NCBI GenBank assembly: GCA_015064485.1
Contig: SVSD01000002.1
Coordinates: 49,709 to 113,708, forward strand
DNA from: Oscillospiraceae bacterium
GTDB lineage: Bacteria > Bacillota > Clostridia > Oscillospirales > CAG-382
Direction of reading: 5' to 3'
Length of the DNA stretch: 64,000 bases
Shown here: in pieces, positions 1 to 64,000 of the stretch
Layout of the letters: the number at the start of each line of letters is the position of its first letter
Numbering within the stretch: the stretch's first letter is position 1
The notes under the pieces: generated by a model
The model's input: only the letters and a program-made list of their open reading frames with translations
Database searches by the model: none
Told to the model about the DNA's origin: nothing
Translations under genes and position numbers: made by a program

Positions 1-294
1 CAAAAACATGCCTGGTATATGCTCGGCGGTGTTTTGGGAATTCTTATCTTCTATCCCTTGGAAAGAAAATTCGTTGATTTTGATCCTAAAACCTCTCTCG
101 GAATACAGTTTATAAAAGTCATTCCCGGTTTCATTCTTGCAATCGGTTTAAAAGAGCTTTTAAAAGTTCCGCTTAATGCAATATTCGCAGGACACGGCAT
201 TTCCCATTCGATCCGCTACTTCGCTCTCGTTGCTTTTTCGGTGTTTGTCTGGCCTTTATGCTTTAAACATTTTGAAAAACTCAGGAAAAAATAA
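1..294 (+). CDS. integral membrane protein, C-terminal fragment (5' end outside window)
   Basis: Frame-1 ORF open to the window edge; translation is rich in hydrophobic helices; stop followed by hairpin at 301-323. Confidence 0.5.
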   Translation, partial: QKHAWYMLGGVLGILIFYPLERKFVDFDPKTSLGIQFIKVIPGFILAIGLKELLKVPLNAIFAGHGISHSIRYFALVAFSVFVWPLCFKHFEKLRKK

Positions 295-330
295 CAAAAA
301 ACCGACAGAATTTTTCTGTCGGTTTTATTT
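295..330. terminator. bidirectional rho-independent terminator between convergent genes
   Basis: ACCGACAG (301-308) / CTGTCGGT (316-323) stem flanked by an A-run and a T-run. Confidence 0.7.
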
Positions 331-1530
331 TTATGCTTTTCCTTTGCTTCCCCCGAAAACAGCTCCCGAAAGAAGATTTGAATCAAACGAGAAGTTTAAC
401 TTTTCAGCATCTCTTTCGCGTTTTATTGCAAGTTTTATGAGTTCATCAAGAAGCTCGGGATATTTCATACCCGTAGCCTCCCAAAGATAGAACGAAAGCG
501 AACCGGGGATCGTATTTATTTCATTTACATAAACTTCATTTGTATCTTTATCAACAAGAAAGTCGATTCTTGATACACCGGAACATCCGAGTGATTTAAA
601 CGCCTCTTTTGCGTATTTTTGTATTTCCGCTTTCATTTCGTCTGTTATAGGTGCGGGTAAAACCCTTTTTGTATCTGCCATTCCCGCACTCTTTGAACCG
701 CCTTTTGAGCCTTTGCCGCCTGCCATATATTTTTCTTCGTAGCTTAATATTTCGTCGTGATTTACAGGCATCTCACATTCGGAAGCTTTTTGTTCGTCCT
801 TGTCGCCGAGTACCGAGCAGTTTATTTCAAACATATTGATAACTGCATTTTCAACAAGCACTCTGTCGGCAAATTCTAAAGCATAATCAAGAGCATCAAC
901 AAGAGCTTCTTTATCCTTCGCCTTTCTGATACCCACACTTGAGCCGAGATTTACAGGCTTTACGATTACAGGATAACGAGTAGAATTTTCTATTTTAGAG
1001 ATGATCTCCTCAGTTTGAAGCATATATTCCCGTCTTGTAAATACCACACAGTCAATAACAGGAATACCTGCCGCCTTCATCATTACCTTTGCTGCATATT
1101 TATCCATACCGAGAGCTGAGGATATTATGTCGCATCCCGCATAAGGGCAGGAGATGGCATGAAGATACCCCTGCAAAGTTCCGTCCTCAACATTTGTACC
1201 GTGAACGACGGGAAGCGCGACATCTATATAATCAACAACATCCTTTGCAAAAGCTTTCTTTTTATATCTTACAAGCTCGGTTTTTCCGTTACCGCTTACC
1301 ATATTTACTCTTGTGCTGTTTTTAAGCAATGCATCTATATCGGTATATGCTTTTATATCAGATATTTTTTCGCCGACATACATTTCGCCTTTTTTGCTTA
1401 TGTATATTGCCACAGGCTCATATTTTTCGGTATTTATATTGCGGTATGCCTGAATACCTGAGATTACCGAAACTTCATGTTCTACACTTTTTCCGCCGAA
1501 GATAACTCCGACCTTTACCTTTATTGACAT
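331..1530 (-). CDS. ddl: D-alanine--D-alanine ligase
   Basis: 399 aa; N-terminal VGVIFGGKSVEHEVS and ATP-grasp C-terminal SRIDFLVD...VNEINTIPG motifs typical of Ddl; sits next to a MurF-like gene. Confidence 0.9.
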   Translation of the reverse strand: MSIKVKVGVIFGGKSVEHEVSVISGIQAYRNINTEKYEPVAIYISKKGEMYVGEKISDIKAYTDIDALLKNSTRVNMVSGNGKTELVRYKKKAFAKDVVDYIDVALPVVHGTNVEDGTLQGYLHAISCPYAGCDIISSALGMDKYAAKVMMKAAGIPVIDCVVFTRREYMLQTEEIISKIENSTRYPVIVKPVNLGSSVGIRKAKDKEALVDALDYALEFADRVLVENAVINMFEINCSVLGDKDEQKASECEMPVNHDEILSYEEKYMAGGKGSKGGSKSAGMADTKRVLPAPITDEMKAEIQKYAKEAFKSLGCSGVSRIDFLVDKDTNEVYVNEINTIPGSLSFYLWEATGMKYPELLDELIKLAIKRERDAEKLNFSFDSNLLSGAVFGGSKGKA

Positions 1531-1541
1531 AACAGTTCTCC

Positions 1542-2753
1542 TTAAAAATTATCGGGAAGATCGTTTTCTATAAGTATAACCCTGCGCTTTTCATCCGCAA
1601 GGAATTTTGCAGTATTTATTGCGTCCTCGACCTTTTCAAAAATTATAAGCTTTTCTTCGTCAAAGCCTTCCGAAAGAACACCTTTTTTGATACTTCTTGT
1701 CTGCCGCTCGCCGACAAGGAAAATATAATCGCAGACATCAGCCGCTTTTCTGCCGAGTTCGAAATTATATTCGTCCTGTTTTTCGCCAAGCTCTATCATA
1801 CCGGGAGTAATTATTATCTTACATCCCTCAAATCCCGAAAGCACTTTAAGGGCGGCTGATGACCCTGCGGGATTGGAATTAAAGGAATCGTCGATGATAC
1901 AAAAATCCGCGCCCTTTATAAGAGAGAGTCTGTGCGGGGCGGCTTCTATTCTCTTTGAACCGAGAATAAGCTGTTCGTCTGTCACGCCAAGCTCTTTTGC
2001 AACCGCAATACAGCCTAAGACATTTACAATATTATGCTCCCCGAGAAGCTTTGTTGAAAGAGTGGTTTTAAAATCTTTTCCTGCCGCTTCAAAGGAAGTA
2101 CCCGACTCGCTTAACGAAAGTATATTTGCCTTTATATCTGCGTCTTTATTTTCAATACCGTAATAGACCGCATTTTTAGAAATATCATTTTTTTGTGCTA
2201 TATAAGTGTTATCTGCGTTAAGAAAGATAATTCCGTCATCGGGAAGTGCATCGCACAGCTCGAATTTTGTTTTTATAACATTTTCAATACTTCCGAAGGT
2301 TTCAAGATGGCACGGACCGATTGATGTAATAATACCGTATTTCGGCTTTACTATATCGCATATTTCCTTTATCTCTCCGATACTTCTTGCACCCATTTCG
2401 CAAATAAAAATATCGTGGAGAGAAGTGAGATTTTCTCTTACCGTCTTTACAACACCCATAGTTGTATTATAACTTGCAGGAGTCATTAAAACATTGTATT
2501 TTTCGGAAAGAAGCTTTTCAAGAATATATTTTGTTCCTGTTTTTCCGTAGCTTCCTGTTATACCGATAACGGTAAGATCGGGAAGCGACTGTATTTTCTT
2601 TTTAGCTTCGTTTATGTATCTTTGTCTTACCGCCTTTTCAAGAGGCTGATTTAACAGATTTGCAAACAAAAGGAAATACGAAGGAATTATAAGCGCAATA
2701 TTCAAAACAAATACAGGATATACGAAAATTTCAAGTACGGCGGAAATTACCAA
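1542..2753 (-). CDS. Mur ligase family protein, MurF-like, with hydrophobic N-terminus instead of the canonical MurF N-domain
   Basis: P-loop GITGSYGKTGTK; C-terminal DDSFNSNP and PGMIELGEK motifs as in MurF; first ~35 aa are hydrophobic; TTG start overlaps the upstream ORF stop (TTGGTAA). Confidence 0.75.
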   Translation of the reverse strand: MVISAVLEIFVYPVFVLNIALIIPSYFLLFANLLNQPLEKAVRQRYINEAKKKIQSLPDLTVIGITGSYGKTGTKYILEKLLSEKYNVLMTPASYNTTMGVVKTVRENLTSLHDIFICEMGARSIGEIKEICDIVKPKYGIITSIGPCHLETFGSIENVIKTKFELCDALPDDGIIFLNADNTYIAQKNDISKNAVYYGIENKDADIKANILSLSESGTSFEAAGKDFKTTLSTKLLGEHNIVNVLGCIAVAKELGVTDEQLILGSKRIEAAPHRLSLIKGADFCIIDDSFNSNPAGSSAALKVLSGFEGCKIIITPGMIELGEKQDEYNFELGRKAADVCDYIFLVGERQTRSIKKGVLSEGFDEEKLIIFEKVEDAINTAKFLADEKRRVILIENDLPDNF

Positions 2754-3112
2754 AGAATTAAAAACAGTACTGTCGCCGTTACATACTGTCTTTTTACTCT
2801 TGTTGTATATACAAGCGGTTTTTTTGCCTTTTTCGGAAGATTAAGAACAAGAAAGATCAAATTCGGAATGATTGCAACAAGCTTTAAAATATCCCAAGGT
2901 AAAAAGAGCATTAAAAGAGATAAAACCGGCAAAAGCGATTTCAAAAAGAGAGTTTTGAAATTCGTCTTTATCCAGTCACGCATAAAGACATATTTATATG
3001 CGTTAAGCTGAAACATATGCACTCTGTTTGTAAATGCAACCAAAAAGCAAACAAACGATATTAAAATATAAAGAACCGTTGATATAATACCAAACATATA
3101 CGCGCCTTTCAA
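2747..3112 (-). CDS. small polytopic membrane protein, translationally coupled to the MurF-like gene
   Basis: 121 aa, 3-4 predicted hydrophobic helices; 1-nt gap to the upstream hydrolase gene; 7-nt overlap with the downstream gene. Confidence 0.5.
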   Translation of the reverse strand: MKGAYMFGIISTVLYILISFVCFLVAFTNRVHMFQLNAYKYVFMRDWIKTNFKTLFLKSLLPVLSLLMLFLPWDILKLVAIIPNLIFLVLNLPKKAKKPLVYTTRVKRQYVTATVLFLILW

Positions 3113-3113
3113 A

Positions 3114-3875
3114 CTATTTTATATCAAAAAACGAATAAAGCACCCTTTTTGTAAGTCCTATGTCCGCAACAAATGAAAAATGCCCTGCCCCTTTAACTGT
3201 AACAAGCCCGCTGTCGGGGATAAGTTCTTTCATTTTATTTGCCTGATACATCGGGGTATCTGTGTCATTTTCTCCCCAGAAAAGAAGGGTCGATGCCTTG
3301 ATTTTGGGAAGGCACAAGGTCAGATCTTCGTTTATAACACTTACCATACTTTTTCTCATTATCTCTGATGCGGCCGCATAATCGGCAGAACCATTCTTTT
3401 TACGCATTTTTTCGATGAGTTCGGGTTTTGCTTTTGCAAAAAGCTTTTTTGCGATTTTGAACTTTAAAATTTTCATTTTTTGGGAGAAACTCTTTTTTCT
3501 TATAAGTCCCGCCGAATCAATAAGAACCATCTTTTCTACAGAAAGCTTTGTCTTTTCACTTGTCACAAGCTTGATTGCGGTTCTTCCTCCGTGCGAATGA
3601 CCGATAATATAAGCCTTTTCAATTCCCAGCTTTTCCGCAAAAGCCCTTACAAATTCCGCATAATCTTCCGCAGTATAAGGGAAAGAGGGCTCATCGGAAT
3701 TTCCAAAGCCCGGCATATCCGGGGCTATAATTCTGAAATGAGGGGTTAGCATATTTATAACCGAACGGTATGTTTCGCCCCTTGCACCCCAACCGTGCAA
3801 AAGAATTATAACATCTCCGCAGCCTTCGTCGATATACGATATTTCAAGTTTTTCGCCAAGTACATCAAGAAGCAT
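3114..3875 (-). CDS. alpha/beta-fold hydrolase
   Basis: 253 aa; HGWG oxyanion motif; GHSHGG nucleophile elbow; C-terminal GAGH. Confidence 0.8.
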   Translation of the reverse strand: MLLDVLGEKLEISYIDEGCGDVIILLHGWGARGETYRSVINMLTPHFRIIAPDMPGFGNSDEPSFPYTAEDYAEFVRAFAEKLGIEKAYIIGHSHGGRTAIKLVTSEKTKLSVEKMVLIDSAGLIRKKSFSQKMKILKFKIAKKLFAKAKPELIEKMRKKNGSADYAAASEIMRKSMVSVINEDLTLCLPKIKASTLLFWGENDTDTPMYQANKMKELIPDSGLVTVKGAGHFSFVADIGLTKRVLYSFFDIK

Positions 3876-3911
3876 AAAAATATTCCCCCTTTTACAAAAC
3901 TCTTACATTAT

Positions 3912-3940
3912 AGTATAAGATTTTTTTCTGAAAATGTCAA
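3912..3940 (-). promoter_or_regulatory. sigma-A type promoter of the hydrolase-MurF-like-ddl operon
   Basis: Minus strand TTGACA (3935-3940), 17 nt spacer, TATACT (3912-3917). Confidence 0.55.
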
Positions 3941-4107
3941 GAAAAAACAAAAGAATTCAGAAAACAGAAAGAGGAACTGTAAAATAACAGTTCCTCAACA
4001 TAACATTATAATTTCAGAAAGGAAATTTGCATAATTTTTTAAGTATTAAAAATACTATGTCAGCCCATAAGGGGGCTTGCCCCCTTACAAGCCTTCATAT
4101 TGCTGTT

Positions 4108-4371
4108 TTATTTTGTGATATTTGCACTGTCGGGCGACATATCAAGCATTTCTGCAGGAGTATTATACATTCCCATGTCATTATCCATACCGTCGTCATA
4201 ATTCATATCGGCGTTATAGATCTCCTCGTCATAAGTTCTGCCGTCATTGTAATTTTCGGTATATTCATCGCCGTCGATTACATCTTCGCCTACTCTGCCC
4301 TTACAGCTCGCAAGAACAAGTACTGTTGCAGCTGTGCAAAAAACAAGCGCTGTTTTGATTTTCTTATTCAT
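4108..4371 (-). CDS. small acidic lipoprotein (D/N/Y-rich)
   Basis: Internal start MNKKIKTALVFCTAATVLVLASC gives a signal peptide plus lipobox LASC; RBS AGGAAAGG upstream. The longer track ORF start (4443) is unlikely. Confidence 0.6.
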   Translation of the reverse strand: MNKKIKTALVFCTAATVLVLASCKGRVGEDVIDGDEYTENYNDGRTYDEEIYNADMNYDDGMDNDMGMYNTPAEMLDMSPDSANITK

Positions 4372-4444
4372 TTCAAAACCTTTCCTTTCGGGTGTTTTAC
4401 CGCACCCGAAAATAGTTTTACCGCAGATGCAAAAATTATTCACT

Positions 4445-5686
4445 TTAAGAGTTCAATCCCAATTCGTAGCGGATACTTCTTTTTTCCTCTTCGGTAAGAT
4501 CAAAGCTGTTTATAATTTTCAAAAGCTGTTCTTTGGAATATTTTGGCTCGTAATAATCTCCTGACTTGTGTTCGACAACGCTCTTTTGTGCTTCTCTGAC
4601 AAGTTCAAGGCAAGCTTTATATTCATCACCGTATTTTGCTTGGTTTTCAGAATTTGTATTGTCGGCATTTTTCTTATCCTGCATTACCGAATACTGGAAT
4701 TTTTCTCTTGCAAGAGCGTCATCTCTTTCGCTGTTTTTGACTTCCTGTTCAAATTCCTTTGTCCATTTTTCATAATCAAGATCATTTTGTTTTTGGCGCA
4801 TCTCAAGTTCTCTTTCGGTAACGCTTTTTTCGTACTCGTCATTTGATTTGCCCTGATAATAATCCGCCCACCATTTTTCATCCTCAACCGAATCTCTTTG
4901 CTTCTGGTACTGAGCATTTTTCTCATCAGCAAGAAGTGAATTATAGCGATAATACTCATCAGATGCCTGCATCATCATTTCCGAAGACAAGGTATTAAGA
5001 TCCTGCATAAGAGAGCTTCTTATATCGGCGATCATCTTATCTCTTTCCGCCTGAAGGCTCTTTAAAAGATCACGGTATTCATCTTCCATTCTCAGCTCTT
5101 CTGAGAGAACTCTTCCGCCGCCCTTCGAAACTCCTTCATTCAACAGCGCTTCGTCAAGATACTTGTTCTTTTTCTCATAAGCTTTTTTGACTTCAGCAAT
5201 CTGCTTTTCGTAATCTTCATTTACAGACTTAATATAGTCATTTGCCTGTTTCTGCAAAACACTGCCTCGCTGATTTATCGCCCTTACATAAGAATCAATG
5301 ATCGTCTGCTGAAGACTTTCCGAACTCCTTGAATAAGGATCTTTATAATAAGGAGTTTCGGATGTTATTTTTTTAGGTTCAGATATTGTAGAAACATTTT
5401 TACCGACACTTTCTGTCATATTCCCGAAAAGTCTTTGTGCATATCCGTCTTTTGACACATTTGACGAGTCAATTCCCATAGCCGCCGCTTTGCCGAGGTT
5501 GTAATTATAACTGACTGTATCTGCCCATTTCATCTGTTCGCTTACATCAAGACCGTTTGCGAGTCTTGCGCTTATGGCATCCTGTGTTCTTGCAATTTCT
5601 TCTTTATAAAGTTCTTCATTGCCGCCGGCAAGCATTTTAAGACGCTCATCCGCCGGAACGGTAGCATATTTATATTTTGTAGACAT
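4445..5686 (-). CDS. phage-derived coiled-coil structural protein (function unknown; possibly internal/ejection or tail-associated)
   Basis: 413 aa, charged heptad-like central region; last gene of the phage-like operon. Confidence 0.55.
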   Translation of the reverse strand: MSTKYKYATVPADERLKMLAGGNEELYKEEIARTQDAISARLANGLDVSEQMKWADTVSYNYNLGKAAAMGIDSSNVSKDGYAQRLFGNMTESVGKNVSTISEPKKITSETPYYKDPYSRSSESLQQTIIDSYVRAINQRGSVLQKQANDYIKSVNEDYEKQIAEVKKAYEKKNKYLDEALLNEGVSKGGGRVLSEELRMEDEYRDLLKSLQAERDKMIADIRSSLMQDLNTLSSEMMMQASDEYYRYNSLLADEKNAQYQKQRDSVEDEKWWADYYQGKSNDEYEKSVTERELEMRQKQNDLDYEKWTKEFEQEVKNSERDDALAREKFQYSVMQDKKNADNTNSENQAKYGDEYKACLELVREAQKSVVEHKSGDYYEPKYSKEQLLKIINSFDLTEEEKRSIRYELGLNS

Positions 5687-5704
5687 AAAATCGTTCCTTT
5701 CATT

Positions 5705-7549
5705 TTAATCGTAAAATTTCACTCTTTCCGCCTTTTGCCACAAAAAAACAAGGTTTTCAACACATATTCCGCCGCCATCCATTTCAAGTTTTACCGAGTA
5801 TCTGTTTGCACAGTATGAGGGGATCTTAACGGTAAGTTTTCCTTCGCTTTTGTCGGTTTTTACAGTTGTATTATAGAAAAGCTTCCCGTCTGCAAAAAAG
5901 GAAAGATTAAAGCTCCTTTCTCTCCCGCTTTTATTCTCGTAATCAAAAGAAAATTTCAAGAGTTTTTTTCTCAGATAGCTGTTGCCGAAATCATATTTCT
6001 TGGTTGTGAAATAAGAGATGATATTTTTTTCAGTTGTACTTCCATCCTCAGAAAAAACAGTATCGCAAAAATCCTCTGCGGAACATTCAAAAATTTCCGT
6101 TTTTTCTTTGCTTCCCACAAAATACAATTTTCCCGCAAGAGCAAACATATCGGAAAAATCGCCCGCTTCGCAAATTTTGAACCAGGGAAGCTTCTTTTGG
6201 GAGGTTCTGTATTCTGCGCCCGAATAAAAAGGTACTCTGCCATAATCCCACATATAGATCGATTTTCCGTTACAGATAAAATACTTTCTGTCAAAATCGC
6301 AGGAAAAGCATTTTCCCTCTTTCGCAAAAGGAACTCCTGTATCTCCTTTTAAATTTTGAGAAATCGGTAAAATATTAAGCTCATCAAAAATATCGGTTGA
6401 CTGCAAAATATATATTCCGTCGGTTTTGTCGCCGAAAACTATTGTGTTATCAAGTGCATTTACACTTCCGCTCATACTGCATCCCACACCTGTATTTATG
6501 GAATTTACAGTAAAAACCGGGCCGTTTTCTTCCGAAAACGAATATGACATCGAATAGATATGCTTGTCGGTAAAGAAGTACATCTTTTCATATCTTTTTT
6601 CAGCTCCGTTTACATTTTCGCTTCCGTCGCCCAAAGTTTCCTGAGTGTTGTCAGGGAAATACAAAGGATTTTTGAGTTCGCTTCTGAAATACATCGAAGG
6701 ATACTCGGGATTTCCCGTAATAAAGGCGCGGCTTCCGTCTTTTGTCGTACCACCGTAGCAAAACGCGATTTTTGAGCCGTAAATCTTTGAAAGATATTCA
6801 TTCATTGTCTCATTTGAAGCATCTATTGTATACTCCACTTCGATCGGTGATTTAAGCCCCGGGCCATCCTTGAAATAGAAAGCTACATGCATATTGTCTG
6901 AAGAATAGTCCTGCTGCATGGGTTTTAACCTTTGTCCATCTTTAATAATACAACACGGCTGAGAAGTATCGGCAGGATACGGCAAATCAAAGGATTGGGT
7001 TGTTTCGTAACCTGTACCCGATACCAAATTATAGTGACATCTTACACGCTTGGTAAGCATATTAAAAGGTTCAAATGTTTCGTAACTCGAAAGCCACTTG
7101 TCAGCATTCTGAATAATTATAGGATAATAAGGCTCTATTTCTTTACAGTTAAAATCCTTGTCTGTTTCAAAGATCTTTTTATCGCTTGAATAGAAATAGA
7201 CCTTAGCATTCATGCGCAAAAAAAAGCCTTCCTCTCCTACATTTTCACACATTGTATGGATGTTTTCGCCGTCAAAACGGTAAAGGGAAGTTCCTGCATG
7301 AAAAATTATATTACCGTAATATTCCTCGGGAAATTTTGATTTGTATTCTCCCTCGACTTTTGTTCCGACACAGCATAAAGCATCTCTTGTTTTTAAAATT
7401 CCGCCGTCAAAGCAGATATTTGACATTTCGGTGACGAAGCTGTCGTCACCGTTGTCATCAAAAGTATATCCTCCCGAAAGTTTTTCCACCTTGTAAAGAT
7501 ATTTGCTGACGGATGAAATACTTCCGGTACTTACAGAATTATATGCCAT
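5705..7549 (-). CDS. phage-derived large structural protein (possible tail/nozzle-type beta-rich protein)
   Basis: 614 aa, beta-rich, aromatic/Gly-rich repeats; sits downstream of the capsid genes; no motif recognised. Confidence 0.5.
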   Translation of the reverse strand: MAYNSVSTGSISSVSKYLYKVEKLSGGYTFDDNGDDSFVTEMSNICFDGGILKTRDALCCVGTKVEGEYKSKFPEEYYGNIIFHAGTSLYRFDGENIHTMCENVGEEGFFLRMNAKVYFYSSDKKIFETDKDFNCKEIEPYYPIIIQNADKWLSSYETFEPFNMLTKRVRCHYNLVSGTGYETTQSFDLPYPADTSQPCCIIKDGQRLKPMQQDYSSDNMHVAFYFKDGPGLKSPIEVEYTIDASNETMNEYLSKIYGSKIAFCYGGTTKDGSRAFITGNPEYPSMYFRSELKNPLYFPDNTQETLGDGSENVNGAEKRYEKMYFFTDKHIYSMSYSFSEENGPVFTVNSINTGVGCSMSGSVNALDNTIVFGDKTDGIYILQSTDIFDELNILPISQNLKGDTGVPFAKEGKCFSCDFDRKYFICNGKSIYMWDYGRVPFYSGAEYRTSQKKLPWFKICEAGDFSDMFALAGKLYFVGSKEKTEIFECSAEDFCDTVFSEDGSTTEKNIISYFTTKKYDFGNSYLRKKLLKFSFDYENKSGRERSFNLSFFADGKLFYNTTVKTDKSEGKLTVKIPSYCANRYSVKLEMDGGGICVENLVFLWQKAERVKFYD

Positions 7550-7564
7550 AACATCAACCTCCCG

Positions 7565-8536
7565 TCATCCGAAAAACCGTCTTATGCCTCTTCTTTTTCC
7601 GTAAGCCGCAGAATAAAAACTGTTTCTGTTGAACGGATTTGACGAAGGATAACAATTTGCAAGTATTTCACGGTATTTATAAGTAAGTCTTGTATAAAGC
7701 TCGCCGTCTTCCCTTTCGCAAAGCTCGGCGGCTGTGGCATATACAGCGGCAGAAAAGGCGGATGGGGAAAGTTCGATAACTGTATTATCATTTGAGTTTT
7801 CGGAAAGCTCCTTCGGGCAGAAGTAATATTCCACCAAATATGTTCCCGCATTTTTTTCGCTGCACGATAAAACCCCGTCGGAAAACTCAAAAATATCGCA
7901 TCTGCAAGGATGCGTTCTGTCGCCTGTGACCTTAAGTACCCTTGAAATTTCGATACATTCGGGAGATATTTCACAATAAAGCTTCTTTCCGTCGGGCAAA
8001 AACCTTTCATCAGGGCAATATCCCACACTTTTACTCGTATAGCTTTTTAGATTTTTCACATCAACAAAAGCTTTTTCTTTGCAGAAAAAAATAATATCCG
8101 AAGCATTTTCGGGAATTAATGCTTTAAAAATTTTGAGTTGACTGTAAGGAGAAATTATTTCTTTTTTCAAAACAGCATTCCCGTCGCCGTCACAAAATAC
8201 AATATTACATTTTCCGCAAAATTCGAAACTCAAAGCGCCCGAATCAGCGGGAAGAGAAACGAGCTTTTCCTCGCCGCTTATAAGCGAAAAATCGCAAACC
8301 TTCATCAGAACACCCGGAGTTTTAAAGACAACACTTTTCTTTTCAAGCCGTCTGTCGCAAGAAAGACTTACAAGGCGGATAGCGGCGTTTGCCGCCGAAA
8401 TAAACCTTTTTTCCATATCTCCGACAGCACCCGAAAATATTTCGTGTTCTTTTCCGTTGCAGCTGTATTCATCAAGCACCCTGAAAACATCGCTGCGAAA
8501 TCTTCCCAGAGTATAGCTTAAATTTCTGTCGTTCAT
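7565..8536 (-). CDS. phage-derived structural protein, function unknown
   Basis: 323 aa ORF, co-oriented and tightly spaced in the phage-like operon. Confidence 0.5.
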   Translation of the reverse strand: MNDRNLSYTLGRFRSDVFRVLDEYSCNGKEHEIFSGAVGDMEKRFISAANAAIRLVSLSCDRRLEKKSVVFKTPGVLMKVCDFSLISGEEKLVSLPADSGALSFEFCGKCNIVFCDGDGNAVLKKEIISPYSQLKIFKALIPENASDIIFFCKEKAFVDVKNLKSYTSKSVGYCPDERFLPDGKKLYCEISPECIEISRVLKVTGDRTHPCRCDIFEFSDGVLSCSEKNAGTYLVEYYFCPKELSENSNDNTVIELSPSAFSAAVYATAAELCEREDGELYTRLTYKYREILANCYPSSNPFNRNSFYSAAYGKRRGIRRFFG

Positions 8537-8573
8537 TCTTCAATTCCTTTCAGCTGTTTGTTTTGCAGGTGAT

Positions 8574-8604
8574 TTTTGTGGGATACCCGAGGTATCCCAC
8601 AAAA
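8574..8604 (-). other. perfect 14-bp stem hairpin inside the phage-like operon
   Basis: TTTTGTGGGATACC cga GGTATCCCACAAAA between the 89-aa and 323-aa genes; no adjacent U-tract on the transcribed strand. Confidence 0.6.
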
Positions 8605-8610
8605 TAAATT

Positions 8611-8880
8611 TCAGAATGTATCCGATACGATCAAATAAATTGTTTTTTCGGCATCTGTCGGGTTATAAACCGAAACCTCTCCCGAAAATTCAATTACTTC
8701 ACCTTCATATGTCTTATATCCTTTAGTCTTATCGGACTGGGACATACCGCAAACCACCACCCCTTCGGGGAAGGAAATTCTTGCGGAAAGTCCATCGTCA
8801 CCGGCAATAAATGACTTTTTCGGAGAAATCGTAATTTCTTCCGATTTTATGACCCTTGCGGGCTGATATGTAACAAACAT
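8611..8880 (-). CDS. phage-derived small protein downstream of capsid gene
   Basis: 89 aa ORF, 15 nt after the capsid-like gene. Confidence 0.5.
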   Translation of the reverse strand: MFVTYQPARVIKSEEITISPKKSFIAGDDGLSARISFPEGVVVCGMSQSDKTKGYKTYEGEVIEFSGEVSVYNPTDAEKTIYLIVSDTF

Positions 8881-8894
8881 AAAAATCCTCCTTA

Positions 8895-9812
8895 TTATGC
8901 GGGATCAGAGAAGATGATAGGTCTTGCATCGCCGAAACCGAAACCGAAATCGACATAACCGATATAGTCGGTAATCAAAGGATTTGCTTCGTGAGATACA
9001 AGAACTGTGGGTTCTGTGATGTAAACGAGCTTCAAAATTTCGGGGAGAAGCATAGAATCGGCAATAGCCCACTTCTTACCGGTAAGACCGATACCGCCTC
9101 CGCCGACTACCATATACTTCATACCGTAAACAGGGTTTGCGGCATTCATAGGTGCATCCGCATCGGGATTCTTTTCGGGGATAAGGCGGGAGTTGGGGCC
9201 GCAGATCTCCTTTGCCTTCGGTTCAAGCTCAGGGCTTACGAGAAGAAGGTCAAAATTACCTGCAAAAGGAAGTCCGTCGGGTGTTACAAAAGATGCGGCC
9301 TTTGTCTGCGCCGCTGTGATTGCCGCAACAGAAAGGTTGGAATGAATGATGTTTGAATATGTTTCATCAGATTCGGAATTTACTCTGTGCTTATCAGATG
9401 CCCAGGGAGTGCCGTCGGCGCCCACCTTTGTAAAAGCATCGCCGAAAAGACGGTAAAACTCGTTAAGTACGGTCATATATGCGGAATCCGCAAGGCGTGT
9501 ACCGACCTTTTCAGACTCCTTGCTCTGGTCGATCTTTGTCTTTTTATAGGACATAGTAACTTTTAAAGCGTGTTCCTTGGGGGTAATCGTTGTGATAAAG
9601 CCTCTCTTCTGATCAGCTTCGGCAATATTGGAACCATCATAAACGGGAATTTCGCCGTAACCGCCAACCCCTTCAAAACGGTAATCAACGCTGTCCTGAG
9701 TTATAACCTCGCAAAGCTGTGAGATAATGTCCATTCTGTCACCGTAGCGAAGATCAAAGCGCTTTTTAACAAGAGGGTAAAGATCCTGCGGCCAAGTATA
9801 AATATCGTTCAT
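8895..9812 (-). CDS. major capsid protein candidate (HK97-fold, gpT-like size)
   Basis: 305 aa; positioned after portal and scaffold; length and composition typical of major head proteins; assignment by synteny and memory only. Confidence 0.65.
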   Translation of the reverse strand: MNDIYTWPQDLYPLVKKRFDLRYGDRMDIISQLCEVITQDSVDYRFEGVGGYGEIPVYDGSNIAEADQKRGFITTITPKEHALKVTMSYKKTKIDQSKESEKVGTRLADSAYMTVLNEFYRLFGDAFTKVGADGTPWASDKHRVNSESDETYSNIIHSNLSVAAITAAQTKAASFVTPDGLPFAGNFDLLLVSPELEPKAKEICGPNSRLIPEKNPDADAPMNAANPVYGMKYMVVGGGGIGLTGKKWAIADSMLLPEILKLVYITEPTVLVSHEANPLITDYIGYVDFGFGFGDARPIIFSDPA

Positions 9813-9845
9813 ATTAAAAATTCTCCTTTGTTTTTATATTTTTTA

Positions 9846-10490
9846 TCAGTGAATAAAAGTTTCCTTGAAACAGATCTCAAAATAATCTCTTTCGGGAAGT
9901 GCGCTTACAACCTTGGCAATTGTACCGGGGTTGTTTGCAAAATCAAAATCATATCCGTTGTCGCAAAGTGCAAGGGCATCAAAACCGCAAGGCGGGATTA
10001 CTGCATAAACATCACCTACGCAAGGTGTTCCGCCTTCCTTTACGGTAAGAGTGTTGCCCGAGGAGGCGATGATTTCTCTTGCAAGGCCTGTGTGGTCGGT
10101 ATTTGTGCTTGTTTCATTCTTTGAAATAAGCTTAATATATCCGCCCTTCAAAGCATCGGCTCCGGCAGGGAGCTCGAGACCGGATACATTTATCTGTGTA
10201 GCCGTTCCCTTTTCGGAAACTTCAAAAACCTTGTTTGCGATTGCAATTATCATACCGGGAGAAACGATAACTCTGACTCTTCCGGAACCCGAACGGGGAT
10301 TTAATTCTTCCTTTTTCACTTTGTAGGATTCTGCAAGAATACCGAGAACTGTATCGGTATTTTCAGCCTTTTTGACTTTGCCGTTATTAAGAGTCACCGC
10401 TGTGCCCTTAAAAAGATCTTCTTCTGTTTCGATTTCGTATTCACGGATACAGGGAGATGCAGTCCCTGCGCTGTTCATAATATACTCCAT
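9846..10490 (-). CDS. phage head-associated protein (possible decoration or accessory head protein)
   Basis: 214 aa ORF between the scaffold-like and capsid-like genes. Confidence 0.45.
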   Translation of the reverse strand: MEYIMNSAGTASPCIREYEIETEEDLFKGTAVTLNNGKVKKAENTDTVLGILAESYKVKKEELNPRSGSGRVRVIVSPGMIIAIANKVFEVSEKGTATQINVSGLELPAGADALKGGYIKLISKNETSTNTDHTGLAREIIASSGNTLTVKEGGTPCVGDVYAVIPPCGFDALALCDNGYDFDFANNPGTIAKVVSALPERDYFEICFKETFIH

Positions 10491-10510
10491 ATTACTTTCC
10501 TTTCGTTATT

Positions 10511-11206
10511 TTACTTTCCGATTTTTTTCGACGGTATTTGTGATAAAAACTCGGAATACTGTTTGTAGGACATCCCGGCGGATGCCGCTATTCTCTTTTG
10601 ATTTTCTGTAAGTAAACTTGCGTAATCGGGCGTCCCCGCCGCATACCCCGAAAATCCCGTGGAAGCAAGTCCACGCTGTGCCGCTCTTGCGTGTGCCGCA
10701 GATTTTGCGTTTTCCATACCTGCAAGAAAAATACAGTAATCTTCAAACAGAGTTACAAGATCTCCTTCTCGCCTTTTGCAAAAGCTTCTGAACATCTTGT
10801 CCTCCATAACCTCTCCAAGCTTTTCCTCGCCGTACAAAGCAGCAAACTCAGAGAGCTCCCTTAACCGTTTTTCCTTTTCGGATATGTAATTTCCATCCGC
10901 TCCGCCTTCATTATCGGCTTTCTGTGCGTCGGGAACCGCATCAGTGCCGTTGTCTTCTCCGACGGGCGTCTTATCCGCTGAAAGCGATACTGCAAGTTCC
11001 GAAAGCTTTTGTGCAATTTTGGCATTCGAAAGATTTTTAAACCCCTCTTCTTTTCTTATCATCCCAAGTGCTTCACGCACTTTGATAAGCGATTCGTTGT
11101 TTTTTCTCTCTCTTGAAAGCCTTGTTTCTACAATGTTTTCGAGATCTTCTGCTGTATATAATTTTTCATCGGATAAATTCTTGTGTTCCCGGGATCTTGT
11201 TTCCAT
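10511..11206 (-). CDS. phage scaffolding protein candidate
   Basis: 231 aa, helical and charged; N-terminal LYTAEDLENIVETRLSRERKN resembles scaffold proteins of Firmicutes phages; overlaps the portal 3' end by 41 nt. Confidence 0.6.
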   Translation of the reverse strand: METRSREHKNLSDEKLYTAEDLENIVETRLSRERKNNESLIKVREALGMIRKEEGFKNLSNAKIAQKLSELAVSLSADKTPVGEDNGTDAVPDAQKADNEGGADGNYISEKEKRLRELSEFAALYGEEKLGEVMEDKMFRSFCKRREGDLVTLFEDYCIFLAGMENAKSAAHARAAQRGLASTGFSGYAAGTPDYASLLTENQKRIAASAGMSYKQYSEFLSQIPSKKIGK

Positions 11207-12953
11207 AAAGCTCCTCCTTCATATCTTTCATTATTTCGTCTTTATTGTTTTGAGAAAATTTCCTTTCGAGCGAATCACATATATCTCCTCTCATCGGAAG
11301 TCCGATAAGTTCCACATAGCTTTGTATAAGTCTGTAATTGTCCTCTGTAACAGGTACTTTTATAAGTTCCGAAAGTGCCTGAATTGTGAAAGCTTTGGAA
11401 TTTGCAACTCCGTCGCCCACATGAATCTTTACATCCACAACAGGAATATATGCGCTCTCCGAATTTTCGGGATATGTTGCAAAATCGTTGAATCTGTAAA
11501 CAGTTTCACCCGCGTCAACCGCTCCTATTGATATAATTCTTCCGTCGTCGTAATATTCAAGTGCCGTACGATCAATAAGTTCGTAAAGCCGCTTGAAACC
11601 TTCGGATTTTATTACCTTTTTCATCATCTGACGGTTTTTCGATCTTTCATTTATCAAAGCAATTCCCGATGCCGTTGTAACACGGGTAGGTTCAACCCCC
11701 TGATTAAGCTCGTAATTTCCCGTCGTATCTCTCATAACACTTCGCCAGTGTTCTGAATTGTTGTACTGATTTGTTTCCGAGTAAGCTCCGTTTCCAAGTC
11801 TTTGTATCTTGCCCATCATACCGGGGCGAAGCTTCCATACAGCACCGGGGGAATTATCCAGCGTTCCGTCATCTGAAAGTGCATTTTCCTCGGCAACTAT
11901 TATGTCATTCGAAGAAAAAGCGGAATTGAGCTGAGCATATGCAAGCTCTCTGTCTGCCGCATCAATAAGCGGAACAAGTGCTTCAAGTTCACTTTTACCC
12001 CATACGCTGTCTTCTTTGGGAATCTTTGAATATATGACAAACGGGAACATCGAGCAAACAGTATTTTTCCAGTATTTGGGTATATATCTTATTTCTCTGT
12101 CGCCGATAAGAATGGAAAGGGCGATATCCCCTGCTTTCCATTTGTAATTCACCTTGACTTTTTCACCGTTTATGTTGCAGACAATAGACTGCTGACCGTC
12201 CTGCGGCTGTCTGAACCACCATTCGGTTACGGTTACGGTATCGTCGGAAGCGTCAAAAGCTCCCGCTTCTTCTCCCGTATATTCATAATACCCGTACCCT
12301 GAGCGATAACCGTTTATATAGTCATCAATATCCGTACCCATTTCTTTAAGCTCGTTTTCAAAAACTCTTTTTGCCTTCTGCTTATGAAGTCTGTATACAT
12401 ATCCTATATATTCACATCCATCTACCGTAGAAGACGAAGGATCGGTAAATATCTGCTCCGGCTTCGGATTATCAACAATTACATCCCCGTAATTGTATCC
12501 GTCAAAAACAGACGAATCCCAGCAAACCTTGTATACCGCAGAACCCAAAATATTAAGTCTTCTTTCGTTTACAGCATTTTTATGCTGAAGGGCGTTTATA
12601 TCACAAATATATCTTGTGATATACTCTCTCTGCTTTGCCCTGTCAAAATCCTCATGAGCCCTTGGAGAAAACTCAAAATCGGGGACTGCAGTATCAACCT
12701 GGCTTTCCACATGAATAAATCCGTCGGTCGCCTGAGCAGGCTCCCAGGGGATGTCCTGTTCCTGAGTAAAAACAGCATTATGTACGCGTATCTCGTGATC
12801 GCCGTCATAATACGCTCTCATTTTTTTCCAATAAGTGCTTATAGGATTTTTGCTTTTGCCTGCGAGAGAAAGCAATGATTTGATGGTTTTTTCTCTTGCA
12901 TACGAGTCGGAATAATCATAAATTCCCAACAAAGAATCTTTTGATCTTTTCAT
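11166..12953 (-). CDS. phage portal protein
   Basis: 595 aa immediately downstream of large terminase; N-terminal YYDGDHEI motif reminiscent of SPP1-type portals. Confidence 0.75.
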   Translation of the reverse strand: MKRSKDSLLGIYDYSDSYAREKTIKSLLSLAGKSKNPISTYWKKMRAYYDGDHEIRVHNAVFTQEQDIPWEPAQATDGFIHVESQVDTAVPDFEFSPRAHEDFDRAKQREYITRYICDINALQHKNAVNERRLNILGSAVYKVCWDSSVFDGYNYGDVIVDNPKPEQIFTDPSSSTVDGCEYIGYVYRLHKQKAKRVFENELKEMGTDIDDYINGYRSGYGYYEYTGEEAGAFDASDDTVTVTEWWFRQPQDGQQSIVCNINGEKVKVNYKWKAGDIALSILIGDREIRYIPKYWKNTVCSMFPFVIYSKIPKEDSVWGKSELEALVPLIDAADRELAYAQLNSAFSSNDIIVAEENALSDDGTLDNSPGAVWKLRPGMMGKIQRLGNGAYSETNQYNNSEHWRSVMRDTTGNYELNQGVEPTRVTTASGIALINERSKNRQMMKKVIKSEGFKRLYELIDRTALEYYDDGRIISIGAVDAGETVYRFNDFATYPENSESAYIPVVDVKIHVGDGVANSKAFTIQALSELIKVPVTEDNYRLIQSYVELIGLPMRGDICDSLERKFSQNNKDEIMKDMKEELYGNKIPGTQEFIR

Positions 12954-12973
12954 AGTTTTTTCCTTTCATAAAG

Positions 12974-14299
12974 TCATAATTTCCGCAGATGTGCGTTGCC
13001 TTTTATCTTTTGAGAAAGCCTTTTGGGTTTTTCTTTCTTTTCATTTTGCGAAGCAAAAAATGCTCTTGAAGATGCAAAATACCTCAAAGCATCGGGGGCG
13101 TGAGTTATTTCGTGAGGCTTTGTAGACGCATCTCCCGGTTTTTTCGGATCATGCAATAGCTGCGGAAGACATCTGATAAGATTTGAACAATTCCTGAAAA
13201 TCGTCATTTTGCTCTTTTTTCTGCCGTCCTCATCTATATAAGGCTTGAGCCATTCTTTAAGACAAAGAAAACTCTGTACTCTTTCGGGAGATATCTTTGT
13301 AAGATAGACCCCGTTTTCGCAAAAAAGCTCATATATGCTTTTCCCCGAATCCTTTTGTCTGCTCCATAAATCGCTCGGTGCGATAAACTGGCAAACACCC
13401 GAAGACTTTTCTTTTATTTTTTTTGCCGCCTCGCTTACAATAAGGTCTTTTTCATAAACCTCATCATAAACATGTGCATGACCGTCGGGAGAAAGAGCCA
13501 CAAAAACCGCTGCAAGCATATCAAGTCCGTAGTCAATAGCACAGTATCTTGACCATTCCTTCGGGATCTCATGCTCGTCGCAGGTATGTACCGACATATC
13601 AAATTCAGGGAAAAACTGCCCCTGAAAAGCATCCCATTTTCCGTAAAGCCAGGCGTCACGAAGGGAAACAGGTAAGCTTTTAAGTCTTTCGATATAATCC
13701 GGATCCTTTGAAAGCAATGCTTTATTGTCGTAAACAACAGCAGGAATAAATCTGTAGTCCTTCGGGTTTTCGCCTTCCCTGTAATCTCTGTCGATAAAAA
13801 GCCGTTTTACCCAACCGTGTCCCACTCCTCCGGGGTTGCAGGTAATATACATTCGTTTCGGAAAGTCGTTGGCGCCGCGAAGACAGCCCTTAAAGGTCTG
13901 AAACTGATACTCTGTAAGCTGGGTAGCCTCATCAAGGGCGATTATATCAAATTCCTGTCCCTGATACCTGTCCACATCTCCTTCGCTGTCGCAATATCCC
14001 ATTTTGATATGAGAACCGTTTTTAAATTCAAAGGTCTTTCTTGTGTCGGTATATGTTGCGATCTCCGCAAGCTCGGCACACATAGGCCGTATATGATTTT
14101 CTCTCAGCTCCTGATAGCTTTTTCTTACAATAAGAACCGAAAGTCCCGGATATCTTAAACACATAAGTATCATCTTCCGCCTTAAAGCCCAGCTTTTCCC
14201 TCCGCCTCTTGCTCCGCCGTATGCCACATATTTTTCGTCAGCCGAAAAAAAGAGCATCTGCTTTTCCTGCGGATATCCTTTTAAAAAAAGTTTCTTCAA
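12974..14299 (-). CDS. phage terminase large subunit
   Basis: 441 aa; Walker A GGARGGGKS; Walker B IIALDEAT; C-terminal nuclease-like region. Confidence 0.85.
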   Translation of the reverse strand: MKKLFLKGYPQEKQMLFFSADEKYVAYGGARGGGKSWALRRKMILMCLRYPGLSVLIVRKSYQELRENHIRPMCAELAEIATYTDTRKTFEFKNGSHIKMGYCDSEGDVDRYQGQEFDIIALDEATQLTEYQFQTFKGCLRGANDFPKRMYITCNPGGVGHGWVKRLFIDRDYREGENPKDYRFIPAVVYDNKALLSKDPDYIERLKSLPVSLRDAWLYGKWDAFQGQFFPEFDMSVHTCDEHEIPKEWSRYCAIDYGLDMLAAVFVALSPDGHAHVYDEVYEKDLIVSEAAKKIKEKSSGVCQFIAPSDLWSRQKDSGKSIYELFCENGVYLTKISPERVQSFLCLKEWLKPYIDEDGRKKSKMTIFRNCSNLIRCLPQLLHDPKKPGDASTKPHEITHAPDALRYFASSRAFFASQNEKKEKPKRLSQKIKGNAHLRKL

Positions 14300-14301
14300 A
14301 T

Positions 14302-14697
14302 TTATTCACCAAGCCTTTTTGCATCCTCGGAAAGTTCAAGCGAAAAACCTTCGATGTCCTCTTGCTTTGTCTGCCAGCCGAAATGTTCCTTAAGAGAGTT
14401 AATCGAAGCTGTAGCCGATAATCTGCCGGCAAGAGAATTTTCTTCGATATAAGCTTCGATCCTTCTTTTTGCACCCGAAATTATACGCCTTAATGAACGG
14501 GAGCTGTTTTCCAGCTCCGAAAGCTCTTTTGCACTCATATCAAGGTAATACAAAAGGCCTGTCAGCGTATAGGGCTTTTTGGTTTTCTTATCTTTGTCAA
14601 GCTCATTGTTTTCTCCGTCGCACATAGCAAAGTATCTGTTTATCCTTTTTTCAAGCTCTTGTTTTCCTGTTTTGCCCTTATAAATATTCTGTTTCAA
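14302..14697 (-). CDS. phage terminase small subunit candidate (start uncertain, TTG proposed)
   Basis: Directly upstream of TerL (2-nt gap). The long track ORF overlaps the upstream gene; TTG at 14697 is preceded by AAGGGGAAG; helix-rich basic protein. Confidence 0.5.
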   Translation of the reverse strand: MKQNIYKGKTGKQELEKRINRYFAMCDGENNELDKDKKTKKPYTLTGLLYYLDMSAKELSELENSSRSLRRIISGAKRRIEAYIEENSLAGRLSATASINSLKEHFGWQTKQEDIEGFSLELSEDAKRLGE

Positions 14698-14710
14698 AAT
14701 TCTTCCCCTT

Positions 14711-14962
14711 TTAGTCGTTTCCGAGCATATGACACAGCTCGTAAAAATTATCCTCGGCATAATCCTGCCAACAGCTGCGGTGTATTGTATCGCCTGTCGA
14801 CATAACAAACGCCTTTTCCTCGCCCTTTACGATTTCGTAACCGCAGTACATGCATTTCTCACAAACACATTCGGGGTCGTCGTCTTTATCTTTTGATGAA
14901 AAAATTCCTTCCTCATCAAGTATCTCTTTTTCAAATGCAATAAAATCTATGCAACTATTCAT
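14711..14962 (-). CDS. small Cys-rich (zinc-ribbon-like) protein, first gene of the packaging operon
   Basis: 83 aa from ATG 14962 with RBS AAGGAGGGAGAGG; CVCEKCMYCG plus HRSC motifs. Confidence 0.5.
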   Translation of the reverse strand: MNSCIDFIAFEKEILDEEGIFSSKDKDDDPECVCEKCMYCGYEIVKGEEKAFVMSTGDTIHRSCWQDYAEDNFYELCHMLGND

Positions 14963-14978
14963 TTTCCTCTCCCTCCTT

Positions 14979-14990
14979 AAACATTTGTTC
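14979..14990. promoter_or_regulatory. Cheo-box-like palindrome AAACATTTGTTC (one mismatch to GAAC-N4-GTTC)
   Basis: Read directly; lies in the 5' leader just upstream of the RBS of the first packaging-operon gene. Confidence 0.4.
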
Positions 14991-15045
14991 TTAGAATTGT
15001 ACAAAAAATAAAAGAACATCAAAGACAAATTCGAATTTGTTTTTC

Positions 15046-15057
15046 AAACCTCTGTTC
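15046..15057. promoter_or_regulatory. Cheo-box-like palindrome AAACCTCTGTTC
   Basis: Read directly; lies just downstream of the predicted transcription start. Confidence 0.4.
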
Positions 15058-15070
15058 TTGTTATGCTGTG

Positions 15071-15099
15071 ATTATACCACAAAAATTGGAAAAAGTCAA
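15071..15099 (-). promoter_or_regulatory. strong sigma-A promoter of the packaging/head operon
   Basis: Minus strand TTGACT (15094-15099), 17 nt, TGgTATAAT extended -10 (15071-15076). Confidence 0.7.
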
Positions 15100-15108
15100 G
15101 AATTATTT

Positions 15109-15120
15109 GAACCTTTGTTC
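15109..15120. promoter_or_regulatory. perfect GAAC-N4-GTTC palindrome (LexA/Cheo-box-like operator)
   Basis: GAACCTTTGTTC, 9 bp upstream of the -35. Confidence 0.5.
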
Positions 15121-15206
15121 TAATTTCGGCTATTTTCACAATCTTTTTAGCATTTTTGTTCGATTTTTTGAATATTATTTGTTTATTATACCTATTGACA
15201 ATTAAA

Positions 15207-15218
15207 GAACTTGCGTTC
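15207..15218. promoter_or_regulatory. perfect GAAC-N4-GTTC palindrome (LexA/Cheo-box-like operator)
   Basis: GAACTTGCGTTC, between the nnr terminator and the packaging promoter. Confidence 0.5.
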
Positions 15219-15220
15219 TA

Positions 15221-15264
15221 AAAAATAATCGGTTGCATCAAACACAAAAACTGATGCAACCGAT
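15221..15264 (-). terminator. rho-independent terminator of nnr
   Basis: 13-bp stem ATCGGTTGCATCA / TGATGCAACCGAT followed on the minus strand by TATTTTTT. Confidence 0.8.
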
Positions 15265-15282
15265 CTTCTTATTTTGTTTAAT

Positions 15283-16785
15283 TCAGAACCCTTTTCTGAG
15301 TTCCTTTACCGCCAAATGTATGGATTTTACAGTATCCGAGGAAGTCATACAGATATCCCCGACACTTTCTTGCGCAAATTCTCCCGCAAGTCCCGAAATA
15401 TATGCGGCGCAGGAAACCGACAACTCATCCGGCTCACAATAGCCCATAAGTCCTGTCAGAATTCCCGACAAAACATCTCCGCTTCCCGCAGTCGCCATCC
15501 CTGCACATCCCGTGTCGGTGATAAAAACTTCTTTTTCGCCGGCAATGACAGTCCCCGCACCTTTCAAAAGAAGAATTACTTTTCCGTTTTTGTCTTTGAG
15601 GTACTCCTTTGCGCTTCCGACAGGATCGGAAAGTATTTTTTCCGTTTCATATCCCGATATCCTTGAAAACTCGAGAGGATGCGGTGTAAGTATTATTTTT
15701 TTGCAGCTTGTACGGGATAAAATATTTTTATCAAGTTTAGATAAGGCATTTATGCCGTCTGCATCAATAATCAGAACACCTTCGTAATTTTCTATAATAT
15801 ACGAAAGTATCTTCCCGTTATCTTTACCGTTTCCCCACCCCATTCCGCAGGACACCGCGGCAGTCCCCTTTAAAAGCAAATTGATTTTCTCTTTGTGAAA
15901 AATCATACTGCCGTCTTCATCGGGCATAACAAAAAGCGTACTTTCAAGAAGATACGGTGCAACATACGAAGAAACGGACTCCGCCACACACAGTTTTGTT
16001 ACGCCGCATCCGCTTTTCAGTGCGGAAAGAGCCATATTCGAAAGCTTTACAGCTCCCGAGTATTCGCGGCATCCGCCGATAATTGCAGTATATCCGAAAT
16101 TACCCTTGTGGCAATTATTTTCCCTTTCCCTTAAAATGTCCTTAAAATCAGCTTTTTCGGGTACAGAGACCTTTTCGCCCATAAGCGAAATTCCGATATC
16201 AATGCATTTTTTACTTTTCATTACATCTTTGGAGCGTCCGATAAAATGTCCGAGCTTATAAAACTGAACAGCAACTGTAAGATCGGATATGACCGAAATA
16301 TCTCCCAGTCCGCTGTCGCCCGAAATCCCCGAATTTATATCGGCACTTACAATATATGCGCCTGATTTGTTCATTCTTTCAATGCATTTTTCGACATTTC
16401 CGGAAACTTTACCCCGAAATCCCGTTCCGAAAATACAATCGGCAAGAGTATCAAATTTTGAAAATTCTGTGCCGTCAGAAAAGATTTCATACTCTATTCC
16501 CTTTTCAACGCACTTTTCAAAATAGTATCTTCCGTCTTCGGAAAATTTGTCCTCTACAAGAACTATTCTGCAGTTTCCTCCGTTTTCGTGTATTGCAAGC
16601 GCAATAACAAACCCGTCGCCGCCGTTATTTCCCGTTCCGCAAACGACGCAGGTATTACCCCAATTGCCGTATGCTTTAAAAATACCTCTGCCTGCACGGA
16701 GCATAAGCTCTTTTGAATCCGTTCCGCACTTTATAGTATTTTCGTCGGATATGCGCATAACTTTATTTGAAACTGCAACTTTCAT
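15283..16785 (-). CDS. nnr: bifunctional NAD(P)H-hydrate repair enzyme (epimerase + ADP-dependent dehydratase)
   Basis: 500 aa; YjeF-N motif GTGNNGGDG; C-terminal carbohydrate-kinase motif GSGDVLSG. Confidence 0.9.
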   Translation of the reverse strand: MKVAVSNKVMRISDENTIKCGTDSKELMLRAGRGIFKAYGNWGNTCVVCGTGNNGGDGFVIALAIHENGGNCRIVLVEDKFSEDGRYYFEKCVEKGIEYEIFSDGTEFSKFDTLADCIFGTGFRGKVSGNVEKCIERMNKSGAYIVSADINSGISGDSGLGDISVISDLTVAVQFYKLGHFIGRSKDVMKSKKCIDIGISLMGEKVSVPEKADFKDILRERENNCHKGNFGYTAIIGGCREYSGAVKLSNMALSALKSGCGVTKLCVAESVSSYVAPYLLESTLFVMPDEDGSMIFHKEKINLLLKGTAAVSCGMGWGNGKDNGKILSYIIENYEGVLIIDADGINALSKLDKNILSRTSCKKIILTPHPLEFSRISGYETEKILSDPVGSAKEYLKDKNGKVILLLKGAGTVIAGEKEVFITDTGCAGMATAGSGDVLSGILTGLMGYCEPDELSVSCAAYISGLAGEFAQESVGDICMTSSDTVKSIHLAVKELRKGF

Positions 16786-16815
16786 TCAGTCCTCCGATAA
16801 ATGCTTTTTTCTTCG

Positions 16816-16844
16816 ATTATACTCCTGCCCGAAAGATTATTCAA
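16816..16844 (-). promoter_or_regulatory. sigma-A promoter dedicated to nnr
   Basis: Minus strand TTGAAT (16839-16844), 17 nt, TATAAT (16816-16821). Confidence 0.6.
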
Positions 16845-16853
16845 TAGTTCTTC

Positions 16854-17015
16854 TTAAAAAACCTTGTCTTCGTCAGAGGTAAGCGCTTCATACTCAGCCT
16901 GGGAAATTTCATAATAGCAGCTTTCATCCTCGCCTTGCGCAAGATATATTTTTCTTCCGTAAGTTTTGCCGTTTGTAAGAATACAGCCTTTTGATGCTTC
17001 AATTACTTTTCTCAT
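16854..17015 (-). CDS. small phage-associated protein (53 aa, below the ORF-track cutoff)
   Basis: My own translation: MRKVIEASKGCILTNGKTYGRKIYLAQGEDESCYYEISQAEYEALTSDEDKVF; RBS AGGAGAAAGAG; 12 nt after the upstream fibre gene. Confidence 0.4.
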   Translation of the reverse strand: MRKVIEASKGCILTNGKTYGRKIYLAQGEDESCYYEISQAEYEALTSDEDKVF

Positions 17016-17027
17016 ACTCTTTCTCCT

Positions 17028-17621
17028 TTACACAAGCGATATTGTCCAGTTTTGTTTTGACGCAACAAGAGCATTCCATTCATCTTCGGAAAAAGCATTA
17101 TTTACAGCCGTTTCGGAAAGAGTAAGGGTAAGACCGCTTGAAGAAGCAGAAAGTGCATTGACAATCGATTCTATCGAAGCTCTTGACAGCTTTGTACTCC
17201 AATGAATATCAAAGCTCTTCCCTATTGTCCCGCTCATTTCAAGATTAACAAGGTTTGTCACTCCGGTAAATGTATTTGTGAATGATGTGTTTTCATTAAC
17301 AGTAAATTTGCGTATAGTATGACAATTAGACATATTGTAAAAGCAATTATTTGCATTTTTTGCGGCAATAATTTCAACTTTTGTGTCTGTTATGAGTTCA
17401 TTTGCGTAGAATATTGCTTGTGAGCCTGTTGTGGTATCGGTGCTCTTAATAACATATGGGGGATTGTAATTGTTATCATCAAATCTGTTATAAGCAAACG
17501 CATAATAATAGTTAGCCGCACGACCGCCGTTTTGTATACCTTCCCAAACAGAAAGTCTTCCTGCCTCATACACATCGTCAATGTCCTGTTTTAACTGCAA
17601 GGATTTTTCAGCAATATTCAT
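17028..17621 (-). CDS. phage tail fibre-associated protein with leucine-rich-repeat-like core
   Basis: 197 aa; start overlaps the fibre gene stop (ATGA-type coupling); N-x-x-F/L repeats (NCFYNMSNC...FTNTFTGVTNLVNL). Confidence 0.55.
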   Translation of the reverse strand: MNIAEKSLQLKQDIDDVYEAGRLSVWEGIQNGGRAANYYYAFAYNRFDDNNYNPPYVIKSTDTTTGSQAIFYANELITDTKVEIIAAKNANNCFYNMSNCHTIRKFTVNENTSFTNTFTGVTNLVNLEMSGTIGKSFDIHWSTKLSRASIESIVNALSASSSGLTLTLSETAVNNAFSEDEWNALVASKQNWTISLV

Positions 17622-19618
17622 TATGCTTCACCCCCTGAAATTTTGGCTTGTGCGTAGCTGTGAAGCTCATCAAGAACGGAATCGATGTCGCCGACAAGCT
17701 CATCCACATATGTTTGGGTTACAAAATCTGCATCGTTTTCAAACTCGGACAGTTTCGTTTTTTCGTAGATGACATTTGTGCAGTTATTAAGTGTGATATT
17801 TTTATCAGTCGAATTCAAAATAACGGTGTCGCAACTACTCAAGTCAAAATTATTTGTGTTAGAAAAATCACATCCGATTATGTTTTTAGATTTGTATAAA
17901 TAACCTCTTTCCGAATGTAGTTTGTTATTATAAAATCCATTGAAATTAGCACAACTGCACATTTCAAGGGATATCGGATTGAAATTTTTTAAACGAGTAT
18001 TCGATCCAACAGCTTTTAAATTTGTTGATGTTAATTTCATCAAAAAGCCGTTACCGTCAATACTTAAAACATTAGTCGGCACATTAAGTGATATGGGATT
18101 AGCACTGTTACCCGATTCCATTTGTACATCACACTTTAACAGAATGTTTCTTGCTCCGTTCCAATCCTCTGTATCAATCATCGCATCCCATTCTTCTTGT
18201 GAATGTATGATTGTGTCATAAACAAGTTCCGTTTTTGTAACATATCCCGCATCATTCTCAAGCTCCGATACCTTTTTCGGCAAAGCCTCATCGGTAATAA
18301 AACCCTTATCATTTTCAAATTCCGAAAGCTTTTCGGGAATTGCCGATTCGGTAATATAACCCGTATCATTTTCAAATTCGGACAGCTTTGTTTTTTCGTA
18401 AATGATATTTGAGCAATCGACAATTTCCCATCCGTCCAAGCTATCGAAAAGGTCTTTAGAACCTGTATCAAGAATGATCGTATCGCAGTTTTCTAACTTT
18501 ATGATTTTGGTATCTCTTTCATCAAATTTAGAAAAACTACAACCTATAATGTTTTTACATTCTTGAATCATTGTATCGTTCGCTTGTAAAACACAGTTAT
18601 AAATGCCGTTTATTTTAGACAATGTATCACGAACAACACTTAAACTGTTGCAATTACGCAAAGAAGTATTTTTGCCTTTGGCGATTATTGTTACAAATGC
18701 AAAACCGAGCGAATAGCCGTTACCGTCAATAGTTACAACATTTTCGGGTATTTCTATCGTTCCGCCTATGCCGTATCTATTTGTAGTGATATCGCACCTT
18801 AACAGAATGTTTCTCGCACCATTCCAATCTTCCGTCGCAATCATTGCATCCCATTCTTCTTGCGATGTAATTACCCTATCATAAAACAAGTTTTCTTTTG
18901 TAATAAACCCCTTGTCATTATCAAGCTGTGAAAGCTTTTTCGGTAAAACCTCATCCGTAATATACCCTGTATCGTTTTCAAACTCCGATAGCTTTCCGGG
19001 AATATCCGATACGGTCATATATCCCGTATCATTTTCGATTTCCGATAGCTTTTTAGGAAGCGCGGATGCAGTTATATAGCCTGTATCGTTCTGAAATCCG
19101 GAAAGCTTTACGGGGATTTCAGATGCGGTAATATATCCTGTATCGTTTTCGAACTCCGAAAGTTTTTCGGGGATCGAAGACTCGGTTACATACCCGGCAT
19201 CATTTTCAAAATCAGAAAGCTTTTCCGGGACAGAATCTACAGCCTCCTGTACTTTTGAAACAAGCTGTGAATAAAGATCGGGAGTAGGCGGTATCGCAGT
19301 TTCGCCGTCAGAGGCAAAACCCGATTTCTGCATCGTAAATTCAAAAGGCAAAGTAGTTATTCGCAAAGCTTCTCCCGGCATTTGCCCGAATACCGAAAGT
19401 TTCACTTTTCCGACGGAAATTTCCGAGGGAACAGTGCAATATCCGTCCTCCACAAGGGCGTTGTAGGTTTTTTCTTCCTGGGTGAACTGTGCAGTTTTTA
19501 CAAGAGCCTGCCATTCTTCGCTGAATGAAAAATAAACTCTTAAATAATCAACACTGTCGGATGCGGTCTTAGTATATTCACCCGATATACTCTGACCGTT
19601 AATAACGATTTTTATCAT
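17621..19618 (-). CDS. phage tail fibre / receptor-binding protein with 19-aa KLSEFENDTGYIT repeats and a duplicated module
   Basis: 665 aa; 10 copies of P-x-KLSEFENDTGYIT-x4; two paralogous ~155-165 aa modules beginning YD..I.SQEEWDAMI.TEDWNGARNILL. Confidence 0.75.
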   Translation of the reverse strand: MIKIVINGQSISGEYTKTASDSVDYLRVYFSFSEEWQALVKTAQFTQEEKTYNALVEDGYCTVPSEISVGKVKLSVFGQMPGEALRITTLPFEFTMQKSGFASDGETAIPPTPDLYSQLVSKVQEAVDSVPEKLSDFENDAGYVTESSIPEKLSEFENDTGYITASEIPVKLSGFQNDTGYITASALPKKLSEIENDTGYMTVSDIPGKLSEFENDTGYITDEVLPKKLSQLDNDKGFITKENLFYDRVITSQEEWDAMIATEDWNGARNILLRCDITTNRYGIGGTIEIPENVVTIDGNGYSLGFAFVTIIAKGKNTSLRNCNSLSVVRDTLSKINGIYNCVLQANDTMIQECKNIIGCSFSKFDERDTKIIKLENCDTIILDTGSKDLFDSLDGWEIVDCSNIIYEKTKLSEFENDTGYITESAIPEKLSEFENDKGFITDEALPKKVSELENDAGYVTKTELVYDTIIHSQEEWDAMIDTEDWNGARNILLKCDVQMESGNSANPISLNVPTNVLSIDGNGFLMKLTSTNLKAVGSNTRLKNFNPISLEMCSCANFNGFYNNKLHSERGYLYKSKNIIGCDFSNTNNFDLSSCDTVILNSTDKNITLNNCTNVIYEKTKLSEFENDADFVTQTYVDELVGDIDSVLDELHSYAQAKISGGEA
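18224..18394 (-). repeat. three tandem 57-bp coding repeats (19-aa fibre repeat)
   Basis: Residues 409-465 of the fibre ORF. Confidence 0.8.
18887..19228 (-). repeat. six tandem 57-bp coding repeats (19-aa fibre repeat)
   Basis: Residues 131-244 of the fibre ORF; repeat register read from the translation. Confidence 0.8.
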
Positions 19619-19708
19619 AAAATGACCCTTTCATCGTTTCCGCCCATCCTTTCCGCTGCGTAACGGATAACAGGGCGTAATTTCCCGACCGCAAACATTT
19701 GTTTATAT

Positions 19709-19737
19709 ATTATACCACATTTTTCTCAAAAAGTCAA
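19709..19737 (-). promoter_or_regulatory. strong sigma-A promoter of the fibre operon
   Basis: Minus strand TTGACT (19732-19737), 17 nt, TGgTATAAT (19709-19714). Shares TTCTTGACTTTTT...TGTGGTATAAT with the packaging promoter. Flanked by AAACATTTGTTT (19693-19704) and GAACAAATTTTC (19738-19749). Confidence 0.65.
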
Positions 19738-19815
19738 GAACAAATTTTCTTAATTATATTTTCTCTGATTTTTGCAAAACTGCAGATAATTTTGTTTACA
19801 TAATCTTAAGTTAAA

Positions 19816-19990
19816 ACGGAAAAAACTTTCCGTAAATGTGGGAAACTTTTTGGGAAACTTAGGGAAAACCCGATGTTTTCCTTGCAGAAACCCACATTTT
19901 AGGGGAATTCCAAAATCAAAAACAGTTTTTTGAGAAAAAAGTTTCGGAAAAAGTTTCGGAAAATTCGGGACAAGTTTCCAAAGTTCGATA
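19816..19990. repeat. repeat-rich intergenic region: nested inverted repeats and phased GGGAAAC / GTTTC(C/G) arrays
   Basis: CGGAAAaaacTTTCCG; AAATGTGGG...CCCACATTT enclosing GGAAAAC...GTTTTCC; GGGAAAC x3; AAGTTTCGGAAA x2; AAGTTTCC. Confidence 0.7.
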
Positions 19991-20099
19991 GATTATGTCA
20001 ACCAAACTCAAATTTGTAAGTACAAAATATACTATTTCAAATGCCGTCCTAAACATCCCCGAATAACGACGGTTTTATTACATATTTTTCCAAAAGCCC

Positions 20100-20128
20100 T
20101 TGCATATTTTACCGAAATGTTATATAAT
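20100..20128 (+). promoter_or_regulatory. sigma-A promoter of the topoisomerase B gene
   Basis: TTGCAT (20100-20105), 17 nt, TATAAT (20123-20128). Confidence 0.55.
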
Positions 20129-20180
20129 AAATAAGTTAGAATGGATAAATTATTTTATAAAAATTAAGGTCAGGTGCAAA

Positions 20181-22250
20181 ATGGCTAAAAAGAACACAGA
20201 ATACGGCAACGACAGTATAAAGACTTTAAAAGGTGCCGACAGAGTAAGAAAACGCCCTGCGGTTATTTTCGGTTCGGACGGTCTTGAAGGTTGCGAACAT
20301 TCTTTTTTTGAAATACTCTCAAACTCAATAGACGAAGCAAGAGAAGGCCACGGCGATGTTATAAATGTTACAGCGAAACGCGATCACTCTATCGAAGTCG
20401 AAGATTTCGGACGAGGAGTACCGCTTGGATGGAACGAAAAAGAACAGCGCTATAACTGGGACCTTGTTTACTGCGAGCTTTATGCCGGCGGTAAATATAA
20501 TAACGATGACGGCGAAGCATATGAATATTCGCTCGGTTTAAATGGCCTTGGTGCCTGTGCTACCCAGTATTCATCCGAATTTATGCATGTTGTAAGCTAC
20601 ACAAAAGGACAAAAAAACTCCATAAGCTTTGAAAAGGGTTCTCCCATATGTGACCTTATTACCGAAGAATACAAAGGCAGAAGAACGGGAACAGTTACAA
20701 TATGGAAACCCGATATTGAAGTTTTCACAGATATAAATATCCCGTTTGAATACTTCGACGAAACTATCCATATGCAGGCGGTTGCAAACGCAGGTCTTAC
20801 AATAAACCTGAAATTCGAAAATGCCGACGGCTCGTTTACCGAAACCTCCTATTGCTACAAAGAAGGTATCACAGATTATATAAAAGAACTTATCGGCGAA
20901 GGTATTGAACGAGCTTCTGCCGCCGAGTCCGAAGAATCGGAAGAATCAGACGAAACCTCAAGCGACGCAGATGAACGCGAGCATGTGATGGCACTTTCCA
21001 CCCCCTTTTACAACAAAGCCGAACGCCAGGGAAAGGACAGAGCCGACCAGCCCGAATATAAGCTTAAAATGGAAGCTGTTTTCTGTTTCTCAAACAGCAT
21101 AAACAGCATCAAATATTTTCATAACTCAAGCTTTCTTGAACATGGCGGAAGCCCCGATAAAGCGGCCCGAAGTGCTTTTGTAAAGGCTTTTGACAAATAT
21201 CTCAAAAATAACGGAAAATACACAAAAAACGAAAGCTCGATAAAGTTCAGCGATGTCGAAGACTCTCTTATCCTTGTTACAAACTCCCATTCCACACGCA
21301 CCTCTTACGAAAACCAGACAAAAAAGGCTATAACAAACACCTTTATTGCCGAGGCGATGACCGAATTTTTCCTTCATTCCATCGAAGTGTTTATTGCGGA
21401 AAAGCCGAAAGAGGCTGAGCGTGTTGCAAAACAGATTCTTGTAAACAAACGCTCGAGAGAAAACGCAGAAACCGCCCGTGTAAACATCAAGAAAAAGCTT
21501 TCTTCAAATCTTGATATTACAAACCGTGTTGAAAAATTCGTAAGCTGCCGTTCAAAAGATCCTCAGAAGCGCGAGCTTTATATAGTGGAAGGTGACTCGG
21601 CGCTCGGTTCTGTAAAACTTGCCCGTGACGCCGAATATCAGGCAGTAATTCCGGTAAGAGGAAAAACTCTCAACTGCCTTAAATGCGGTTATGATAAGAT
21701 TTTTAAAAACGACATAATAATGGATCTTTTAAAGGTAATCGGATGCGGTATCGAAATAAGAAATAAAGGCAAAACCGACCTTGCTCAGTTCGATCTTTCG
21801 GCTCTGAAATGGTCTAAAATCGTCCTTTGTACCGATGCGGACGAAGACGGATATCAGATAAGAACCCTTATCCTTACAATGCTGTACAGACTTCTCCCCA
21901 CTCTTATCAGAGAAGGTAAAGTTTTTATTGCAGAAACTCCCCTTTACGAAATAACCTGGAAAGAAGGCATAGAATTTGCCTATAACGAAAAGGAAAAAGC
22001 AGAAATACTTTCCCGTATCGGCAAAAACAAATATACTATCCAGCGTTCAAAAGGTCTTGGCGAAAACGACCCCGAAATGATGGCTAAAACCACAATGAAC
22101 CCCGCCACAAGAAGACTTATAAGAATATGCCCGACAGACGAAGCGGCAACAGAAATAATGTTTAATACCCTTCTTGGCGATGATGCCCCCGCAAGAAAGA
22201 AATATATCGCAAACCACGGTTCGGAATATATCGACCTTGCGGATGTTTAA
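20181..22250 (+). CDS. type IIA DNA topoisomerase subunit B (GyrB/ParE family, divergent, with acidic insertion)
   Basis: 689 aa from MAKKNTEYGNDSIKTL; GHKL ATPase motifs EILSNSIDEA, GRGVP, GLNGLGA; Toprim ELYIVEGDSA and DADEDGYQI; insertion ESEESEESDETSSDADE; no A subunit adjacent. Confidence 0.85.
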   Translation: MAKKNTEYGNDSIKTLKGADRVRKRPAVIFGSDGLEGCEHSFFEILSNSIDEAREGHGDVINVTAKRDHSIEVEDFGRGVPLGWNEKEQRYNWDLVYCELYAGGKYNNDDGEAYEYSLGLNGLGACATQYSSEFMHVVSYTKGQKNSISFEKGSPICDLITEEYKGRRTGTVTIWKPDIEVFTDINIPFEYFDETIHMQAVANAGLTINLKFENADGSFTETSYCYKEGITDYIKELIGEGIERASAAESEESEESDETSSDADEREHVMALSTPFYNKAERQGKDRADQPEYKLKMEAVFCFSNSINSIKYFHNSSFLEHGGSPDKAARSAFVKAFDKYLKNNGKYTKNESSIKFSDVEDSLILVTNSHSTRTSYENQTKKAITNTFIAEAMTEFFLHSIEVFIAEKPKEAERVAKQILVNKRSRENAETARVNIKKKLSSNLDITNRVEKFVSCRSKDPQKRELYIVEGDSALGSVKLARDAEYQAVIPVRGKTLNCLKCGYDKIFKNDIIMDLLKVIGCGIEIRNKGKTDLAQFDLSALKWSKIVLCTDADEDGYQIRTLILTMLYRLLPTLIREGKVFIAETPLYEITWKEGIEFAYNEKEKAEILSRIGKNKYTIQRSKGLGENDPEMMAKTTMNPATRRLIRICPTDEAATEIMFNTLLGDDAPARKKYIANHGSEYIDLADV

Positions 22251-22280
22251 AAATCAGTTTATACCGGAGAATATATAATT

Positions 22281-23165
22281 ATGTGGAGATCAGAAGATTT
22301 CATAGATTACGAATTGCTCGATGCCTCCGACGGAGAAAGACTTGAGCGATGGAAGGATGTAATTCTCATCCGTCCCGACCCCCAGATCATCTGGCACGGC
22401 AGACGCAATCATCCTATGTGGAAAAACTACTCGGCAAGATACCACCGCTCGAAAAACGGCGGCGGAAGCTGGGAATTCAAAAACATAAAAAAGAACCTGC
22501 TTGACGAGGGCTGGGATATTTCATATAAAAACTTAAAATTCCGTGTCCGTCCGACAGGTTTCAAGCATACAGGTGTTTTCCCCGAACAGGCGGTAAACTG
22601 GGATTTTGCAATAGAAACTATAAGCGAAGCTGTCAAAAAGCGTCCCGTTTCTGTGCTTAACCTTTTTGCATATACGGGAGGTGCTACCCTTGCGTGTGCT
22701 TCTGCCGGAGCTTCGGTTTGCCATGTTGACGCATCAAAGGGAATGGTTGCCTGGGCAAAAGAAAACGCAACTCTTTCGGGGCTTCGCGAAGCTCCCGTCA
22801 GATATATAGTCGATGACTGCAAAAAATTTCTCGAAAGAGAGATCCGCAGAGGGCATAAATACGACGCCCTTATTATGGACCCTCCCTCCTACGGCAGAGG
22901 CCCGTCGGGAGAGCTTTGGAGACTTGAAGACGATGTGGACGACCTTATCGCGCTCTGTTCGCAGGTAATATCCGACGATGCGCTTTTTGTGCTTGTCAAT
23001 TCTTATACAACAGGACTTTCCGCATCGACAGTCGGTTATCTTCTCGAGCTTCATTTCGCGTCAAAATTCGGAGGAAGAGTAGAAGCTCAGGAGATCGGGA
23101 TTCCCGTTTCCACCACCGGCGGAACCCTTCCTGCAGGATCCTCCGCAAGATGGATGAAGAATTAA
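22281..23165 (+). CDS. class I SAM-dependent methyltransferase (RlmI/YwbD-like catalytic domain)
   Basis: 294 aa; FAYTGGATLA SAM-binding motif and IMDPPSYGRG motif. Confidence 0.75.
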   Translation: MWRSEDFIDYELLDASDGERLERWKDVILIRPDPQIIWHGRRNHPMWKNYSARYHRSKNGGGSWEFKNIKKNLLDEGWDISYKNLKFRVRPTGFKHTGVFPEQAVNWDFAIETISEAVKKRPVSVLNLFAYTGGATLACASAGASVCHVDASKGMVAWAKENATLSGLREAPVRYIVDDCKKFLEREIRRGHKYDALIMDPPSYGRGPSGELWRLEDDVDDLIALCSQVISDDALFVLVNSYTTGLSASTVGYLLELHFASKFGGRVEAQEIGIPVSTTGGTLPAGSSARWMKN

Positions 23166-23196
23166 CTCAAATATACAATTTCAAAAGGATTATCAG

Positions 23197-24066
23197 ATGA
23201 GCTATATTATAAAAGCCGAAAACCTCACATTTTCCTACGACAGCGAAGATGAGAAAAGCAAGGTCAATATCATAAACGGCCTTGATTTTTCAATAGAGAG
23301 AGGAAGCTTTACCGCAGTAATCGGTCATAACGGATCGGGCAAATCCACTCTTGCAAAGCTTATGTGCGGAGTGCTTGAACCCGAAAGCGGAGAGGTTTAT
23401 ATAAATTCGGAACGAGCCTCAAAAGTTCTTCGTGTAAGTTGTGATGATGACATTTATGATGTTCGCAAGACTGTGGGAATGGTCTTCCAGAATCCCGACA
23501 ACCAGCTTGTTGCTACCGTGGTTGAGGAAGATGTAGCATTTGCACCTGAAAACTTAGGTTTTCCGCAAAAAGAAATACGCCGCAAGGTTGACGATGCACT
23601 CAAAGCCGTCGGTCTTTACGAATACCGTCTTCATGACACACATAAACTTTCGGGCGGTCAGAAACAGCGTGTTGCAATAGCGGGAATGCTTGCAATGGAG
23701 CCTGAATGTGTCATTTTTGACGAATCAACCGCCATGCTCGACCCGAAAGGACGAGCAGATGTAATGAATATCATCCGTAAAATGCGGGATGATATGGGAA
23801 TTACAGTCGTTCTCATCACACATTATATGAACGAAGCGGCAATGGCAGAAAGAATAATGGTAGTAGACGGCGGCAAGATCGTTCTTGACGGAACGCCCGA
23901 AAAAGTCTTTGAGAACGGAGATCTTCTTGTTGAAAAAGGTCTTGAGGTTCCCCATTGCACCGAGCTTATGAGAAAGCTTTACGATTCCGGAAAAACAGGC
24001 AAAAAGACAGTTCTTGATACGGACACTGCCGCGCAGGAATTGTTTGAACTTTTATACCGGAAATAA
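23197..24066 (+). CDS. ecfA1: energy-coupling factor transporter ATPase
   Basis: Walker A GHNGSGKST; signature LSGGQKQRVAIA; tandem ATPase-ATPase-T-truA arrangement. Confidence 0.9.
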   Translation: MSYIIKAENLTFSYDSEDEKSKVNIINGLDFSIERGSFTAVIGHNGSGKSTLAKLMCGVLEPESGEVYINSERASKVLRVSCDDDIYDVRKTVGMVFQNPDNQLVATVVEEDVAFAPENLGFPQKEIRRKVDDALKAVGLYEYRLHDTHKLSGGQKQRVAIAGMLAMEPECVIFDESTAMLDPKGRADVMNIIRKMRDDMGITVVLITHYMNEAAMAERIMVVDGGKIVLDGTPEKVFENGDLLVEKGLEVPHCTELMRKLYDSGKTGKKTVLDTDTAAQELFELLYRK

Positions 24067-24098
24067 ACCCTTTAACATTTACGAAAGAATGCGATAAA

Positions 24099-24983
24099 AT
24101 GATCGAATTTCAAAATGTATCTTATGTTTACGGCAAGCACACCCCTTTTGAGCGTGCAGCCGTCAAAAACATATCCTTTAAAATAGAAGACGGTCTTGCC
24201 ACAGGCATTATCGGTCATACGGGCTCGGGAAAATCAACTGTAGCACAAATGATGAATTCCCTTATCTGCCCGACGCAAGGAAAAGTTCTCCTTGACGGAG
24301 TAGATATAAACTCCTCCAAAAAAACAAGCTTTGAAACAAGATTTAAAGTCGGTCTTGTTTTCCAGTACCCCGAATATCAGCTTTTCGAAGAAACGGTTGA
24401 AAAGGATATCGCCTTCGGTCCTTTAAATATGGGGCTTGATGAAGGCGAGATCAAAGAACGCGTCGAAATGGCGGCAGAATTTGTAGGTCTGACAAAACAG
24501 CAGATGAAAGTCTCCCCCTTCGATCTTTCCGGCGGACAGAAAAGGCGTGTTGCAATAGCGGGAGTTATTGCTATGAAACCGAAAACTTTAGTTCTTGACG
24601 AACCCGCCGCAGGACTTGATCCGAGAAGCCGAAGTGAGATTTTAAAAAGGCTCACAAAATATAAAGAATCAGGAAATTCACTTGTCATCATCTCTCACAG
24701 TATGGAAGATGTAGCAGAATTTTCCGACAAGATAATTGCCCTTTCGGGCGGCGAGATTTTATGTTGCGGTACTCCCAAAGAAGTATTTTCTCATTACGAA
24801 GAGCTTACCGAATCAGGACTTGCACTCCCGCAGATTGCAACAATAATGCATAAGATCCGTAAAAAGTGCCGCGAAAACGGTTTTGCCGTTCCCGAAGATT
24901 CAAGGGGTATTTTCTCGGTTGAGGATGCATATGAATATCTCTCATTGCGCCTTTCGGAAAGAAAGGAGAATGACAATGCTTAA
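24099..24983 (+). CDS. ecfA2: energy-coupling factor transporter ATPase
   Basis: Walker A GHTGSGKST; signature LSGGQKRRVAIA. Confidence 0.9.
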   Translation: MIEFQNVSYVYGKHTPFERAAVKNISFKIEDGLATGIIGHTGSGKSTVAQMMNSLICPTQGKVLLDGVDINSSKKTSFETRFKVGLVFQYPEYQLFEETVEKDIAFGPLNMGLDEGEIKERVEMAAEFVGLTKQQMKVSPFDLSGGQKRRVAIAGVIAMKPKTLVLDEPAAGLDPRSRSEILKRLTKYKESGNSLVIISHSMEDVAEFSDKIIALSGGEILCCGTPKEVFSHYEELTESGLALPQIATIMHKIRKKCRENGFAVPEDSRGIFSVEDAYEYLSLRLSERKENDNA

Positions 24984-25794
24984 GGATATTACATTAGGTC
25001 AGTTTTTCCCCGGAAAATCCGTTATACACAAGCTTGATCCGAGAGTAAAAATAATCCTCACATTTTTCTATATCGCAATAGTTTTCAGCGCCGACAACTT
25101 CTTCTCCTTCGGAGTAGTGGCTGTTCTTGCTGTAAGTATGATACTTTTGTCGAAGATAAGTCTTGTGACTATTTTGAAAAGCTTAAAACCGATTATTTTC
25201 ATTATGGTCTTTACTGCCGTTATGAATATTTTCTGGACAACAGGAGAAACCGAAATATTCAGTTTCTGGAAAATAACCGTATATAAAGAAGGCGTCCTTT
25301 TCGCCGTTATGATGATACTTCGTCTTGTCCTTCTGATAACCGGAACTTTTGTGATACTAACATATACAACAAGCCCCGTCGCACTTACAGACGCCGTTGA
25401 AAGACTCACATATCCTCTTTCAAAAATAGGTGTACCCACTCACGAATTTGCGATGATGATGTCTATCGCACTGCGTTTTATCCCCACTCTTATCGAGGAA
25501 ACAGATAAAATTATGTGCGCCCAAAAAGCAAGAGGGGCAAATTTTGAGACAGGAAGTGTCATAAAGCGGGCAAAGGCTCTTATCCCGATCCTCATTCCCC
25601 TTTTCATCTCCTCATTCCGCCGCGCGGACGAACTTGCAAATGCTATGGAATGCCGTCTTTACAGCGGAGGAAAAGGCAGAACACGCTTAAAAGTATTAAA
25701 GCTTTCGGCAAGCGATTTTGTTGTATGCTCTGTGTTTGTCCTTGCCTTTGCGGCAGTAATTACTATAAATTTTTTTACAGGTAATATGATCTGA
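24970..25794 (+). CDS. ecfT: energy-coupling factor transporter transmembrane T component
   Basis: Start moved to ATG 24970 (RBS GAAAGGAG); MTMLKDITLGQF...; polytopic; conserved ARG...R motifs (AQKARGANFE). Confidence 0.85.
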   Translation: MTMLKDITLGQFFPGKSVIHKLDPRVKIILTFFYIAIVFSADNFFSFGVVAVLAVSMILLSKISLVTILKSLKPIIFIMVFTAVMNIFWTTGETEIFSFWKITVYKEGVLFAVMMILRLVLLITGTFVILTYTTSPVALTDAVERLTYPLSKIGVPTHEFAMMMSIALRFIPTLIEETDKIMCAQKARGANFETGSVIKRAKALIPILIPLFISSFRRADELANAMECRLYSGGKGRTRLKVLKLSASDFVVCSVFVLAFAAVITINFFTGNMI

Positions 25795-26528
25795 TGAACG
25801 AAAAAATCAAGCTAACCATAACCTACGACGGAACTCAGTTTCACGGATGGCAGGTGCAAAAAGGCAAAAAAACTGTACAAAGCACCCTTCAGGATGCGGT
25901 CGAGCAAGTTGCGGGAAAAAGAAACTCCATAACAGGCTGCAGCCGCACAGACGCAAAAGTTCACGCCAACGAATTTGTCTGCCATACCGACTTTTTAAAT
26001 ATTCCCTGCGAAAAGATCCCGATGGCGATAAACGCCCATCTTCCTGAGGCTGTTGCGGTAAAAAATGCCGAGATCGTTCCCGAGGATTTTCACGCAAGGT
26101 ATTCCTGCCTCGGGAAAGAATATATCTATAAAATCTTTAATTCCCATTACAGAGATCCTTTCCTTGTAAACAGAGCAATGTTTTACCCGAAACCTCTCGA
26201 TGAAAAGGCAATGAACGATGCTCTTTGTGCCGTTGAGGGAAAAAAGGATTTCCGCTCATTTATGGCACAAGGCTCTAAAATCGAAGATACCGTAAGGGAA
26301 ATAAAGTACTGCGATATTTCAAGATGCGGAGATATGCTGACACTTCGAGTTGCAGCAGACGGTTTTCTTTACAATATGGTCCGGATAATTGTCGGAACGG
26401 CAATTATGGCATCCGAAAAAAATCTGACATACGACGATGTCTCCCGTATAATCGCATCATGCGACCGAAAAAATGCAGGTCCTACGGCACCCCCGTCAGG
26501 GCTCTATCTAAACAAGGTTTTTTATTGA
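25794..26528 (+). CDS. truA: tRNA pseudouridine(38-40) synthase
   Basis: 244 aa; catalytic CSRTDAKVHA motif; follows ecfT as in many Firmicutes. Confidence 0.9.
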   Translation: MNEKIKLTITYDGTQFHGWQVQKGKKTVQSTLQDAVEQVAGKRNSITGCSRTDAKVHANEFVCHTDFLNIPCEKIPMAINAHLPEAVAVKNAEIVPEDFHARYSCLGKEYIYKIFNSHYRDPFLVNRAMFYPKPLDEKAMNDALCAVEGKKDFRSFMAQGSKIEDTVREIKYCDISRCGDMLTLRVAADGFLYNMVRIIVGTAIMASEKNLTYDDVSRIIASCDRKNAGPTAPPSGLYLNKVFY

Positions 26529-26557
26529 ACATAAACTATCTGAAAGGAAGGTGTAAA

Positions 26558-27817
26558 ATGCGTTCTTATTATTCAAAGGCATACAAGACAGTGCGTTTTG
26601 CTCGATATATACTTCTTGTTGTTATCGTGCTCTTTATAATATTTTCCATAACATTTTATAAGGACGAAATAACCTTTGACAATTTCAGATATCTGATGAA
26701 ATATGTTGAAATAAGTCCGCCTGCAGTAAGCGAAGATGTTCGCAATATCGGCTTTTCAGCAGTATCGAGCACAGATTTTGCCATGATTAAGCAACAGCTT
26801 ATTGTTGCAAACCCAAAAAATATTACATCCTACGATATGAACGGCAGAAAAATGCTCAATGAGGATATTACCTATAAAAATCCGAAATGTGTCTCAAACG
26901 GTAAATATGTTCTCATATATGACCTTGACGGCTACGGTATTTCGGTGTATAATCATTTTTCGAAGGTTTTCGAAACAAAGCTTTCGACGCCGATAGAATA
27001 TGTATATCTTTCTGATAACGGTGCATTTGCAGTTATCACCCGCGAAAAAAGCTATTCGGGCGGAGTTGTTGCGTTCAACAGCCGTTTTAAAAAGGTTTAC
27101 TCATTTATGACAAGAACGGCAACTGTTACGGATGTTTGCTTTGATGACGAAAAAAATCTCCTGGCGTGTGCAACAACAGATGTAAAAGACGGAGATTTTT
27201 ATTCCGAAATATACACTTTTGACACATCCTCTAAAAAATCAAACTACAAAGCACTTATCACCCTTTCGGGAGAAATGCCCCTTTCGATGTTTTGTGCTGA
27301 CAAAAACTTTGCAATTATGACAGATATGGGCATAAGATTTTACAGCTACTCCGGCGAAGAGAAAAACTCAATCTCCTTTGGCCTTAATACCCCTATATCC
27401 CTTTACCGTTTCAAGGACTTTTTTGCGATAACTCAAAAGACAGCTATAGCTTCCACAAGTACAGAAGTTTCGATTTATGATTACAGCGGAAAAGAGCTCT
27501 TTAATTCGGGTTTCAATTCCGATATATCGCATATAGATTCAAGTTCCGATTCGCTTTATATTCTTTCGGGCAACAAAGTCTTTGCATATAACCGATACGG
27601 CTCGGTTTTTGAAGAATCCGACACAGCATTTACCGAAGTTTCGCAAGAAGGCGGTTTCAGAAAAGTCTTTGCGCTTGATGATAAAAAGTATCTTCTTGTA
27701 ACCTCAGAAGGTGCATATGTTGTATCCCCCGAAATACTTGCGGATGAAAAAAATGAAACCGAAAACAGCGAAAACGATACTGTGTCTGATATAAACAAGG
27801 TGGAATCTGATGAATAA
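26558..27817 (+). CDS. membrane-anchored protein of unknown function (single N-terminal TM, beta-rich ectodomain)
   Basis: Start moved to ATG 26558 (RBS GGAAGGTG); the track ORF from 26324 overlaps truA. Confidence 0.6.
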   Translation: MRSYYSKAYKTVRFARYILLVVIVLFIIFSITFYKDEITFDNFRYLMKYVEISPPAVSEDVRNIGFSAVSSTDFAMIKQQLIVANPKNITSYDMNGRKMLNEDITYKNPKCVSNGKYVLIYDLDGYGISVYNHFSKVFETKLSTPIEYVYLSDNGAFAVITREKSYSGGVVAFNSRFKKVYSFMTRTATVTDVCFDDEKNLLACATTDVKDGDFYSEIYTFDTSSKKSNYKALITLSGEMPLSMFCADKNFAIMTDMGIRFYSYSGEEKNSISFGLNTPISLYRFKDFFAITQKTAIASTSTEVSIYDYSGKELFNSGFNSDISHIDSSSDSLYILSGNKVFAYNRYGSVFEESDTAFTEVSQEGGFRKVFALDDKKYLLVTSEGAYVVSPEILADEKNETENSENDTVSDINKVESDE

Positions 27818-28541
27818 TATTCCTCTTATTATAGACATAATTATTGCCGCAGTAATTCTTATAGGAATAATTTCGGGAACTGCCCGCGGTTTTATAAAGA
27901 CAGTTTTCGGCCTTTTCAGAGGAATAATCGCATGTATTATTTCCTATTTTCTGACTCCCGTTGCCGCAAACTTTATAAAAGAAACCGCTTTTTATTCCGC
28001 TTTTGTCGATAAAACGAAAAACGGAATTTACGAAACGGTAAGAAATTTTCTTGAAAGCGATCCGGACAAGCTTTTAAATCAATCTGCAGAAATAAATGCT
28101 CTGTTTGAGCGTTTCGGAAGCTCTGTTGATTTCATAAAAAATGAATACGAAAGACTTGTTTCTGAAAAAATATCTGATGCTGCGCTTTATCTTACCGAAC
28201 ATATAGTATCTCCCGCCTGCAGTGTGCTTCTTGCCGTATTGACATTTTTGGTGCTGTTTGCTTTCTCACTTCTGCTGTTGTATTTTGTTATGAAGATATT
28301 TGACGGCATCTCAAAACTCCCTGTTTTGAACGGATTTAATAAACTTCTCGGTGCAATTTCCGGCGGAATACTCGGATGTTTCGTTGTTTTCATTATAATA
28401 ACGGTATTTGAGGCTATCCTCCCCTTTGCCGCAGGAGCACAAAATACACTTACAATAAAATCAATTGCAGAGAGTTCGTACCTTTATGCTTTGTTTACCG
28501 CAATAAATCCTTTGGGACTTTTATTTGCGTTAATTGCATAA
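27810..28541 (+). CDS. cvpA: CvpA-family membrane protein
   Basis: 243 aa; N-terminal IIDIIIAAVILIGIISGTARGFIK typical of CvpA; polytopic. Confidence 0.65.
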   Translation: MNNIPLIIDIIIAAVILIGIISGTARGFIKTVFGLFRGIIACIISYFLTPVAANFIKETAFYSAFVDKTKNGIYETVRNFLESDPDKLLNQSAEINALFERFGSSVDFIKNEYERLVSEKISDAALYLTEHIVSPACSVLLAVLTFLVLFAFSLLLLYFVMKIFDGISKLPVLNGFNKLLGAISGGILGCFVVFIIITVFEAILPFAAGAQNTLTIKSIAESSYLYALFTAINPLGLLFALIA

Positions 28542-28563
28542 GATTTGAAAGGATATGATATAA

Positions 28564-29121
28564 TTGAAACTCCAACTTAAAAACATACCTAATCTTTTAT
28601 CTTTTTTAAGAATTGCCCTTGTCCCGTTTTTGATACTGACATTTACTACGGGAAAAACCTTTTTGTGCACAGTGATCTTTGCAATTTCAGGTCTTACCGA
28701 CGCCGTTGACGGATTTATTGCACGAAAATTTCACTGCGAAAGCAATCTTGGAAAAATCCTTGATCCGATTGCCGACAAGCTGACATACGCAACTGCGTTT
28801 TTCTGCCTGTTTTCGGACGGAAAAGTCCCGCCGTATTTTATAATATCTTTTGTTATAATCCAAATCTTTCAAGGGATCGGCGCCTTGCTTTTATATAAAA
28901 AAGCAAGTACCGTTGTAAAATCCAACATCACAGGAAAACTTGCGGGATTCGGTATGTTTATTTTTTGTCTTATAAGCCTTTTCTTTTACGATAAGGTGTC
29001 AAAGCTTTTTATAAATATATCAAGTGCCGTAGTACTTTTTCTAATATTACTTTCAGGCACAAATTATCTAGGTCAGTATATTGTAAAACCAAAGGTTGAT
29101 TCGATCAAAAACAAAAATTAA
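28564..29121 (+). CDS. CDP-alcohol phosphatidyltransferase (PgsA-like)
   Basis: Motif DAVDGFIARK...G...DPIADK; TTG start. Confidence 0.8.
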   Translation: MKLQLKNIPNLLSFLRIALVPFLILTFTTGKTFLCTVIFAISGLTDAVDGFIARKFHCESNLGKILDPIADKLTYATAFFCLFSDGKVPPYFIISFVIIQIFQGIGALLLYKKASTVVKSNITGKLAGFGMFIFCLISLFFYDKVSKLFINISSAVVLFLILLSGTNYLGQYIVKPKVDSIKNKN

Positions 29122-29147
29122 TTTTCTACCCATTCGGAGGTAATAAA

Positions 29148-31457
29148 GTGATAAAATACTGTACTCGCTGTAAAAAAAGAATAGCGGTTGTTTTTGTGCA
29201 AAAGCTCGATAACACAGGCAAAAATGAAACCGAAGCCTTTTGCCTCAAATGTGCAAAAGAGCTTGGCATAAACACCGATCAGATAAATGAAATGATGAGC
29301 AAAATGGGAATTGACGAAGAACAGTTCGAACAGCTCTCTCAATTTCCCGAGCTTGACGATGCGGATTTTGACGAAGATGACGATGATGACGATGAAACAA
29401 GCGAAGGAAGAGCTCCGTCAATAGATTTTGGTTCATTCTTCGGAAAAAAAGAGGAAAAAAACTCTTCCGACGAAAGCAATGATAAAAAGGAAAAAAAGAA
29501 AAAGAAGGATAAAAAGAAAAAGAACCTTGAAAACTTCTGCATAAACCTTACAGAAAGAGCAAGAGAAGGAAAACTCGATAAAGTTATCGGAAGAGACAGA
29601 GAGCTTGACAGAGTTCTGCAGATCCTCACACGCCGCCAGAAAAACAACCCTTGCCTGATCGGCGAACCCGGTGTCGGTAAAACCGCAGTGGCAGAGGCTC
29701 TTGCCATAAAAATCGCAAAGGGCGAAGTACCCCACAAGATAAAAAAATGCGAGGTTTATCTTCTCGATATGACCCTTGTTGTGGCAGGTACACAGTTCAG
29801 AGGTCAGTTTGAAAACCGTATGAAGGACATTATCGCCGAAGTGAGGGAAAACGGCAACATAATACTCGTAATCGACGAGGTACATTCTATCGTTTCTGCA
29901 GGCGATGCAGAGGGCGGTATGAACGCGGCAAACATCCTGAAACCAGCCCTGTCCCGAGGAGAAATACAGGTTATCGGTGCAACAACCCTTGCCGAATACA
30001 GAAAATATATCGAAAAGGACGCGGCCCTTGAGCGCCGTTTCCAGCCGATAGTTATAAACGAACCCTCTATAGCTGATACAATTACAATCCTAAAGGGAAT
30101 TAAAGACACATACGAAAAGCACCACGGAATAATAATTCCCGACGAAACCGTTGAAAAAACCGTCATATATTCCGAACGCTATATAACCGACAGATATCTT
30201 CCCGACAAAGCAATAGACCTTCTTGACGAAGCCGCATCCTTTGTTGCACTTCGCGATGAAAATATAAACCTTGCCGCAGAAGTAAAAGATGAGCTTTATA
30301 ATGTAACCCATCAAAGACAGGAGCTTGAAAATGAGCCTGTTGATGTGACATCCGACGGCGGAGATCTTGACAGATATCAGCGCCTTGCAGATCTCAAGGT
30401 CAAGGAAATCCAGCTCACAGAACGCTGCGAAAAGGTTATGAAGCTTTGTGAAAATATAACGGTGACTCCGGAACATCTTGCAAAAGTTATTGAAATATGG
30501 ACGGGTATCCCCGCAGGTAACATCACCGAAAACGAGTTTGTCCGCATAGATAAACTTTCGGAAAGACTCAAATCAAGAATTATCGGTCAGGACGAGGCGG
30601 TTGATAAGGTTGCAAAGGCAATTAAGCGCTCAAGAGCAGGAATCTCCGCAAAAAGAAAACCCGTTTCCTTTATCTTCGCAGGACCTACAGGTATCGGAAA
30701 AACCGAGCTTGTAAAAACTCTTGCAAACGACCTTTTTGATTCTCCTGAAGCGCTCATACGCCTTGATATGTCGGAATTTATGGAAAAACACGCCGTATCA
30801 AGAATAATAGGCGCCCCTCCCGGATATGTCGGATACGACGAGGCAGGACAGCTGACAGAAAAAATACGCAGAAGACCCTACAGCGTTGTTCTTTTTGACG
30901 AAATAGAAAAAGCTCACCCCGATGTTATGAATATCCTTCTGCAAATTCTCGACGACGGCAGAATAACCGATGCTCACGGGAAACAGGTAAGCTTTGAAAA
31001 TACTGTAATCGTTATGACAACAAATGCAGGCTCCTCTCAGGGAATGAATTCCGCAGGTTTTGCCGGAAAAGGCGACGGAACAAATATAAGCCGCGACCGC
31101 ATAATGAATGCTCTTTATGCATTTTTGCGCCCCGAATTTGTAAACCGTATCGATGAAATAATTGTATTCAACCAGCTTACAAAAGAAGACTTTGAAAAAA
31201 TTGCAAAAATTATGCTTTCCGACCTTATAAATGCAGTATCCGAAAAGGGTATTACCCTTTCGTACACTCCCGAGCTTTTGCCGCTCCTTGCGGAAAAATC
31301 TTACAGCTTGAAATTCGGTGCAAGAAATTTAAGAAGGTTTATACAGTCGGAGATCGAAGACAAAGCAGCTGAACTTATCATTTCAAATTACACACAAAAA
31401 ATCAAAAACATTATTGTTTCAACCGAAAACGGTGAAATAAAAGTGGAAAAAGCATAA
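29148..31457 (+). CDS. two-domain Clp/Hsp100 AAA+ ATPase with atypical N-terminus (zinc ribbon plus D/E- and K-rich linker)
   Basis: Walker [10 protein letters not shown] and GPTGIGKTE; N-terminal CTRC...x21...CLKC; [14 protein letters not shown] then [13 protein letters not shown]; GTG start after GGAGG. Confidence 0.85.
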
Positions 31458-31485
31458 ATCATAACAAAAAGCTGTTTTCCCTTCT

Positions 31486-31838
31486 CCATTACCGAACCAG
31501 GCGATCGTGCGACTGCAGGCGAAAGCAGCAGCGTAAGGAAAGTCCGGGCTTCGCAGAGCAGGATAACGGATAACGTCCGCCGAGGGTAACCTTAGGGAAA
31601 GTGCAACAGAAAATTACCGCCCGTCAACGGGTAAGGATGAAAAGGCGAGGTAAGAGCTCACCGACATGATGGAGACACCGTGTGCCGTGTAAACCCTATC
31701 CGAAGCAACACCTTGCGGGAGAGCATTTAGCTATGCTTGCTCGGCAGAAATCCCCATGGTGGCAAAGAGCTTTGCAGCAATGTAAAGACAAGATAGATGA
31801 CCGCCCACGACAGAACCCGGCTTACGGTTCGGTAATGC
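31486..31838 (+). ncRNA. rnpB: RNase P RNA
   Basis: Conserved GGAAAGTCCGGGC, ACAGAAAATTACCGCC, GTAAGAGCTCACC, AGATAGATGACCGCC, ACAGAACCCGGCTTA. P1 pairing ATTACCGAACC / GGTTCGGTAAT. Confidence 0.9.
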
Positions 31839-31859
31839 AGAAAGGAAAACAGCAAAATA

Positions 31860-31890
31860 AAAAATCCACCCAAAAGGGTGGATTTTTTGT
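31860..31890 (+). terminator. rho-independent terminator after rnpB
   Basis: AAAAATCCACCC aaaa GGGTGGATTTTT followed by a T-run. Confidence 0.8.
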
Positions 31891-31899
31891 TGAAGAATA

Positions 31900-31930
31900 A
31901 AAACAGTGCATACCGAAGTACACACTGTTT
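31900..31930 (-). terminator. terminator of the ferredoxin gene
   Basis: AACAGTG...CACTGTT stem followed on the minus strand by TTTTATT. Confidence 0.6.
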
Positions 31931-31954
31931 ATGTAAATAAACTCTTATCTGAAA

Positions 31955-32125
31955 TTATTCAGCCTTAGGAGCCTCAACGGGGCAAACACCTGCGCAAGTA
32001 CCGCAGTCGATGCACTCGTCCTTATTGATAACATACTTGCCGTCGCCTTCCTTAATAGCGCTGGTAGGGCATTCATCTGCACAAGCGCCGCAAGCGATGC
32101 AATCGTCGGAAATAACGTATGCCAT
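31955..32125 (-). CDS. 2x[4Fe-4S] ferredoxin
   Basis: 56 aa from MAYVISDD (RBS GGAGGTG); CIACGACADECP and CIDCGTCAGVCP clusters. Confidence 0.9.
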   Translation of the reverse strand: MAYVISDDCIACGACADECPTSAIKEGDGKYVINKDECIDCGTCAGVCPVEAPKAE

Positions 32126-32289
32126 TGATATTACACCTCCGATTCGTAAATAAATTTTAATAATATGACCTCTGTCATAGCTGTGATTATTATAACACAG
32201 CATTTTGGAAAATACAATACATTTTGCGTACTAATTCGAAAAAATATTGATTTTTGCATATAAGTCAGTACTTTTTTGTATTAGTATCA

Positions 32290-33843
32290 TCAAAATATCC
32301 TATAAAAAATGTGTTTTTCGTTTTTTTCCGGTTTATATTCTTTTATAAAAACCGACTTTTTCTTATTTTTTACAAAATATTTTACTGCATCCTTAAGTTC
32401 TTCCCGGCCGTAAAAAGCACCGATGCAAAAAAGCAAAGGCAAAACAGTACAGATAAGAGCTTTAAACGAAAAGCTGACCGTATACCGGCATATAACAAAA
32501 GCGCATATGCAAGAGATCGCTGCTGTCGCAAAATACTTAACCATAAGCAAATAATACGGAATTACACTTTTTGAGAAACCGTATTTATATAAAATGTATG
32601 GTTCATACCATATGCAAACTATAAACGCAGCAAGACCTTGCCCGAGATACACACCCGAAAGACCCAGCATTTTACCGAAAAACACAGAAAGAAAAAGCGA
32701 CATCGAAAGCTCTGCAAAAGGCTTGATTTTCTCCTTTCGGTATAGACCGAATCCTTCTCTGAATACAGAAACGCTTCTTTTAAGCCCCATAATGAAAAAA
32801 TTAAAGGCAAGAATAAATGAAAAATTCCCGTTCACAGCATTTGTTTTGTCAAGCCATAAGGTTACAATATCTCCTGACATCACAAAAAGAATACAAGTAC
32901 AAATACAAACAGGAAAAAACGAACAAATACTGGTCATACGAAAAATCCGCTCGGAGTTTTCAAAAGATTCGGACGCCCCGATATTTCCAACCGTTGCCGC
33001 AACCGAGCCTGTAAGTACCACAGACAGCATCGAAGCATATCCGAGTATCATATTATAATTCGAATATATCCCGTTTGTTGCAACTCCGAAAAGATAGACT
33101 ACCAAAAAATTGTCGGCAGTCCTTAAAAGAGTGCCTGCAATATTTGAAGGCTGAATATAGATCATTTCCTTGAAAAGCTTTTTTTGAACATTCTTATCCT
33201 TCACCCCGAAAAACCTGATTTCGGGATATTTTATCCTTGTATACCAAACAATTGCAATATCCTCAATAAGACAAAGAGCTGTACTTATAAGAAGATACAA
33301 TATATAATTCTTTGTACAAATAAGAACTATGCTTTCAACAACCACTCCTATTCCGCCGAAAACATACGAAAAAGTCTGTGTTATATAATTTTTCTGATCA
33401 GAAAACAAAAGAATTTTTTCCGCACTGAAAATACTGCCTATAAATCCTGATGCAAGAAAAATAATAAAAGCAGTAACGCTTTGCAAATTATCAGATGTGC
33501 TTTTTATGTACGGCAAAAGAAATAATCCGACAACAAAAGTAAGGGAAGAAGAAAAAATGCATAATTTTCTGTAAAAAGAAAGATACGCCGAAATTTTAAG
33601 AGTATCATTTTTCGCAAGAGGAGCATAAAGACTGAAGCAAAGAGCCGATCCTGCTCCAAAGTCAAGAAGCGATAAAACAGCTGTCATATTCCCCATCAAG
33701 CTTCCAAGACCCACAAGCTCACAACCGAGAGTCATAACAAAGATCTTTCTTGAAACAAAGCTGTAAAGAATATTTATAAATATTCCGACGATCGCCGAAA
33801 AAAGATTTCGCTTAACAGCATATACCCTTCCGACCTTTTGCAT
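32290..33843 (-). CDS. polysaccharide/oligosaccharide flippase family membrane protein (Wzx/MOP-like)
   Basis: 517 aa, about 12-14 hydrophobic helices, pattern typical of the MOP superfamily. Confidence 0.65.
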   Translation of the reverse strand: MQKVGRVYAVKRNLFSAIVGIFINILYSFVSRKIFVMTLGCELVGLGSLMGNMTAVLSLLDFGAGSALCFSLYAPLAKNDTLKISAYLSFYRKLCIFSSSLTFVVGLFLLPYIKSTSDNLQSVTAFIIFLASGFIGSIFSAEKILLFSDQKNYITQTFSYVFGGIGVVVESIVLICTKNYILYLLISTALCLIEDIAIVWYTRIKYPEIRFFGVKDKNVQKKLFKEMIYIQPSNIAGTLLRTADNFLVVYLFGVATNGIYSNYNMILGYASMLSVVLTGSVAATVGNIGASESFENSERIFRMTSICSFFPVCICTCILFVMSGDIVTLWLDKTNAVNGNFSFILAFNFFIMGLKRSVSVFREGFGLYRKEKIKPFAELSMSLFLSVFFGKMLGLSGVYLGQGLAAFIVCIWYEPYILYKYGFSKSVIPYYLLMVKYFATAAISCICAFVICRYTVSFSFKALICTVLPLLFCIGAFYGREELKDAVKYFVKNKKKSVFIKEYKPEKNEKHIFYRIF

Positions 33844-33920
33844 ACATTTCCCTCCTTTTGTTTTTTACAATTCTATTTTTAAAAACATCAAAATATGACA
33901 AGCATATTTTTATAAATCTA

Positions 33921-33949
33921 TTGCTTTTCGTGCTGAAATATGGTATAAT
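33921..33949 (+). promoter_or_regulatory. sigma-A promoter giving a ~200-nt leader for the CNNM/CorC gene
   Basis: TTGCTT (33921-33926), 17 nt, TGgTATAAT (33944-33949). Confidence 0.55.
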
Positions 33950-34158
33950 AACTTTGATTATATTTATATTTATAAGTGTAATTTTTTATTTTACAGAAGG
34001 AGTTGATATCTGTGGATCCCCTGCCGCGAAGTATTGTCGTGTGCCAAGAGGTGAAATGTCATCAGACATTCCCGTCAGTTTTTAAATTGTTTAATATGTG
34101 CTGTTGTTGATACCTATAACAGCAAATCGTTTTTACACAAATTTATTCTGGAGGAAAT

Positions 34159-35496
34159 ATGTCTGATATAGTTCAACCGTTAATATTGCAATTAATTCTT
34201 ATATTGATCAATGCATTCTTTGCCGCAACCGAGATTGCGCTTATTTCTCTTAATGAAAAGAAAGTTAAAGCAAAAGCTGAGGACGGCGACAAAAAATCAT
34301 TAAAAATGTTAAAAATAATCGAAGAGCCGACCGGTTTTCTTTCCACAATCCAAGTTGGAATAACCCTTGCCGGATTTTTGGGTTCTGCTTTTGCTGCGGA
34401 TAATTTTGCAGATGATCTTGCAAGTTTCGCCATACAGAAATTTTCATTTCTTTCGGGATATGAAGCTGCTGTAGATACTGCATCCGTCATCATAATTACC
34501 CTTGTGCTTTCGTATTTTACCCTTGTACTGGGTGAGCTTGTTCCCAAGCGCATAGCTATGCGTCACAAGGAAAAACTTGCAAACGCAGTATGCGGTATAA
34601 TTTCTTTTCTTGCGGCAGTGCTCAAGCCTATCGTATGGCTGCTCACAATCTCCACAAACGCTTGCCTTCGCATTTGTGGCATAGATCCCGACGAAAAGGA
34701 CGAAAGCGTTTCTCAGGACGATATCGAGCTTATGCTTGATGTAGGCGCAGATGAAGGAACTCTCGACCAGGATGACATCGAATACATAAAAAATGTGTTC
34801 AAGCTCAATGATCTTACGGCGGCGGATGTTATGACGCCCAGAAAGGCAATTGTTAATATCTCGTCCGAAGCTTCGATAGAAGAAGTTCTTCATACCATCG
34901 AAACCGAGGGCTATTCGAGAATTCCCGTATATTCGGATTCAAAGGACGAAATAGAAGGAATTCTTTATGTAAAGGATTTTCTTCTCAAATACGATACGCC
35001 CGGTTTTAAACTCGAAGATGCAATGTTCGCTCCTTCTTATGTTCCGGAAACGATTCATCTTGATCTGCTTCTCAAGGAGATGCAGGAAAACCACAATCAT
35101 ATCGTAGTTGTTGTTAATGAATACGGAGTATCGTCCGGTATTGTTACAATCGAAGATATCCTTGAGGAAATAGTCGGAGAAATATGGGACGAAGGCGATG
35201 AAGAATTTGATAATATCAAAAAAGTGGATGAGGGCGTATATCAGGTTACCTGTACAACCTCAATCGAAGAGTTTTTGACATTCTTCCAGCTTGAAGCCCC
35301 CGAGGATTCCGAATCGACGACCGTAAACGGCTGGATCATCGAAAACTGCGGAAACATCCCTCAAGTCGGTTACAGCTTTGAATACGAGAACATAGAAATA
35401 ACCGTTACTCAGGCGGACGATATTATGGCTCATATGATAACAGCAGTCGTCAAAGAACAGCCCGACTCCGAAGATGATGAGGAGAAAAAAGATTGA
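34159..35496 (+). CDS. CNNM/CorC-type hemolysin-family protein (DUF21 membrane domain, CBS pair, CorC_HlyC)
   Basis: 445 aa; N-terminal 4-helix membrane domain, CBS-pair region, C-terminal transporter-associated domain; acidic tail. Confidence 0.8.
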   Translation: MSDIVQPLILQLILILINAFFAATEIALISLNEKKVKAKAEDGDKKSLKMLKIIEEPTGFLSTIQVGITLAGFLGSAFAADNFADDLASFAIQKFSFLSGYEAAVDTASVIIITLVLSYFTLVLGELVPKRIAMRHKEKLANAVCGIISFLAAVLKPIVWLLTISTNACLRICGIDPDEKDESVSQDDIELMLDVGADEGTLDQDDIEYIKNVFKLNDLTAADVMTPRKAIVNISSEASIEEVLHTIETEGYSRIPVYSDSKDEIEGILYVKDFLLKYDTPGFKLEDAMFAPSYVPETIHLDLLLKEMQENHNHIVVVVNEYGVSSGIVTIEDILEEIVGEIWDEGDEEFDNIKKVDEGVYQVTCTTSIEEFLTFFQLEAPEDSESTTVNGWIIENCGNIPQVGYSFEYENIEITVTQADDIMAHMITAVVKEQPDSEDDEEKKD

Positions 35497-35500
35497 TTTT

Positions 35501-35535
35501 AACCCCCCGATTAAAATCGGGGGTTAATTTTTTTG
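35501..35535 (+). terminator. rho-independent terminator
   Basis: AACCCCCCGA ttaaaa TCGGGGGTT followed by a T-run. Confidence 0.8.
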
Positions 35536-35570
35536 CAAGATCGTATCTGAATATTATCTGATTTTCAGTA

Positions 35571-35599
35571 TTGACAAAAACCTCCTTGCGTGTTATAAT
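35571..35599 (+). promoter_or_regulatory. sigma-A promoter of tRNA-Glu
   Basis: TTGACA, 17 nt, TGtTATAAT. Confidence 0.7.
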
Positions 35600-35616
35600 A
35601 CTATCGTTGTAAGTAC

Positions 35617-35691
35617 GGCCCGTTGGTCAAGCGGCTAAGACGCCGCCCTCTCAAGGCGGAAACATGGGTTCGATTCCCGTACGGGTCACCA
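35617..35691 (+). tRNA. tRNA-Glu (anticodon CUC)
   Basis: Cloverleaf folded by hand: acceptor GGCCCGT/ACGGGTC, anticodon arm CCGCC-CTCTCAA-GGCGG, T-arm GGGTTCGATTCCC, encoded CCA. Confidence 0.85.
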
Positions 35692-35699
35692 AAAAAAGA

Positions 35700-35727
35700 A
35701 GTACACTTTTGTGTGCTTTTTTTTTTA
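35700..35727 (+). terminator. terminator after tRNA-Glu
   Basis: AGTACAC tttt GTGTGCT followed by T10. Confidence 0.75.
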
Positions 35728-35732
35728 TTTCT

Positions 35733-35836
35733 TCAGAGCGGGAATCGAACCCGAGAGGGCTTTTTGCGTAAAAGGGCGAAACCTTTTAACGAGTGATCAG
35801 TATGCGCAAAAGATGCGATTCCCGCACGGGTCACAA
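35733..35836. other. tRNA-derived fragments: inverted T-arm fragment and a direct copy of the tRNA-Glu 3' end
   Basis: TTCAGAGCGGGAATCGAACCCG (reverse complement of a T-arm plus acceptor 3' half). CGATTCCCGCACGGGTCAC at ~35815-35833 matches the tRNA-Glu 3' end at 18 of 19 positions. Confidence 0.6.
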
Positions 35837-35904
35837 AAATCGGTATATTTTCATATATAAGTAAACCGCTTTTTATGAAAACACATAAATATATAAAAGT
35901 ATGT

Positions 35905-35936
35905 AAAAAAGGAGCTGTAAAATACAGCTCCTTTTG
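35905..35936. terminator. hairpin terminator downstream of S-layer paralog 1
   Basis: AAAAGGAGCTG taaaata CAGCTCCTTTT. Confidence 0.75.
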
Positions 35937-35952
35937 ATTTTTCAGCTATTTA

Positions 35953-38900
35953 TCAGCCTCTTACAACGATTACAAGAGTTGCAAGATCGATATCTTCGTC
36001 CTTAACATCTTCGGACATAATGAAGACTGTAAGCTTTTCAGCTCCTTCGTTGAAGTAAATGTCGTCTTCGTCCTCTTCGGCTGTAATGGAAAGAACATCT
36101 TCGCCGATAACAGTGATTGTTTCCGCTTCTCTGTCAACAAGAGTATAAACTGTATCATCATCAACACGAACATAATTGTCGTTGGGGAGGAAGATGATGC
36201 GGTTATCGACTTCAAAGCCTTCAACAGTCGTAAGATCGCGGCTTCCCTCGGCGAGATAGCCAACCATACCTGCAGTTGTATTCTTAAGATCGCCTGTTTC
36301 TGTCAATTCGTAGATAGCAAAGTCAGGAAGAATATCGTATGTTTCCTTGGAAGGAACTCTGTCGCCAAGCCATATGCCTGTTATAGGATCATATGTCGAG
36401 TAAACATTGATTTCTTCATCATCAGAATTGATTGTTATCTGGTGACCCATGATCATACCGTATTCTGCTGAAGCTACCGTATCATCAACGATCTGTCCGC
36501 CGATTACACAATAGAGGAAGGCAAGCTTTTCTGTGATTTCGGAATTAGGATTATTCTGAATTACAATATAAGCTTCAGAAAATTCCATTGCTTCATCATT
36601 GACATCAAAATTCGGCATATTTTCGCCCGAATAGATCATAAAGTCGTCCTGATCGTTTTCGTTTACATACTTAACGATTATGAGTGTATTGGAGTCGACC
36701 GAAACAAATCTCATTCCGTTGGGAGCAAGAATTTCGGGCACATCAGAATAATTGGCAGCGGGAACAAACTGATAGATCTTATCATTGTATTTTGCCAAAG
36801 AGATACCGTCCGATACTTTAACATTATAGGTATTGCTTGAATCATCGCTCGCAAGAGCTTCGGTATCAGAATTCTGGGATTCAAAGTCAAACGGTTCAAA
36901 TCTGTATCTACCCTGACTGTCAAGAGTGTAAGTCGAGATTTCATTTACGATATTATTGTCGAGGAAGTAATCATTATCCTGAACAACTCCGTTAACCGTC
37001 TTGGAAATCGGAACCAATTCGCTCTTTCCGTTGATATAAGCCTTTACATAAAGACCGTCTTCTATCAAAGTAGCGTCAAAATCGATATATCCTGCTTCAA
37101 AAGCAACTACTTCGTTTTCAACATCCATATAATCAACTATTGCATACTGCTTAACAACATCAACAGGTTGCTCTGTGATTTCAGCCCACAAAACTCTGCC
37201 GTTGTATACATAAAGTTCCCAATACTGGCCGATCTCGAGTTTTGATCTCCAGGGGCTTGCAAAGTAATTATCCGTCCAGGGGAATTTATCATCTTCCATA
37301 GACATACCATAAGTCTGAGAAGCTCCGTAGCTCCAGCTGATATGTCCGACTATGATATTACCCGAGTTCCAAGCATTAATTCTTGTACCGTCTTTCCATG
37401 TAGAAGCGTTCTTGTCGCCGGGAAGTCTGACAGGTGTTGTGATTGTGTTTTTGATAGCGTCGTTTATGCTGTCATCAGCAATCTCAACAATATTTGCAGC
37501 ACCGGAAACATAAGCAAACACAGTTTCGCCGTTTTCATATGATCCGCCTGTAACAGTTGCTCCGTTTACATAGATTTCGGGGAAGTGTGTCTGAGAATTA
37601 TAGTACGCTCTGTTAGTGTAATCACCTGTATGCTTTGCGGTTGTCTTGAAAGAATCATCAGATCTGTCAACAATCTTGCCGAATGTATAGGGCTTCATCC
37701 AGAAGTAATCAACGATACCGTCGTCGTTACAGTCGTAATATTCGAGGTCGTAAATGGAACCTGCACTATTATGTCTTGCAACAGAAAGAAGCTGTGCAAG
37801 TTGATTTCTGTTAGATCTCTGATTGTCCATAAATGCATAACGGTTTTGTGCGAAAGATACAGAAGCTTCCTCAATAGCAGGCTGAACTGTTTCGTCACCC
37901 CACCATGTATAACCCGCCTTATATGTCAATCTGCCTTCATCATCAGCTACAGGATAAAGGCTCCATGCATAGTTGTCAACAGAAGAAGGAAGATTGTAGA
38001 AATACGCTTTGTCTTCGCCCATCCAAACAAGACCTGTTTCGATATTACCGCTATCCTCAATATCTTTTTCTGAGGTAACATCGTATTTGCTGGAATCAAC
38101 ATAGTCTCTTTTGAGATCAGTGCCTTTTCTTACATCCGCATATGCCTTTTCAGAAGGAACATAAGTACCTTTTACGGAAGTTGCCATAACTGTTCCGTCT
38201 TTTTTCATATAAAGAGTGATATCTTTAAGGAAATAATCGTCTGCCTTGCCTTCAAGACCGAGCTTTTCGAATGCTATCATCGGCTTTTCGTTTTCAAGTC
38301 TTTGTTCTTCTACACCGGGGATAACATTTGCAAGTATAACATAGTCCTTCTGCTCATCTTCTGTTCCGGTAGGAGCATATGCAATATAATCAGCATTTGC
38401 AGAATGTTCGGGAATGTTAGAAAGATCGATCGCGAAATTGGGAGTTGCAACAACTCTGCGGTTAATAATTTCGATTTTATAAATCTTATGAGCGATAGAT
38501 TCAGGCTTGTCCTTGAAGATAGAACCCTTATCAGTTACATTAGGATTTTCAAACGAAGGAACGAAGGTTTCTTTGTATGTTTCATTCATATCCGCATAAA
38601 ATGCGTTGTGAAGAATGATAGCAACTGTTCCTCTGTTGATATAATCGGTATAATTTATATCTTCTTCAACATTCTTGCTAAGTCCGATTCTTTCAGCTAT
38701 AGCCAGATATTCTTCGGGATAAGCAAGAGGTCCGTCCTTTTCATAGCCGAGAGCGCGAGTAATCATAACAAAGCAATCTTGCAATGTTATCTTTCCGCCA
38801 GGTCTGAATTGGGTATCCGAAACACCCTTGATTATTCCGGCTGAGCTTGCCCAGGAAATCATACCAAAGAATGTGCTGTCTTTAAGGTCTGTAAAAGTTG

Positions 38901-39177
38901 TAAGGTTTTCCCCGCCCTCAAGAGATCTTCCCTCTTTCATCAAGCGGTAAATGAATGCAGCCATCTGTTCACGGGTAACATATTTTGTTGTTCCGTATGA
39001 TGTTTCACTTTGTCCTTTTGCAATTCCAAGGGAATTGAGAAGCTCAACAGCTTCATAAAGAGCTTCGTTGTCTTTAGTAACATCGTCAAAGTTTGCTGCG
39101 GATGTGTTAAAAACACAAACCGAGCAAAGAGTAGCAACAACGAGAACCAGGGACAAAAGCTTTGCAAATTTTCTCAT
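35953..39177 (-). CDS. SLH-domain cell-surface (S-layer) protein, paralog 1
   Basis: 1074 aa; signal peptide MRKFAKLLSLVLVVATLCSVCVFNTSAANF; N-terminal SLH repeats (ALYEAVELLNSLGIAKG, TREQMAAFIYRL, WASSAGIIKG). Confidence 0.85.
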   Translation of the reverse strand: MRKFAKLLSLVLVVATLCSVCVFNTSAANFDDVTKDNEALYEAVELLNSLGIAKGQSETSYGTTKYVTREQMAAFIYRLMKEGRSLEGGENLTTFTDLKDSTFFGMISWASSAGIIKGVSDTQFRPGGKITLQDCFVMITRALGYEKDGPLAYPEEYLAIAERIGLSKNVEEDINYTDYINRGTVAIILHNAFYADMNETYKETFVPSFENPNVTDKGSIFKDKPESIAHKIYKIEIINRRVVATPNFAIDLSNIPEHSANADYIAYAPTGTEDEQKDYVILANVIPGVEEQRLENEKPMIAFEKLGLEGKADDYFLKDITLYMKKDGTVMATSVKGTYVPSEKAYADVRKGTDLKRDYVDSSKYDVTSEKDIEDSGNIETGLVWMGEDKAYFYNLPSSVDNYAWSLYPVADDEGRLTYKAGYTWWGDETVQPAIEEASVSFAQNRYAFMDNQRSNRNQLAQLLSVARHNSAGSIYDLEYYDCNDDGIVDYFWMKPYTFGKIVDRSDDSFKTTAKHTGDYTNRAYYNSQTHFPEIYVNGATVTGGSYENGETVFAYVSGAANIVEIADDSINDAIKNTITTPVRLPGDKNASTWKDGTRINAWNSGNIIVGHISWSYGASQTYGMSMEDDKFPWTDNYFASPWRSKLEIGQYWELYVYNGRVLWAEITEQPVDVVKQYAIVDYMDVENEVVAFEAGYIDFDATLIEDGLYVKAYINGKSELVPISKTVNGVVQDNDYFLDNNIVNEISTYTLDSQGRYRFEPFDFESQNSDTEALASDDSSNTYNVKVSDGISLAKYNDKIYQFVPAANYSDVPEILAPNGMRFVSVDSNTLIIVKYVNENDQDDFMIYSGENMPNFDVNDEAMEFSEAYIVIQNNPNSEITEKLAFLYCVIGGQIVDDTVASAEYGMIMGHQITINSDDEEINVYSTYDPITGIWLGDRVPSKETYDILPDFAIYELTETGDLKNTTAGMVGYLAEGSRDLTTVEGFEVDNRIIFLPNDNYVRVDDDTVYTLVDREAETITVIGEDVLSITAEEDEDDIYFNEGAEKLTVFIMSEDVKDEDIDLATLVIVVRG

Positions 39178-39285
39178 GAATATTGTCCTCCTGAAAAATA
39201 AGTAAGACCGTATACAAATTACCGGTCAGTAAACAGAAAAGCGCAAAAAGTATAAATTGCGGCTTTTACTCCATTTAACACTATC

Positions 39286-39314
39286 ATTATACCAATAACA
39301 AGGACAAATATCAA
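39286..39314 (-). promoter_or_regulatory. sigma-A promoter of S-layer paralog 1 (about 100-nt 5' UTR)
   Basis: Minus strand TTGATA (39309-39314), 17 nt, TGgTATAAT (39286-39291). Confidence 0.65.
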
Positions 39315-39329
39315 CAGCAAATCCCCAAA

Positions 39330-39347
39330 TGTAACACTTTTGTAACA
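39330..39347. promoter_or_regulatory. tandem direct repeat TGTAACAC-ttt-TGTAACA, 15 bp upstream of the -35
   Basis: Read directly; 11-bp periodicity; same element and spacing upstream of paralog 2. Confidence 0.55.
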
Positions 39348-39430
39348 AACAAAATAAACTAAACAAAGAAAAGTTTTAGAGTCTTATACTCTTTGACACG
39401 AATATGCGGTTAGTAAAACAAAAAGTGTAA

Positions 39431-39462
39431 AAAAGACCCCCGGCATTTCTGCCGGGAGCCCA
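39431..39462 (-). terminator. rho-independent terminator of S-layer paralog 2
   Basis: Minus strand CTCCCGGCAGAAATGCCGGGGG followed by TCTTTTTT. Confidence 0.8.
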
Positions 39463-39504
39463 ATTTATAATTTGAAATTAGATATCAAATTATGCTCTGA
39501 ATTA

Positions 39505-42500
39505 TTAAGCGAATGTAGGAACAATAACGATTGTCTTAACATTCTTGATTTCGTCGTTTTCGTCGTTATCTTCAGCGATTACGAAGAGTGTAAGAGCTGT
39601 TACATCCTTGAGGTCTTCGTAAGCGATTTCGTCTTCATCAACTGTGAGAGCGTCGTCTTCAGCCTTGAACCAGCTGTTGTCTTCTTCGTCGTAAACGAGG
39701 ATTGTAGCATCAGCGTTGAGAACATAAGTGTTAGCGTCATCAACAATTGTGAGGAACTTGTTTTCATCGTCGTAAGCTGCGAATGCACCTGCGAAGAGAA
39801 CGTTTTCAGCGTATGTTGTATCAACAATTGCTTCGTTCTTGATTTCGCCGTTCTTATCGAGAACAACGATGTCGCCTACTACAAAGCTGTCGCCTTCAGT
39901 TGCAACTTCAACATCAGGTGTTTCGTTACCTGTAAGGTCGATAACTGTGTAGATGTTCTTTTCCTGACCGTCTTCGTCAGCGATAACTGTTTCTTCAACA
40001 ACGATTCTGTAATCCTTTGTTGCTGTAGAAGCGAAGTCAGTTACTTCAGCGAAGAGGATGCCGAGGTTTTCAACACTGGACTTAGTATTGTTTACGAATA
40101 CAGCCTTAACATCTGTGAATACTGTGTTATCAAACTTGGAGAGGTTTGTAGCATCGTATACTGTGTATACTGTTTCGTCATCTTCAACAGACTTGATGAT
40201 GAGCTTGGAGTAGTCCTTAACATTGAACTTGGAGATACCTGTGAGGTCGCCAGCAGTTGCTTCGTAGATGGAGCCGGAGAAGTGCTTGATTGTAGCAGTT
40301 CTTTCGTCGCCATTAGCTCTGAGGCCGTAGTAAACAGCGTTTTCATCTTCTGTGCTTGCAAATGCTGTTGCGATATCAGAACCGCTTACAGTCTTAGCGT
40401 CAACAAAGTTGAGAGCTGTGAATACAAATGCACCTTCAGATGTCTTTGTGAATGTAGAGAACTTGCCTTCAAGTTCAGCAGCGATAGCGTCAGCCTGATC
40501 TTCTGTCTTGATCTTCTGAGATGTTGCGTTAGCAAGATTTGCATCAGCTACAGTACCGTCTTCGTTGTACTTGTTGAATACCTTTGCAGTTTCAGCAAGC
40601 TGAACTGTCTTAACAGCGCCGTCGATAACAGCCTTTACAAAGTAAACTTCCTTGTATTCGCCGTCAACAACCTTATTCTGTGTCTTAACTGTGTTTTCAA
40701 GAACGATTGCATAGTTAGCGTTTGCATCGAATGTAGCATTTTCAGCATCAGCGTCTGTGTAGAGAACTACGCCGTCCTTAGCGTATACAGTGTAAACTGT
40801 ACCAGCTGCGAAATCGCCGATTGTGTATGTGGAACCTGCGAACTTGTTAGCAGCTTCGAATGTTTCAACCTTAACACCGTTAGCGAATGTAACAACCTTG
40901 GACTTAGTCTTGTCAGACTTAGCTGTAACCTTTTCTTCGAAAGGAGTTACAACTTCTGCAACCTTGATGTATGCAGCGTCATCGTTGTAGTATGCGAGAA
41001 CATAATCCTTATCAGCAAATTCTACGCCTTCAACTGTAGCTTCGATGTCCTTAACATTGATAGCTGCAGCATTAGCAAGAGCATCTGCTTTGGGGAGAAT
41101 TGTGTTCTTCTTGTCGAGGAGCTGGATGAACTTGTAGTCCTTAACGAAAATGTATTCAGCGTAACCGTCGCCGTTTACGTCGTATACATCAGCTTCGTAA
41201 AGACCGCCGTTGTAAAGTGCTGTGAATTCATCTTCGAATGCTGTTGTAAGAGCATCGGGATCTCTAGTAAAATCAGCAGTAGAAATATAAACTTCTTCAA
41301 AGTTTGCACGGCTTGCACGGTTAGAGTATTCGAATGTAGCATAGTCTTCTGTGTAAGTACCGGATGTAAGGTCGATGAACTGAACAGCAGCCTTACCGCC
41401 AACTTCGAGAGATGTGTAAGAATAAGGAGCAAGAGTTGCGTCAAGGTAAGCCTTGATGCCGCCGAGAGTAACGAGACCTGTCATAACCTTATCGTCATTC
41501 TTGTCTTCGTTTACATAGTATTCCTTGTCTGTCTTTGTGGATCTTGCGATTTCAACATCAGCTGCAGTTACAGTCTTCTTAACGAGGTTGGATTTAGCTG
41601 CGATGATTTCATCATCCTTAGCTTCCTTAGCCTTCTTAACGAAGAGTGTGATTTCAGCCATAAAGTAATCGTCGGAAGAACCTTCGAGCTTGAGGTCTGC
41701 CATTTCATATTCGTGAGCAGTTTCAACTACTACGCCGTCTTCATCGTATCTTGTACCGTAGAGAGTATCAACATCCTTGTTTTCAGCAGCTGTAGCGGAA
41801 GCACCGTAACCGTAGTGAGCAGTAGCTTCAACTACGAGAGTTTCTTCAACAACGCCGAAGATCTTGTTAGCGATTGTTTCAGCCTTTTCGTATGCAACAT
41901 ATGCACCGAGAGTTTCGCCGTCAACTGTTGTTGTTTCCCATTTGTAGTCAACAGTCTTTTCGTTCATATCAGCGTAGAAAGCGTTAGCGAGGATGATAGC
42001 AACCTGGCCACGAGTAAGGTTATCTGTGTAATCTACTGTGGAAGGAATGTTTTCATCGAGGCCAAGAGCTTCAGCCTGATCTACATAACCGAAGGGATAT
42101 GCAAGAGCGCCGTCCTTTTCGTAACCGAGAGCACGAACAACCATTACATAAGCATCCTGAAGTGTGATGTTACCTGTGGGGTTGAATGTAGTAGCGGATG
42201 TACCCTTGATGATTCCTGCAGTGTTTGCCCAAGAAATCATATTAAAGAATGTGCTGTCTTCGAGGTCAGCGAAAGGTGTTGTGTTAACGCCGCCTTCAGA
42301 AGAACGACCAGCCTTCATAAGTCTGTAAACGAAAGCAGCCATCTGCTGACGAGTTACAAGAGCTTCGGGGCTGAATTCTGTTTCAGATGTACCCTTAGCA
42401 ACTCCGAGAGTTGTGAGGAGTTCAACAGCATCATAAAGAGCTGCATCATCAACAGAAACATCTGCGAATGCTGCGCTTACAGGCATAGCGCCCATGATCA

Positions 42501-42546
42501 TGAGAGCAGCAAGTGCGAGAGTGAGAAGTTTTGTGATTTTTCTCAT
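39505..42546 (-). CDS. SLH-domain S-layer protein, paralog 2 (strong codon bias, probably the major S-layer protein)
   Basis: 1013 aa; signal peptide MRKITKLLTLALAALMIMGAMPVSAAFA; SLH repeats as in paralog 1; no TTA, CTA or TCA codon in 1013 codons. Confidence 0.85.
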   Translation of the reverse strand: MRKITKLLTLALAALMIMGAMPVSAAFADVSVDDAALYDAVELLTTLGVAKGTSETEFSPEALVTRQQMAAFVYRLMKAGRSSEGGVNTTPFADLEDSTFFNMISWANTAGIIKGTSATTFNPTGNITLQDAYVMVVRALGYEKDGALAYPFGYVDQAEALGLDENIPSTVDYTDNLTRGQVAIILANAFYADMNEKTVDYKWETTTVDGETLGAYVAYEKAETIANKIFGVVEETLVVEATAHYGYGASATAAENKDVDTLYGTRYDEDGVVVETAHEYEMADLKLEGSSDDYFMAEITLFVKKAKEAKDDEIIAAKSNLVKKTVTAADVEIARSTKTDKEYYVNEDKNDDKVMTGLVTLGGIKAYLDATLAPYSYTSLEVGGKAAVQFIDLTSGTYTEDYATFEYSNRASRANFEEVYISTADFTRDPDALTTAFEDEFTALYNGGLYEADVYDVNGDGYAEYIFVKDYKFIQLLDKKNTILPKADALANAAAINVKDIEATVEGVEFADKDYVLAYYNDDAAYIKVAEVVTPFEEKVTAKSDKTKSKVVTFANGVKVETFEAANKFAGSTYTIGDFAAGTVYTVYAKDGVVLYTDADAENATFDANANYAIVLENTVKTQNKVVDGEYKEVYFVKAVIDGAVKTVQLAETAKVFNKYNEDGTVADANLANATSQKIKTEDQADAIAAELEGKFSTFTKTSEGAFVFTALNFVDAKTVSGSDIATAFASTEDENAVYYGLRANGDERTATIKHFSGSIYEATAGDLTGISKFNVKDYSKLIIKSVEDDETVYTVYDATNLSKFDNTVFTDVKAVFVNNTKSSVENLGILFAEVTDFASTATKDYRIVVEETVIADEDGQEKNIYTVIDLTGNETPDVEVATEGDSFVVGDIVVLDKNGEIKNEAIVDTTYAENVLFAGAFAAYDDENKFLTIVDDANTYVLNADATILVYDEEDNSWFKAEDDALTVDEDEIAYEDLKDVTALTLFVIAEDNDENDEIKNVKTIVIVPTFA

Positions 42547-42623
42547 TAGAAAATCCTCCTATAAAAATTTATTATCTGAAGCATATATCCGGAGACCTAC
42601 CTCCGTTTCCTGCTTACAGTCAT

Positions 42624-42652
42624 ATAATAATACACAACTTAAAAAATTGCAA
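42624..42652 (-). promoter_or_regulatory. sigma-A promoter of S-layer paralog 2
   Basis: Minus strand TTGCAA (42647-42652), 17 nt, TATTAT (42624-42629). Confidence 0.5.
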
Positions 42653-42667
42653 TACTTTTTCATCGTT

Positions 42668-42704
42668 TGTAACACAACTGTAACACTTAGACGATTTTTG
42701 TTAC
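42668..42704. promoter_or_regulatory. tandem direct repeat TGTAACAC-aac-TGTAACAC 15 bp upstream of the -35, plus one inverted copy TGTTACA
   Basis: Read directly: 42668-42675, 42679-42686, and the inverted copy at 42698-42704. Confidence 0.55.
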
Positions 42705-42920
42705 AATCTGTCGCCTTATGAAGAAAAACATACGCTTCGGGGGTACCCCTTTTTTCGTTGTGCAGACGGTTTTTTCGCCGCCACGAATAATAAGACGAAA
42801 AAGCGCAGATTTTGTTCCGTTTAGTTTCAAAAAAATATTTTTAATTTTGTTTTTATATATAATATAATATAAATGAAGGAAAATCCTCGCCGGGAGGGGG
42901 TATCCTTTAATTTTTTAATT

Positions 42921-42965
42921 AAAAAACAAATTCAAACGCAAACGGGAAGCTTCCGCTTCCCGTTT
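42921..42965 (-). terminator. terminator of argG
   Basis: AAACGGGAAGC ggaa GCTTCCCGTTT followed by a T-rich tract. Confidence 0.7.
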
Positions 42966-42971
42966 AATTTC

Positions 42972-44198
42972 TTATTTATTCTTATTCTTTGCGTCAACAA
43001 GCGCCTGAACCTTGATAGGAAGACCGTAAAGATTGATAAAGCCTGCCGCATCAGCCTGGTTGTAATCGCTTTCGCCGAATGTCGCAATATCTTCGGAGTA
43101 AAGGCTGTAATCGCTCCATACACCTGCTTTTATGATATTGCCCTTGTAAAGCTTAAGCTTAACGGAACCTGTAACATTTTCCTGAGTCTTGTCAACAAAA
43201 GCAGAAAGAGCTTCGCGCAAAGGTGTGTACCACTGTGCGTTATAAACAAGATCTGCAAATGTAATTGCAAGTTCCTTTTTCTTGTGATATGTCATCTTGT
43301 CAAGACAAACTGTTTCGAGGTAGTTGTGAGCAAAATAAAGGATAGCTCCGCCGGGAGTTTCATAAACGCCGCGGCATTTCATACCCACAAGACGGTTTTC
43401 AACGATATCAACAATACCGACACCGTGCTTTCCGCCGAGCTCATTGAGCTTCAAGATAACATTCTTCGCGCTCATCTTTTCGCCGTTTACTGCAACGGGA
43501 ATACCTTTTACGAAATCAATTGTAACATATTCGGGAGCATCGGGCGCCTGGAGGGGCGAAACACCCATTTCAAGGAAGCCTTTCTTTTCATACATAGGCT
43601 CGTTGCCTGTATCTTCAAGGTCAAGACCTTCGTGTGAAAGATGCCACATATTCTTGTCCTTCGAATAGTTTGTTTCGCGGTTTATCTTAAGGGGTACATT
43701 ATGAGCTTCCGCATAGTCGATTTCCTCGTCACGGGATTTGATATCCCATTCACGCCAGGGGGCGATGATGGGCATACCGGGAGCAAACGCCTGAATTGCG
43801 AGTTCAAAACGAACCTGGTCGTTTCCTTTACCTGTACATCCGTGACAGATAGCATCAGCGCCTTCGGCTATTGCAATTTCAGCAAGCCTTTTGCCGATAA
43901 CAGGACGGGCAAGAGCAGTGCCGAGAAGATAATCTTCATAAACAGCACCTGCCTTTACGGAAGGAATAACGATATCGTTTACAAATTCTTCTGTAAGATC
44001 TTCAACATAAAGCTTTGATGCGCCTGTCTTTATGGCCTTTTCTTCAAGACCGTCAAGCTCATCCGCCTGTCCGACATTACCCGCAACTGCAATGATTTCG
44101 GGGTTGTTGTAGTTTTCTTTGAGCCACGGAATGATTATTGAAGTATCAAGTCCGCCCGAGTACGCAAGAACTATTTTCTTTATATTTTTCTTATCCAT
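42972..44198 (-). CDS. argG: argininosuccinate synthase
   Basis: 408 aa; [12 protein letters not shown]-pyrophosphatase motif; full-length family pattern. Confidence 0.95.
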
Positions 44199-44236
44199 TT
44201 TCTTTTTCTCCTTCGAGGATAGTTATTATTTATTCA

Positions 44237-44358
44237 ATGTGCATAATTATACACTTGTTTTTTCGATTTGTCAAGGGTTTTTTGCATTTTATTCAACATT
44301 TTTCAATTATATGCACAATTTATGCATATATACATATGTTTTTGCATAATATGCACAA
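44237..44358. promoter_or_regulatory. argG promoter plus four ARG-box-like operators (ArgR/AhrC sites)
   Basis: Minus strand TTGACA (44269-44274), 17 nt, TATAAT (44246-44251). Boxes: GTGCATAATTATACAC (overlaps the -10), TTGCATTTTATTCAA, TATGCACAATTTATGCATA, TGCATAATATGCA. Confidence 0.6.
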
Positions 44359-44382
44359 ATTTATTCACCCCCCACCCTGTTA

Positions 44383-45231
44383 TCAATAAAAGAAGGTGTT
44401 TCCTCCGATGGATACCGCTCTTTCCCTGTTCTTATCCATCCACGAATTTTTCACAAAGTCCGCCTGATAGAAAAGACAGTCGGGAGCAACCGTTACTCCG
44501 TCAAGCGAGCATTTTGCCGCAAGAATATTTTCTTTTGAGGGGGTATTATCAAGTTTGCCGTTATAGGCGATAGTAAACTGAACGCTTCCGTAACGGCGGT
44601 CGTATATTACCTCCTGTACAGTATCGGGGAAAAGGTCGCTTTTTGCTCTGTTTGAAATCACATTCGCAACGGCAATTTTCCCTTCAAACCCGGGGCCGCA
44701 TTCGCATTGCAAAACCTGAGCAACGATAAGTATATCGGGGTTTGTGTATGTAGCATCTATTCTCTCGGCGTCAACCGTTACATCCGGTGCAGATATCCAC
44801 ACCTGATAGTAATAGTCGTCCCATCTCACATCATATCCGAGCTTTTCAGAAACCGCACGAACGGGAATAAACATTGTATCAAGATATATGACAGCTGTAT
44901 TTTCCTCATCATATATCGAAAAATCAATGCTGTTTTCGTCTTTTGAAACTGTTGCGGTCTTTGTTTCATCAGTCCAGGTAACGACCGCACCCATAGTTTC
45001 GCTTATAGCCCTTATCGGCACATACACCGTATCATTTTCGGTTTCAAGAAAGGAATTTACGGGGGTTTTTATGATACTTCCGTTTATAACAACATCTATC
45101 GGAATTTCAAAACCTTCGATATTATAATGCTCCGCAGACACCGCAATGCCGGACAAAGTTAAAACACTTCCGATAAACAGCGCCGCAGTAAAAAGCTTTT
45201 TGATAAAATTCATATAAACAAATCCCTTCAT
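44383..45231 (-). CDS. secreted cell-wall hydrolase: copper-amine-oxidase-like stalk domain plus SleB-type domain
   Basis: Signal peptide; YVPIRAISETMGAVVTW and FIPVRAVSEKLGYDVRW stalk repeats; C-terminal LLAQVLQCECG...VANVISNR SleB-like motif; start may be 45213. Confidence 0.75.
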   Translation of the reverse strand: MKGFVYMNFIKKLFTAALFIGSVLTLSGIAVSAEHYNIEGFEIPIDVVINGSIIKTPVNSFLETENDTVYVPIRAISETMGAVVTWTDETKTATVSKDENSIDFSIYDEENTAVIYLDTMFIPVRAVSEKLGYDVRWDDYYYQVWISAPDVTVDAERIDATYTNPDILIVAQVLQCECGPGFEGKIAVANVISNRAKSDLFPDTVQEVIYDRRYGSVQFTIAYNGKLDNTPSKENILAAKCSLDGVTVAPDCLFYQADFVKNSWMDKNRERAVSIGGNTFFY

Positions 45232-45281
45232 TTTATTATATTATATAATATATTATTTCGTATATATCTATGATTCTCTTC

Positions 45282-45920
45282 CTATAACATTTTTTCAAAT
45301 AATCCTATCGCCTCGTCGAGCGAAGAAAATTGCGCCGTCATCAAAGCTTTCACTTCATCCGAAAAGGACACGATATCGGGAATTCCGATACATTTCATTC
45401 CCGCTTCCGCCCCTGCACGGATACCGTTTTCGGAGTCCTCAATAACAAAACAATCCTCTTTATCTGCCCCAAGCTTTTCTGCCGCAAGTAAAAATATGTC
45501 GGGGGCCGGTTTGCCGTTTTCCACATCTTTTCCGCCCACAATAACATCAAACACATCCGCAGCTCCGACTTCGTTCAGATGATGATCAATACTGGCGTGC
45601 GAAGAACCTGATGCAAGGGCAAGCTTTATTCCCTTTTCTTTTAAAAACGAAATCAATTCTTCCGCGCCTTTTTTATATACAACTTTACCGTTTTCTATGA
45701 TATATGTACGCATGGTTTTCTTGAACAATTCAAGGTCAAGCTCCGGAAAATTCCGTCCAAGATAAGAAGACCAGCCCGTTTCATTCATACCGCAGACTTC
45801 AAAAATACAATCTCCGATACCCGAAATCCCCTGCTCGCGCCCCGCATATTCCCATGCAGGCACACAAATACGCTGTGTGTCAAGCAAAGTTCCGTCCATA
45901 TCAAAAATCACACTAAACAT
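45282..45920 (-). CDS. HAD-superfamily hydrolase (beta-phosphoglucomutase-like subfamily)
   Basis: N-terminal DMDGTLLDT; SGSS; C-terminal CFVIEDSENGIRAG motifs. Confidence 0.85.
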   Translation of the reverse strand: MFSVIFDMDGTLLDTQRICVPAWEYAGREQGISGIGDCIFEVCGMNETGWSSYLGRNFPELDLELFKKTMRTYIIENGKVVYKKGAEELISFLKEKGIKLALASGSSHASIDHHLNEVGAADVFDVIVGGKDVENGKPAPDIFLLAAEKLGADKEDCFVIEDSENGIRAGAEAGMKCIGIPDIVSFSDEVKALMTAQFSSLDEAIGLFEKML

Positions 45921-45974
45921 TCCAATTTATTACCTTTCAAAAATTCCAAATCAATTTTATCACAAAAAAATAAA

Positions 45975-46008
45975 AAAGACAATCTCTATTACAGAAATTG
46001 TCTTTTTT
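45975..46008 (-). terminator. rho-independent terminator
   Basis: AAGACAAT...ATTGTCTT stem followed by a T-run on the minus strand. Confidence 0.7.
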
Positions 46009-46010
46009 TA

Positions 46011-46244
46011 TTAGTTATTTGCATCCAGCCATTCTTTAGCCTTTACAGCAGACATTCTTGTGATGTTTTCAGCAGGATACTTTGAATCAGCTCCGCCGTT
46101 TACATAAAGAAAATATTTGCCGTCTTTAGTTTTATACAGGCTTTCTTCATAACCATCGCTTGCACCAAAATTACCGAAAGTATTCTTTGCAATAAGTTCT
46201 GATGCTTCTGTGTCGTATTCGACCTTGCATATGATCTTTTTCAT
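46011..46244 (-). CDS. small hypothetical protein
   Basis: 77 aa ORF with its own TTGAAC-17-TATAAT promoter and terminator. Confidence 0.55.
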   Translation of the reverse strand: MKKIICKVEYDTEASELIAKNTFGNFGASDGYEESLYKTKDGKYFLYVNGGADSKYPAENITRMSAVKAKEWLDANN

Positions 46245-46369
46245 TTTATTAACTCCTTCAAATTTAGTTTCTTAAGATTATTATAACATATAAATACTAA
46301 AAGTTCAAGCATAGTTTGTTTTTTTATAAAAAATAATCGAAAAACCTCAAAGTTTTCCCAATTCGCATT

Positions 46370-47059
46370 TTACTGATGCAAAAGCTCAAATTTATATCCG
46401 ACGCCCCAAACAGTCTTTATCTGCCACTTTTCGGAAATTCCCGAAAGCTTTTCACGCAATCTTTTTATGTGTACATCAACCGTTCTTGAGTCGCCGAGAT
46501 AATCAAACCCCCATACTTTATCGAGAAGCTGATCTCTTGTGAACACTCTGTTGTAATTGGATGTAAGGAAATATAAAAGCTCGAGCTCCTTCGGAGGAAT
46601 ATCCACAGATTTTCCCGAAAGCTTAAGTTCGTATTTCTGAAGGCTTATTTCAAGGTTGTCAAACTTAACAACTTCGGAGTCGTCGCTTTCGTGTCCTGCG
46701 CAGCGGCGGAACACTGCTTTTATTCTCGCCACAACTTCCTTCATATCAAAGGGTTTTGTGATAAAATCGTCAGCTCCGAGTTCAAGGCCTAAAACCTTAT
46801 CAAAAACTTCATTTTTCGCAGTAAGCATAATAATGGGCTTGGAAGAAATTTCGCGAATTTCACGACAGACCTGCCAACCGTCTTTGCCGGGCATCATTAT
46901 GTCAAGCAAAACCATATCGGGCTCGTATATCTTGAACGCCGAAACAGCCTTTACGCCGTTGTTTGCAGTAACGATCTCATAATCTTCGTTCTCAAGACAA
47001 ATCTTTAAAAGATCGCAAACATTGGTATCGTCGTCGGCGATGAGAATTTTAAATCCCAT
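46370..47059 (-). CDS. OmpR-family response regulator (no adjacent histidine kinase)
   Basis: Start moved to MGFKILIADDD; receiver Asp in VLLDIMMPG; winged-helix C-terminal RTVDVHIKRLREKL. Confidence 0.85.
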   Translation of the reverse strand: MGFKILIADDDTNVCDLLKICLENEDYEIVTANNGVKAVSAFKIYEPDMVLLDIMMPGKDGWQVCREIREISSKPIIMLTAKNEVFDKVLGLELGADDFITKPFDMKEVVARIKAVFRRCAGHESDDSEVVKFDNLEISLQKYELKLSGKSVDIPPKELELLYFLTSNYNRVFTRDQLLDKVWGFDYLGDSRTVDVHIKRLREKLSGISEKWQIKTVWGVGYKFELLHQ

Positions 47060-47228
47060 ATTTCCCTCCCATACACTTTTCATAATTTTGTAATATATTA
47101 ATAAATTAAAAAGTGCCATTTATTAATAAATCCTGTTTCACAACATAATTTTACCTACAATTCGACGAAAATTGGTGAACAAATTTTTAACTAATATTGG
47201 TTAAATTTTAAATTAAAACAAAAATTGT

Positions 47229-47867
47229 TTATTTTATTTCCATTTTTTGAACTCCGTCAAAAAGAATTTTGTCGGTTTTTCCCTTGCCTGCAAGTGTACA
47301 TATAGCAGTCAGGGATTCATTTATTTTTTTAGAGTTTTCAGCATTTTTGCCGCAAAGCCCCTCTACCGCAAAAGTTATGGACGGCAAAAGCAGATTTAAA
47401 GCATTCGTTATAAAGTCCACATCATTTCTTATATTCATAACAAGCGAATCTGAAACTACTCCCGCTCTGCTTTTTGAAGGCAGAAATACTGCTTTTTCCT
47501 TTTTCGCCTTATTCGATCTGTCATAGTTTCCGATATTTGCACTGCCGCAAAGATTTTGTGAAAAAAACACCGCTTCACTCTCACATATTTTAAGTGTTAT
47601 ATCGGGAATTATATCGTCAGGCGAAAAGCCGTCTGCACCGACTGTAAAAACCGCATCGCAGTTTCTGCAAAGATGATAGAGCTTGTCACAGCAAAGCTTT
47701 GTAAGCGCTTCGTCGCCTTTTTTCACAAGTGCCGTATGGTATCCGCCGAGTGCATATCCCCCGTTTTTCATTATATTTGTAATATGCGAACAGCATTTTA
47801 CCGATTGGGCAAGCTCTTCTATATCCTTGCCGCAACATAAAATTCCGAATACCGGCATATCCGTCAT
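47229..47867 (-). CDS. hypothetical protein with three CC dyads (weak MoaB/Mog-like resemblance)
   Basis: 212 aa; LCCG, KCCS, LCCD; VFTVGADGFSPDDIIPD loosely resembles the MoaB/Mog TTGGTG region. Confidence 0.4.
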   Translation of the reverse strand: MTDMPVFGILCCGKDIEELAQSVKCCSHITNIMKNGGYALGGYHTALVKKGDEALTKLCCDKLYHLCRNCDAVFTVGADGFSPDDIIPDITLKICESEAVFFSQNLCGSANIGNYDRSNKAKKEKAVFLPSKSRAGVVSDSLVMNIRNDVDFITNALNLLLPSITFAVEGLCGKNAENSKKINESLTAICTLAGKGKTDKILFDGVQKMEIK

Positions 47868-48154
47868 ACATATCCTCCTTTCTTAATATGTTATAAATCT
47901 GTACTTTATTTTTTCGGTTGCAAATACTATTATATGTTTTATCGGCATTTATCACAACATAAAGTGTTCGTTACATTTTGAGCCTTTGCGGTAAAAAAAG
48001 CAAAAATTTTCCTTTGCTGAGTGTTTGTTTTTGCCGAATAGGAAATATTTTTATAATAAAACAAGGCGCCTTTTGTTTTTTTGTATTACGAAAATTTCCT
48101 TGACATAAACTTACAAAACGGGTATCATATATAATAGTAAATAGAAAAAGGAAT

Positions 48155-49120
48155 TTGGAAATGCAAACAATTACCGCGCAAAACTTCAAAGAAAAACCGA
48201 ATAATTTTTGTGTTACGGTGCTCGGAAATTTCGATGGTGTACATCTTGCACATACAAAGCTTATCTTATCGGCAAAAAAGATGGCCGAGGAAAAAGGATA
48301 TAAGCTGTGTGTTTATACATTTTCCCGGCATCCTTTGAATTACAGGGAAGGCTTTCCGGGGCTTATCACATCCCCTTGCGAAAAGGAAGAGCTTATACGC
48401 TCTCTCGGTGCCGATATTCTTTTCCTTGAAAGTTTTGAAGATGTAAAAGACCTTTCCTGCGAAGAGTTCTGCGGCAAAGTGCTTATTGATAAGCTCAATA
48501 CTAAAATTGCTTTCTGCGGAAAAAACTTCAGATTCGGCAAAAACAGGTCCGGAGATGCCGAAACACTAAAAAAAGAAATGTCCGTCCTCGGCGGAAATGC
48601 TTTTGCGATCGATGATGTGAAAAGCGAAGACGGCAATGTGATAAGCTCAACAATCGTAAGAAAACATATCCTTGACGGAGATACCGAAAAAGCAAAAAAT
48701 CTTCTCGGAAGGCCTTATTCGTTAACAGCAGAGGTGGTTCACGGCAGGCATCTTGCAACACACCTCGGCGCTCCCACAATAAATCAGACTTTTCCTCAAG
48801 GAAAAATCGTTCCCAAAAACGGAGTTTACGCCGTATGCCTCATATTTGACGGCAAAAAGCATTTCGGTGTTGCAAATGTAGGAGTAAAGCCTACCGTTAC
48901 TTCAAACGAAGCCTGTTGTCCGATACTTTGCGAAACTCATATACTTGATTATAAAGGCGACCTTTACGGCAAAACGATCAAAACCGAATTTTACCGCAAA
49001 CTCAGAGACGAAAAGAAATTCGCCTCGATCAAAGAGCTTTCGGACGCTATAAAAAATGATGTTTTGAATGCCGTTTCATATTTCAAAGAAAGAGAGGAGA
49101 AGAATTTTGAAAACCGATAA
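48155..49120 (+). CDS. ribF: bifunctional riboflavin kinase / FMN adenylyltransferase
   Basis: GNFDGVHLAH nucleotidyltransferase motif; C-terminal riboflavin kinase domain (PTINQ, YGK...F); start is 48155 (TTG) or 48161 (ATG). Confidence 0.9.
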   Translation: MEMQTITAQNFKEKPNNFCVTVLGNFDGVHLAHTKLILSAKKMAEEKGYKLCVYTFSRHPLNYREGFPGLITSPCEKEELIRSLGADILFLESFEDVKDLSCEEFCGKVLIDKLNTKIAFCGKNFRFGKNRSGDAETLKKEMSVLGGNAFAIDDVKSEDGNVISSTIVRKHILDGDTEKAKNLLGRPYSLTAEVVHGRHLATHLGAPTINQTFPQGKIVPKNGVYAVCLIFDGKKHFGVANVGVKPTVTSNEACCPILCETHILDYKGDLYGKTIKTEFYRKLRDEKKFASIKELSDAIKNDVLNAVSYFKEREEKNFENR

Positions 49121-50507
49121 AATCTTTTCTTATTTTAAAAAATCCCTTTCTTTTACTGTTATGCTGTCCATACTTTTACCGTTTCTTTTTGCGTCTGTAA
49201 ATGCCGATGAAACTAAAAGTACTCCTAAAACATTCAAGTATTATGACAGTAAAACATTTTTTGATTTTGCAGAAATCGAATGTCCCGAAACAGATGCCGG
49301 AAATATTTTCGTTGCAAACATCACAACCGGCGATGTTATGTTTGAAAAAGATGCTCAGATGCTCATTTTTCCCGCATCTACGGTTAAAATAATGACAGCT
49401 ATTGTAGCATATGAAAGTATCCCCGATCTTGATGTTTTGATATATGCATCCGAAAAGGCTGTAAAAAAGACTACGGGCACAAAGCTCACCCCCACCCGTC
49501 CGATAAAAGCCGACGAAGGGCTTTCAGCGCGCGATCTTTTATATGGGCTTCTTGTAACGGGCGCCAATGATGCGGCAAATGTTCTTTCCGAATATGTCGG
49601 CGGTACGGAAGAAAATTTTGTTGAAATGATGAATGCCAAAGCAAAAGAAATAGGAGCAAAAAATACTACCTTTAAAAACCCGACAGGTCTTCATCACCCC
49701 GATATGACAACAACCGCCTACGATATGGCGCTCATATCAAATTACGCCTACTATATAAATGATATAGTAAAAATGGCAGGCTCCACAAATCATACCATCG
49801 AAGAAACAAATATAACAAAACACCGCCGCAGTCTTTACAACCGAAACAGAATGATACGGCGGGTTGAGGGCGAAACAAATTATTTTTACAAAGGTGCTTT
49901 AGGCCTTTCCGCAGGATCTACTCCCGAGGGCGGAAACTGTGTAATTGCAATAGCCGAAAAGAGCGGCCAGACATATCTTGCAGTTGTTATGAACGCAGAT
50001 TCTACTCCAACGGAAAATTTCGCATACAGTGATGCAAAAAACCTTTTAAATACCTGCTTTGATAATTTTTCCGTTCAGAAAGTGGCAAAAAGCGGAGATA
50101 TACATCACGAAATTCCCGTTTCCCTTGCGGCGAATGTAGATCATGTTATACTCCATGCCGCAAAGGATATATCCGCTCTTTTACCTAACGATGTAGATAT
50201 GGAAAAGGATATCCTTTTAAAAAAGCTTGTGTACAGCGATGCTGTCGCTCCGATTTACGCAAACCAGATATTCGGTGAGCTTGAAGTTGTATATAAAGGA
50301 ACAATAACTCTCGGAAAAACCGAACTTGCGGCAGGAAACGCTGTTGACAGAAGCAATCTGTTGTATTTTCTCAATGCACTGCGCAGATTCTTTACTTCCC
50401 CCTGGTTTATAACAGCATTCATTACAGCAATAATACTTTTCACAATATACTGTTTCCTGTATTATAAAGCTTTAAAAAACAAAAAAGGTTACAGAAGGTA
50501 TAAGTAG
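49107..50507 (+). CDS. D-alanyl-D-alanine carboxypeptidase (peptidase S11, PBP5-like) with C-terminal membrane anchor
   Basis: TTG start after GAGAGGAGAAG; signal sequence; active-site ASTVK; C-terminal TM helix. Confidence 0.8.
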   Translation: MKTDKIFSYFKKSLSFTVMLSILLPFLFASVNADETKSTPKTFKYYDSKTFFDFAEIECPETDAGNIFVANITTGDVMFEKDAQMLIFPASTVKIMTAIVAYESIPDLDVLIYASEKAVKKTTGTKLTPTRPIKADEGLSARDLLYGLLVTGANDAANVLSEYVGGTEENFVEMMNAKAKEIGAKNTTFKNPTGLHHPDMTTTAYDMALISNYAYYINDIVKMAGSTNHTIEETNITKHRRSLYNRNRMIRRVEGETNYFYKGALGLSAGSTPEGGNCVIAIAEKSGQTYLAVVMNADSTPTENFAYSDAKNLLNTCFDNFSVQKVAKSGDIHHEIPVSLAANVDHVILHAAKDISALLPNDVDMEKDILLKKLVYSDAVAPIYANQIFGELEVVYKGTITLGKTELAAGNAVDRSNLLYFLNALRRFFTSPWFITAFITAIILFTIYCFLYYKALKNKKGYRRYK

Positions 50508-50549
50508 TTTTATATAGGAACAATAAATGTAAACATTTGGTGAATAGCC

Positions 50550-50578
50550 TTGATTTTCCTTGTGATATGTGATATAAT
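50550..50578 (+). promoter_or_regulatory. sigma-A promoter of rplS with ~110-nt leader
   Basis: TTGATT, 17 nt, TATAAT. The leader may be an L19 autoregulatory leader, which I cannot verify. Confidence 0.5.
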
Positions 50579-50694
50579 CCATTCGTTATGGTCGTAAATT
50601 GTGCAAATGCGCGGTTTTCGGTCTGATAAATCAATTTCGGGCATTCCTCTACGGCTGCGTGTATGAATTCCCATATTATTAAGGAGGTAGCATT

Positions 50695-51039
50695 ATGAAC
50701 AACATCATCAATGCTTTCGCAAACGAGCAGCTCAAAACTGAAATCCCTCAGTTTGAGATCGGCGATACAATCGTCGTACACAACAGAATCAAGGAAGGTT
50801 CCAGAGAAAGAATCCAGTTGTTCGAAGGCACAGTTATTGCCAAGAAGAACGGCGGTATTTCCGAAACATTCACAGTAAGACGCGTAGCGTACGGCTGTGG
50901 TGTGGAAAAGACTTTCCCTCTCCACTCTCCCAATGTTGCAAAGGTTGACATTGTAAGACACGGTAAGGTTAGACGCGCTAAGCTCTATTATCTCCGTGAC
51001 AGAGTTGGTAAGAGCGCTAAGCTCAAGGAAATCCTCTGA
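50695..51039 (+). CDS. rplS: 50S ribosomal protein L19
   Basis: 114 aa; [13 protein letters not shown]...[13 protein letters not shown]...FTVRR pattern. Confidence 0.95.
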
Positions 51040-51092
51040 TTTCCGTCTGATACCGATCAACGGGACAGACAAAATGCGGTAACGCCGCTTTG

Positions 51093-51122
51093 AAAAAGGA
51101 GCCGCATAAGGCTCCTTTTTTG
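51093..51122 (+). terminator. rho-independent terminator after rplS
   Basis: AAAAAGGAGCC gcataa GGCTCCTTTTT. Confidence 0.8.
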
Positions 51123-51159
51123 ATATTCGTATTATCCTTTCCGAAGGGAGAAATATAAA

Positions 51160-51846
51160 ATGGAAGAAAAAAACACAAACATTCCCGAAACAAAAGAACC
51201 TGACGAAAAAAAAGCCCCCCATACCGGGCTTCACTTTCTTCGTGAAATAATAGACTGGCTTGAAACATTCGCTTTCGCCTTTGCTTTTGTTATTGTTATT
51301 TTCACATTTATGTTTAAAATAGTAACAGTCGAAGGACGGTCTATGCATTATACCCTTGACCACGGAGATAAGCTTATCATAACCGATATGTTTTATGAAC
51401 CGGAATGCGGAGATATTGTTGTTATTCAGGAGCCTCACCGCTTCGATTCTCCGATAATCAAAAGAGTCATCGCAACAGAGGGACAGAAAGTAAAGATTGA
51501 TTTTGATACATGGGCAGTTTATGTTGATGATGTGCTTTTAGACGAGCCGTATGTAAATTATGACGACAGAAACGAAGGCTTTGCGATGGATCATTTCGGA
51601 TGTGTTTCGGAATTTGTTGTCGCAGAAGACAATGTTTTTGTAATGGGCGACAACCGCAATAATTCCTCCGACAGCCGAGTAAAGGATTTTATCCTTCAGG
51701 ATGACGGAAGCTATCTTTACAAAGGCTTTACCGAAGATGAAATACTCGGAAAAGTTATCGTAAGACTTACACCTTTCAACAAATTCGGAACAGTAAAGCC
51801 CGCAACAGAAGCTCAAATTGAAAAAATCAAAGAAGCAAGAAAATAA
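51160..51846 (+). CDS. lepB: signal peptidase I
   Basis: Catalytic GRSMHYTL (Ser) and KRVIA (Lys) boxes; GDNRNNSSDSR. Confidence 0.9.
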   Translation: MEEKNTNIPETKEPDEKKAPHTGLHFLREIIDWLETFAFAFAFVIVIFTFMFKIVTVEGRSMHYTLDHGDKLIITDMFYEPECGDIVVIQEPHRFDSPIIKRVIATEGQKVKIDFDTWAVYVDDVLLDEPYVNYDDRNEGFAMDHFGCVSEFVVAEDNVFVMGDNRNNSSDSRVKDFILQDDGSYLYKGFTEDEILGKVIVRLTPFNKFGTVKPATEAQIEKIKEARK

Positions 51847-51874
51847 CAAAGCTCAAAGCTTGTGGAGAATATAA

Positions 51875-52819
51875 ATGGCATATAAACCGTATAAACCGAA
51901 AAAGAAAAGAAATGTGGAAAAAAAGCCGCAGGAAACACCGGTAAGAGAAGTAAGTAAAATAATCCAGTGGTTCCCCGGACATATGGCAAAGGCAAAAAGA
52001 CAGATCGCCGAAGATTTAAAGCTTGTTGATATTGCAATCGAACTTTGCGATGCCAGAATTCCGATTTCAAGCCGTAACCCCCAAATAGACGAAATACTTT
52101 GCGGAAAACCTTCTATTCTTTTGCTGAATAAAGCCTCACTTGCTGACCCGGAGGCAAATGCAAGATGGAAAGAATACTACAAAAGCATCGGCAAAAATGC
52201 AATATTTACCGACTGTATGACAGGAGAGGGCATAAACGATATCATCCCGTCAATAAAAGAAGTTCTAAAGGAAAAGCTTGAGCGCTTTGAAGCAAAAGGA
52301 ATGGTCGGAAGACTTCCCCGAGTTCTTATTATCGGTATAACAAATGCCGGAAAATCAACTCTTGTCAATAAACTTTCCGGCTCGAAACGAGTAAAGACAG
52401 AGGACCGTCCCGGCGTTACAAGGGAAAATCAATGGGTATCGGTCAAAAACAGCATTGAGCTTCTCGATACCCCCGGTATTTTGTGGCCCAAATTTGAGGA
52501 CGAAAGAACGGGACTCCGCCTTGCATTTACCGGCGCCATAAGAGATGAAATTCTCGACAGAGAAGACATTGCTGTGTCTTTATGCAAGCATCTTTATAAA
52601 AAGTACCCGAAAAAGCTTTGTGAACGCTATAAGATCGACCCTTCGGAGGCTGAAGACCTTCAGCCTTGGGAGCTTTTCGAGCTTATCGGCAAAAAAAGAG
52701 GTTTTCTTATCTCGGGCGGCGAAATAGATTATGCAAGAACCGCCGTTATGCTTCTTGATGAATTCAGAGGAGCAAAAATCGGACGGCTCACTCTTGAAGA
52801 ACCGCCGAAAAAGGAATAA
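51875..52819 (+). CDS. rbgA: ribosome biogenesis GTPase A (YlqF)
   Basis: Circularly permuted GTPase: LLNKASL (G4), GITNAGKST (G1), DTPG (G3). Confidence 0.9.
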   Translation: MAYKPYKPKKKRNVEKKPQETPVREVSKIIQWFPGHMAKAKRQIAEDLKLVDIAIELCDARIPISSRNPQIDEILCGKPSILLLNKASLADPEANARWKEYYKSIGKNAIFTDCMTGEGINDIIPSIKEVLKEKLERFEAKGMVGRLPRVLIIGITNAGKSTLVNKLSGSKRVKTEDRPGVTRENQWVSVKNSIELLDTPGILWPKFEDERTGLRLAFTGAIRDEILDREDIAVSLCKHLYKKYPKKLCERYKIDPSEAEDLQPWELFELIGKKRGFLISGGEIDYARTAVMLLDEFRGAKIGRLTLEEPPKKE

Positions 52820-52834
52820 AAAGAATAATATCCT

Positions 52835-52868
52835 AAAAAAGGAGCTGTAAAAAATTACAGCTCCTTTT
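52835..52868. terminator. bidirectional hairpin terminator between rbgA and tyrA
   Basis: AAAAAAGGAGCTG taaaaaatta CAGCTCCTTTT; near-identical to the hairpin at 35905-35936. Confidence 0.75.
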
Positions 52869-52871
52869 ATT

Positions 52872-53729
52872 TTATTTTTTGTCAAACAACTCACGGCGCT
52901 TCGACGAATGACGCATCATTTCTCTCATTCCGTCTATATCATCCGTTTCAAGCATACTTTTAAGTTCTCCGAATTTGTTTATAAACATATCCATCTGCTC
53001 GATCAAAACATCCTTGTTTGCCACAAAAAGTTCGCTCCACATAAGGTCGTTTATTCTCGCAATACGGGTAAGGTCACGGAACGAGTCGCCTGTAAACTTC
53101 TCCATATCTTCCTTGTCGTTGCAAGTCATAAGGGTTATTGCAATACAGTGCGTGAGCTGAGAAAGGAAGCCTATCATTTCATCGTGTTCTTCGGGAGAAA
53201 GCGTTGTAACATTTGAAAAGCCGAGAAGTCTTCCAAGCTCCATACAGGTATTTATCGCCTCGGGAGTGTTTTTTTCTGTTGGTGTTACAATATAGTTTGC
53301 ACCTATAAACATCTTTTCCGTGCTGTTTTCAACACCTGAAACCTCACGCCCTGCCATCGGATGAGCAGGAATAAATTCTGCATCAGGGCGCAAAATATCC
53401 TGAATCTCATATACAATATTCCTTTTAACACCCGTAACATCCGTAATAAGCGCACCGCTTTTTAAAAGATGCTGGTTTTCCTTTATCCATTCTACAAAAA
53501 CATGAGGATAAAGGGCGAAAATAACAAGATCCGCCTCGCCGATTATCCTTTCGTCAAGGGTAGTTGAACCTTCATCAATCATTTTTTCTTTGATCGCATA
53601 ATCTATCGAGCTTTGCTCTTTTGTGATAGCACTTATATGGAAACCAAATCTCTTAAGCGCTTTTGCATAGCTGCCGCCGAGAAGTCCAAGACCTACTATC
53701 AATATTTTTTTACTTACATTTACAATCAT
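52872..53729 (-). CDS. tyrA: prephenate dehydrogenase
   Basis: 285 aa; N-terminal GLGLLGGS Rossmann motif; HPMAG motif. Confidence 0.85.
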   Translation of the reverse strand: MIVNVSKKILIVGLGLLGGSYAKALKRFGFHISAITKEQSSIDYAIKEKMIDEGSTTLDERIIGEADLVIFALYPHVFVEWIKENQHLLKSGALITDVTGVKRNIVYEIQDILRPDAEFIPAHPMAGREVSGVENSTEKMFIGANYIVTPTEKNTPEAINTCMELGRLLGFSNVTTLSPEEHDEMIGFLSQLTHCIAITLMTCNDKEDMEKFTGDSFRDLTRIARINDLMWSELFVANKDVLIEQMDMFINKFGELKSMLETDDIDGMREMMRHSSKRRELFDKK

Positions 53730-54928
53730 TCTGTTTCAACCTCAGCACCAAGTGCTTTTATATCATCAAAAAATGCGGGATAGCTTTTTTTCACCGCTTC
53801 AATACCATCAATTTTGCCGCCCAATTTTGAAAGTATCAACGAAAGAGCCATAACGATTCTGTGATCGTTGTGACCGTCAAGGGCGACTCCGTTATACTTA
53901 AGCTCTGTTTTCGGCACAGTTATCATATTGTCTCCGAAAACAAGTCCGCCGCCAAGCTTCTCAAGCTCTTTGTGCATCACAAAACCTCTGTCGCTTTCCT
54001 TTGCCTTTAATCTGTCGGTTCCCGTAAACACTGCGCCGTTTTTCAGCGATGCAAGTGCAAAAAGTATGGGCCCGAGATCCGGACAATCGGAAATGTCAAG
54101 GGTAGGCGTTCCCTTTGCGATCTTGTCAAAATAATCGGAATAAACCCTGTCGCCTTGAAGGCTGTCGGGCTTTAAACCGGTAATTTCAACTTCCGATCCG
54201 ATATAATTGAAAGAATCAAGAAAAGCCGCGTTTGAATAATCTCCTTCAACCTTTCCGGAGAAGGAATGCATCTTGGAATTTCTTATAACAATATTATATT
54301 CGTCTTCAAATTCAACATCCGCGCCAAAAGACCTTAACGCACCTATTGTAAGATCAACATAAGATCTGCTTTCAAACGGAGGGGTTATTTCAATATGAGA
54401 TGTTCCGCCAAGATATACAAGAGCGAAAATAAGTCCTGTAATAAATTGACTGCTTATATCCCCTCTTATTTTAAAATTCCCGCTTTTAAGTTTTCCCAAA
54501 AGGGTTACGGAATTTGCGTTTTTTTCAAATCTGAAGTTTTTTTCACGGCATAATTCCTCATAAACATCAAGCGGTCTTTCTAAAAGTCTGTCACTTCCTT
54601 TAAGTACGGTTTCCTTACCGGTACATAAAGCAAGAGGAATAAAAAATCTCAGTGTACTTCCGCTTTCCCGACATTCAAGAACGCCTTTTTCGGGGTTTAT
54701 AAAGTTTTGTCCGTTTACGGTAACAGTATTTTCGTCGGTATCGATAAAACAGCCCAAAGCCCTAAGGCAATCTATTGTTGCAAGAATGTCTTCGCTGTAA
54801 TCGACACCTTCAAGCACACATTTTTTCTTTGACAAGGCGCTTGATATGAGATATCTGTGCGCCATACTTTTCGAAGGAGGCGCACTTATTTTCCCGCATA
54901 AACTACACGGTTTGAATTCTGCTGTCAT
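53726..54928 (-). CDS. aroA: 3-phosphoshikimate 1-carboxyvinyltransferase (EPSP synthase)
   Basis: 400 aa; PPSKSMAHR, LERP, DHRIVMA motifs. Confidence 0.9.
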   Translation of the reverse strand: MTAEFKPCSLCGKISAPPSKSMAHRYLISSALSKKKCVLEGVDYSEDILATIDCLRALGCFIDTDENTVTVNGQNFINPEKGVLECRESGSTLRFFIPLALCTGKETVLKGSDRLLERPLDVYEELCREKNFRFEKNANSVTLLGKLKSGNFKIRGDISSQFITGLIFALVYLGGTSHIEITPPFESRSYVDLTIGALRSFGADVEFEDEYNIVIRNSKMHSFSGKVEGDYSNAAFLDSFNYIGSEVEITGLKPDSLQGDRVYSDYFDKIAKGTPTLDISDCPDLGPILFALASLKNGAVFTGTDRLKAKESDRGFVMHKELEKLGGGLVFGDNMITVPKTELKYNGVALDGHNDHRIVMALSLILSKLGGKIDGIEAVKKSYPAFFDDIKALGAEVETE

Positions 54929-54949
54929 TTCAGTTGTCCTCTTAAGTCC

Positions 54950-56047
54950 TTATATAAGCCAATCTGTTCCGAATCTTGCAGAAAGTGCGTCGCAAATAAC
55001 GATTGCAGACGCCGCATCCTGAACAACTCTTGCTCTGTGAACGATTGCGGGATCGTGTCTTCCTTTCGGTTCAAGCACCGTTTCGCACATATTTACGAAA
55101 TCTACCGTTTCCTGGGGTTTGAAAATGGTTGGTGTAGGCTTTATGGCGGTTCTAAATATGATTGGCATACCGTTTGTAATACCGCCGTTAATACCGCCGT
55201 TGTTGTTTTTCAAAGTTATAATTTTGCCGTCTTTTATTCTCATCGGGTCGTTTGCAAAACTTCCCTTCATATCGGCAATTTCAAAACCCGCACCAAACTC
55301 AACACCTTTAACCGCAGGGATTGAAAACATCATATGGGAAAGAAGACTTTCGATCGAGTCAAAAAACGGCTCGCCCACTCCTTGCGGCATACCGATAATC
55401 GCAGTTTCAAGAACTCCGCCGACGCTGTCGCCGTCTTCTGCCGCCTCAAGAATTGCCGATGTCATTTCCTCTTCGGTTTTATCATCAAGAACAGCAAAAG
55501 TCTTGCCGTTTAAAGCCTTGATGTCGCAAAAAATATCATCAAAATTTCTGTCGGAAATCCCGGCGCATTTTTTTATGTGTGTTCCGATATATATACCTTT
55601 TTTCTCAAGCGCAAGTTTGCATATTGCACCAGCTGCAGTAAGCGCCGCTGTAATTCTTCCGCTGAAATGTCCTCCGCCCCTTGAGTCCTGGAAGCCGTGA
55701 TATTTGCACTGTGCCGTAAAATCAGCGTGAGAAGGACGGGCAACTGTTCTCATCTGAGAATAATCGCCGCTTTTGACATTTTCGTTGGGGATAAGTATAG
55801 TGATAGGCGTACCTGTCGTCTTGCCGTTTAAAACACCGCTTACGATTTTAAATTCGTCTTTTTCTTTTCTCGGTGTGGAGATTTTACCGTCGGGACGGCG
55901 GAGAGTCAGCATATGCGAAATATATTCAAAATCAACATCAATCCCCGGCGCCATACCATCAAGCACCGCACCTATATATTCGCCGTGACTTTCTCCGAAT
56001 ATCGTAACAGATATACTGTTTCCAAATGTGTTTTTCATCAGTTTCAA
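54950..56047 (-). CDS. aroC: chorismate synthase
   Basis: 365 aa; FGESHG, RPSHADF, GRHDP motifs. Confidence 0.95.
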   Translation of the reverse strand: MKLMKNTFGNSISVTIFGESHGEYIGAVLDGMAPGIDVDFEYISHMLTLRRPDGKISTPRKEKDEFKIVSGVLNGKTTGTPITILIPNENVKSGDYSQMRTVARPSHADFTAQCKYHGFQDSRGGGHFSGRITAALTAAGAICKLALEKKGIYIGTHIKKCAGISDRNFDDIFCDIKALNGKTFAVLDDKTEEEMTSAILEAAEDGDSVGGVLETAIIGMPQGVGEPFFDSIESLLSHMMFSIPAVKGVEFGAGFEIADMKGSFANDPMRIKDGKIITLKNNNGGINGGITNGMPIIFRTAIKPTPTIFKPQETVDFVNMCETVLEPKGRHDPAIVHRARVVQDAASAIVICDALSARFGTDWLI

Positions 56048-57057
56048 CCTTTCAGACAGTTTTTTGCCATATCAATGACTTCCGAACAGCTCATCTTCTT
56101 AAGTTCATACTGTCCGATTTCGTGTACAAGAGTAACTGTTACATTTTCACCATCCGCTTTTTTATCGTGAAAAGCAGCCTTTTCTATCTTATCCCAATCA
56201 AACTCTATCATATTGTAAAGCGAGCATTTTTTAAGCACTTCAATTACTCTTCCCCTTATCTTTTCATCACACATCGGTATAATTCCAAGGGCAACACATT
56301 CTCCGTGGTAAAGGCCGTGCATATTTTCGCTGCTTTCAATACCGTGACCTATCGTATGCCCGAAATTGAGTATCTTCCGAAGGGAAGCTTCTTTTTCGTC
56401 CTTTTCAACAACGCTTTTTTTGATATTTAAAGAGCGGATTATTATTTCATCAATGTTTTCTTTGATATTCCCGTTTTCAAATATTTCAAACAGCTTTTCA
56501 TCGGAAGTAAGAGCCATCTTTACAGCTTCGGCAAGACCGTTTGCAATTTGCCTTTCGGGAAGAGTTTTCAAAAGTTCCGGATCTATCAAAACTCTTTTGG
56601 GCTGATAAAATGCGCCGACTATATTTTTCATTCCGCCGAAATTTATAGCAGTTTTCCCGCCGATGGACGAATCTATCTGCGAAAGAAGTGTTGTTGGGAT
56701 ATTGTAAAAATCGATCCCCCTCATATAAGCGGATGCGGCAAACCCCGAAAGGTCGCCGACCACACCTCCGCCCACTGCGACAACACAATCATTTCTTGAA
56801 AAACCTTTTCGGAGCATAGTATTCAAAAGATGTCCGAACACATCAAGACTTTTTGATTGTTCCCCCATCTCAACAGTACATATCGTAGGCTCTTTGCATT
56901 GTTTTGCAAGTGTTTTTACATACTCTATCGGCACTCCAGAATCGGTTACGATAAGCACTCGCCTTTGAAGATTGAGATTTTCTTTTGCACTTTCAAGAAT
57001 TCCTCTTTCAACGATTATATCGTAGGAATTCTCAGATAAGTTCATATTAATCGTCAT
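56044..57057 (-). CDS. aroB: 3-dehydroquinate synthase
   Basis: Start moved to MTINMNL (RBS AAAGGTGA); GGGVVGDLSGF, GHTIGHGIE motifs. Confidence 0.9.
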   Translation of the reverse strand: MTINMNLSENSYDIIVERGILESAKENLNLQRRVLIVTDSGVPIEYVKTLAKQCKEPTICTVEMGEQSKSLDVFGHLLNTMLRKGFSRNDCVVAVGGGVVGDLSGFAASAYMRGIDFYNIPTTLLSQIDSSIGGKTAINFGGMKNIVGAFYQPKRVLIDPELLKTLPERQIANGLAEAVKMALTSDEKLFEIFENGNIKENIDEIIIRSLNIKKSVVEKDEKEASLRKILNFGHTIGHGIESSENMHGLYHGECVALGIIPMCDEKIRGRVIEVLKKCSLYNMIEFDWDKIEKAAFHDKKADGENVTVTLVHEIGQYELKKMSCSEVIDMAKNCLKG

Positions 57058-57067
57058 TTTATCACCT

Positions 57068-58156
57068 TTATATTTCGGTGTGAGGAGCAAAAGTGCCTGC
57101 AACTTTAAGCTTATCACACACCTTGTTTAACTCATTTATCATAGCTTTGCCGTTTTCGGTTTCACTAGAACCGTCTGTTTCAACATAGAAATAATACTGC
57201 CATGAATGACGCTTTAGCGGTCTGCTTCTCAAAGCTGTCATATTATAGCCGTACTTTCCGATAATGCTTATTGCTTTTGCAAGAGAACCGGCTTCATTTT
57301 TTACCGCGAACATCAAAACCGAGTTTGAAAACGACTCTGTATTTATTTTAACCTTTGAAAGTACAGCAAAGCGTGTTGTATTTTCACTGCTTTTGTTGAT
57401 ATTTGCTTCAAGCACTTTAAGGCCGTAGATGTTTGCTGTTTCAACACTCGCAATCGCCCCCAAAGTCTTATCTCCAGACTGCTCTACCGCCTTTGCCGCA
57501 AGCGCTGTGTTTGTAGATTCTTCGGTTTCAAAACCGCGCAGTTTTATATATTCGTGGCATTGACCGAGCGCCTGCGGATGGCTTATAACCTTTTTGATAT
57601 CGTCAACACAAGAACCGGGAAGTCCGAGAAGATTTTGATGAATTTCAAGCTCGTATATTCCGTTTATAAAGAGTCCGCCCGCAAAGATAAGATCTATCGT
57701 CTGTCCCACTTCGCCTGCATAACTGTTTTCGATCGGAAGTACCGCAACATCACACTCGCCTCTTACAACAGAATCATACGCAGCTCTGAAATCTGTATAT
57801 GAGATTCTGTCACTTTCGGGGAATATCTTGCCCGCCGCAATATGTGCAAAAGCACCGGGAACTCCGCTGTATGCAACCTTAAGACCGTTTTGCATACGGT
57901 ATTGATACGCTCTTGACACAGACATAACATTTTTTAAAAAACCGATATAATAGTCTTTTAAAACCTCGTCTTTTATTAAGGCTGAGTTTTTTTCTATTAC
58001 CTCAGCTTCCCTTTTTTCGTCAAGAATAGGAAGACCAAACTCTTTTTTATGCTCGTATACAAGCTCTGCCGCTTTCATCCTTTTTTCAAACAACTGCGCC
58101 ATCTGCGTGTCTACTTCATTTATAATCTTTCTTGCTTCTTCAAGCTTATTAGACAT
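57068..58156 (-). CDS. pheA: bifunctional chorismate mutase / prephenate dehydratase
   Basis: 362 aa; N-terminal CM helices, central PDT domain (TRF, ESRP-like LRSRP), C-terminal ACT. Confidence 0.85.
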   Translation of the reverse strand: MSNKLEEARKIINEVDTQMAQLFEKRMKAAELVYEHKKEFGLPILDEKREAEVIEKNSALIKDEVLKDYYIGFLKNVMSVSRAYQYRMQNGLKVAYSGVPGAFAHIAAGKIFPESDRISYTDFRAAYDSVVRGECDVAVLPIENSYAGEVGQTIDLIFAGGLFINGIYELEIHQNLLGLPGSCVDDIKKVISHPQALGQCHEYIKLRGFETEESTNTALAAKAVEQSGDKTLGAIASVETANIYGLKVLEANINKSSENTTRFAVLSKVKINTESFSNSVLMFAVKNEAGSLAKAISIIGKYGYNMTALRSRPLKRHSWQYYFYVETDGSSETENGKAMINELNKVCDKLKVAGTFAPHTEI

Positions 58157-58194
58157 CTCAAAAATTCCTTTCCCGAAATACAGGCATCTGTTTT

Positions 58195-59223
58195 TTAAAG
58201 TTTTTCGGCAATATCAAGAATTAACTTTTCGGTCTTTTCCCAGCCAAGGCAAGGATCGGTTATGGATTTTCCGAAAATATGCTCTCCTGTCCCTTGCGCT
58301 CCGTCTTCAAGATAGCTTTCGATCATAAGTCCCTTAACAAGGTTCTTGATATCGGAGTTCTGATTGCGGCTGTGAACGATATCTTTTGAGATACGAACCT
58401 GTTCAAGGTACTTTTTACCCGAATTATTATGGTTTGTATCAACAATTACAGAAGGATTTACAAGATTTGACTTTTCATAAAGTTCTCTTACTTTCAAGAG
58501 GTCTTCGTAATGGTAGTTTGATGCGCTCTTTCCCGCATAATCAACATATCCTCTCAAAATTGCGTGTGCATAAGGATTTCCTTGGCTTGTTACTTCCCAT
58601 CCTCTGTAAATAAATGTATGGCTGGACTGAGCCGCAACGATGGAATTCATCATAACTGAAAGATCTCCGCCTGTCGGGTTCTTCATACCGACAGGAGCAT
58701 CAATTCCGCTCGCGGTAAGTCTGTGTTGCTGATTTTCAACCGAACGGGCACCGATTGCAACATACGAAAGAAGATCCGAAAGGTAACGGTAATTTTCCGG
58801 GTAAAGCATTTCATCGGCGCAGGAAAAATCATAGTCGCGCAATGCGGCAAGATGAAGCTGGCGGATAGCAACAACGCCCTTATACATATCAGGTTTTGCT
58901 TCCGGGTCGGGTTGGTGAAGCATCCCTTTATATCCCTGTCCTGTTGTTCTGGGTTTGTTTGTATAGATTCTCGGGATAATGATTATCTTGTCGGATACCT
59001 GTTCTTCTATCCTGCGAAGCCTTGAAATATATTCAAGCACAGGCTCGCTGTGGTCTGCGGAACAAGGGCCTATTACAAGAATGAATTTATCGGATTTTCC
59101 TTCAAATACTGCTTTTATGCTCTCATCTCTTTTGGCTTTTACCTGCTCCATACGCTCTGTAAGCGGAAATTCCGCCTTTACATCCTTGGGAATGGGGAGT
59201 TTTCTATGGAAATTCATTTGCAT
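58195..59223 (-). CDS. aroF: 3-deoxy-7-phosphoheptulonate (DAHP) synthase, class I
   Basis: 342 aa; VIGPCS, KPRT, GARS..Q.HR, DTNHNNS motifs. Confidence 0.9.
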   Translation of the reverse strand: MQMNFHRKLPIPKDVKAEFPLTERMEQVKAKRDESIKAVFEGKSDKFILVIGPCSADHSEPVLEYISRLRRIEEQVSDKIIIIPRIYTNKPRTTGQGYKGMLHQPDPEAKPDMYKGVVAIRQLHLAALRDYDFSCADEMLYPENYRYLSDLLSYVAIGARSVENQQHRLTASGIDAPVGMKNPTGGDLSVMMNSIVAAQSSHTFIYRGWEVTSQGNPYAHAILRGYVDYAGKSASNYHYEDLLKVRELYEKSNLVNPSVIVDTNHNNSGKKYLEQVRISKDIVHSRNQNSDIKNLVKGLMIESYLEDGAQGTGEHIFGKSITDPCLGWEKTEKLILDIAEKL

Positions 59224-59254
59224 TTTTCTATACCTCTTTTTTTAATGTTTTTAT

Positions 59255-59307
59255 ATAAAACACAAGTCCGCATTTCATTATAGCTTTAAGCACAACGACT
59301 GCGGACT
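59255..59307 (-). terminator. attenuator terminator in the aro operon leader
   Basis: RNA AGUCCGCA (59300-59307) ... UGCGGACU (59265-59272) followed by UGUGUUUUAUAU, 40 nt upstream of the aroF start. Confidence 0.55.
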
Positions 59308-59347
59308 GTCCGTATTGTCTTCATCCTGATATTTTATATACCGGATG

Positions 59348-59407
59348 TTATACAAAAGGGCAGTCTTTTTTAAAATAATAATAAAAATAATAAAACTTAT
59401 TTGTCAT
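59348..59407 (-). CDS. aromatic leader peptide MTNKFYYFYYYFKKDCPFV
   Basis: My own codon-by-codon translation; RBS GGAGGGG 9-10 nt upstream; eight consecutive Phe/Tyr codons; below the ORF-track cutoff. Confidence 0.6.
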   Translation of the reverse strand: MTNKFYYFYYYFKKDCPFV

Positions 59408-59509
59408 AATTACTGCCCCTCCTTTTTTGTAAAATATAATATGTGGTGTGCCGAATTATAATTAAATTTTCAGGCAGTAAAGTGTCTTTCAACGCTTTCC
59501 GCCGCAAAA

Positions 59510-59938
59510 TCAAAGTTTGCAGATATCTGCAAGTGTGATAAGCTTAAACCCTGCATTAACAAGTAATGATTCAGCCTCTTCATTATCTTCAACACGAAGT
59601 ACAACATATGCGTGTTTTTCAGTTCTTGCCATAAAAGCATAAAGATATTCAACATTGATGTTCGCTTTATCGAGTACATCAAGAGCTGATGTAAGCTTAC
59701 CCGGTTCATCATTGATCTTAACGCCTACAACATCAACGGTTTTGATAAGATAGTCATCTTTGAGAAGTGCTTCTGCCGCTTCTATATCATTTACGATAAG
59801 TCTGAGTATTCCGAAATCCTGTGTTTCGGCAATAGAAAGGGCTCTTAAATTTATACCGTTTTTAGAAAGAATATCGGTTACCGAAACAACGGAACCTTTC
59901 TGGTTGGGAAGAAAAACTGTCAACTGTTTGATTGCCAT
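59510..59938 (-). CDS. ACT domain-containing protein
   Basis: 142 aa, two ACT-like halves (LTVFLPNQKGSV..., VVGVKINDEPGKL...); commonly paired with PaaK-like ligases. Confidence 0.75.
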   Translation of the reverse strand: MAIKQLTVFLPNQKGSVVSVTDILSKNGINLRALSIAETQDFGILRLIVNDIEAAEALLKDDYLIKTVDVVGVKINDEPGKLTSALDVLDKANINVEYLYAFMARTEKHAYVVLRVEDNEEAESLLVNAGFKLITLADICKL

Positions 59939-59957
59939 AATCCTGCTCCTTTCAAAT

Positions 59958-61265
59958 TTATATCAACTTACGCTTATCAACAACACGCACAGCCTTGCCT
60001 TCGCTTCTTGCAATAGTTTTAGGAGCTACGAGATGAACTGTGGGGTTGATTCCGAGCATTATCTTCATAGCGTTTGCAAGAGCTTTTTCCATCGCAAGAA
60101 CTTCGCTTACTTTATCTGTGAAGCGCTCGTGTGTCATTTCAACTAAAACATCGAATGTATCATTATTATTCTTTCTGTCTACAACGATCTGATAGTTGGG
60201 CTCATAGCCTTCTTTGAGAAGAACGGTTTCTATCTGGCTGGGGAATACATTTACGCCTCTTATAATGAGCATATCGTCTGTTCTGCCCATAGGCTTTGCC
60301 ATCTTTATAAGAGTTCTTCCGCAAGAGCATTTTTTGCGGGAAAGAACGCAGATATCACGGGTACGGTATCTTAAAAGAGGGAAGGCTTCCTTGTCAAGAG
60401 ATGTGAATACAAGCTCGCCCTTCTCTCCTTCGGGAAGAACTTCTCCTGTATCGGGATCAATTATTTCCGCATAGAAATGGTCTTCGTTTATATGCATACC
60501 GGTCTGTTCCGAACATTCGAATGCCACACCGGGGCCTGTTGTTTCTGTAAGACCGTAGATATCGTATGCTTTGATACCTAATGTTGATTCAATACCTTTA
60601 CGCATTTCCTCGGTCCAGGGTTCTGCACCGAAAATACCTGCTTTGAGCGGAATATCTTCGGGTTTATAGCCTTGTTCCTTTAGAGATTCGCCGATATATG
60701 CAGCATACGAAGGAGTACAGCACAAAATAGTCGCTTTAAGGTCCATCATAAACTGTACCTGTCGCTCGGTGTTTCCGGAGGACATAGGGAGTGTTAAGCA
60801 TCCAACTTTGTGAGAACCGCCGTTTAAGCCAAAACCGCCTGTGAAAAGGCCGTATCCGTATGCCACCTGACATACATCCTTATTTGTGCCGCCTGCGGCA
60901 ACAACTGCTCTTGCACAGCAATCTTCCCAAAGGTCTACATCGTTTTGTGTATAGAAAGCTACAACTCTTCTTCCGGTTGTTCCTGAAGTTGAATGAATTC
61001 TCACACAATCTTCAAGCGGCTTTGCAAGAAGTCCGTAAGGATATGCATCACGAAGGTCTGCTTTGGTAAGGAAAGGAAGCTTATGAAGATCTTCAATTCC
61101 ATTTATATCTTCGGGTTTAACGCCCTTTTCATCCATAAGATTGCGGTAATAGGAAACATTCTCGTAAACATGTTTTACTTGTTTTACAAGCTTTTCCGAC
61201 TGAAGCTTTTTGATCTCTTCAACCGGCATCGTTTCAATTTCTTTCTGATAGTAATTTTCCATCAT
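59958..61265 (-). CDS. paaK: phenylacetate--CoA ligase family protein
   Basis: 435 aa; SSGTTG, YGLTE, and PaaK-type C-terminus GRTDDMLIIRGVNVFP. Confidence 0.85.
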   Translation of the reverse strand: MMENYYQKEIETMPVEEIKKLQSEKLVKQVKHVYENVSYYRNLMDEKGVKPEDINGIEDLHKLPFLTKADLRDAYPYGLLAKPLEDCVRIHSTSGTTGRRVVAFYTQNDVDLWEDCCARAVVAAGGTNKDVCQVAYGYGLFTGGFGLNGGSHKVGCLTLPMSSGNTERQVQFMMDLKATILCCTPSYAAYIGESLKEQGYKPEDIPLKAGIFGAEPWTEEMRKGIESTLGIKAYDIYGLTETTGPGVAFECSEQTGMHINEDHFYAEIIDPDTGEVLPEGEKGELVFTSLDKEAFPLLRYRTRDICVLSRKKCSCGRTLIKMAKPMGRTDDMLIIRGVNVFPSQIETVLLKEGYEPNYQIVVDRKNNNDTFDVLVEMTHERFTDKVSEVLAMEKALANAMKIMLGINPTVHLVAPKTIARSEGKAVRVVDKRKLI

Positions 61266-61338
61266 TTTTCATCCTTTCGTTGTTATAATGTGTTAAGAAT
61301 TTAAAAATGATTCTTGATTTATCAGCAGCGGCTTTTAT

Positions 61339-61618
61339 AAAAAAAGCCCTCTGCATTCCAAATTAAGAATACAGAGGACGAAAATATCATTTCCGTGGTA
61401 CCACCTCAGTTCGCCGTCATCTCACGATAACGACCTTTTCAGGTACTGACATACCTTAGTTCTGTCACGGGAACACCCGTTGCATCCTACTTGAAAAATT
61501 TCGTTCAGCGCACTGCTAACAGAAGGAATTCAAAATGGTAGTCCCTGTTGCCTTGCACCGACCGGCAACTCTCTTCTTCGGGCATTTCCAAATTTACTGA
61601 TTTCTGCTCATCGCATTT
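61339..61618 (-). promoter_or_regulatory. T-box riboswitch leader (probable Phe UUC specifier) with terminator
   Basis: Stem I GCGAUGAGCAGAAAUCAGUA, AGAGAG box, distal GGUGCAAGG, specifier loop GAA-UUC-C, T-box GAGGUGGUACCACGG, terminator CCUCUGUAUUC...GAAUGCAGAGG plus U7. Confidence 0.8.
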
Positions 61619-61662
61619 AAGTATTAAAGCAAATAAATAAAACCTTGCTTTATTTGATATTT

Positions 61663-61691
61663 ATTTTATCACTTTACTTTACAAAAGTCAA
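61663..61691 (-). promoter_or_regulatory. sigma-A promoter of the T-box leader
   Basis: Minus strand TTGACT (61686-61691), 17 nt, TAAAAT (61663-61668). Confidence 0.55.
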
Positions 61692-61694
61692 GAG

Positions 61695-61728
61695 GTTTTT
61701 TGATTTTTTTCAAAAAACCTCTTACCTA
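61695..61728 (-). terminator. terminator of the acyl-CoA synthetase gene
   Basis: AAGAGGTTTTTT ... AAAAAACCTCTT stem directly after the reconstructed stop at 61736. Confidence 0.65.
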
Positions 61729-61735
61729 TAACTTA

Positions 61736-64000
61736 TCAGTCTTTTTTAAGTCCGAGCTTTTCAGCCGATATGTCACGCATTTTGTATTTGAGTATCTTTC
61801 CTGCGGCATTCATCGGAAATTCATCAACAAACATAAAGTATCTGGGAACCTTGTGTCTTGCGATGGACGCATTGCCGTATTCGCGCATTTCGGTTTCATC
61901 TGCTGTTTCCCCTTTATGAAGGATTATCCAGGCACAGCATTCTTCGCCGTATCTTTCATCGGAACACCCACAACCTGAACATCCCGCACTTTTGGGTTTG
62001 TAAGATAGAATTCTTCTATCTCTCTCGGATAAAGGTTTTCACCGCCTCGGATTATCATATCCTTAAGACGGCCTGTTACTTTATAATACCCGTCGGGAGT
62101 TCTCATACATATATCACCCGAATGGAGCCAGCCGTCTTTGTCGATAGCCTGTGCTGTCGCCTCGGGCATTTTGTAATAGCCTTTCATAATATTAAATCCG
62201 CGGGCTACAAACTCTCCGCTTTCGCCGTCGGGAAGTTCTTCCCCTGTTTCCGGATCGATTATCTTACATTCAACACCCGGGAAAGCGCTTCCTACAGTTT
62301 CAACTCTGTGATCGAGGTCTTCGTTAACTTCACCCATCGTACATCCGGGGGATGCTTCTGTCTGACCGTAAACCGAGATTATTTCGCGCATATTCATCTC
62401 AACCGATGCTCTTCTCATCAGGTCCGCAGGGCAGTTTGCACCCGCCATAATACCGGTTCTCATATATGAAAAATCCGTTTTTGCAAAATCCGGATGATTA
62501 AACATAGCGATAAACATTGTGGGAACACCGTTAAAACAAGTAATATGTTCATCATTTACACACGCAAGCGAGGATTTCGGCGAAAAATACGGAATAGGAC
62601 AAAGCGTACCGCCGTGAGTCATCATAGATGTCATAGAAAGCACCATTCCGAAGCAATGGAACATCGGAACCTGAATCATCATACGGTCAGCCGTTGACAG
62701 ATCCATTCTGTCGCCTATTGTCTTACCGTTATTTACAATGTTTCTGTGGGTAAGCATAACACCTTTCGGAAAACCTGTTGTTCCCGATGTGTACTGCATA
62801 TTGCATACATCGTCAGGTCTTACAAGAGAGGCCCTTCTTCTTACTTCCTCGCGGGGGATAAGGGATGAGCGGGAAAGCATCTGCTCCCAGTCAAGACATC
62901 CGTCCATCGAAAAGCCTACCGTTACGACATTGCGAAGGAAGGGAAGATTTTTAGAATATAATGGTTTTCCGGGTTCAAGAGTTTTAAGCTCAGGGCAAAG
63001 CTGTTCAATTATTTCTTTATAATTGATATCCTTGCAGTATTCGATCATTACAAGTGTGTGAGTATCGGACTGCTTCAAAAGATATTCGATCTCGTGAATT
63101 TTGTATGCAGTATTCACTGTAACAAGAACGGCACCGATTTTTGTTGTTGCCCAGAAAGTTATATACCACTGGGGTACATTTGTAGCCCATACGGCAACAT
63201 GATCGCCCGCCTTAACGCCAAGTGAAATAAGCGCTGCCGCACATTCGTCAACATCGCGGCGGAACTGTTCGTAGGTTCTTGTATAGTCAAGAGTAGGATA
63301 TTTAAATGCATACTGATCGGGATATTTCTCCGCCATTGTATCAAGCACCTGAGAGAAAGTTACATCAATTACATCATACTTTTTCCATACGAATGTACCT
63401 GTCTTATCTCTGTTGTAATAGGCCTTGTCAAAGGATTTCTTATCCCTGTTAAGTCCCGATATATAGTTTGCAAAATGAGTAAGAACAATATCCGCATCGG
63501 ATATTTCCTCATTCCACGCCGCACATATATAGCCTTCATAATTGAGGGATGAAAGCGCACCTAAAAGCTTTTCAACTTCGAGTTCACCTTCGCCGATAAG
63601 AACTGTCTTTCCGTCTTTCATATCGCCAAGACGCACATATTTTATGTATGCGCCGAGGGTTTTTATTGTTGTTTCGGAAGTTTCTCCTGCGTCGAAATAT
63701 GTACCTCTCACATTCCACGAAGCACCGATTGCGGCAGAAGATAAATGATTGATTATTTCAATAACATTTTCTGTGTTTGCAAGGAAGCCTACGGTTTCAA
63801 GTAAAATGGAAACATCCGCAATCTCCGCTTTCTTTATTGCAGCCGAGAGCTTTTCGTCAATAACATCAACCGAAATTTCCTTGTCGATTCTGACTATAAC
63901 ATTCGATATTCCCGATGCCTGCGCCATATCAACATATTTGAGAACAAGCTCTTTTGTTGTGTTTTCGCTGTCGATTCCCTCAGGCATACGAAGAGCGGAA
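61736..64000 (-). pseudogene. TIM-barrel (xylose-isomerase-like) / AMP-dependent acyl-CoA synthetase fusion gene, interrupted by a 1-nt frameshift near 61958-61961; 5' end outside window
   Basis: The track ORF 61924-63987 ends ...VQVVGVPMKDTAKNAVPG*. The conserved C-terminus DERYGEECCAWIILHKGE...PRYFMFVDEFPMNAAGKILKYKMR...KKD* continues in another frame to 61736. Upstream motifs: YTSGTTGFPKGV, GYGQTE. Confidence 0.65.

Follow-up and report, generated by a model that had tools for sequence, protein, structure and literature searches.

Among the closest described systems, FpGTA is encoded by a 10.5-kb operon and forms particles of ~40 nm with ~8.5-9 kb of host DNA inside (PMC12946183). The locus described here lies in a 64-kb window (the whole stretch of DNA that was analysed) and resembles FpGTA in several respects. 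The two hosts belong to the Oscillospiraceae/Ruminococcaceae group of Clostridia (record names and PMC12946183), and both operons are ~10.5 kb long with 10-11 genes each, comprising TerS, TerL, portal, head genes, capsid, small ORFs, a nozzle that in each case matches P22 gp10 (8eap), and a repetitive or coiled-coil protein at the end. Integrase and replication genes are missing from both, and fibres are encoded apart; the best PDB match of the present fibre, a weak one, is the 80alpha baseplate 6v8i, the entry that annotates an FpGTA II fibre. The FpGTA capsid belongs to the N4-gp56 family, whereas the capsid here is of the Mu-gpT/Phage_capsid_4 type, as judged by family assignment, and gave no match to the N4-gp56 NCBIfam. 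The locus also differs in having two other genes instead of a Prp-like gene between portal and capsid, an additional zinc-protein gene at the operon head, no holin or endolysin in its fibre unit, and a predicted LexA-box control that is not described for FpGTA. Particles and packaged DNA have been demonstrated for FpGTA and are predicted for the locus.

RcGTA and CcGTA of Alphaproteobacteria are likewise chromosomal clusters of head, packaging and tail genes, apparently vertically inherited and under purifying selection, without integrase or replication genes, with accessory loci elsewhere and under the control of host regulators (a control that is predicted here). Homology to them is undetectable except for the common terminase, portal and HK97 folds, and RcGTA resembles a siphovirus, having genes for tube and tape measure, whereas the locus is podovirus-like. 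CtrA/GafA and quorum sensing govern RcGTA, on which LexA has an indirect effect; the LexA operators predicted here lie instead on the structural promoter itself. PBSX of Bacillus subtilis is a comparable Firmicutes element, SOS-inducible and producing non-propagating particles with host DNA. It is a myovirus-like killer particle of ~28 kb whose killing requires a contractile tail, with its own Xre repressor and lysis genes, unlike the 10.5-kb, short-tailed locus, which lacks a repressor of its own. Capsid-forming PICIs and phage satellites are also small islands with TerS, TerL, portal and capsid genes. Satellites possess an integrase, regulators and att sites as well as replication genes, and they lack tail genes; capsid-forming PICIs borrow their tails. 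The locus has a tail nozzle and lacks integrase, such regulators, replication genes and att sites. P22/T7/SU10-type podoviruses and phage Page have a portal of the same family, a TerS of the gp3 type and the nozzle fold, but are autonomous viruses of 39-45 kb equipped with modules for replication and lysis. Among cultured phages, the nozzle most similar to that of the locus is gp15 of the Bacillus megaterium podophage Page (25% identity), and detectable similarity between Page and the locus is confined to the nozzle. Finally, the tectivirus GIL01 of Bacillus thuringiensis is, like the locus, phage-derived, without a CI-type repressor and silenced by host LexA (a silencing predicted at the locus), which acts as its repressor by binding phage promoters. 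GIL01 belongs to an unrelated virus family, persists as an autonomous linear-plasmid prophage and requires the small co-repressor gp7.

Organization of the locus

The operon at 4445-14962 (minus strand), with its control region extending to 15218, is in our judgement probably an SOS-inducible, host-domesticated GTA-like particle locus derived from a short-tailed (podovirus-type) phage. Its gene set includes TerS, TerL, a P22-type portal, a Mu-gpT-type HK97-fold capsid, scaffold-like and second head proteins and a nozzle; an adaptor and a needle- or fibre-like protein are probable further products, judged by gene position. Since the operon has no integrase, repressor, replication or lysis genes, it is no virus in its own right. 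An earlier note on this DNA had treated a 15-kb span as a single locus. The minus-strand ORFs that it listed are all present and intact, but the span is not a unit: the housekeeping gene nnr, which had been missed, separates a head, packaging and short-tail operon of 10.5 kb and 11 genes from a fibre unit at 16854-19618.

4108..4371, minus: small acidic lipoprotein (lipobox LASC, C-terminus SPDSANITK), immediately 3' of the operon
4445..5686, minus: 413-aa protein with a coiled-coil look, last operon gene
5705..7549, minus: podovirus-type tail nozzle, modelled beta-propeller, 614 aa (AlphaFold and Foldseek)
7565..8536, minus: 323-aa protein, gene just upstream of the nozzle gene
8611..8880, minus: 89-aa conserved protein, syntenic in relatives
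8895..9812, minus: major capsid protein, Mu gpT-like, 305 aa
9846..10490, minus: 214-aa head-associated protein (weak matches only)
10511..11206, minus: scaffold-like protein
11166..12953, minus: portal, P22/SU10 type (PF16510, 3e-14; PF23899; phrog_156, 6e-25)
12974..14299, minus: large terminase, TerL (Terminase_3, Terminase_6N; phrog_979, 9e-48)
14302..14697, minus: small terminase, TerS, P22 gp3 type, 131 aa (Pfam GP3_package, 6e-16; phrog_606)
14711..14962, minus: C2HC zinc-binding protein with a conserved motif, 83 aa, first operon gene
14963..15218, minus: operon regulatory region
15283-16785: nnr, 500 aa (YjeF_N and Carb_kinase)
16854..17015, minus: 53-aa ORF of doubtful significance, found also in the relative L025
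17028..17621, minus: fibre partner, 197 aa
17621..19618, minus: fibre-like protein, 665 aa (phrog_25979, 5e-28)
19693..19749, minus: fibre promoter, arranged like the operon promoter

The remainder of the 64-kb window consists of housekeeping genes, and the base composition of the locus shows no anomaly. The flanks are as the earlier note described them, with a lipoprotein, an alpha/beta hydrolase, a Mur ligase and ddl on the left and a topoisomerase subunit of the GyrB/ParE type on the right. Some gene starts were revised: the zinc protein begins at an ATG at 14962 and TerS at a TTG at 14697, and what had been given as a 111-aa ORF is truly an 87-aa lipoprotein starting at 4371. Homologues of this lipoprotein occupy the equivalent position in L005, L006 and L010, and a terminator-like site follows its gene (3996-3971); it is possibly a twelfth gene of the operon.

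Integrase, repressor, replication, holin and endolysin genes had been reported missing, and family searches of the span and flanks agreed, with zero matches; neither a holin nor an endolysin was found within the 64 kb, and the locus contains no AlpA-type regulator or primase/replicase. A search for att-like direct repeats flanking the locus likewise found none, as had been claimed. In relatives, the annotated flanks showed no identifiable gene for an integrase, replication or lysis, and integrase, AlpA-type regulator, primase/replicase and att repeats were not seen at those element borders that were examined.

Packaging, head and tail genes

The identities of TerL, portal and TerS are backed by both Pfam and PHROGs, and the Walker motifs noted earlier in TerL are in place (GGARGGGKS at residue 28, ALDEAT at residue 121). 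The zinc protein, possibly a regulator or packaging accessory, keeps the motif CxxCG...TGDxIHxxC(W/Y)xDY in 13/13 aligned sequences and has a dN/dS of 0.015 between the window and L025. A family search with the scaffold-like protein gave zero matches; its gene keeps its position across all relatives, and this position and its charged helical composition make it a candidate scaffold. The 214-aa protein matched phrog_766 (head decoration, 0.003), Peptidase_G2 (0.0015) and phi29 gp12 (0.03) weakly. In related phage contigs, too, its gene is flanked by those for scaffold and capsid, and decoration is a possible, positional guess at its function. The proposal that the 305-aa ORF is the capsid was supported by homologues with PF25209 (Phage_capsid_4) and by comparison of the family profile with solved Mu GpT-type capsids (E 2e-21). 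Capsid identity between species is 87-90%, versus 66-78% for the portal, and capsid dN/dS is 0.007 (window versus L025). Mu-gpT-type capsid proteins usually form large capsids, in Mu-like phages, so the head may hold the entire 11-kb locus. The 89-aa protein (dN/dS 0.195 in the same comparison) is a candidate head completion or connector protein.

The earlier note had recognised no tail tube, tape measure or sheath. Such genes are indeed absent among the operon genes by Pfam, PHROGs and Foldseek, but the 614-aa ORF is, on its predicted structure, a podovirus tail nozzle. The AlphaFold model (pLDDT 86.7, pTM 0.84) matched podovirus tail or portal-tail complexes in 26/26 of the top PDB matches (E 4e-18 to 2e-10), including T7 gp12, P22 gp10 (8eap_D), SU10, GP4 and A4. 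The 323-aa protein is by its position ahead of the nozzle gene a candidate head-to-tail adaptor; 9/11 members of its family match phrog_13046 (function unknown in PHROGs), and a sequence search of the PDB gave zero matches. The 413-aa protein, whose gene closes the operon in all relatives, has ~55 conserved N-terminal residues, a charged coiled-coil-like stretch and a variable C-terminus, and is a candidate tail needle or fibre.

Separate fibre unit

The fibre unit is a transcription unit of its own, linked with nnr and not with the head module. The 665-aa protein consists of a phage-type N-terminal beta-sandwich, found also in Ruminococcus and Butyrivibrio phages, KLSEFENDxGYIT repeats and two repeated domains of ~230 aa; its best structural matches, to 80alpha and NF5 baseplate chains, are weak (E 0.01-0.09). 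It evolves fast, with 64-72% identity to L025 versus 92% for nnr. Presumed to associate with the particle, it would probably serve as its receptor-binding fibre. Its promoter reads, in order, GAAAATTTGTTC, TTGACT, a 17-nt spacer, TGgTATAAT, a 4-nt gap and AAACAAATGTTT, the first and last of which are near-consensus LexA boxes; the fibre promoters of L026 and L028 have a perfect GAACTTATGTTC right behind the -10 element. The 197-aa partner follows the fibre gene in L025, L026 and L028 and has a dN/dS of 0.125 (window versus L025). Its earlier description as LRR-like found no support, with zero family matches. For the 53-aa ORF dN/dS is 0.82, over only 53 codons.

Predicted LexA control of the operon

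Boxes were sought with the operator consensus established for Firmicutes, GAAC-N4-GTTC/T (PMC4234289). Four such LexA (Cheo) boxes and a sigma-A-type promoter occupy the regulatory region of the operon:

15207-15218: LexA box, GAACGCAAGTTC
15109-15120: LexA box, GAACAAAGGTTC
15099-15094 and 15076-15071: sigma-A-type promoter, TTGACT, 17-nt spacer and TGgTATAAT, the second interval being the -10 element
15046-15057: LexA box, GAACAGAGGTTT
14979-14990: LexA box, GAACAAATGTTT

Three of the four bracket the -35 element, overlie the region in which transcription would start and border on the ribosome-binding site (AAGGAGG), and the fourth is ~100 nt farther upstream; the leader also contains an AT-rich hairpin and T-run. 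This region is 95% identical to that of L025, although the dS of flanking genes is 0.2-0.47. The four boxes fall within 240 bp, versus five across the other 63.7 kb of the window. Over 12 loci, the 3.1 kb of sequence upstream contained 33 boxes, or 10.6 per kb versus 0.07 per kb elsewhere, an enrichment of about 150-fold ahead of the operons. Each operon examined is preceded by 1-4 operators. Of the boxes between genes in the fetched loci, nearly all precede either the operon or the fibre gene, also in the distant relatives L008, L014/L015 and L017. From this motif match the boxes are predicted to be operators of host LexA.

Relatives and selection

At least 14 further Clostridia genomes have an equivalent operon, set among housekeeping genes such as those for aspartate kinase, RNase HII, V-ATPase, ProRS and AddA; in many genomes the 10-kb flanks on each side are housekeeping. 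The 11-gene operon is intact, with identical boundaries, in many species-level genomes. Different genera carry it at different chromosomal sites, and L026 and L028 have an nnr-ddl junction without the operon, so some earlier mobility or rearrangement has to be assumed. A few short IMG/VR contigs carry the operon, and IMG/VR contigs of 29-46 kb that resemble full phage genomes contain head modules distantly related to its own.

dN/dS of the operon genes is 0.007-0.195 between the window and L025 (0.007-0.03 for terminase, portal and capsid) and 0.025-0.32 between L005 and L010; purifying selection acts on every operon gene tested. Synonymous divergence is similar in module and host genes, dS being 0.20-0.47 for module genes and 0.45 for nnr in the first pair, and 0.26-0.82 for module genes and 0.52 for the adjacent flippase-like gene in the second. 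This flippase-like gene adjoins the operon in five genomes and is 17 kb distant in the window; module and flippase identities have rank correlations of 0.73-0.95 (5 taxa, non-independent pairs). In one genome pair, identity is 73% for ddl, 76% for Mur ligase, 71% for hydrolase and 56% for nnr, and 69% for TerL and 73% for portal. The module thus appears to diverge with neighbouring host genes and to be inherited vertically with the chromosome.

Alternative explanations and proposed mechanism

Of the two readings offered in the earlier note, a decaying remnant and a host-controlled, GTA-like particle locus, the second is favoured by the housekeeping context, host-like divergence, promoter LexA boxes and the precedent of FpGTA. 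Points that count against it are the lack of a holin or endolysin within 64 kb, a capsid type that may give a large head, and the differing chromosomal sites among genera. That virion genes were left by chance in a decaying prophage would suit the small size and the lack of life-cycle genes; with 11/11 genes intact within identical boundaries in many species, every gene under purifying selection, a conserved non-coding control region and a regulatory motif conserved family-wide, it is scarcely credible. The locus could instead be the structural module of a split or unusual complete prophage whose modules for replication, lysogeny and lysis are located in other parts of the genome. The phage-like contigs with distant head modules agree with this, and lysis genes are needed somewhere if particles get out; yet the flanks in many genomes and the whole window are housekeeping, and dispersed loci could not be packaged by a virus, dispersal being the defining organisation of GTAs, which makes this explanation very improbable.

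A capsid-forming satellite or minimal mobile element, packaging itself and spreading via a helper phage or homologous recombination, would account for the small size, the locus's own TerS, TerL, portal and capsid genes, the varying chromosomal site among genera and the short IMG/VR contigs, and a 2026 preprint finds that clusters of similar kind resemble capsid-forming satellites (10.64898/2026.07.08.737213). Against it stand the absence of integrase, AlpA-type regulator, primase/replicase and att repeats here and at the relatives' borders examined, the nozzle encoded by the locus itself, dS and protein divergence that match adjacent host genes, and predicted control by host LexA boxes rather than a helper-sensing repressor; we regard it as improbable. 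A defective particle of the PBSX type, SOS-induced and with DNA inside that is not productively delivered, has more in its favour, although it too is unlikely. Its selected role would be to kill competitors, to lyse cells altruistically or to release DNA or public goods. It shares its structural and regulatory features with the preferred reading, is raised for FpGTA by its authors (PMC12946183), and fits the fast fibre evolution expected of a targeting protein. The locus, however, has only a nozzle-type short tail, without sheath, tube or tape-measure gene, and with terminase, portal and capsid so strongly conserved, selection seems to act on DNA packaging itself.

Under the preferred reading of a domesticated GTA-like particle, LexA bound to predicted operators across the -35 element, transcription start and ribosome-binding site would keep the operon silent in undamaged cells, and DNA damage would activate RecA, cause LexA self-cleavage and open the promoter. 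By analogy with FpGTA, RcGTA and PBSX, procapsids would then assemble, the terminase would package cellular DNA by the headful, short tails would join the filled heads, particles would be released by lysis genes located elsewhere in the genome, and adsorption would proceed through the separately transcribed fibre with its LexA-like boxes. The terminator-like hairpin in the leader may provide a second checkpoint; it resembles the anti-termination control reported for CcGTA (PMC11150451).

Organisation and chromosomal setting

ORF calling recovered all minus-strand ORFs listed between 4445 and 19618 in an earlier note, but not the single locus into which that note had joined them: a host gene it had not mentioned, nnr, separates the packaging and head genes from the fibre genes. 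The features delimiting the 11-gene head, packaging and short-tail operon are as follows.

15283-16785, minus strand: nnr, NAD(P)H-hydrate epimerase/dehydratase, 500 aa (YjeF_N and Carb_kinase domains)
15099-15071, minus strand: strong sigma-A-type operon promoter (TTGACT, 17-nt spacer, TGgTATAAT)
14962, minus strand: corrected ATG start of the zinc protein, 83 aa as read from the DNA, with an AAGGAGG site ahead
14697, minus strand: corrected TTG start of the small terminase (TerS), 131 aa as read from the DNA
3996-3971, minus strand: terminator-like site 3′ of an 87-aa lipoprotein gene

The 3′ end of nnr forms a hairpin with a T-run, followed by the promoter and then the operon. The 111-aa ORF downstream of the last operon gene is really the 87-aa lipoprotein, starting at 4371. 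The remainder of the 64-kb window is ordinary chromosome, encoding ddl, a Mur ligase, a GyrB/ParE-type subunit, ECF transporter genes, a ClpB-like protein, shikimate pathway genes, argininosuccinate synthase and SLH-domain proteins, and the operon resembles its surroundings in base composition. Three ordinary chromosomal RNA genes confirm the cellular context.

31489-31839, plus strand: RNase P RNA (class A)
35617-35691, plus strand: tRNA-Glu(CTC)
61371-61620, minus strand: T-box leader

A pair of ORFs, each about 1,000 aa long, overlap nearly fully on opposite strands (39472-42549, plus; 39505-42546, minus); only the minus-strand ORF has a domain match (SLH), which makes its plus-strand counterpart a probable shadow. 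Another SLH protein is encoded at 35953-39177.

As the earlier note had proposed, no integrase, repressor, replication, holin or endolysin family was matched in the span by Pfam, PHROGs and NCBIfam scans, and no att-like direct repeats were found around the module. Holin and endolysin genes were likewise not found within the 64-kb window. Phage-derived head, packaging and tail genes (TerS, large terminase (TerL), portal, capsid and nozzle) thus lie in a cellular chromosome between housekeeping flanks, as in a gene transfer agent (GTA). No genes for integration or excision, replication or lysogeny control were identified in the span or at the element borders in the annotated flanks of relatives, as expected of an element unable to propagate itself.

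Packaging, head and tail proteins

TerS is of the P22 gp3 type and the portal of the P22/SU10 type (Pfam, PHROGs). The Walker motifs quoted in the earlier note are present in TerL, for which the NCBIfam scan contributed only a sub-threshold PBSX-type match, and an exact look-up of the window portal returned no record. By homology, the 305-aa protein is identified as the major capsid protein: its homologues carry the Pfam family Phage_capsid_4, distant relatives are named Mu gpT-like, and the family profile matched solved 'Mu GpT domain' capsid proteins (E 2e-21). The local Pfam scan returned no family for the window capsid (8895-9812, minus strand) at E <= 0.01, whereas precomputed annotation assigns PF25209 Phage_capsid_4 to homologues up to 98% identical; the discrepancy probably reflects a difference between library versions.

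No recognisable tail tube, tape measure or sheath had been seen in the earlier note. Tube, sheath and tape-measure genes are indeed lacking, but AlphaFold and Foldseek identified the 614-aa ORF as a tail nozzle. Its model was confident (pLDDT 86.7, pTM 0.84), and its best 26 PDB matches were entries for podovirus tail or portal-tail complexes (E 4e-18 to 2e-10), the matches including T7 gp12, P22 gp10, SU10, GP4 and cyanophage A4. The closest relative from a cultured phage is gp15 of the Bacillus megaterium podophage Page (25% identity). Searching PDB sequences with profiles of the 614-, 323- and 413-aa families returned no match; it took structure prediction to resolve the 614-aa ORF. The nozzle indicates a podovirus-like particle, which explains the absence of tube, sheath and tape-measure genes.

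For the 231-, 214-, 89-, 323- and 413-aa proteins only position is a guide, and the 89-aa protein was given no role. The 231-aa protein is scaffold-like by its place in the operon and the 214-aa protein may be a decoration protein; both families gave marginal PDB matches only. The 323-aa protein, for which the PHROG scan returned a single family of unknown function, is an adaptor candidate. The 413-aa protein, conserved at its N-terminus, charged and helical in the middle and variable towards the C-terminus, is a candidate needle or fibre.

Where head and tail genes meet, 74 bp separate the 89- and 323-aa genes and contain a perfect inverted repeat of 14 bp around a 3-nt loop (8574-8604); it has no clear T-run and may serve in processing or attenuation. 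A small acidic lipoprotein (lipobox LASC, conserved C-terminus SPDSANI..), for which no family was matched, is encoded directly 3′ of the last operon gene in four genomes, here and at three related loci (L numbers designate loci fetched from other genomes or IMG/VR).

Window, 4108-4371, minus strand: small lipoprotein
L005, ~18740-18981: small lipoprotein
L006, ~19100-19400: small lipoprotein
L010, ~18730-18960: small lipoprotein

It could be a twelfth gene of the system, acting for example in exclusion or envelope interaction. A role as holin was rejected, the protein having a single N-terminal signal/lipobox segment only.

Conservation and inheritance of the operon

A portal search identified 16 loci in species-representative Clostridia genomes. 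The comparison of synteny called for in the earlier note showed the same 11 genes, in identical order and with identical ends, in nine loci (L002-L010), and likewise in five more divergent ones (L011-L015). The degree of capsid conservation is unusual: across relatives, identity is 87-90% for the capsid, 66-78% for the portal and 27-47% for tail proteins. The capsid family is small, 1.84 billion proteins yielding 115 representatives when clustered at 50%. On contigs carrying further operon copies, read up to about 380 kb and listed up to 685 kb, the neighbours are housekeeping genes (aspartate kinase, RNase HII, V-ATPase, ProRS, AddA). Among relatives with annotated flanks, no mobility genes belonging to the element were found on these contigs or at its borders; the lone Xer-type recombinase, in L020, is missing from the sister loci L021 and L022.

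One reading in the earlier note was that of a decaying prophage remnant, for which dN/dS near 1 would be expected. In the close relative L025, which has the identical order of fibre, partner, 53-aa ORF, nnr and operon, the module genes could be compared up to the contig end inside the 323-aa gene; every one gave dN/dS of 0.007-0.195, with dS of 0.20-0.47, a range that also takes in host nnr (dS 0.45, dN/dS 0.10). In the independent pair L005/L010, dN/dS was 0.025-0.32 and dS 0.26-0.82 for all 11 genes, and 0.19 and 0.52, respectively, for an adjacent host flippase-like gene. All values (0.007-0.32) indicate purifying selection. For a single genome pair, the window and GCA_045532035.1 (L003 plus L026), amino acid identities of host proteins were 73% (ddl), 76% (Mur ligase), 71% (hydrolase) and 56% (nnr), and those of module proteins 69% (TerL), 73% (portal) and 90% (capsid). 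Ranked by pairwise identity, module proteins also follow the flippase-like gene (Spearman 0.73-0.95; five taxa, non-independent pairs). This gene is the operon's direct neighbour in five genomes, and in the window 17 kb separate the two. The operon site differs among genera, and two genomes have an nnr-ddl junction without the operon, one of them carrying it on another contig; rearrangement or old relocation has therefore occurred. Taken together, selection, divergence and neighbourhood exclude a decaying remnant and favour long residence and vertical descent of the operon. Vertical inheritance with purifying selection on all genes is also the pattern of a GTA.

LexA-type boxes in the control region

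The 240 bp upstream of the operon contain four matches to GAAC-N4-GTT[CT], against five in the other 63.7 kb of the window.

15207-15218: box 1, directly after the nnr terminator
15109-15120: box 2, 9 nt upstream of the -35 element
15046-15057: box 3, 14 nt downstream of the -10 element
14979-14990: box 4, touching the ribosome-binding site

The LexA operator is GAACN4GTTC in Bacillus and, at lexA, recA, ruvC and uvrB of clostridia, GAACnnnnGTTT/C (PMC4234289); this published consensus defined the boxes, the genome's own lexA and recA lying outside the window and the fetched loci. A Cheo box in the promoter region, the mark of the Firmicutes LexA regulon, is present here in four copies (14979-15218). 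Over 12 loci, the 260 nt before the operon hold 33 boxes (consensus AAAGAACAAATGTTCTAA), or 10.6 per kb, compared with 0.07 per kb in the remaining ~253 kb. Every operon promoter examined has one to four, their number and position class being kept across relatives, and nearly all intergenic boxes in the fetched loci, including the distant L008, L014/L015 and L017, precede the operon or the fibre gene. In the control region the window and L025 have kept 95% identity despite synonymous divergence of 0.2-0.47.

These putative LexA operators at the regulation of the operon are the main new observation of the analysis. They suggest that the operon is directly repressed by host LexA and would, as a consequence, be SOS-induced, and at the level of sequence they place it under host regulatory control, as for a GTA.

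In the window, the stretch of operon leader from the promoter to the last LexA box contains a weak, AT-rich hairpin, not stabler than shuffled sequence (z = 0.04); most relatives have a hairpin followed by a U-run.

Window, ~15020-15060, minus strand: leader hairpin
L005, 7857-7883: clearer leader hairpin
L006, ~7828-7868: clearer leader hairpin
L011, ~5565-5603: clearer leader hairpin
L023, ~4830-4860: clearer leader hairpin
L001, ~7810-7836: clearer leader hairpin

The arrangement suggests transcription attenuation or anti-termination, and a second, anti-termination step in operon control is possible, an idea that comes from the clearer hairpins and U-runs of the relatives rather than from the window's own hairpin.

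The fibre unit

The 665-aa fibre begins with an N-terminal domain common to Ruminococcus and Butyrivibrio phages, followed by KLSEFENDxGYIT repeats and two repeated domains of ~230 aa. Its model was poor overall (pLDDT 64); the N-terminal domain, which was predicted well, shows a weak resemblance to fibre chains from the 80alpha and NF5 baseplates, only a hint of a link to baseplate fibres. A homologue in a Bacteroidota context (L027) was discarded, as it had the repeat motif alone in common.

Fibre and partner genes adjoin nnr in L025, L026 and L028, with or without a neighbouring operon, and so form a separate resident locus; the 53-aa ORF of the unit was found elsewhere only in L025. The fibre unit evolves much faster than its neighbours: fibre identity to L025 is 64-72%, with loss of one domain, compared with 92% identity for nnr. 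The fibre promoter has the layout of the operon promoter, including the shared strings CTTGACTTTTT and TGTGGTATAAT, and is flanked by near-consensus LexA boxes; in L026 and L028 a perfect box directly follows the -10 element. This common layout argues for co-regulation of fibre and operon, and hence for a two-locus system. The fibre may also be a physical part of the particle.

Genomes whose fibre proteins are only 34-64% identical have a conserved 5′ leader before the fibre gene.

Window, 19619-19700, minus strand: fibre 5′ leader
L025, 607-688: fibre 5′ leader
L026, 1590-1684: fibre 5′ leader
L028, 5703-5800: fibre 5′ leader

The conserved string is GCGGTCGGGA...GCGGAAAG..GGCGGAA, and a small predicted stem shows one compensatory change, with too few sequences (four) for covariation analysis. 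No Rfam match was obtained; the leader could act as a so far undescribed cis-regulatory RNA or bind a protein.

Proposed function and comparison with known systems

The other reading in the earlier note, a host-controlled, GTA-like locus, is supported by the gene identities, the lack of life-cycle genes, conservation, purifying selection, divergence like that of host genes, and the operator clusters. We consider it very likely that this is a functional, host-controlled particle locus. In the mechanism proposed, SOS derepression would lead to the assembly of short-tailed particles, which would package cellular DNA by a headful mechanism, be armed for attachment with the separately encoded fibre, and be released by lysis genes presumed to lie elsewhere in the genome. 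As a whole, this mechanism seems to us rather probable. Far less confidence attaches to a true GTA, with transfer of the packaged DNA, a question that we see as almost balanced and leaning slightly to the negative.

The nearest described system is the Faecalibacterium prausnitzii GTA (FpGTA), a 10.5-kb operon of ten genes. They encode TerS, TerL, a portal, a Prp-like protein, a capsid of the N4-gp56 family, a nozzle so annotated because it matches P22 gp10 and, at the end, a 'TolA-like' protein; fibres and lysis genes are in a second, 5.5-kb operon. FpGTA particles of ~40 nm, seemingly with a short tail or none, contain ~8.5-9 kb of host DNA (PMC12946183, 2026). The present locus shares the ~10-kb operon, TerS, TerL, portal, capsid, nozzle and a terminal repetitive protein. 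Unlike the FpGTA capsid (RCH50849.1, N4-gp56 as named by NCBI), the window capsid belongs to the Phage_capsid_4/Mu gpT-like group, with no NCBIfam match at E <= 0.1 and no Faecalibacterium protein among the named capsid relatives inspected. Where FpGTA has its Prp-like protein (RCH50850.1), between portal and capsid genes, the window has the 231- and 214-aa ORFs, neither with a Prp match in Pfam or NCBIfam, and its zinc-protein gene is extra. Because the capsid is not of the N4-gp56 type and a Prp-like gene is lacking, the locus, compared with FpGTA as described, is filed as working like FpGTA and not as a demonstrated family member. LexA operators directly on the structural promoter have not been reported for FpGTA; in this feature the locus is nearer GIL01 than the alphaproteobacterial GTAs. 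The reading as a capsid-forming phage-inducible chromosomal island or satellite was rejected, no integrase, regulatory switch, replication genes or att sites having been found in or around the span; such islands take their tails from a helper phage, whereas this operon encodes its own nozzle.

Long-read virome studies (2026) found GTA-like host-DNA packaging to be prominent in gut Clostridia, with genes known only for Faecalibacterium. Such packaging is also reported in Gemmiger, Ruminococcus callidus, Onthomonas and Christensenellaceae; FpGTA homologues are absent from the Gemmiger and Subdoligranulum reference genomes examined, and no loci were reported for the others (PMC12946183). Candidate clusters of 12.7-14 kb have been described in Butyricicoccaceae and Coprocola (preprint 10.64898/2026.07.08.737213). 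The present locus could be one source of the GTA-like packaging of short pieces of host DNA reported for Oscillospiraceae, Christensenellaceae and Gemmiger, for which those reports found no gene clusters. Tentatively, and with some doubt, we suggest a second podovirus-type GTA lineage, with a Mu-gpT-type capsid, widespread and apparently vertical in gut and rumen Clostridia, possibly domesticated independently of FpGTA, and wired directly into the SOS regulon by LexA operators on its structural and fibre promoters. A second conserved cluster with a predicted DNA-damage/LexA switch would mark producers in metagenomes, would give a testable link from antibiotic or inflammatory DNA damage to horizontal gene flow in the gut, and would be a clean case of a phage module placed directly under a host regulon with loss of its own repressor.

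Distant relatives and accompanying sequences

Close relatives in IMG/VR were short fragments only. A scan seeded with the portal alignment returned, as distant relatives, a few contigs of 19-46 kb with the same head-gene order (portal 31-35% and capsid 40-45% identical), which are probably free phages of the ancestral type. Two phage-like contigs, L039 (UViG_3300001525_000756, 29 kb) and L041 (UViG_3300026311_000030, 46 kb), have the order TerL, portal, scaffold, 214-aa-like protein and capsid, with a nozzle also in L039; portal identity is 31-33% and capsid identity 40-45%. Both are candidates for a free-living phage group ancestral to the element. Pfam annotation of L039 was uninformative.

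In one human-gut lineage (L020, and the same in L021 and L022), the operon genes stay intact around two ORF-free inserts of 0.8-1.1 kb that hold repeated sequence blocks and look like interspersed repeat elements.

L020, 5668-6498: insert in the TerL/portal gap
L020, 11221-12350: insert in the gap between the 90- and 320-aa genes

Paralogues of 472-480 aa with no Pfam match, absent from the window, cluster near the operon in three genomes.

L003, 9793-11208: 472-480-aa paralogue
L005, 1208-5564: three copies
L006, 19634-21687: two copies

They look beta-helix-like by eye. Their role might be in alternative receptor binding or depolymerisation, or they might be unrelated enzymes of the host.

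Follow-up and report, generated by a model that had tools for sequence, protein, structure and literature searches.

An array of putative LexA operators at the two promoters of a probable gene-transfer-agent-like cluster in Oscillospiraceae

Two separate operons for virion-type proteins in the genome of a rumen bacterium of the Ruminococcaceae/Oscillospiraceae are preceded by strong promoters that are surrounded by short palindromes of the Cheo type. These boxes are probably LexA operators, and direct repression of the promoters of both operons by LexA is the best reading of the data. The initial annotation had already proposed host LexA, or a LexA-like repressor encoded elsewhere, and this proposal is supported by the comparisons made here. 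The reading is favoured because the clustering of the boxes is statistically significant, their arms are conserved, their positions are fixed, they match known LexA operators, the second promoter P2 follows the same design and no repressor is encoded locally. Moreover, there is a precedent in the phage GIL01, in which host LexA acts at the promoter of the capsid genes. That LexA is the protein bound at the boxes, and that its binding would amount to repression, we infer from the DNA sequence. The stretch of DNA that was analysed, hereafter called the window, comprises 64,000 nucleotides.

In Gram-positive bacteria, the operator of LexA (DinR) is the Cheo box, which has the core GAAC-N4-GTTC. 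The initial annotation had described four such palindromes, two perfect and two with one mismatch, in the region upstream of the packaging operon, and their sequences and coordinates were confirmed when they were re-checked. It had also placed them on both sides of a promoter, TTGACT-17-TGgTATAAT. This promoter, here named P1, does exist, but it lies on the minus strand and the operon runs leftwards. The first gene of the operon is an open reading frame for an 83-aa protein (14962-14711) and not the terminase gene. The non-coding stretch at P1 thus extends from the terminator of the gene nnr to this reading frame. A half-box (E), the second promoter P2, a hairpin with a U-run in the leader and the boundary set by the nnr terminator had been overlooked. 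The elements of the P1 region are listed below in the direction of transcription, with box centres counted from a transcription start taken to lie about 7 nt past the -10 hexamer.

15228-15264: inverted repeat, the terminator hairpin of nnr; upstream bound of the non-coding stretch
15207..15218, minus strand: box D, perfect GAAC-N4-GTTC; forward-strand letters GAACTTGCGTTC, coding strand AGAACGCAAGTTCT; centre at about -148, directly after the nnr terminator
15150..15161, minus strand: half-box E; coding strand GAACAAAAATGC; centre at about -91
15109..15120, minus strand: box C, perfect GAAC-N4-GTTC; forward-strand letters GAACCTTTGTTC, coding strand GAACAAAGGTTC; centre at -50.5, ends 9 bp 5' of the -35 hexamer
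15071..15099, minus strand: promoter P1; -35 hexamer TTGACT (15099-15094), 17-bp spacer, extended -10 element TGgTATAAT (15079-15071; hexamer 15076-15071)
15046..15057, minus strand: box B, one mismatch; forward-strand letters AAACCTCTGTTC, coding strand GAACAGAGGTTT; centre at about +13.5, within the RNA polymerase footprint
15003..15059, minus strand: leader hairpin, terminator- or attenuator-like, whose 5' arm overlaps box B, followed by the invariant run ATTTTTT; sequence after the hairpin TTTTATTTTTT
14979..14990, minus strand: box A, one mismatch; forward-strand letters AAACATTTGTTC, coding strand GAACAAATGTTT; centre at about +80 (+80.5), 2 bp 5' of the ribosome-binding site
14711..14962, minus strand: 83-aa protein, encoded at the head of the operon; its C2HC zinc-binding motif (CxxC...GDxxHxxC) is invariant

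P1 agrees with the consensus at 11 of 12 hexamer positions and has the additional TG, and its hexamers are 100% conserved in an alignment of five lineages. Its counterparts in the relatives L140 and L142 even reach 12/12 matches. A promoter of consensus strength needs a repressor and not an activator. Boxes C and B, which lie on either side of P1, are 63-64 bp apart; since this distance corresponds to six helical turns, both boxes are expected on the same face of the DNA. The presence of five boxes over 240 bp is unusual for LexA and was counted against the LexA reading.

Perfect GAAC-N4-GTTC sites occur twice in the 64-kb window, where 0.76 are expected, and both of them belong to P1 (boxes C and D). 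Sites with at most one mismatch are found 23 times in the whole window, as compared to 25 expected. Since this count is ordinary, only the clustering, with four sites within 240 bp, is unusual. When the 320-bp intergenic region was simulated with a first-order Markov model, the mean number of matches was 0.10 and at least four matches were obtained in 0 of 20,000 simulations. When the window was shuffled in blocks of 300 bp, by which the local composition is preserved, a cluster of four in 240 bp appeared in 3 of 1,000 cases. The earlier statement that the clustering is unlikely to be random is therefore well founded.

The second promoter, P2, precedes the tail-fibre-like genes of the second operon. 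Its core elements are identical to those of P1, and the core CTTGACTTTTT-N8-TGTGGTATAAT has only these two matches in the window, with 0 expected. P2 is also accompanied by two boxes:

19738..19749, minus strand: upstream box of P2, one mismatch; coding strand GAAAATTTGTTC; abuts the -35 hexamer; 13.2 bits
19709..19738, minus strand: promoter P2, CTTGACTTTTT-N8-TGTGGTATAAT
19693..19704, minus strand: downstream box of P2; coding strand AAACAAATGTTT; begins 5 bp past the -10 hexamer and overlaps the transcription start; 10.9 bits

Both P2 boxes are kept in the close relative L011. The boxes hence overlap or adjoin the core promoter in both operons, with the +13.5 box of P1 present in 9/9 lineages and the P2 boxes situated at the -35 hexamer and at the start. 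A scan of genome contigs with CTTGACTTTTT-N8-TGTGGTATAAT yielded 119 loci, many of them from Saccharibacteria, and no homologues of the element's proteins were present in these loci. The pattern is that of a generic strong promoter. The same scan returned a few loci from Clostridia with a box and phage-like cargo. For instance, L086 and L120, which are other Clostridia genome bins, carry lysis cassettes behind the same promoter-plus-box design; no link with the family described here emerged.

The conservation of the boxes was followed in two sets of lineages. The close set consists of five lineages with 83-aa proteins that are 57-100% identical, and the nine-lineage set additionally includes four distant relatives (L140-L143), whose portal proteins show identities of 74, 68, 60 and 54%. 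Within the close set, the spacing D-57-E-41-C-63-B-67/69-A is fixed while the intervening sequence drifts. The box arms show 92% pairwise identity, and 32 of their 40 columns are invariant; the N4 spacers reach 62% and the remaining intergenic positions 64%. Box D is kept in L011 and L012 and has one mismatch in L014/L015. The GAAC arm of half-box E is invariant and its right arm is degenerate, and its place in the D-57-E-41-C spacing is the same in all close lineages. Across the nine lineages, which differ in their chromosomal neighbours, box centres fall at +11.5 to +14.5 in 9/9 and at about -50.5 in 8/9, a box precedes the ribosome-binding site in 8/9, and additional boxes are situated at -83 to -148 in 7/9. 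Thus, conservation of the motifs in orthologous loci, which the initial annotation had singled out as a test of its reading, was indeed found, with the arms kept, the spacer free and the positions fixed. In the lineage of the window, it is invariably the 5' half of the box, as read on the coding strand, that is perfect, and this asymmetry was counted against the LexA reading. However, many boxes of the distant relatives are fully palindromic, with the forms AGAAC-N4-GTTCT or CGAAC-N4-GTTCG, so that the one-sided degeneracy of the window's lineage is not general.

The boxes also resemble LexA operators that have been characterised in clostridia, for which the forms GAAC-N4-GTTT and GAAC-N4-GTTC have been described (PMC4234289). 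In Clostridioides difficile, the operators of recA (GAGAACAAATGTTTGT), lexA (AGGAACAAATGTTTGC) and uvrB (AGGAACTAATGTTCGA) were bound by LexA in surface plasmon resonance experiments (PMC4234289). The 12-bp core of box A (AAGAACAAATGTTTAA) is identical to that of the recA and lexA operators of C. difficile, and box B of the relative L142 (CAGAACTAATGTTCGA) is comparable with the operators of this organism. A matrix was built from 11 C. difficile operators that were reported as high-affinity sites in surface plasmon resonance (Table 2 of PMC4234289), and the motif of the host itself may differ from it. With this matrix, 6 of the 13 best distinct sites in the window fall into P1 and P2. In 87 kb of sequence from the four distant relatives, all sites of at least 14 bits (10/10) are located at most 230 bp upstream of the first gene; by comparison, 823 kb of unrelated genome loci contain 13 sites of at least 14 bits. 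Other candidate motifs of Firmicutes, among them SinR sites (GTTCTYT) and Spo0A boxes (TGTCGAA), did not fit the conserved dyad.

SOS genes are absent from the window and from the flanks that were reached. A metagenome scan for uvrB returned 80 loci of unassigned taxonomy, of which 43 distinct ones were scored with the C. difficile matrix to check it on a genuine SOS gene; boxes upstream of uvrB were detected in 7 of the 43, for example CAGAACAAATGTTCTA in L201. A uvrB gene is also present on the contig of the relative L142. For the UvrB of one genome that carries the element, the nearest relative at hand is L144 (60% identity, C-terminus); no box was found upstream of uvrBA there, and this was counted against the LexA reading. 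When all fetched loci were searched by tblastn with approximate LexA and RecA queries, only a CI-like repressor in L105 and recA in L029 were retrieved.

The genes controlled by P1 and P2 are annotated as hypothetical in the source genome bin. They are arranged around a host gene as follows:

16854..19618, minus strand: second operon, a 665-aa protein with 'SEFENDTGYIT' repeats (tail-fibre-like) followed by 197-aa and 53-aa proteins
15283..16785, minus strand: nnr, host gene for NAD(P)H-hydrate epimerase/dehydratase, between the two operons and with its own terminator (15228-15264)
4445..14697, minus strand: structural operon, encoding TerS, TerL, a P22/SU10-like portal, 231-aa and 214-aa proteins, a 305-aa major capsid protein and proteins of 89, 323, 614 and 413 aa
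14697-14302, minus strand: TerS, GP3_package family

The cluster therefore comprises two operons with identical promoter cores and with boxes, which are separated by nnr, and lysis genes were not found in it. The left flank contains only housekeeping genes (a hydrolase gene, murF and ddl), and the right flank, past nnr and the fibre-like genes, contains a gyrB/parE-like gene and further housekeeping genes, as read from the translations. No integrase, repressor, replication or lysis genes are present in the element, and neither a repressor nor an integrase is encoded in or near it in five long loci with different neighbours. The initial annotation had spoken of a missing phage repressor. The absence holds for the cluster and its surroundings in the five long loci, but "phage" is better replaced by a vertically inherited, gene-transfer-agent-like cluster. 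The structural operon is syntenic in L011 and in L140-L143. In the latter four, a cluster of about 11 genes, from the zinc-ribbon reading frame through the coiled-coil protein, lies each time between different housekeeping genes, and lysogeny genes are absent from these loci.

The cluster is under strong purifying selection. In comparison with L011, dN/dS is 0.025 for TerL, 0.029 for the portal and 0.007 for the capsid protein, with a range of 0.007-0.19 over the cluster, and dS is 0.2-0.47 (0.2-0.4 for TerL, portal and capsid) as against 0.45 for the embedded host gene nnr. Purifying selection together with dS values like that of nnr indicates that the cluster is functional and vertically inherited. 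The head genes of L011 are 97-100% identical to those of the window, whereas its 665-aa protein is 64% identical. In lineages with portal identities of 54-74%, the capsid proteins are still 74-90% identical. For the portal, more than 650 homologues were detected among metagenomes and genome bins, and many of these lie on contigs of 50-200 kb; a comparison with 50,697 phage genomes gave only one match, with 22% identity. The capsid protein has no NCBIfam match and no sequence match in the PDB. When the 83-aa protein was modelled with AlphaFold (pLDDT 69), a fold search with the model retrieved nothing beyond generic zinc fingers, and a metagenome scan with an alignment of this protein returned no matches. 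The viral contigs L001 and L002 were rejected as members of the same family: they have only TerL in common with it (52-54% identity), are GC-rich and lack boxes. Taken together, the gene content and its evolution suggest the profile of a domesticated, phage-derived element of the gene-transfer-agent type, which would produce gene-transfer-agent-like particles.

A further element of the P1 region is the leader between boxes B and A, where a hairpin with a U-run behind it is present in every lineage. The stem sequences are unrelated between lineages, and the ATTTTTT run is invariant in the close ones. In L012, L014, L016 and L143, the hairpin has a folding energy of -14 to -17 kcal/mol (z -2 to -3), and in L140 the stem-loop, CGAGCGTTCGAAACGCTCG, is of textbook form and precedes ATTTTTTT. 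With -8.4 kcal/mol (z = 0.01), the window's own hairpin is a weak one. RNAalifold recovered no common structure from the leader alignment, in which the stems are out of register. The pairing of box B with box A that it proposed was discarded, as it is trivial for two similar palindromes. No comparable leader hairpin is present at P2. Probably, the hairpin and the U-run form an attenuator by which the off state is made tighter or an additional signal becomes necessary; the evidence for this is moderate. Because the leader is conserved and terminator-like, relief from LexA alone may not give expression.

Under the LexA reading, control of the cluster could work as follows. In undamaged cells, LexA dimers would be bound within the RNA polymerase footprint, at the +13 box, as well as at the -50 box on the same face of the DNA and at the auxiliary boxes at about -148, -91 and +80. 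Joint occupancy of these sites would keep a very strong promoter silent. Upon DNA damage, RecA would be activated and LexA would cleave itself, by which both operons would be released together. The leader hairpin and its U-run would probably damp read-through or demand a further signal.

Three other explanations were weighed against LexA control. The probability that the box cluster arose by chance, from the AT-richness of the intergenic region, is practically negligible. The number of sites with at most one mismatch is indeed not above expectation in the window as a whole (23 vs 25), but the fourfold match never occurred in the 20,000 simulations with local composition, the arms are conserved while the spacers are free, and the boxes occupy identical positions in nine lineages, so that the comparative data already refute this explanation. 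It is very unlikely that the leader terminator is the main switch, by which the promoter would be constitutive or nearly so, transcripts would stop at the hairpin and U-run, an antiterminator would decide on their extension and the boxes would be secondary. The occurrence of a hairpin and U-run between boxes B and A in all lineages, with unrelated stems, would fit such a switch, as would the textbook stem-loop of L140 and the invariant ATTTTTT of the close lineages. However, the window's own hairpin is weak (see above), RNAalifold found no common structure, and the conserved upstream boxes C, D and E as well as the P2 boxes, which have no such leader, would be left unexplained. Moreover, a terminator in the leader could act alongside LexA control and does not compete with it as an explanation.

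The boxes could also be operators of a dedicated repressor other than LexA, either a LexA paralogue or a CI-like protein of the HTH-S24 type, which would be encoded elsewhere in the chromosome and would recognise a Cheo-like site in this element only. We regard this as unlikely. Some LexA homologues, such as gp6 of GIL01, do act in their own right at phage promoters; in L105, a gene for a CI-like protein with HTH and S24-peptidase domains is divergent from a promoter of the same type with AAACAAATGTTC; and the missing box at uvrB of L144 points in the same direction. On the other hand, no gene of this kind lies near the element in the five long loci with different neighbours, and the motif cannot be distinguished from the validated LexA operators of C. 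difficile. The motif is also constant across hosts in which portal identity falls to 54%, as would be expected of a universal host factor more than of a private repressor encoded at an unlinked site. As the elements reside in different hosts and loci and never beside a regulator gene, the economical explanation is a host factor that is conserved universally, and LexA is thus preferred as the binding protein.

Compared with the SOS genes of C. difficile (lexA, recA, ruvC and uvrB), the boxes have the same operator, GAAC-N4-GTTT/C, with an A/T-rich centre such as AAAT. The C. difficile promoters carry one or two boxes, whereas four boxes and a half-box extend over 240 bp here and precede virion genes. 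A domesticated phage-like particle that is tied to the SOS regulator is also represented by the gene transfer agent of Rhodobacter capsulatus, which is reportedly LexA-dependent in an indirect manner, via repression of cckA, and is said to have no LexA boxes on its structural cluster. The element described here differs in having its boxes directly on the structural promoters.

The kind of mechanism proposed here is known, namely LexA serving as the repressor of a mobile or phage-derived element, of which GIL01 is an example. In this temperate tectivirus of Bacillus thuringiensis, host LexA acts at dinBox1/1b of the promoter P1 and at dinBox2/3 of the late promoter P3 (PMC4551915; PMC6182141). 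The two boxes of P3 are bound by host LexA, and this promoter drives the capsid and lysis genes (PMC6182141). As in GIL01, which uses host LexA, the present element has no CI-type repressor, several Cheo-type boxes lie at or just downstream of the promoter, and the capsid genes are behind a promoter with boxes; the binding of LexA is direct in GIL01 and predicted here. The two systems differ in that GIL01 is a linear prophage that replicates, whereas the present element is chromosomal and lacks replication genes. Furthermore, GIL01 needs the LexA co-repressor gp7 and gp6, a LexA-like activator of the weak P3, whereas the promoters here are of consensus strength. No homologue of gp6 or gp7 was identified in the element, and the 83-aa zinc-ribbon protein differs in its sequence features from their descriptions. 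Unlike in GIL01, the boxes bracket the promoter at -50 and +13 and are combined with a terminator-like leader.

In its architecture, the cluster is close to FpGTA, a podovirus-like, gene-transfer-agent-like element of Faecalibacterium (PMC12946183, Nat Commun 2026). The first operon of FpGTA is 10.5 kb long with ten ORFs, fibre and lysis genes form a separate operon, and the podovirus-like particles package about 8.5-9 kb of host DNA (PMC12946183). Both elements have hosts among the Ruminococcaceae/Oscillospiraceae, an operon of about 10.5 kb with about ten ORFs that runs from TerS, TerL, portal and capsid to a coiled-coil, 'TolA-like' protein, a second, separate operon for the fibre, a portal of the short-tailed type and no replication or lysogeny genes; this likeness is one of architecture. 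The present cluster differs from FpGTA in that its capsid protein has no match to the NCBIfam model from which the FpGTA capsid takes its name ('N4-gp56 family'), that two genes instead of one lie between portal and capsid, and that the second operon contains neither a holin nor an endolysin.

The novelty lies in the setting and in the architecture, namely a positionally fixed array of several operators on both operons together with a leader terminator, in a gene-transfer-agent-like family of rumen and gut Clostridia. It is possible, although we would not call it probable, that the element belongs to a family of gene transfer agents, domesticated and podovirus-like, that is widespread among Oscillospiraceae and other Clostridia of the gut and rumen; the dispersed operons of this family would be wired directly to the host SOS repressor by a fixed array (-50, +13 and leader) and a leader attenuator. 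Gene-transfer-agent-like packaging of host DNA has been reported to be prominent in gut Ruminococcaceae/Oscillospiraceae, and the text of this study contains no promoter or LexA analysis and does not address how production is controlled (PMC12946183). The conserved array of putative LexA operators offers a concrete and testable answer to the question of control, in which the virion genes would respond to the SOS system directly and phage regulators would have no part as intermediates. If so, a promoter of consensus strength flanked by boxes at -50 and +13 could serve as a signature for finding other, dispersed loci of such elements, and the cluster would add a case in which a host repressor fully replaces the lysis-lysogeny switch of the phage itself. 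DNA damage, whether from antibiotics, feed additives or other sources, would in that case be a direct trigger of particle production, and hence of horizontal gene transfer, in abundant commensals. DNA-damaging drugs and components of the diet would thereby be linked to gene flow in gut and rumen Clostridia.

The second promoter of the gene-transfer-agent-like cluster, P2, has the same core elements as P1, the promoter of the structural operon, and it is accompanied by two Cheo-like (LexA-box-like) boxes upstream of tail-fibre-like genes (16854-19618). This combination of shared core elements and boxes ahead of the tail-fibre-like genes suggests that both operons form a single regulon. The features of the two operons and of the regions between and beside them are as follows:

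14711-14962, first gene of the structural operon; its 83-aa product contains a zinc-binding motif, CxxC...GDxxHxxC, that is invariant
15003-15059, hairpin and U-run of the 5' leader, located between box B, with which there is an overlap, and box A
15283-16785, nnr, a host gene that has a promoter-like site and a terminator of its own
17621-19618, gene for a fibre-like protein that contains 'KLSEFENDTGYIT' as a tandem repeat and has an internal duplication
19709-19749 and 19693-19704, promoter P2 (minus strand) with its Cheo-like boxes
19819-19978, array of GGGAAACTT / AAGTTTC(G/C)G units in two inverted groups with a spacing of 12 bp

The host gene nnr separates both operons in the window, in the loci L003-L008 and in the closer relatives L011 and L012; it is absent from that position in L014, a further closer relative, and in the distant relatives. 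The 83-aa protein, to which neither a family nor a fold could be assigned, heads the operon in all nine lineages (9/9); it may act in regulation or in packaging. A hairpin followed by a U-run is also present in the leaders of L012, L014, L016 and L140-L143, and it is the position of this element, not its sequence, that is kept in all lineages. The element looks like a terminator or an attenuator. The repeat array is located between P2 and a gyrB/parE-like gene and is almost unchanged in L011, and a further regulator may bind to it.

The promoter core shared by P1 and P2 was also found at other loci. In L086 (3772-5300) and L120 (minus strand, ~2600-1500), both from other Eubacteriales genome bins, it precedes a lysis cassette consisting of a holin-like gene and an amidase gene, and the leader contains a perfect AGAACATATGTTCT or AGAACAAATGTTCT. 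These cassettes could be the "second operons" of related elements. No lysis-type gene is present in the cluster of the window, unlike in L143, the most distant relative, in which a CHAP/SH3 cell-wall hydrolase-like gene (17588-18985) follows the structural genes. In L096 (2985-4350) and L024 (3548-4433), the core precedes a fibre-like gene (start MEITLSIKGQELRV...), and its -35 hexamer is preceded at a distance of 7 bp by CGAACAAATGTTTG. In L105 (5460-6580), a CI-like repressor gene (HTH and S24 peptidase, 206 aa) is divergent from such a promoter, which carries AAACAAATGTTC immediately 3' of the -10 hexamer; downstream of this promoter are a small ORF rich in Cys and the gene for a serine recombinase. 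With the matrix built from 11 C. difficile LexA operators, the top single match of the window was AAGAACTAAAGTTTTC (24581-24596, 17.4 bits), which lies within an ECF-transporter ATPase gene and is probably a chance match.

The fibre-like protein shares only 64% identity with its shorter counterpart of 468 aa in L011 (689-2095), whereas the head genes of L011 and the window are 97-100% identical. Such a divergent fibre-like protein beside near-identical head genes fits a diversification of a receptor-binding protein.

Follow-up and report, generated by a model that had tools for sequence, protein, structure and literature searches.

The operon aroF-pheA-aroB-aroC-aroA-tyrA in the window, i.e. 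the whole 64 kb stretch of clostridial DNA analyzed here, is probably controlled by transcription attenuation of the ribosome-mediated, leader-peptide type, with charged tRNA-Phe and tRNA-Tyr as the signals sensed, a reading to which we assign a probability of about 0.85. The sequence elements of this leader, their conservation in related species, a codon signature in the Phe/Tyr run, mutually exclusive RNA pairings and the replacement of the leader by a Phe T-box in some relatives are described below. From these observations we infer that the leader is translated, that ribosomes stall on it, that transcription terminates at the hairpin and that this choice responds to Phe and Tyr. The original prediction had read the Phe/Tyr-rich leader as an attenuator of this kind from the window sequence, and the comparative data on conservation, codon signature, helices and T-box replacement support it.

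Leader, operon and competing RNA pairings in the window

As stated in the original prediction, a 19-codon ORF with eight consecutive Phe/Tyr codons and the ribosome binding site GGAGGGG (59422-59416) is present upstream of the operon on the minus strand (Table 1). Hereby, the Shine-Dalgarno (SD) core GGAGG is located 8 nt 5' of the start codon. The distance between the leader stop codon (59350-59348) and the ATG of aroF (59223), predicted at about 125 nt, measures 124 nt, and the predicted gene order is confirmed by Pfam, with both pheA and tyrA being encoded downstream of the Phe/Tyr leader. Apart from the -10 box listed in Table 1, TATTAT at 59436-59441 is an alternative for the window leader; the -35 element is weak. 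A second F/Y run on the plus strand (35717-35734) was rejected as a leader, as it corresponds to the T tract following a tRNA gene.

Table 1. Leader elements and downstream genes in the window (all on the minus strand; RNA elements and promoter as predicted).
Feature	Position	Strand	Basis or remark
Candidate -10 box TATAAT of the leader promoter	59455..59460	-	tentative; promoters of relatives are clearer
Region 1, 5' arm of helix 1:2 (anti-antiterminator), with SD GGAGG 59422-59418	59412..59440	-	RNAduplex, MFE
Leader ORF MTNKFYYFYYYFKKDCPFV, 19 codons plus stop	59348..59407	-	orthologues 17-27 codons long, likewise with SD and ATG
Putative regulatory codons F Y Y F Y Y Y F, all TTT/TAT	59372..59395	-	codons 5-12
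Region 2, GACUGCCC (59365-59358) plus UUUUGU, codons D-C-P-F-V	59352..59365	-	duplex folds
Nested hairpin CAUCCGG...UCAGGAUG, directly 3' of the stop codon, inside the antiterminator	59322..59347	-	folds
Region 3, ACAA-U-ACGGACAGUCC, 3' arm of the antiterminator; overlaps the terminator 5' arm	59303..59318	-	pairing
Intrinsic terminator, inner stem plus U-rich tail	59255..59307	-	-21.3 to -21.5 kcal/mol
Putatively regulated operon, DAHP synthase to tyrA	52872..59223	-	Pfam
DAHP synthase (aroF)	58195-59223	-	Pfam
Chorismate mutase-prephenate dehydratase (pheA)	57068-58156	-	Pfam
DHQ synthase (aroB)	56044-57117	-	Pfam
Chorismate synthase (aroC)	54950-56047	-	Pfam
EPSP synthase (aroA)	53726-54928	-	Pfam
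Prephenate dehydrogenase (tyrA)	52872-53729	-	Pfam

The terminator-like hairpin that had been proposed between leader and aroF was recovered at about -21 kcal/mol with a U-rich tail. Its stem is formed by AGUCCGCA (59307-59300) and UGCGGACU (59272-59265) and is followed by the tail UGUGUUUUAU (59264-59255). Both alternative pairings predicted for the D-C-P segment of the leader ORF are likewise found. Hereby, GACUGCCC pairs with GGGGCAGU (59419-59412), which adjoins the leader SD within region 1, yielding helix 1:2 at -17.4 kcal/mol (RNAduplex), and this helix is also part of the MFE fold. The second partner is GG-A-CAGUC (59311-59303) across the terminator 5' arm, with which GACUGCCC forms 5+2 bp with one C.A mismatch (-9.9 kcal/mol). 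Including the UUGU/ACAA pairing and the nested hairpin, the antiterminator domain reaches -20.8 kcal/mol in the window fold. Region 2 is within reach of a translating ribosome, and the 2:3 pairing and the terminator are mutually exclusive, as the antiterminator fold costs the terminator 5 bp next to the U tract.

The 227-nt leader folds more stably than its shuffled counterparts (z = -5.2). Over the whole leader, the terminator state is favored over the antiterminated one by only 3 kcal/mol, and equilibrium folding, with the F/Y run masked or not, always yields helix 1:2 together with the terminator and never the antiterminator. Masking the nucleotides covered by a stalled ribosome is thus insufficient at equilibrium; only when the upstream arm (region 1) is excluded does the nascent RNA of the window adopt the proposed antiterminator. 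Hence, the antiterminated state would depend on kinetic or steric effects of the ribosome, which are assumed here.

Homologous leaders in related Clostridia

One genome per species was scanned with the DAHP synthase of the window, which yielded 80 loci with DAHP synthases 86-93% identical to it. These loci stem from MAGs labelled Oscillospiraceae, Acutalibacteraceae, Ruminococcaceae or Clostridia, mostly of ruminant-gut origin; the host lineage comprises uncultured Clostridia (Ruminococcaceae/Oscillospirales). Leader ORF, SD, F/Y run, terminator and both competing pairings are kept in 59/80 related species, so that conservation in related genomes, a check proposed along with the original prediction, is borne out. 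A profile built from the other species only retrieves 59427..59239 with E = 6.8e-30 and gives no second match in the window. Scanning metagenomes with the region 2/region 3 pattern furthermore provided 21 additional copies on about 19 low-GC contigs, all of which possess an F/Y run, whereas about 100 chance matches of the pattern on high-GC (soil) contigs, serving as negative control, lack it.

In the family, the elements are arranged in the order promoter, region 1 (CACAAAGGAGGCAGC), ATG, 5-8 F/Y codons and region 2 (GGGCUGCCCGUCUUUUGUG); 3' of region 2 (GGGCUGCCCG...) follow a variable hairpin, which holds the stop codon in its loop in most relatives, region 3 (ACAAAAUACGGACAGUCC) and the terminator. 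The promoter of the relatives is a strong TTGACA-17-TGnTATAAT located about 25 nt 5' of the SD. All homologous attenuators with enough downstream DNA precede the same DAHP synthase, in one case as tyrA-DAHP synthase, and the element always sits directly 5' of the aro operon and shares its orientation, with no second promoter visible. The anatomy is notable for the sequestration of the SD in helix 1:2 and for tandem duplicated attenuators in 10 species, in which the downstream copy of the pair lacks helix 1:2. Within this family the window copy is the weakest and a somewhat degenerate member. Its ORF is shorter, the family mean for the antiterminator core is -15.7 kcal/mol as compared to the -9.9 kcal/mol given above, the U tract is interrupted (UGUGUUUUAU) and the promoter is poorly defined. 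Moreover, most relatives place the stop codon about 30 nt past region 2, unlike the window.

The weak promoter of the window leader raises the question of whether some aroF transcription originates upstream. The hairpin could be the terminator of the upstream T-box-paaK-ACT operon, with a chance ORF in an AT-rich spacer, where TTT and TAT codons arise easily; alternatively, the output of the leader could be translational. However, most family members possess their own strong promoter just before the leader and do not have paaK-ACT upstream. Translating the 64 kb window in six frames yields a single F/Y run of at least eight codons, and the element is kept in genomes spanning 33-58% GC, which excludes a compositional artefact. 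A translational output is at odds with the position of the aroF SD (59236-59233), which lies 20-30 nt past the U tract and outside every conserved helix. Of all the alternatives weighed here we consider this the least probable.

The 21/80 loci without the leader provide independent information on the control of the operon. Seven of them carry a T-box directly before aroF, and in nine others aroF is fused behind the T-box-paaK-ACT operon, whose gene pair is found immediately upstream in the window. Among the others, one locus (L070) shows a decayed leader and another (L079) a terminator relic only. In the four T-box alignments inspected, two per type, the specifier reads GAA-UUC-A (Phe). Thus, tRNA-Phe charging governs the same operon in sister species. 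In the window itself the Rfam T-box is located at 61371-61620, 2 kb upstream of the leader and before paaK, and Rfam scans revealed no T-box in 59224-59510. The DAHP synthases concerned are at least 86% identical, yet the operon is headed by a leader, by tandem leaders or by a Phe T-box. This natural experiment allows a translation-coupled and a tRNA-binding sensor to be compared directly on the same operon.

Family-wide, the F/Y run comprises 223 Phe and 192 Tyr codons, with T at 93% of the first codon positions, T (49%) or A (47%) at the second and T (70%) or C (26%) at the third. The run hereby shows a 3-nt periodicity in which F<->Y and synonymous T<->C exchanges are free and almost nothing else changes. 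The SD precedes the ATG by 5-11 nt in most family loci, and with 30-45 nt between ATG and region 2 the frame is kept in 55/56 loci. The F/Y run thus bears a signature of selection at the codon level, suggesting that the leader is translated.

Downstream of the run, the peptide motif F/Y run-x-K-G-C-P-S-F-V also looks conserved at the amino-acid level. This could indicate that the ORF encodes a functional aromatic-rich micropeptide, with the hairpins ending its small transcript and any effect on the aro genes being incidental. However, the synonymous sites of the G/D-C-P codons are near-frozen (GGC 43/43, GAC 10/10, TGC 51 vs TGT 4, CCG 49 vs CCT 2), and these codons pair with two other conserved RNA segments. 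The apparent KGCPSFV motif therefore reflects RNA structure rather than protein function, and part of what is taken for a conserved micropeptide can be the conservation of an RNA structure. In addition, the C-terminal tail of the leader differs among family members in both length and sequence, and the window has a truncated version. When the 40-aa extended leader ORF was used as query against a protein database of 5.8 billion clusters, only 3 related proteins were found, which means that gene callers almost never report the ORF. Taken together with the fixed position of the element 5' of the aro operon and its interchangeability with a Phe T-box, these data leave the micropeptide reading a very small chance, little above that of a chance ORF or a translational output.

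To quantify the conservation of the helices, paired cells were counted on an alignment made without fitting to a structure, with slid pairing partners as control. The antiterminator including the nested hairpin is paired in 82% of the cells (best slid control 48%), helix 1:2 in 69% (52%) and the terminator in 81% (52%). All three competing helices are thus kept in register above the slid controls. The core helix of the antiterminator alone is 93% paired in the family; the ACGGACAGUCC motif is near-invariant, and for 9/11 core positions the pairing with region 2 holds in at least 89% of the sequences. A homologue of helix 1:2 is present in most family members (mean -19 kcal/mol), and the terminators, with a mean of -20.2 kcal/mol, end in UUUUUAUUUU tails. 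RNAalifold, applied to a MAFFT alignment, recovered nothing beyond helix 2:3 and the base of the terminator, the variable parts being out of register, and was replaced by per-sequence duplex folds with explicit pair counting.

Covariation, which the original prediction had suggested as a check, is seen for part of the structure. In the nested hairpin 5/5 core pairs change on both sides, and cognate arms pair more stably than non-cognate ones (-8.9 vs -4.7 kcal/mol). For the terminator, two-sided changes are seen at 9 pairs, a number reached in 2/500 shuffles. The comparison of cognate and non-cognate arms detects covariation for the nested hairpin only, and none for helices 1:2 and 2:3 or the terminator. 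In helix 2:3 both partners have changed in only 2/10 pairs. Its arms, regions 2 and 3, hardly vary at all, and support for this helix is therefore mainly a matter of conservation.

Conservation as sequence rather than by covariation is often seen for protein binding sites. Regions 2 and 3 could accordingly belong to an untranslated leader in which a protein or a tRNA binds the U/A-rich triplet tract or the GGGCUGCCCG / ACGGACAGUCC boxes and selects between terminator and antiterminator. TRAP, PyrR-like proteins and T-boxes are common in Firmicutes, and the equilibrium folds would call for an extra factor to reach the antiterminator. Yet the shared complementarity of regions 1 and 3 to the same region 2 accounts for the conservation of both. 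A binding tract would furthermore leave unexplained the preserved spacing of SD and ATG, a region 2 that stays in frame with the start codon, the 3-nt period, and changes in the run that are limited to F<->Y and synonymous ones. Nor does the leader match a T-box or another Rfam family at E <= 10. Such a factor is hence very unlikely, albeit somewhat less so than a micropeptide function.

Proposed mechanism

In the attenuator reading, transcription would begin just 5' of the leader SD, and the outcome would be decided by region 2, which can pair either with region 1, containing the leader SD, or with region 3, the first bases of the terminator 5' arm. When Phe or Tyr is scarce, a ribosome is expected to stall in the 8-codon F/Y run, which forms the loop between regions 1 and 2. 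As the regulatory codons reside in this loop and not in region 1, stalling must act sterically: the ribosome would keep helix 1:2 open and leave region 2 free. Free region 2 would capture region 3 as soon as the latter is made, with the nested hairpin as cap, and the terminator, deprived of 5 bp beside the U tract, would allow RNA polymerase to read into aroF. When both Phe and Tyr are plentiful, the ribosome in the window would reach the stop codon at 59350-59348 and cover region 2, so that region 3 is left to pair with region 4 and transcription stops near 59255-59264. If the leader is not translated at all, helix 1:2 would form and sequester the SD, and the terminator would be free to form.

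That a ribosome at the stop codon masks region 2, as the original prediction assumed, fits the window literally. For the family, simple masking fails, since in most relatives about 30 nt separate region 2 from the stop codon downstream of it. There, the ribosome more probably does two things: it opens up the nested hairpin along with the distal portion of region 2, and it keeps regions 2 and 3 physically apart, upon which region 1 recaptures region 2. Tentatively, and with less than even odds, the family might represent a mechanistically distinct attenuator subclass, with the ribosome serving as a steric wedge that masks neither region 1 nor region 2. Its position at the F/Y run or at the stop codon would then determine which of two loops closes. 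If this holds, Phe and Tyr would be integrated in one leader, the element would restrict its own leader translation to a single round, tandem duplication could sharpen the response, and leaders of this type would have been swapped repeatedly with Phe T-boxes among closely related gut Clostridia.

Comparison with known regulatory systems

The element is absent from Rfam, Pfam and NCBIfam and is missed by the annotation pipelines used for gut MAGs. A cmscan of 58500-60500 against Rfam 15 at E <= 10 returned snoRNA, miRNA and CRISPR matches, all of them spurious, and no match to the leader families (Phe_leader RF01859, Leu/phe leader RF01743, His, Thr, Trp, Leu). At the gathering threshold, RNase P, one tRNA and the T-box before paaK are the only Rfam matches in the window. 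Four or five leader peptides of the family gave no Pfam or NCBIfam match at E <= 10.

Classical leader-peptide attenuators are those of Proteobacteria, such as pheL-pheA, pheM-pheST, trpL and hisL of E. coli. The present family shares with them a short ORF rich in codons for the end product, segments that pair 1:2, 2:3 and 3:4 followed by a U tract, and transcription termination ahead of the first biosynthetic gene as the readout. Similarity in sequence or structure is not detected (no Rfam match at E <= 10). In contrast to the Proteobacterial systems, the Phe and Tyr codons are mixed about equally and placed in the loop of helix 1:2 rather than in region 1, region 1 holds the leader's own SD, the stop codon of most members lies in the loop of the nested hairpin, and the hosts are Clostridia. 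The Phe T-box (RF00230) controls the same operon in sister species, likewise reads tRNA-Phe charging and likewise acts through a choice between terminator and antiterminator; unlike the leader, it binds the uncharged tRNA directly, requires no translation and senses one tRNA.

Regarding aromatic operons, the part of PMC11802643 that cites Neshat 2014 describes the aroR leader (F-Y-F) before aroF of C. glutamicum, where Phe limitation raises readthrough and the response is to Phe, not to Tyr. Compared by this description, the two systems have in common leader codons for Phe and Tyr and an operon starting with a DAHP synthase. The aroR leader differs in that it belongs to Actinobacteria and has three regulatory codons, as compared to 5-8 F/Y codons and a different RNA here. 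The other of the two closest functional analogues is the candidate uORF attenuator uORFC-13-1, found exclusively 5' of aroF in Acholeplasma and in environmental sequences not assigned to an organism (Brewer 2021, PMC8632094). Its 24 representatives, seeded from A. laidlawii PG-8A, comprise -35 and -10 elements, an RBS, a start codon, a U-rich Phe run with 'at least one' Phe encoded, a neighbouring intrinsic terminator and one additional conserved helix (PMC8632094). As judged by description only, the association with aroF, the arrangement of promoter, RBS and U-rich ORF, and the terminator resemble the present family; the description of uORFC-13-1, unlike that family, does not include Tyr codons, and there is no Rfam match here.

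The original prediction had contrasted the leader with the T-boxes or TRAP usually employed by Firmicutes. Leader-peptide attenuation is indeed rarer there than T-boxes, but it is already documented: His leaders occur in the Bacillus cereus group, Peptostreptococcaceae and Erysipelotrichales (PMC2965389, PMC9413887), a Leu-rich attenuator peptide precedes ilv-leu of S. aureus (PMC5794164) and the Leu/phe leader RF01743 is found in Lactococcus lactis (PMC2864571). These leaders, too, represent classical ribosome-mediated attenuation and can replace T-boxes at syntenic positions. The His and Leu leaders serve other amino acids and operons, RF01743 belongs to another lineage and is another RNA, and none of them matches the window sequence.

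In conclusion, the mechanism is a known one, that of a classical leader-peptide attenuator, represented by an uncatalogued family with some unusual anatomy, where the relation to uORFC-13-1 is judged by description only. With this family, found in a large, uncultured group of Ruminococcaceae/Oscillospirales that is abundant in ruminants and the gut, aromatic amino-acid biosynthesis would join the short list of Firmicute pathways under classical ribosome-mediated attenuation.

Exchange of leader peptide and T-box

Within the scope of this comparison, i.e. genomes with DAHP synthases at least 86% identical to that of the window, the leader-peptide attenuator and the T-box, a tRNA-binding leader, represent a recent switch of sensing systems upstream of aroF. 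At some loci of related species (L008, L011, L047, L050, L052, L075, L076) a T-box occupies the place of the leader approximately 100-350 nt upstream of aroF; at others (L003, L005, L009, L012, L024, L031, L041, L066, L080) the leader is deleted and aroF is joined to a T-box-controlled paaK-ACT operon. The specifier is UUC (Phe) in each of the four loci read (L008, L050, L012, L003).

The attenuator copies of two further loci are decaying. L070 (-190 to -120 before aroF) retains the SD, the ORF and region 2-like and terminator-like segments, with the F/Y run degraded to QFTFIF. At L079 (-110 to -30 before aroF) region 3 and the terminator alone remain, and this remnant abuts the end of the upstream gene.

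In the window, the paaK-like and ACT-pair genes lie directly upstream of the aro leader. The specifier loop of their T-box reads GAA-UUC-C, and its specificity is presumably Phe; the window T-box and the aro leader therefore place two different Phe sensors side by side. This layout, T-box-paaK-ACT followed by leader-aroF, is repeated at L053. At L017 the leader is likewise preceded by paaK-ACT, and the locus stops short of any T-box position.

Features of the window and of related loci (threshold, Rfam or Pfam gathering threshold)
Feature	Locus	Position	Strand	Remarks
T-box	window	61371-61620	-	Rfam match, 106.7 bits
paaK-like AMP-ligase (phenylacetate-CoA ligase family)	window	59958-61265	-	T-box-controlled
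ACT-pair protein	window	59510-59938	-	T-box-controlled
687-aa ORF	window	61924-63987	-	AP_endonuc_2 match and AMP-binding enzyme domain
RNase P RNA, bacterial class A	window	31489-31839	+	246.5 bits
tRNA	window	35617-35688	+
Gut-1 RNA	L075 (one related MAG)	2980-3065	-	RF01706, 51.2 bits, barely over threshold
Tandem attenuators, species	L002, L006, L013, L043, L063, L064, L069, L071, L072, L078	~90-330 nt upstream of DAHP synthase start
Tandem attenuators, metagenome	L081, L090

Tandem attenuators and gene order

A tandem pair of complete Phe/Tyr leader-peptide attenuators, each having its own leader ORF and terminator in addition to regions 2 and 3, is found in 10 species and on 2 metagenome contigs. 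The SD-sequestering helix 1:2 is present in the promoter-proximal copy and missing from the aroF-proximal one (-2.5 to -8.5 kcal/mol). To our knowledge, tandem leader-peptide attenuators have not been reported.

The attenuator is constantly found at the head of the operon, while the gene order behind it varies (L049; L058). At L049 (-1230 to -1000 before aroF) it heads tyrA-aroF; other orders are aroF-pheA-tyrA, or aroF-tyrA without pheA.

Other features and relation to Acholeplasma

The N-terminal match of the 687-aa ORF, to the xylose-isomerase-like TIM barrel (AP_endonuc_2), is weak and below threshold; a clean terminator (~61720-61690) follows this ORF. The Gut-1 RNA of L075 lies on the strand opposite to the DAHP synthase gene, about 900 nt beyond the gene end.

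An RNase P RNA of class A is in keeping with a member of the Clostridia, and not with one of the Bacilli or Mollicutes. Its occurrence in the window bears on any relation to the uORFC-13-1 motif, a published candidate uORF attenuator before aroF in Acholeplasma (PMC8632094).
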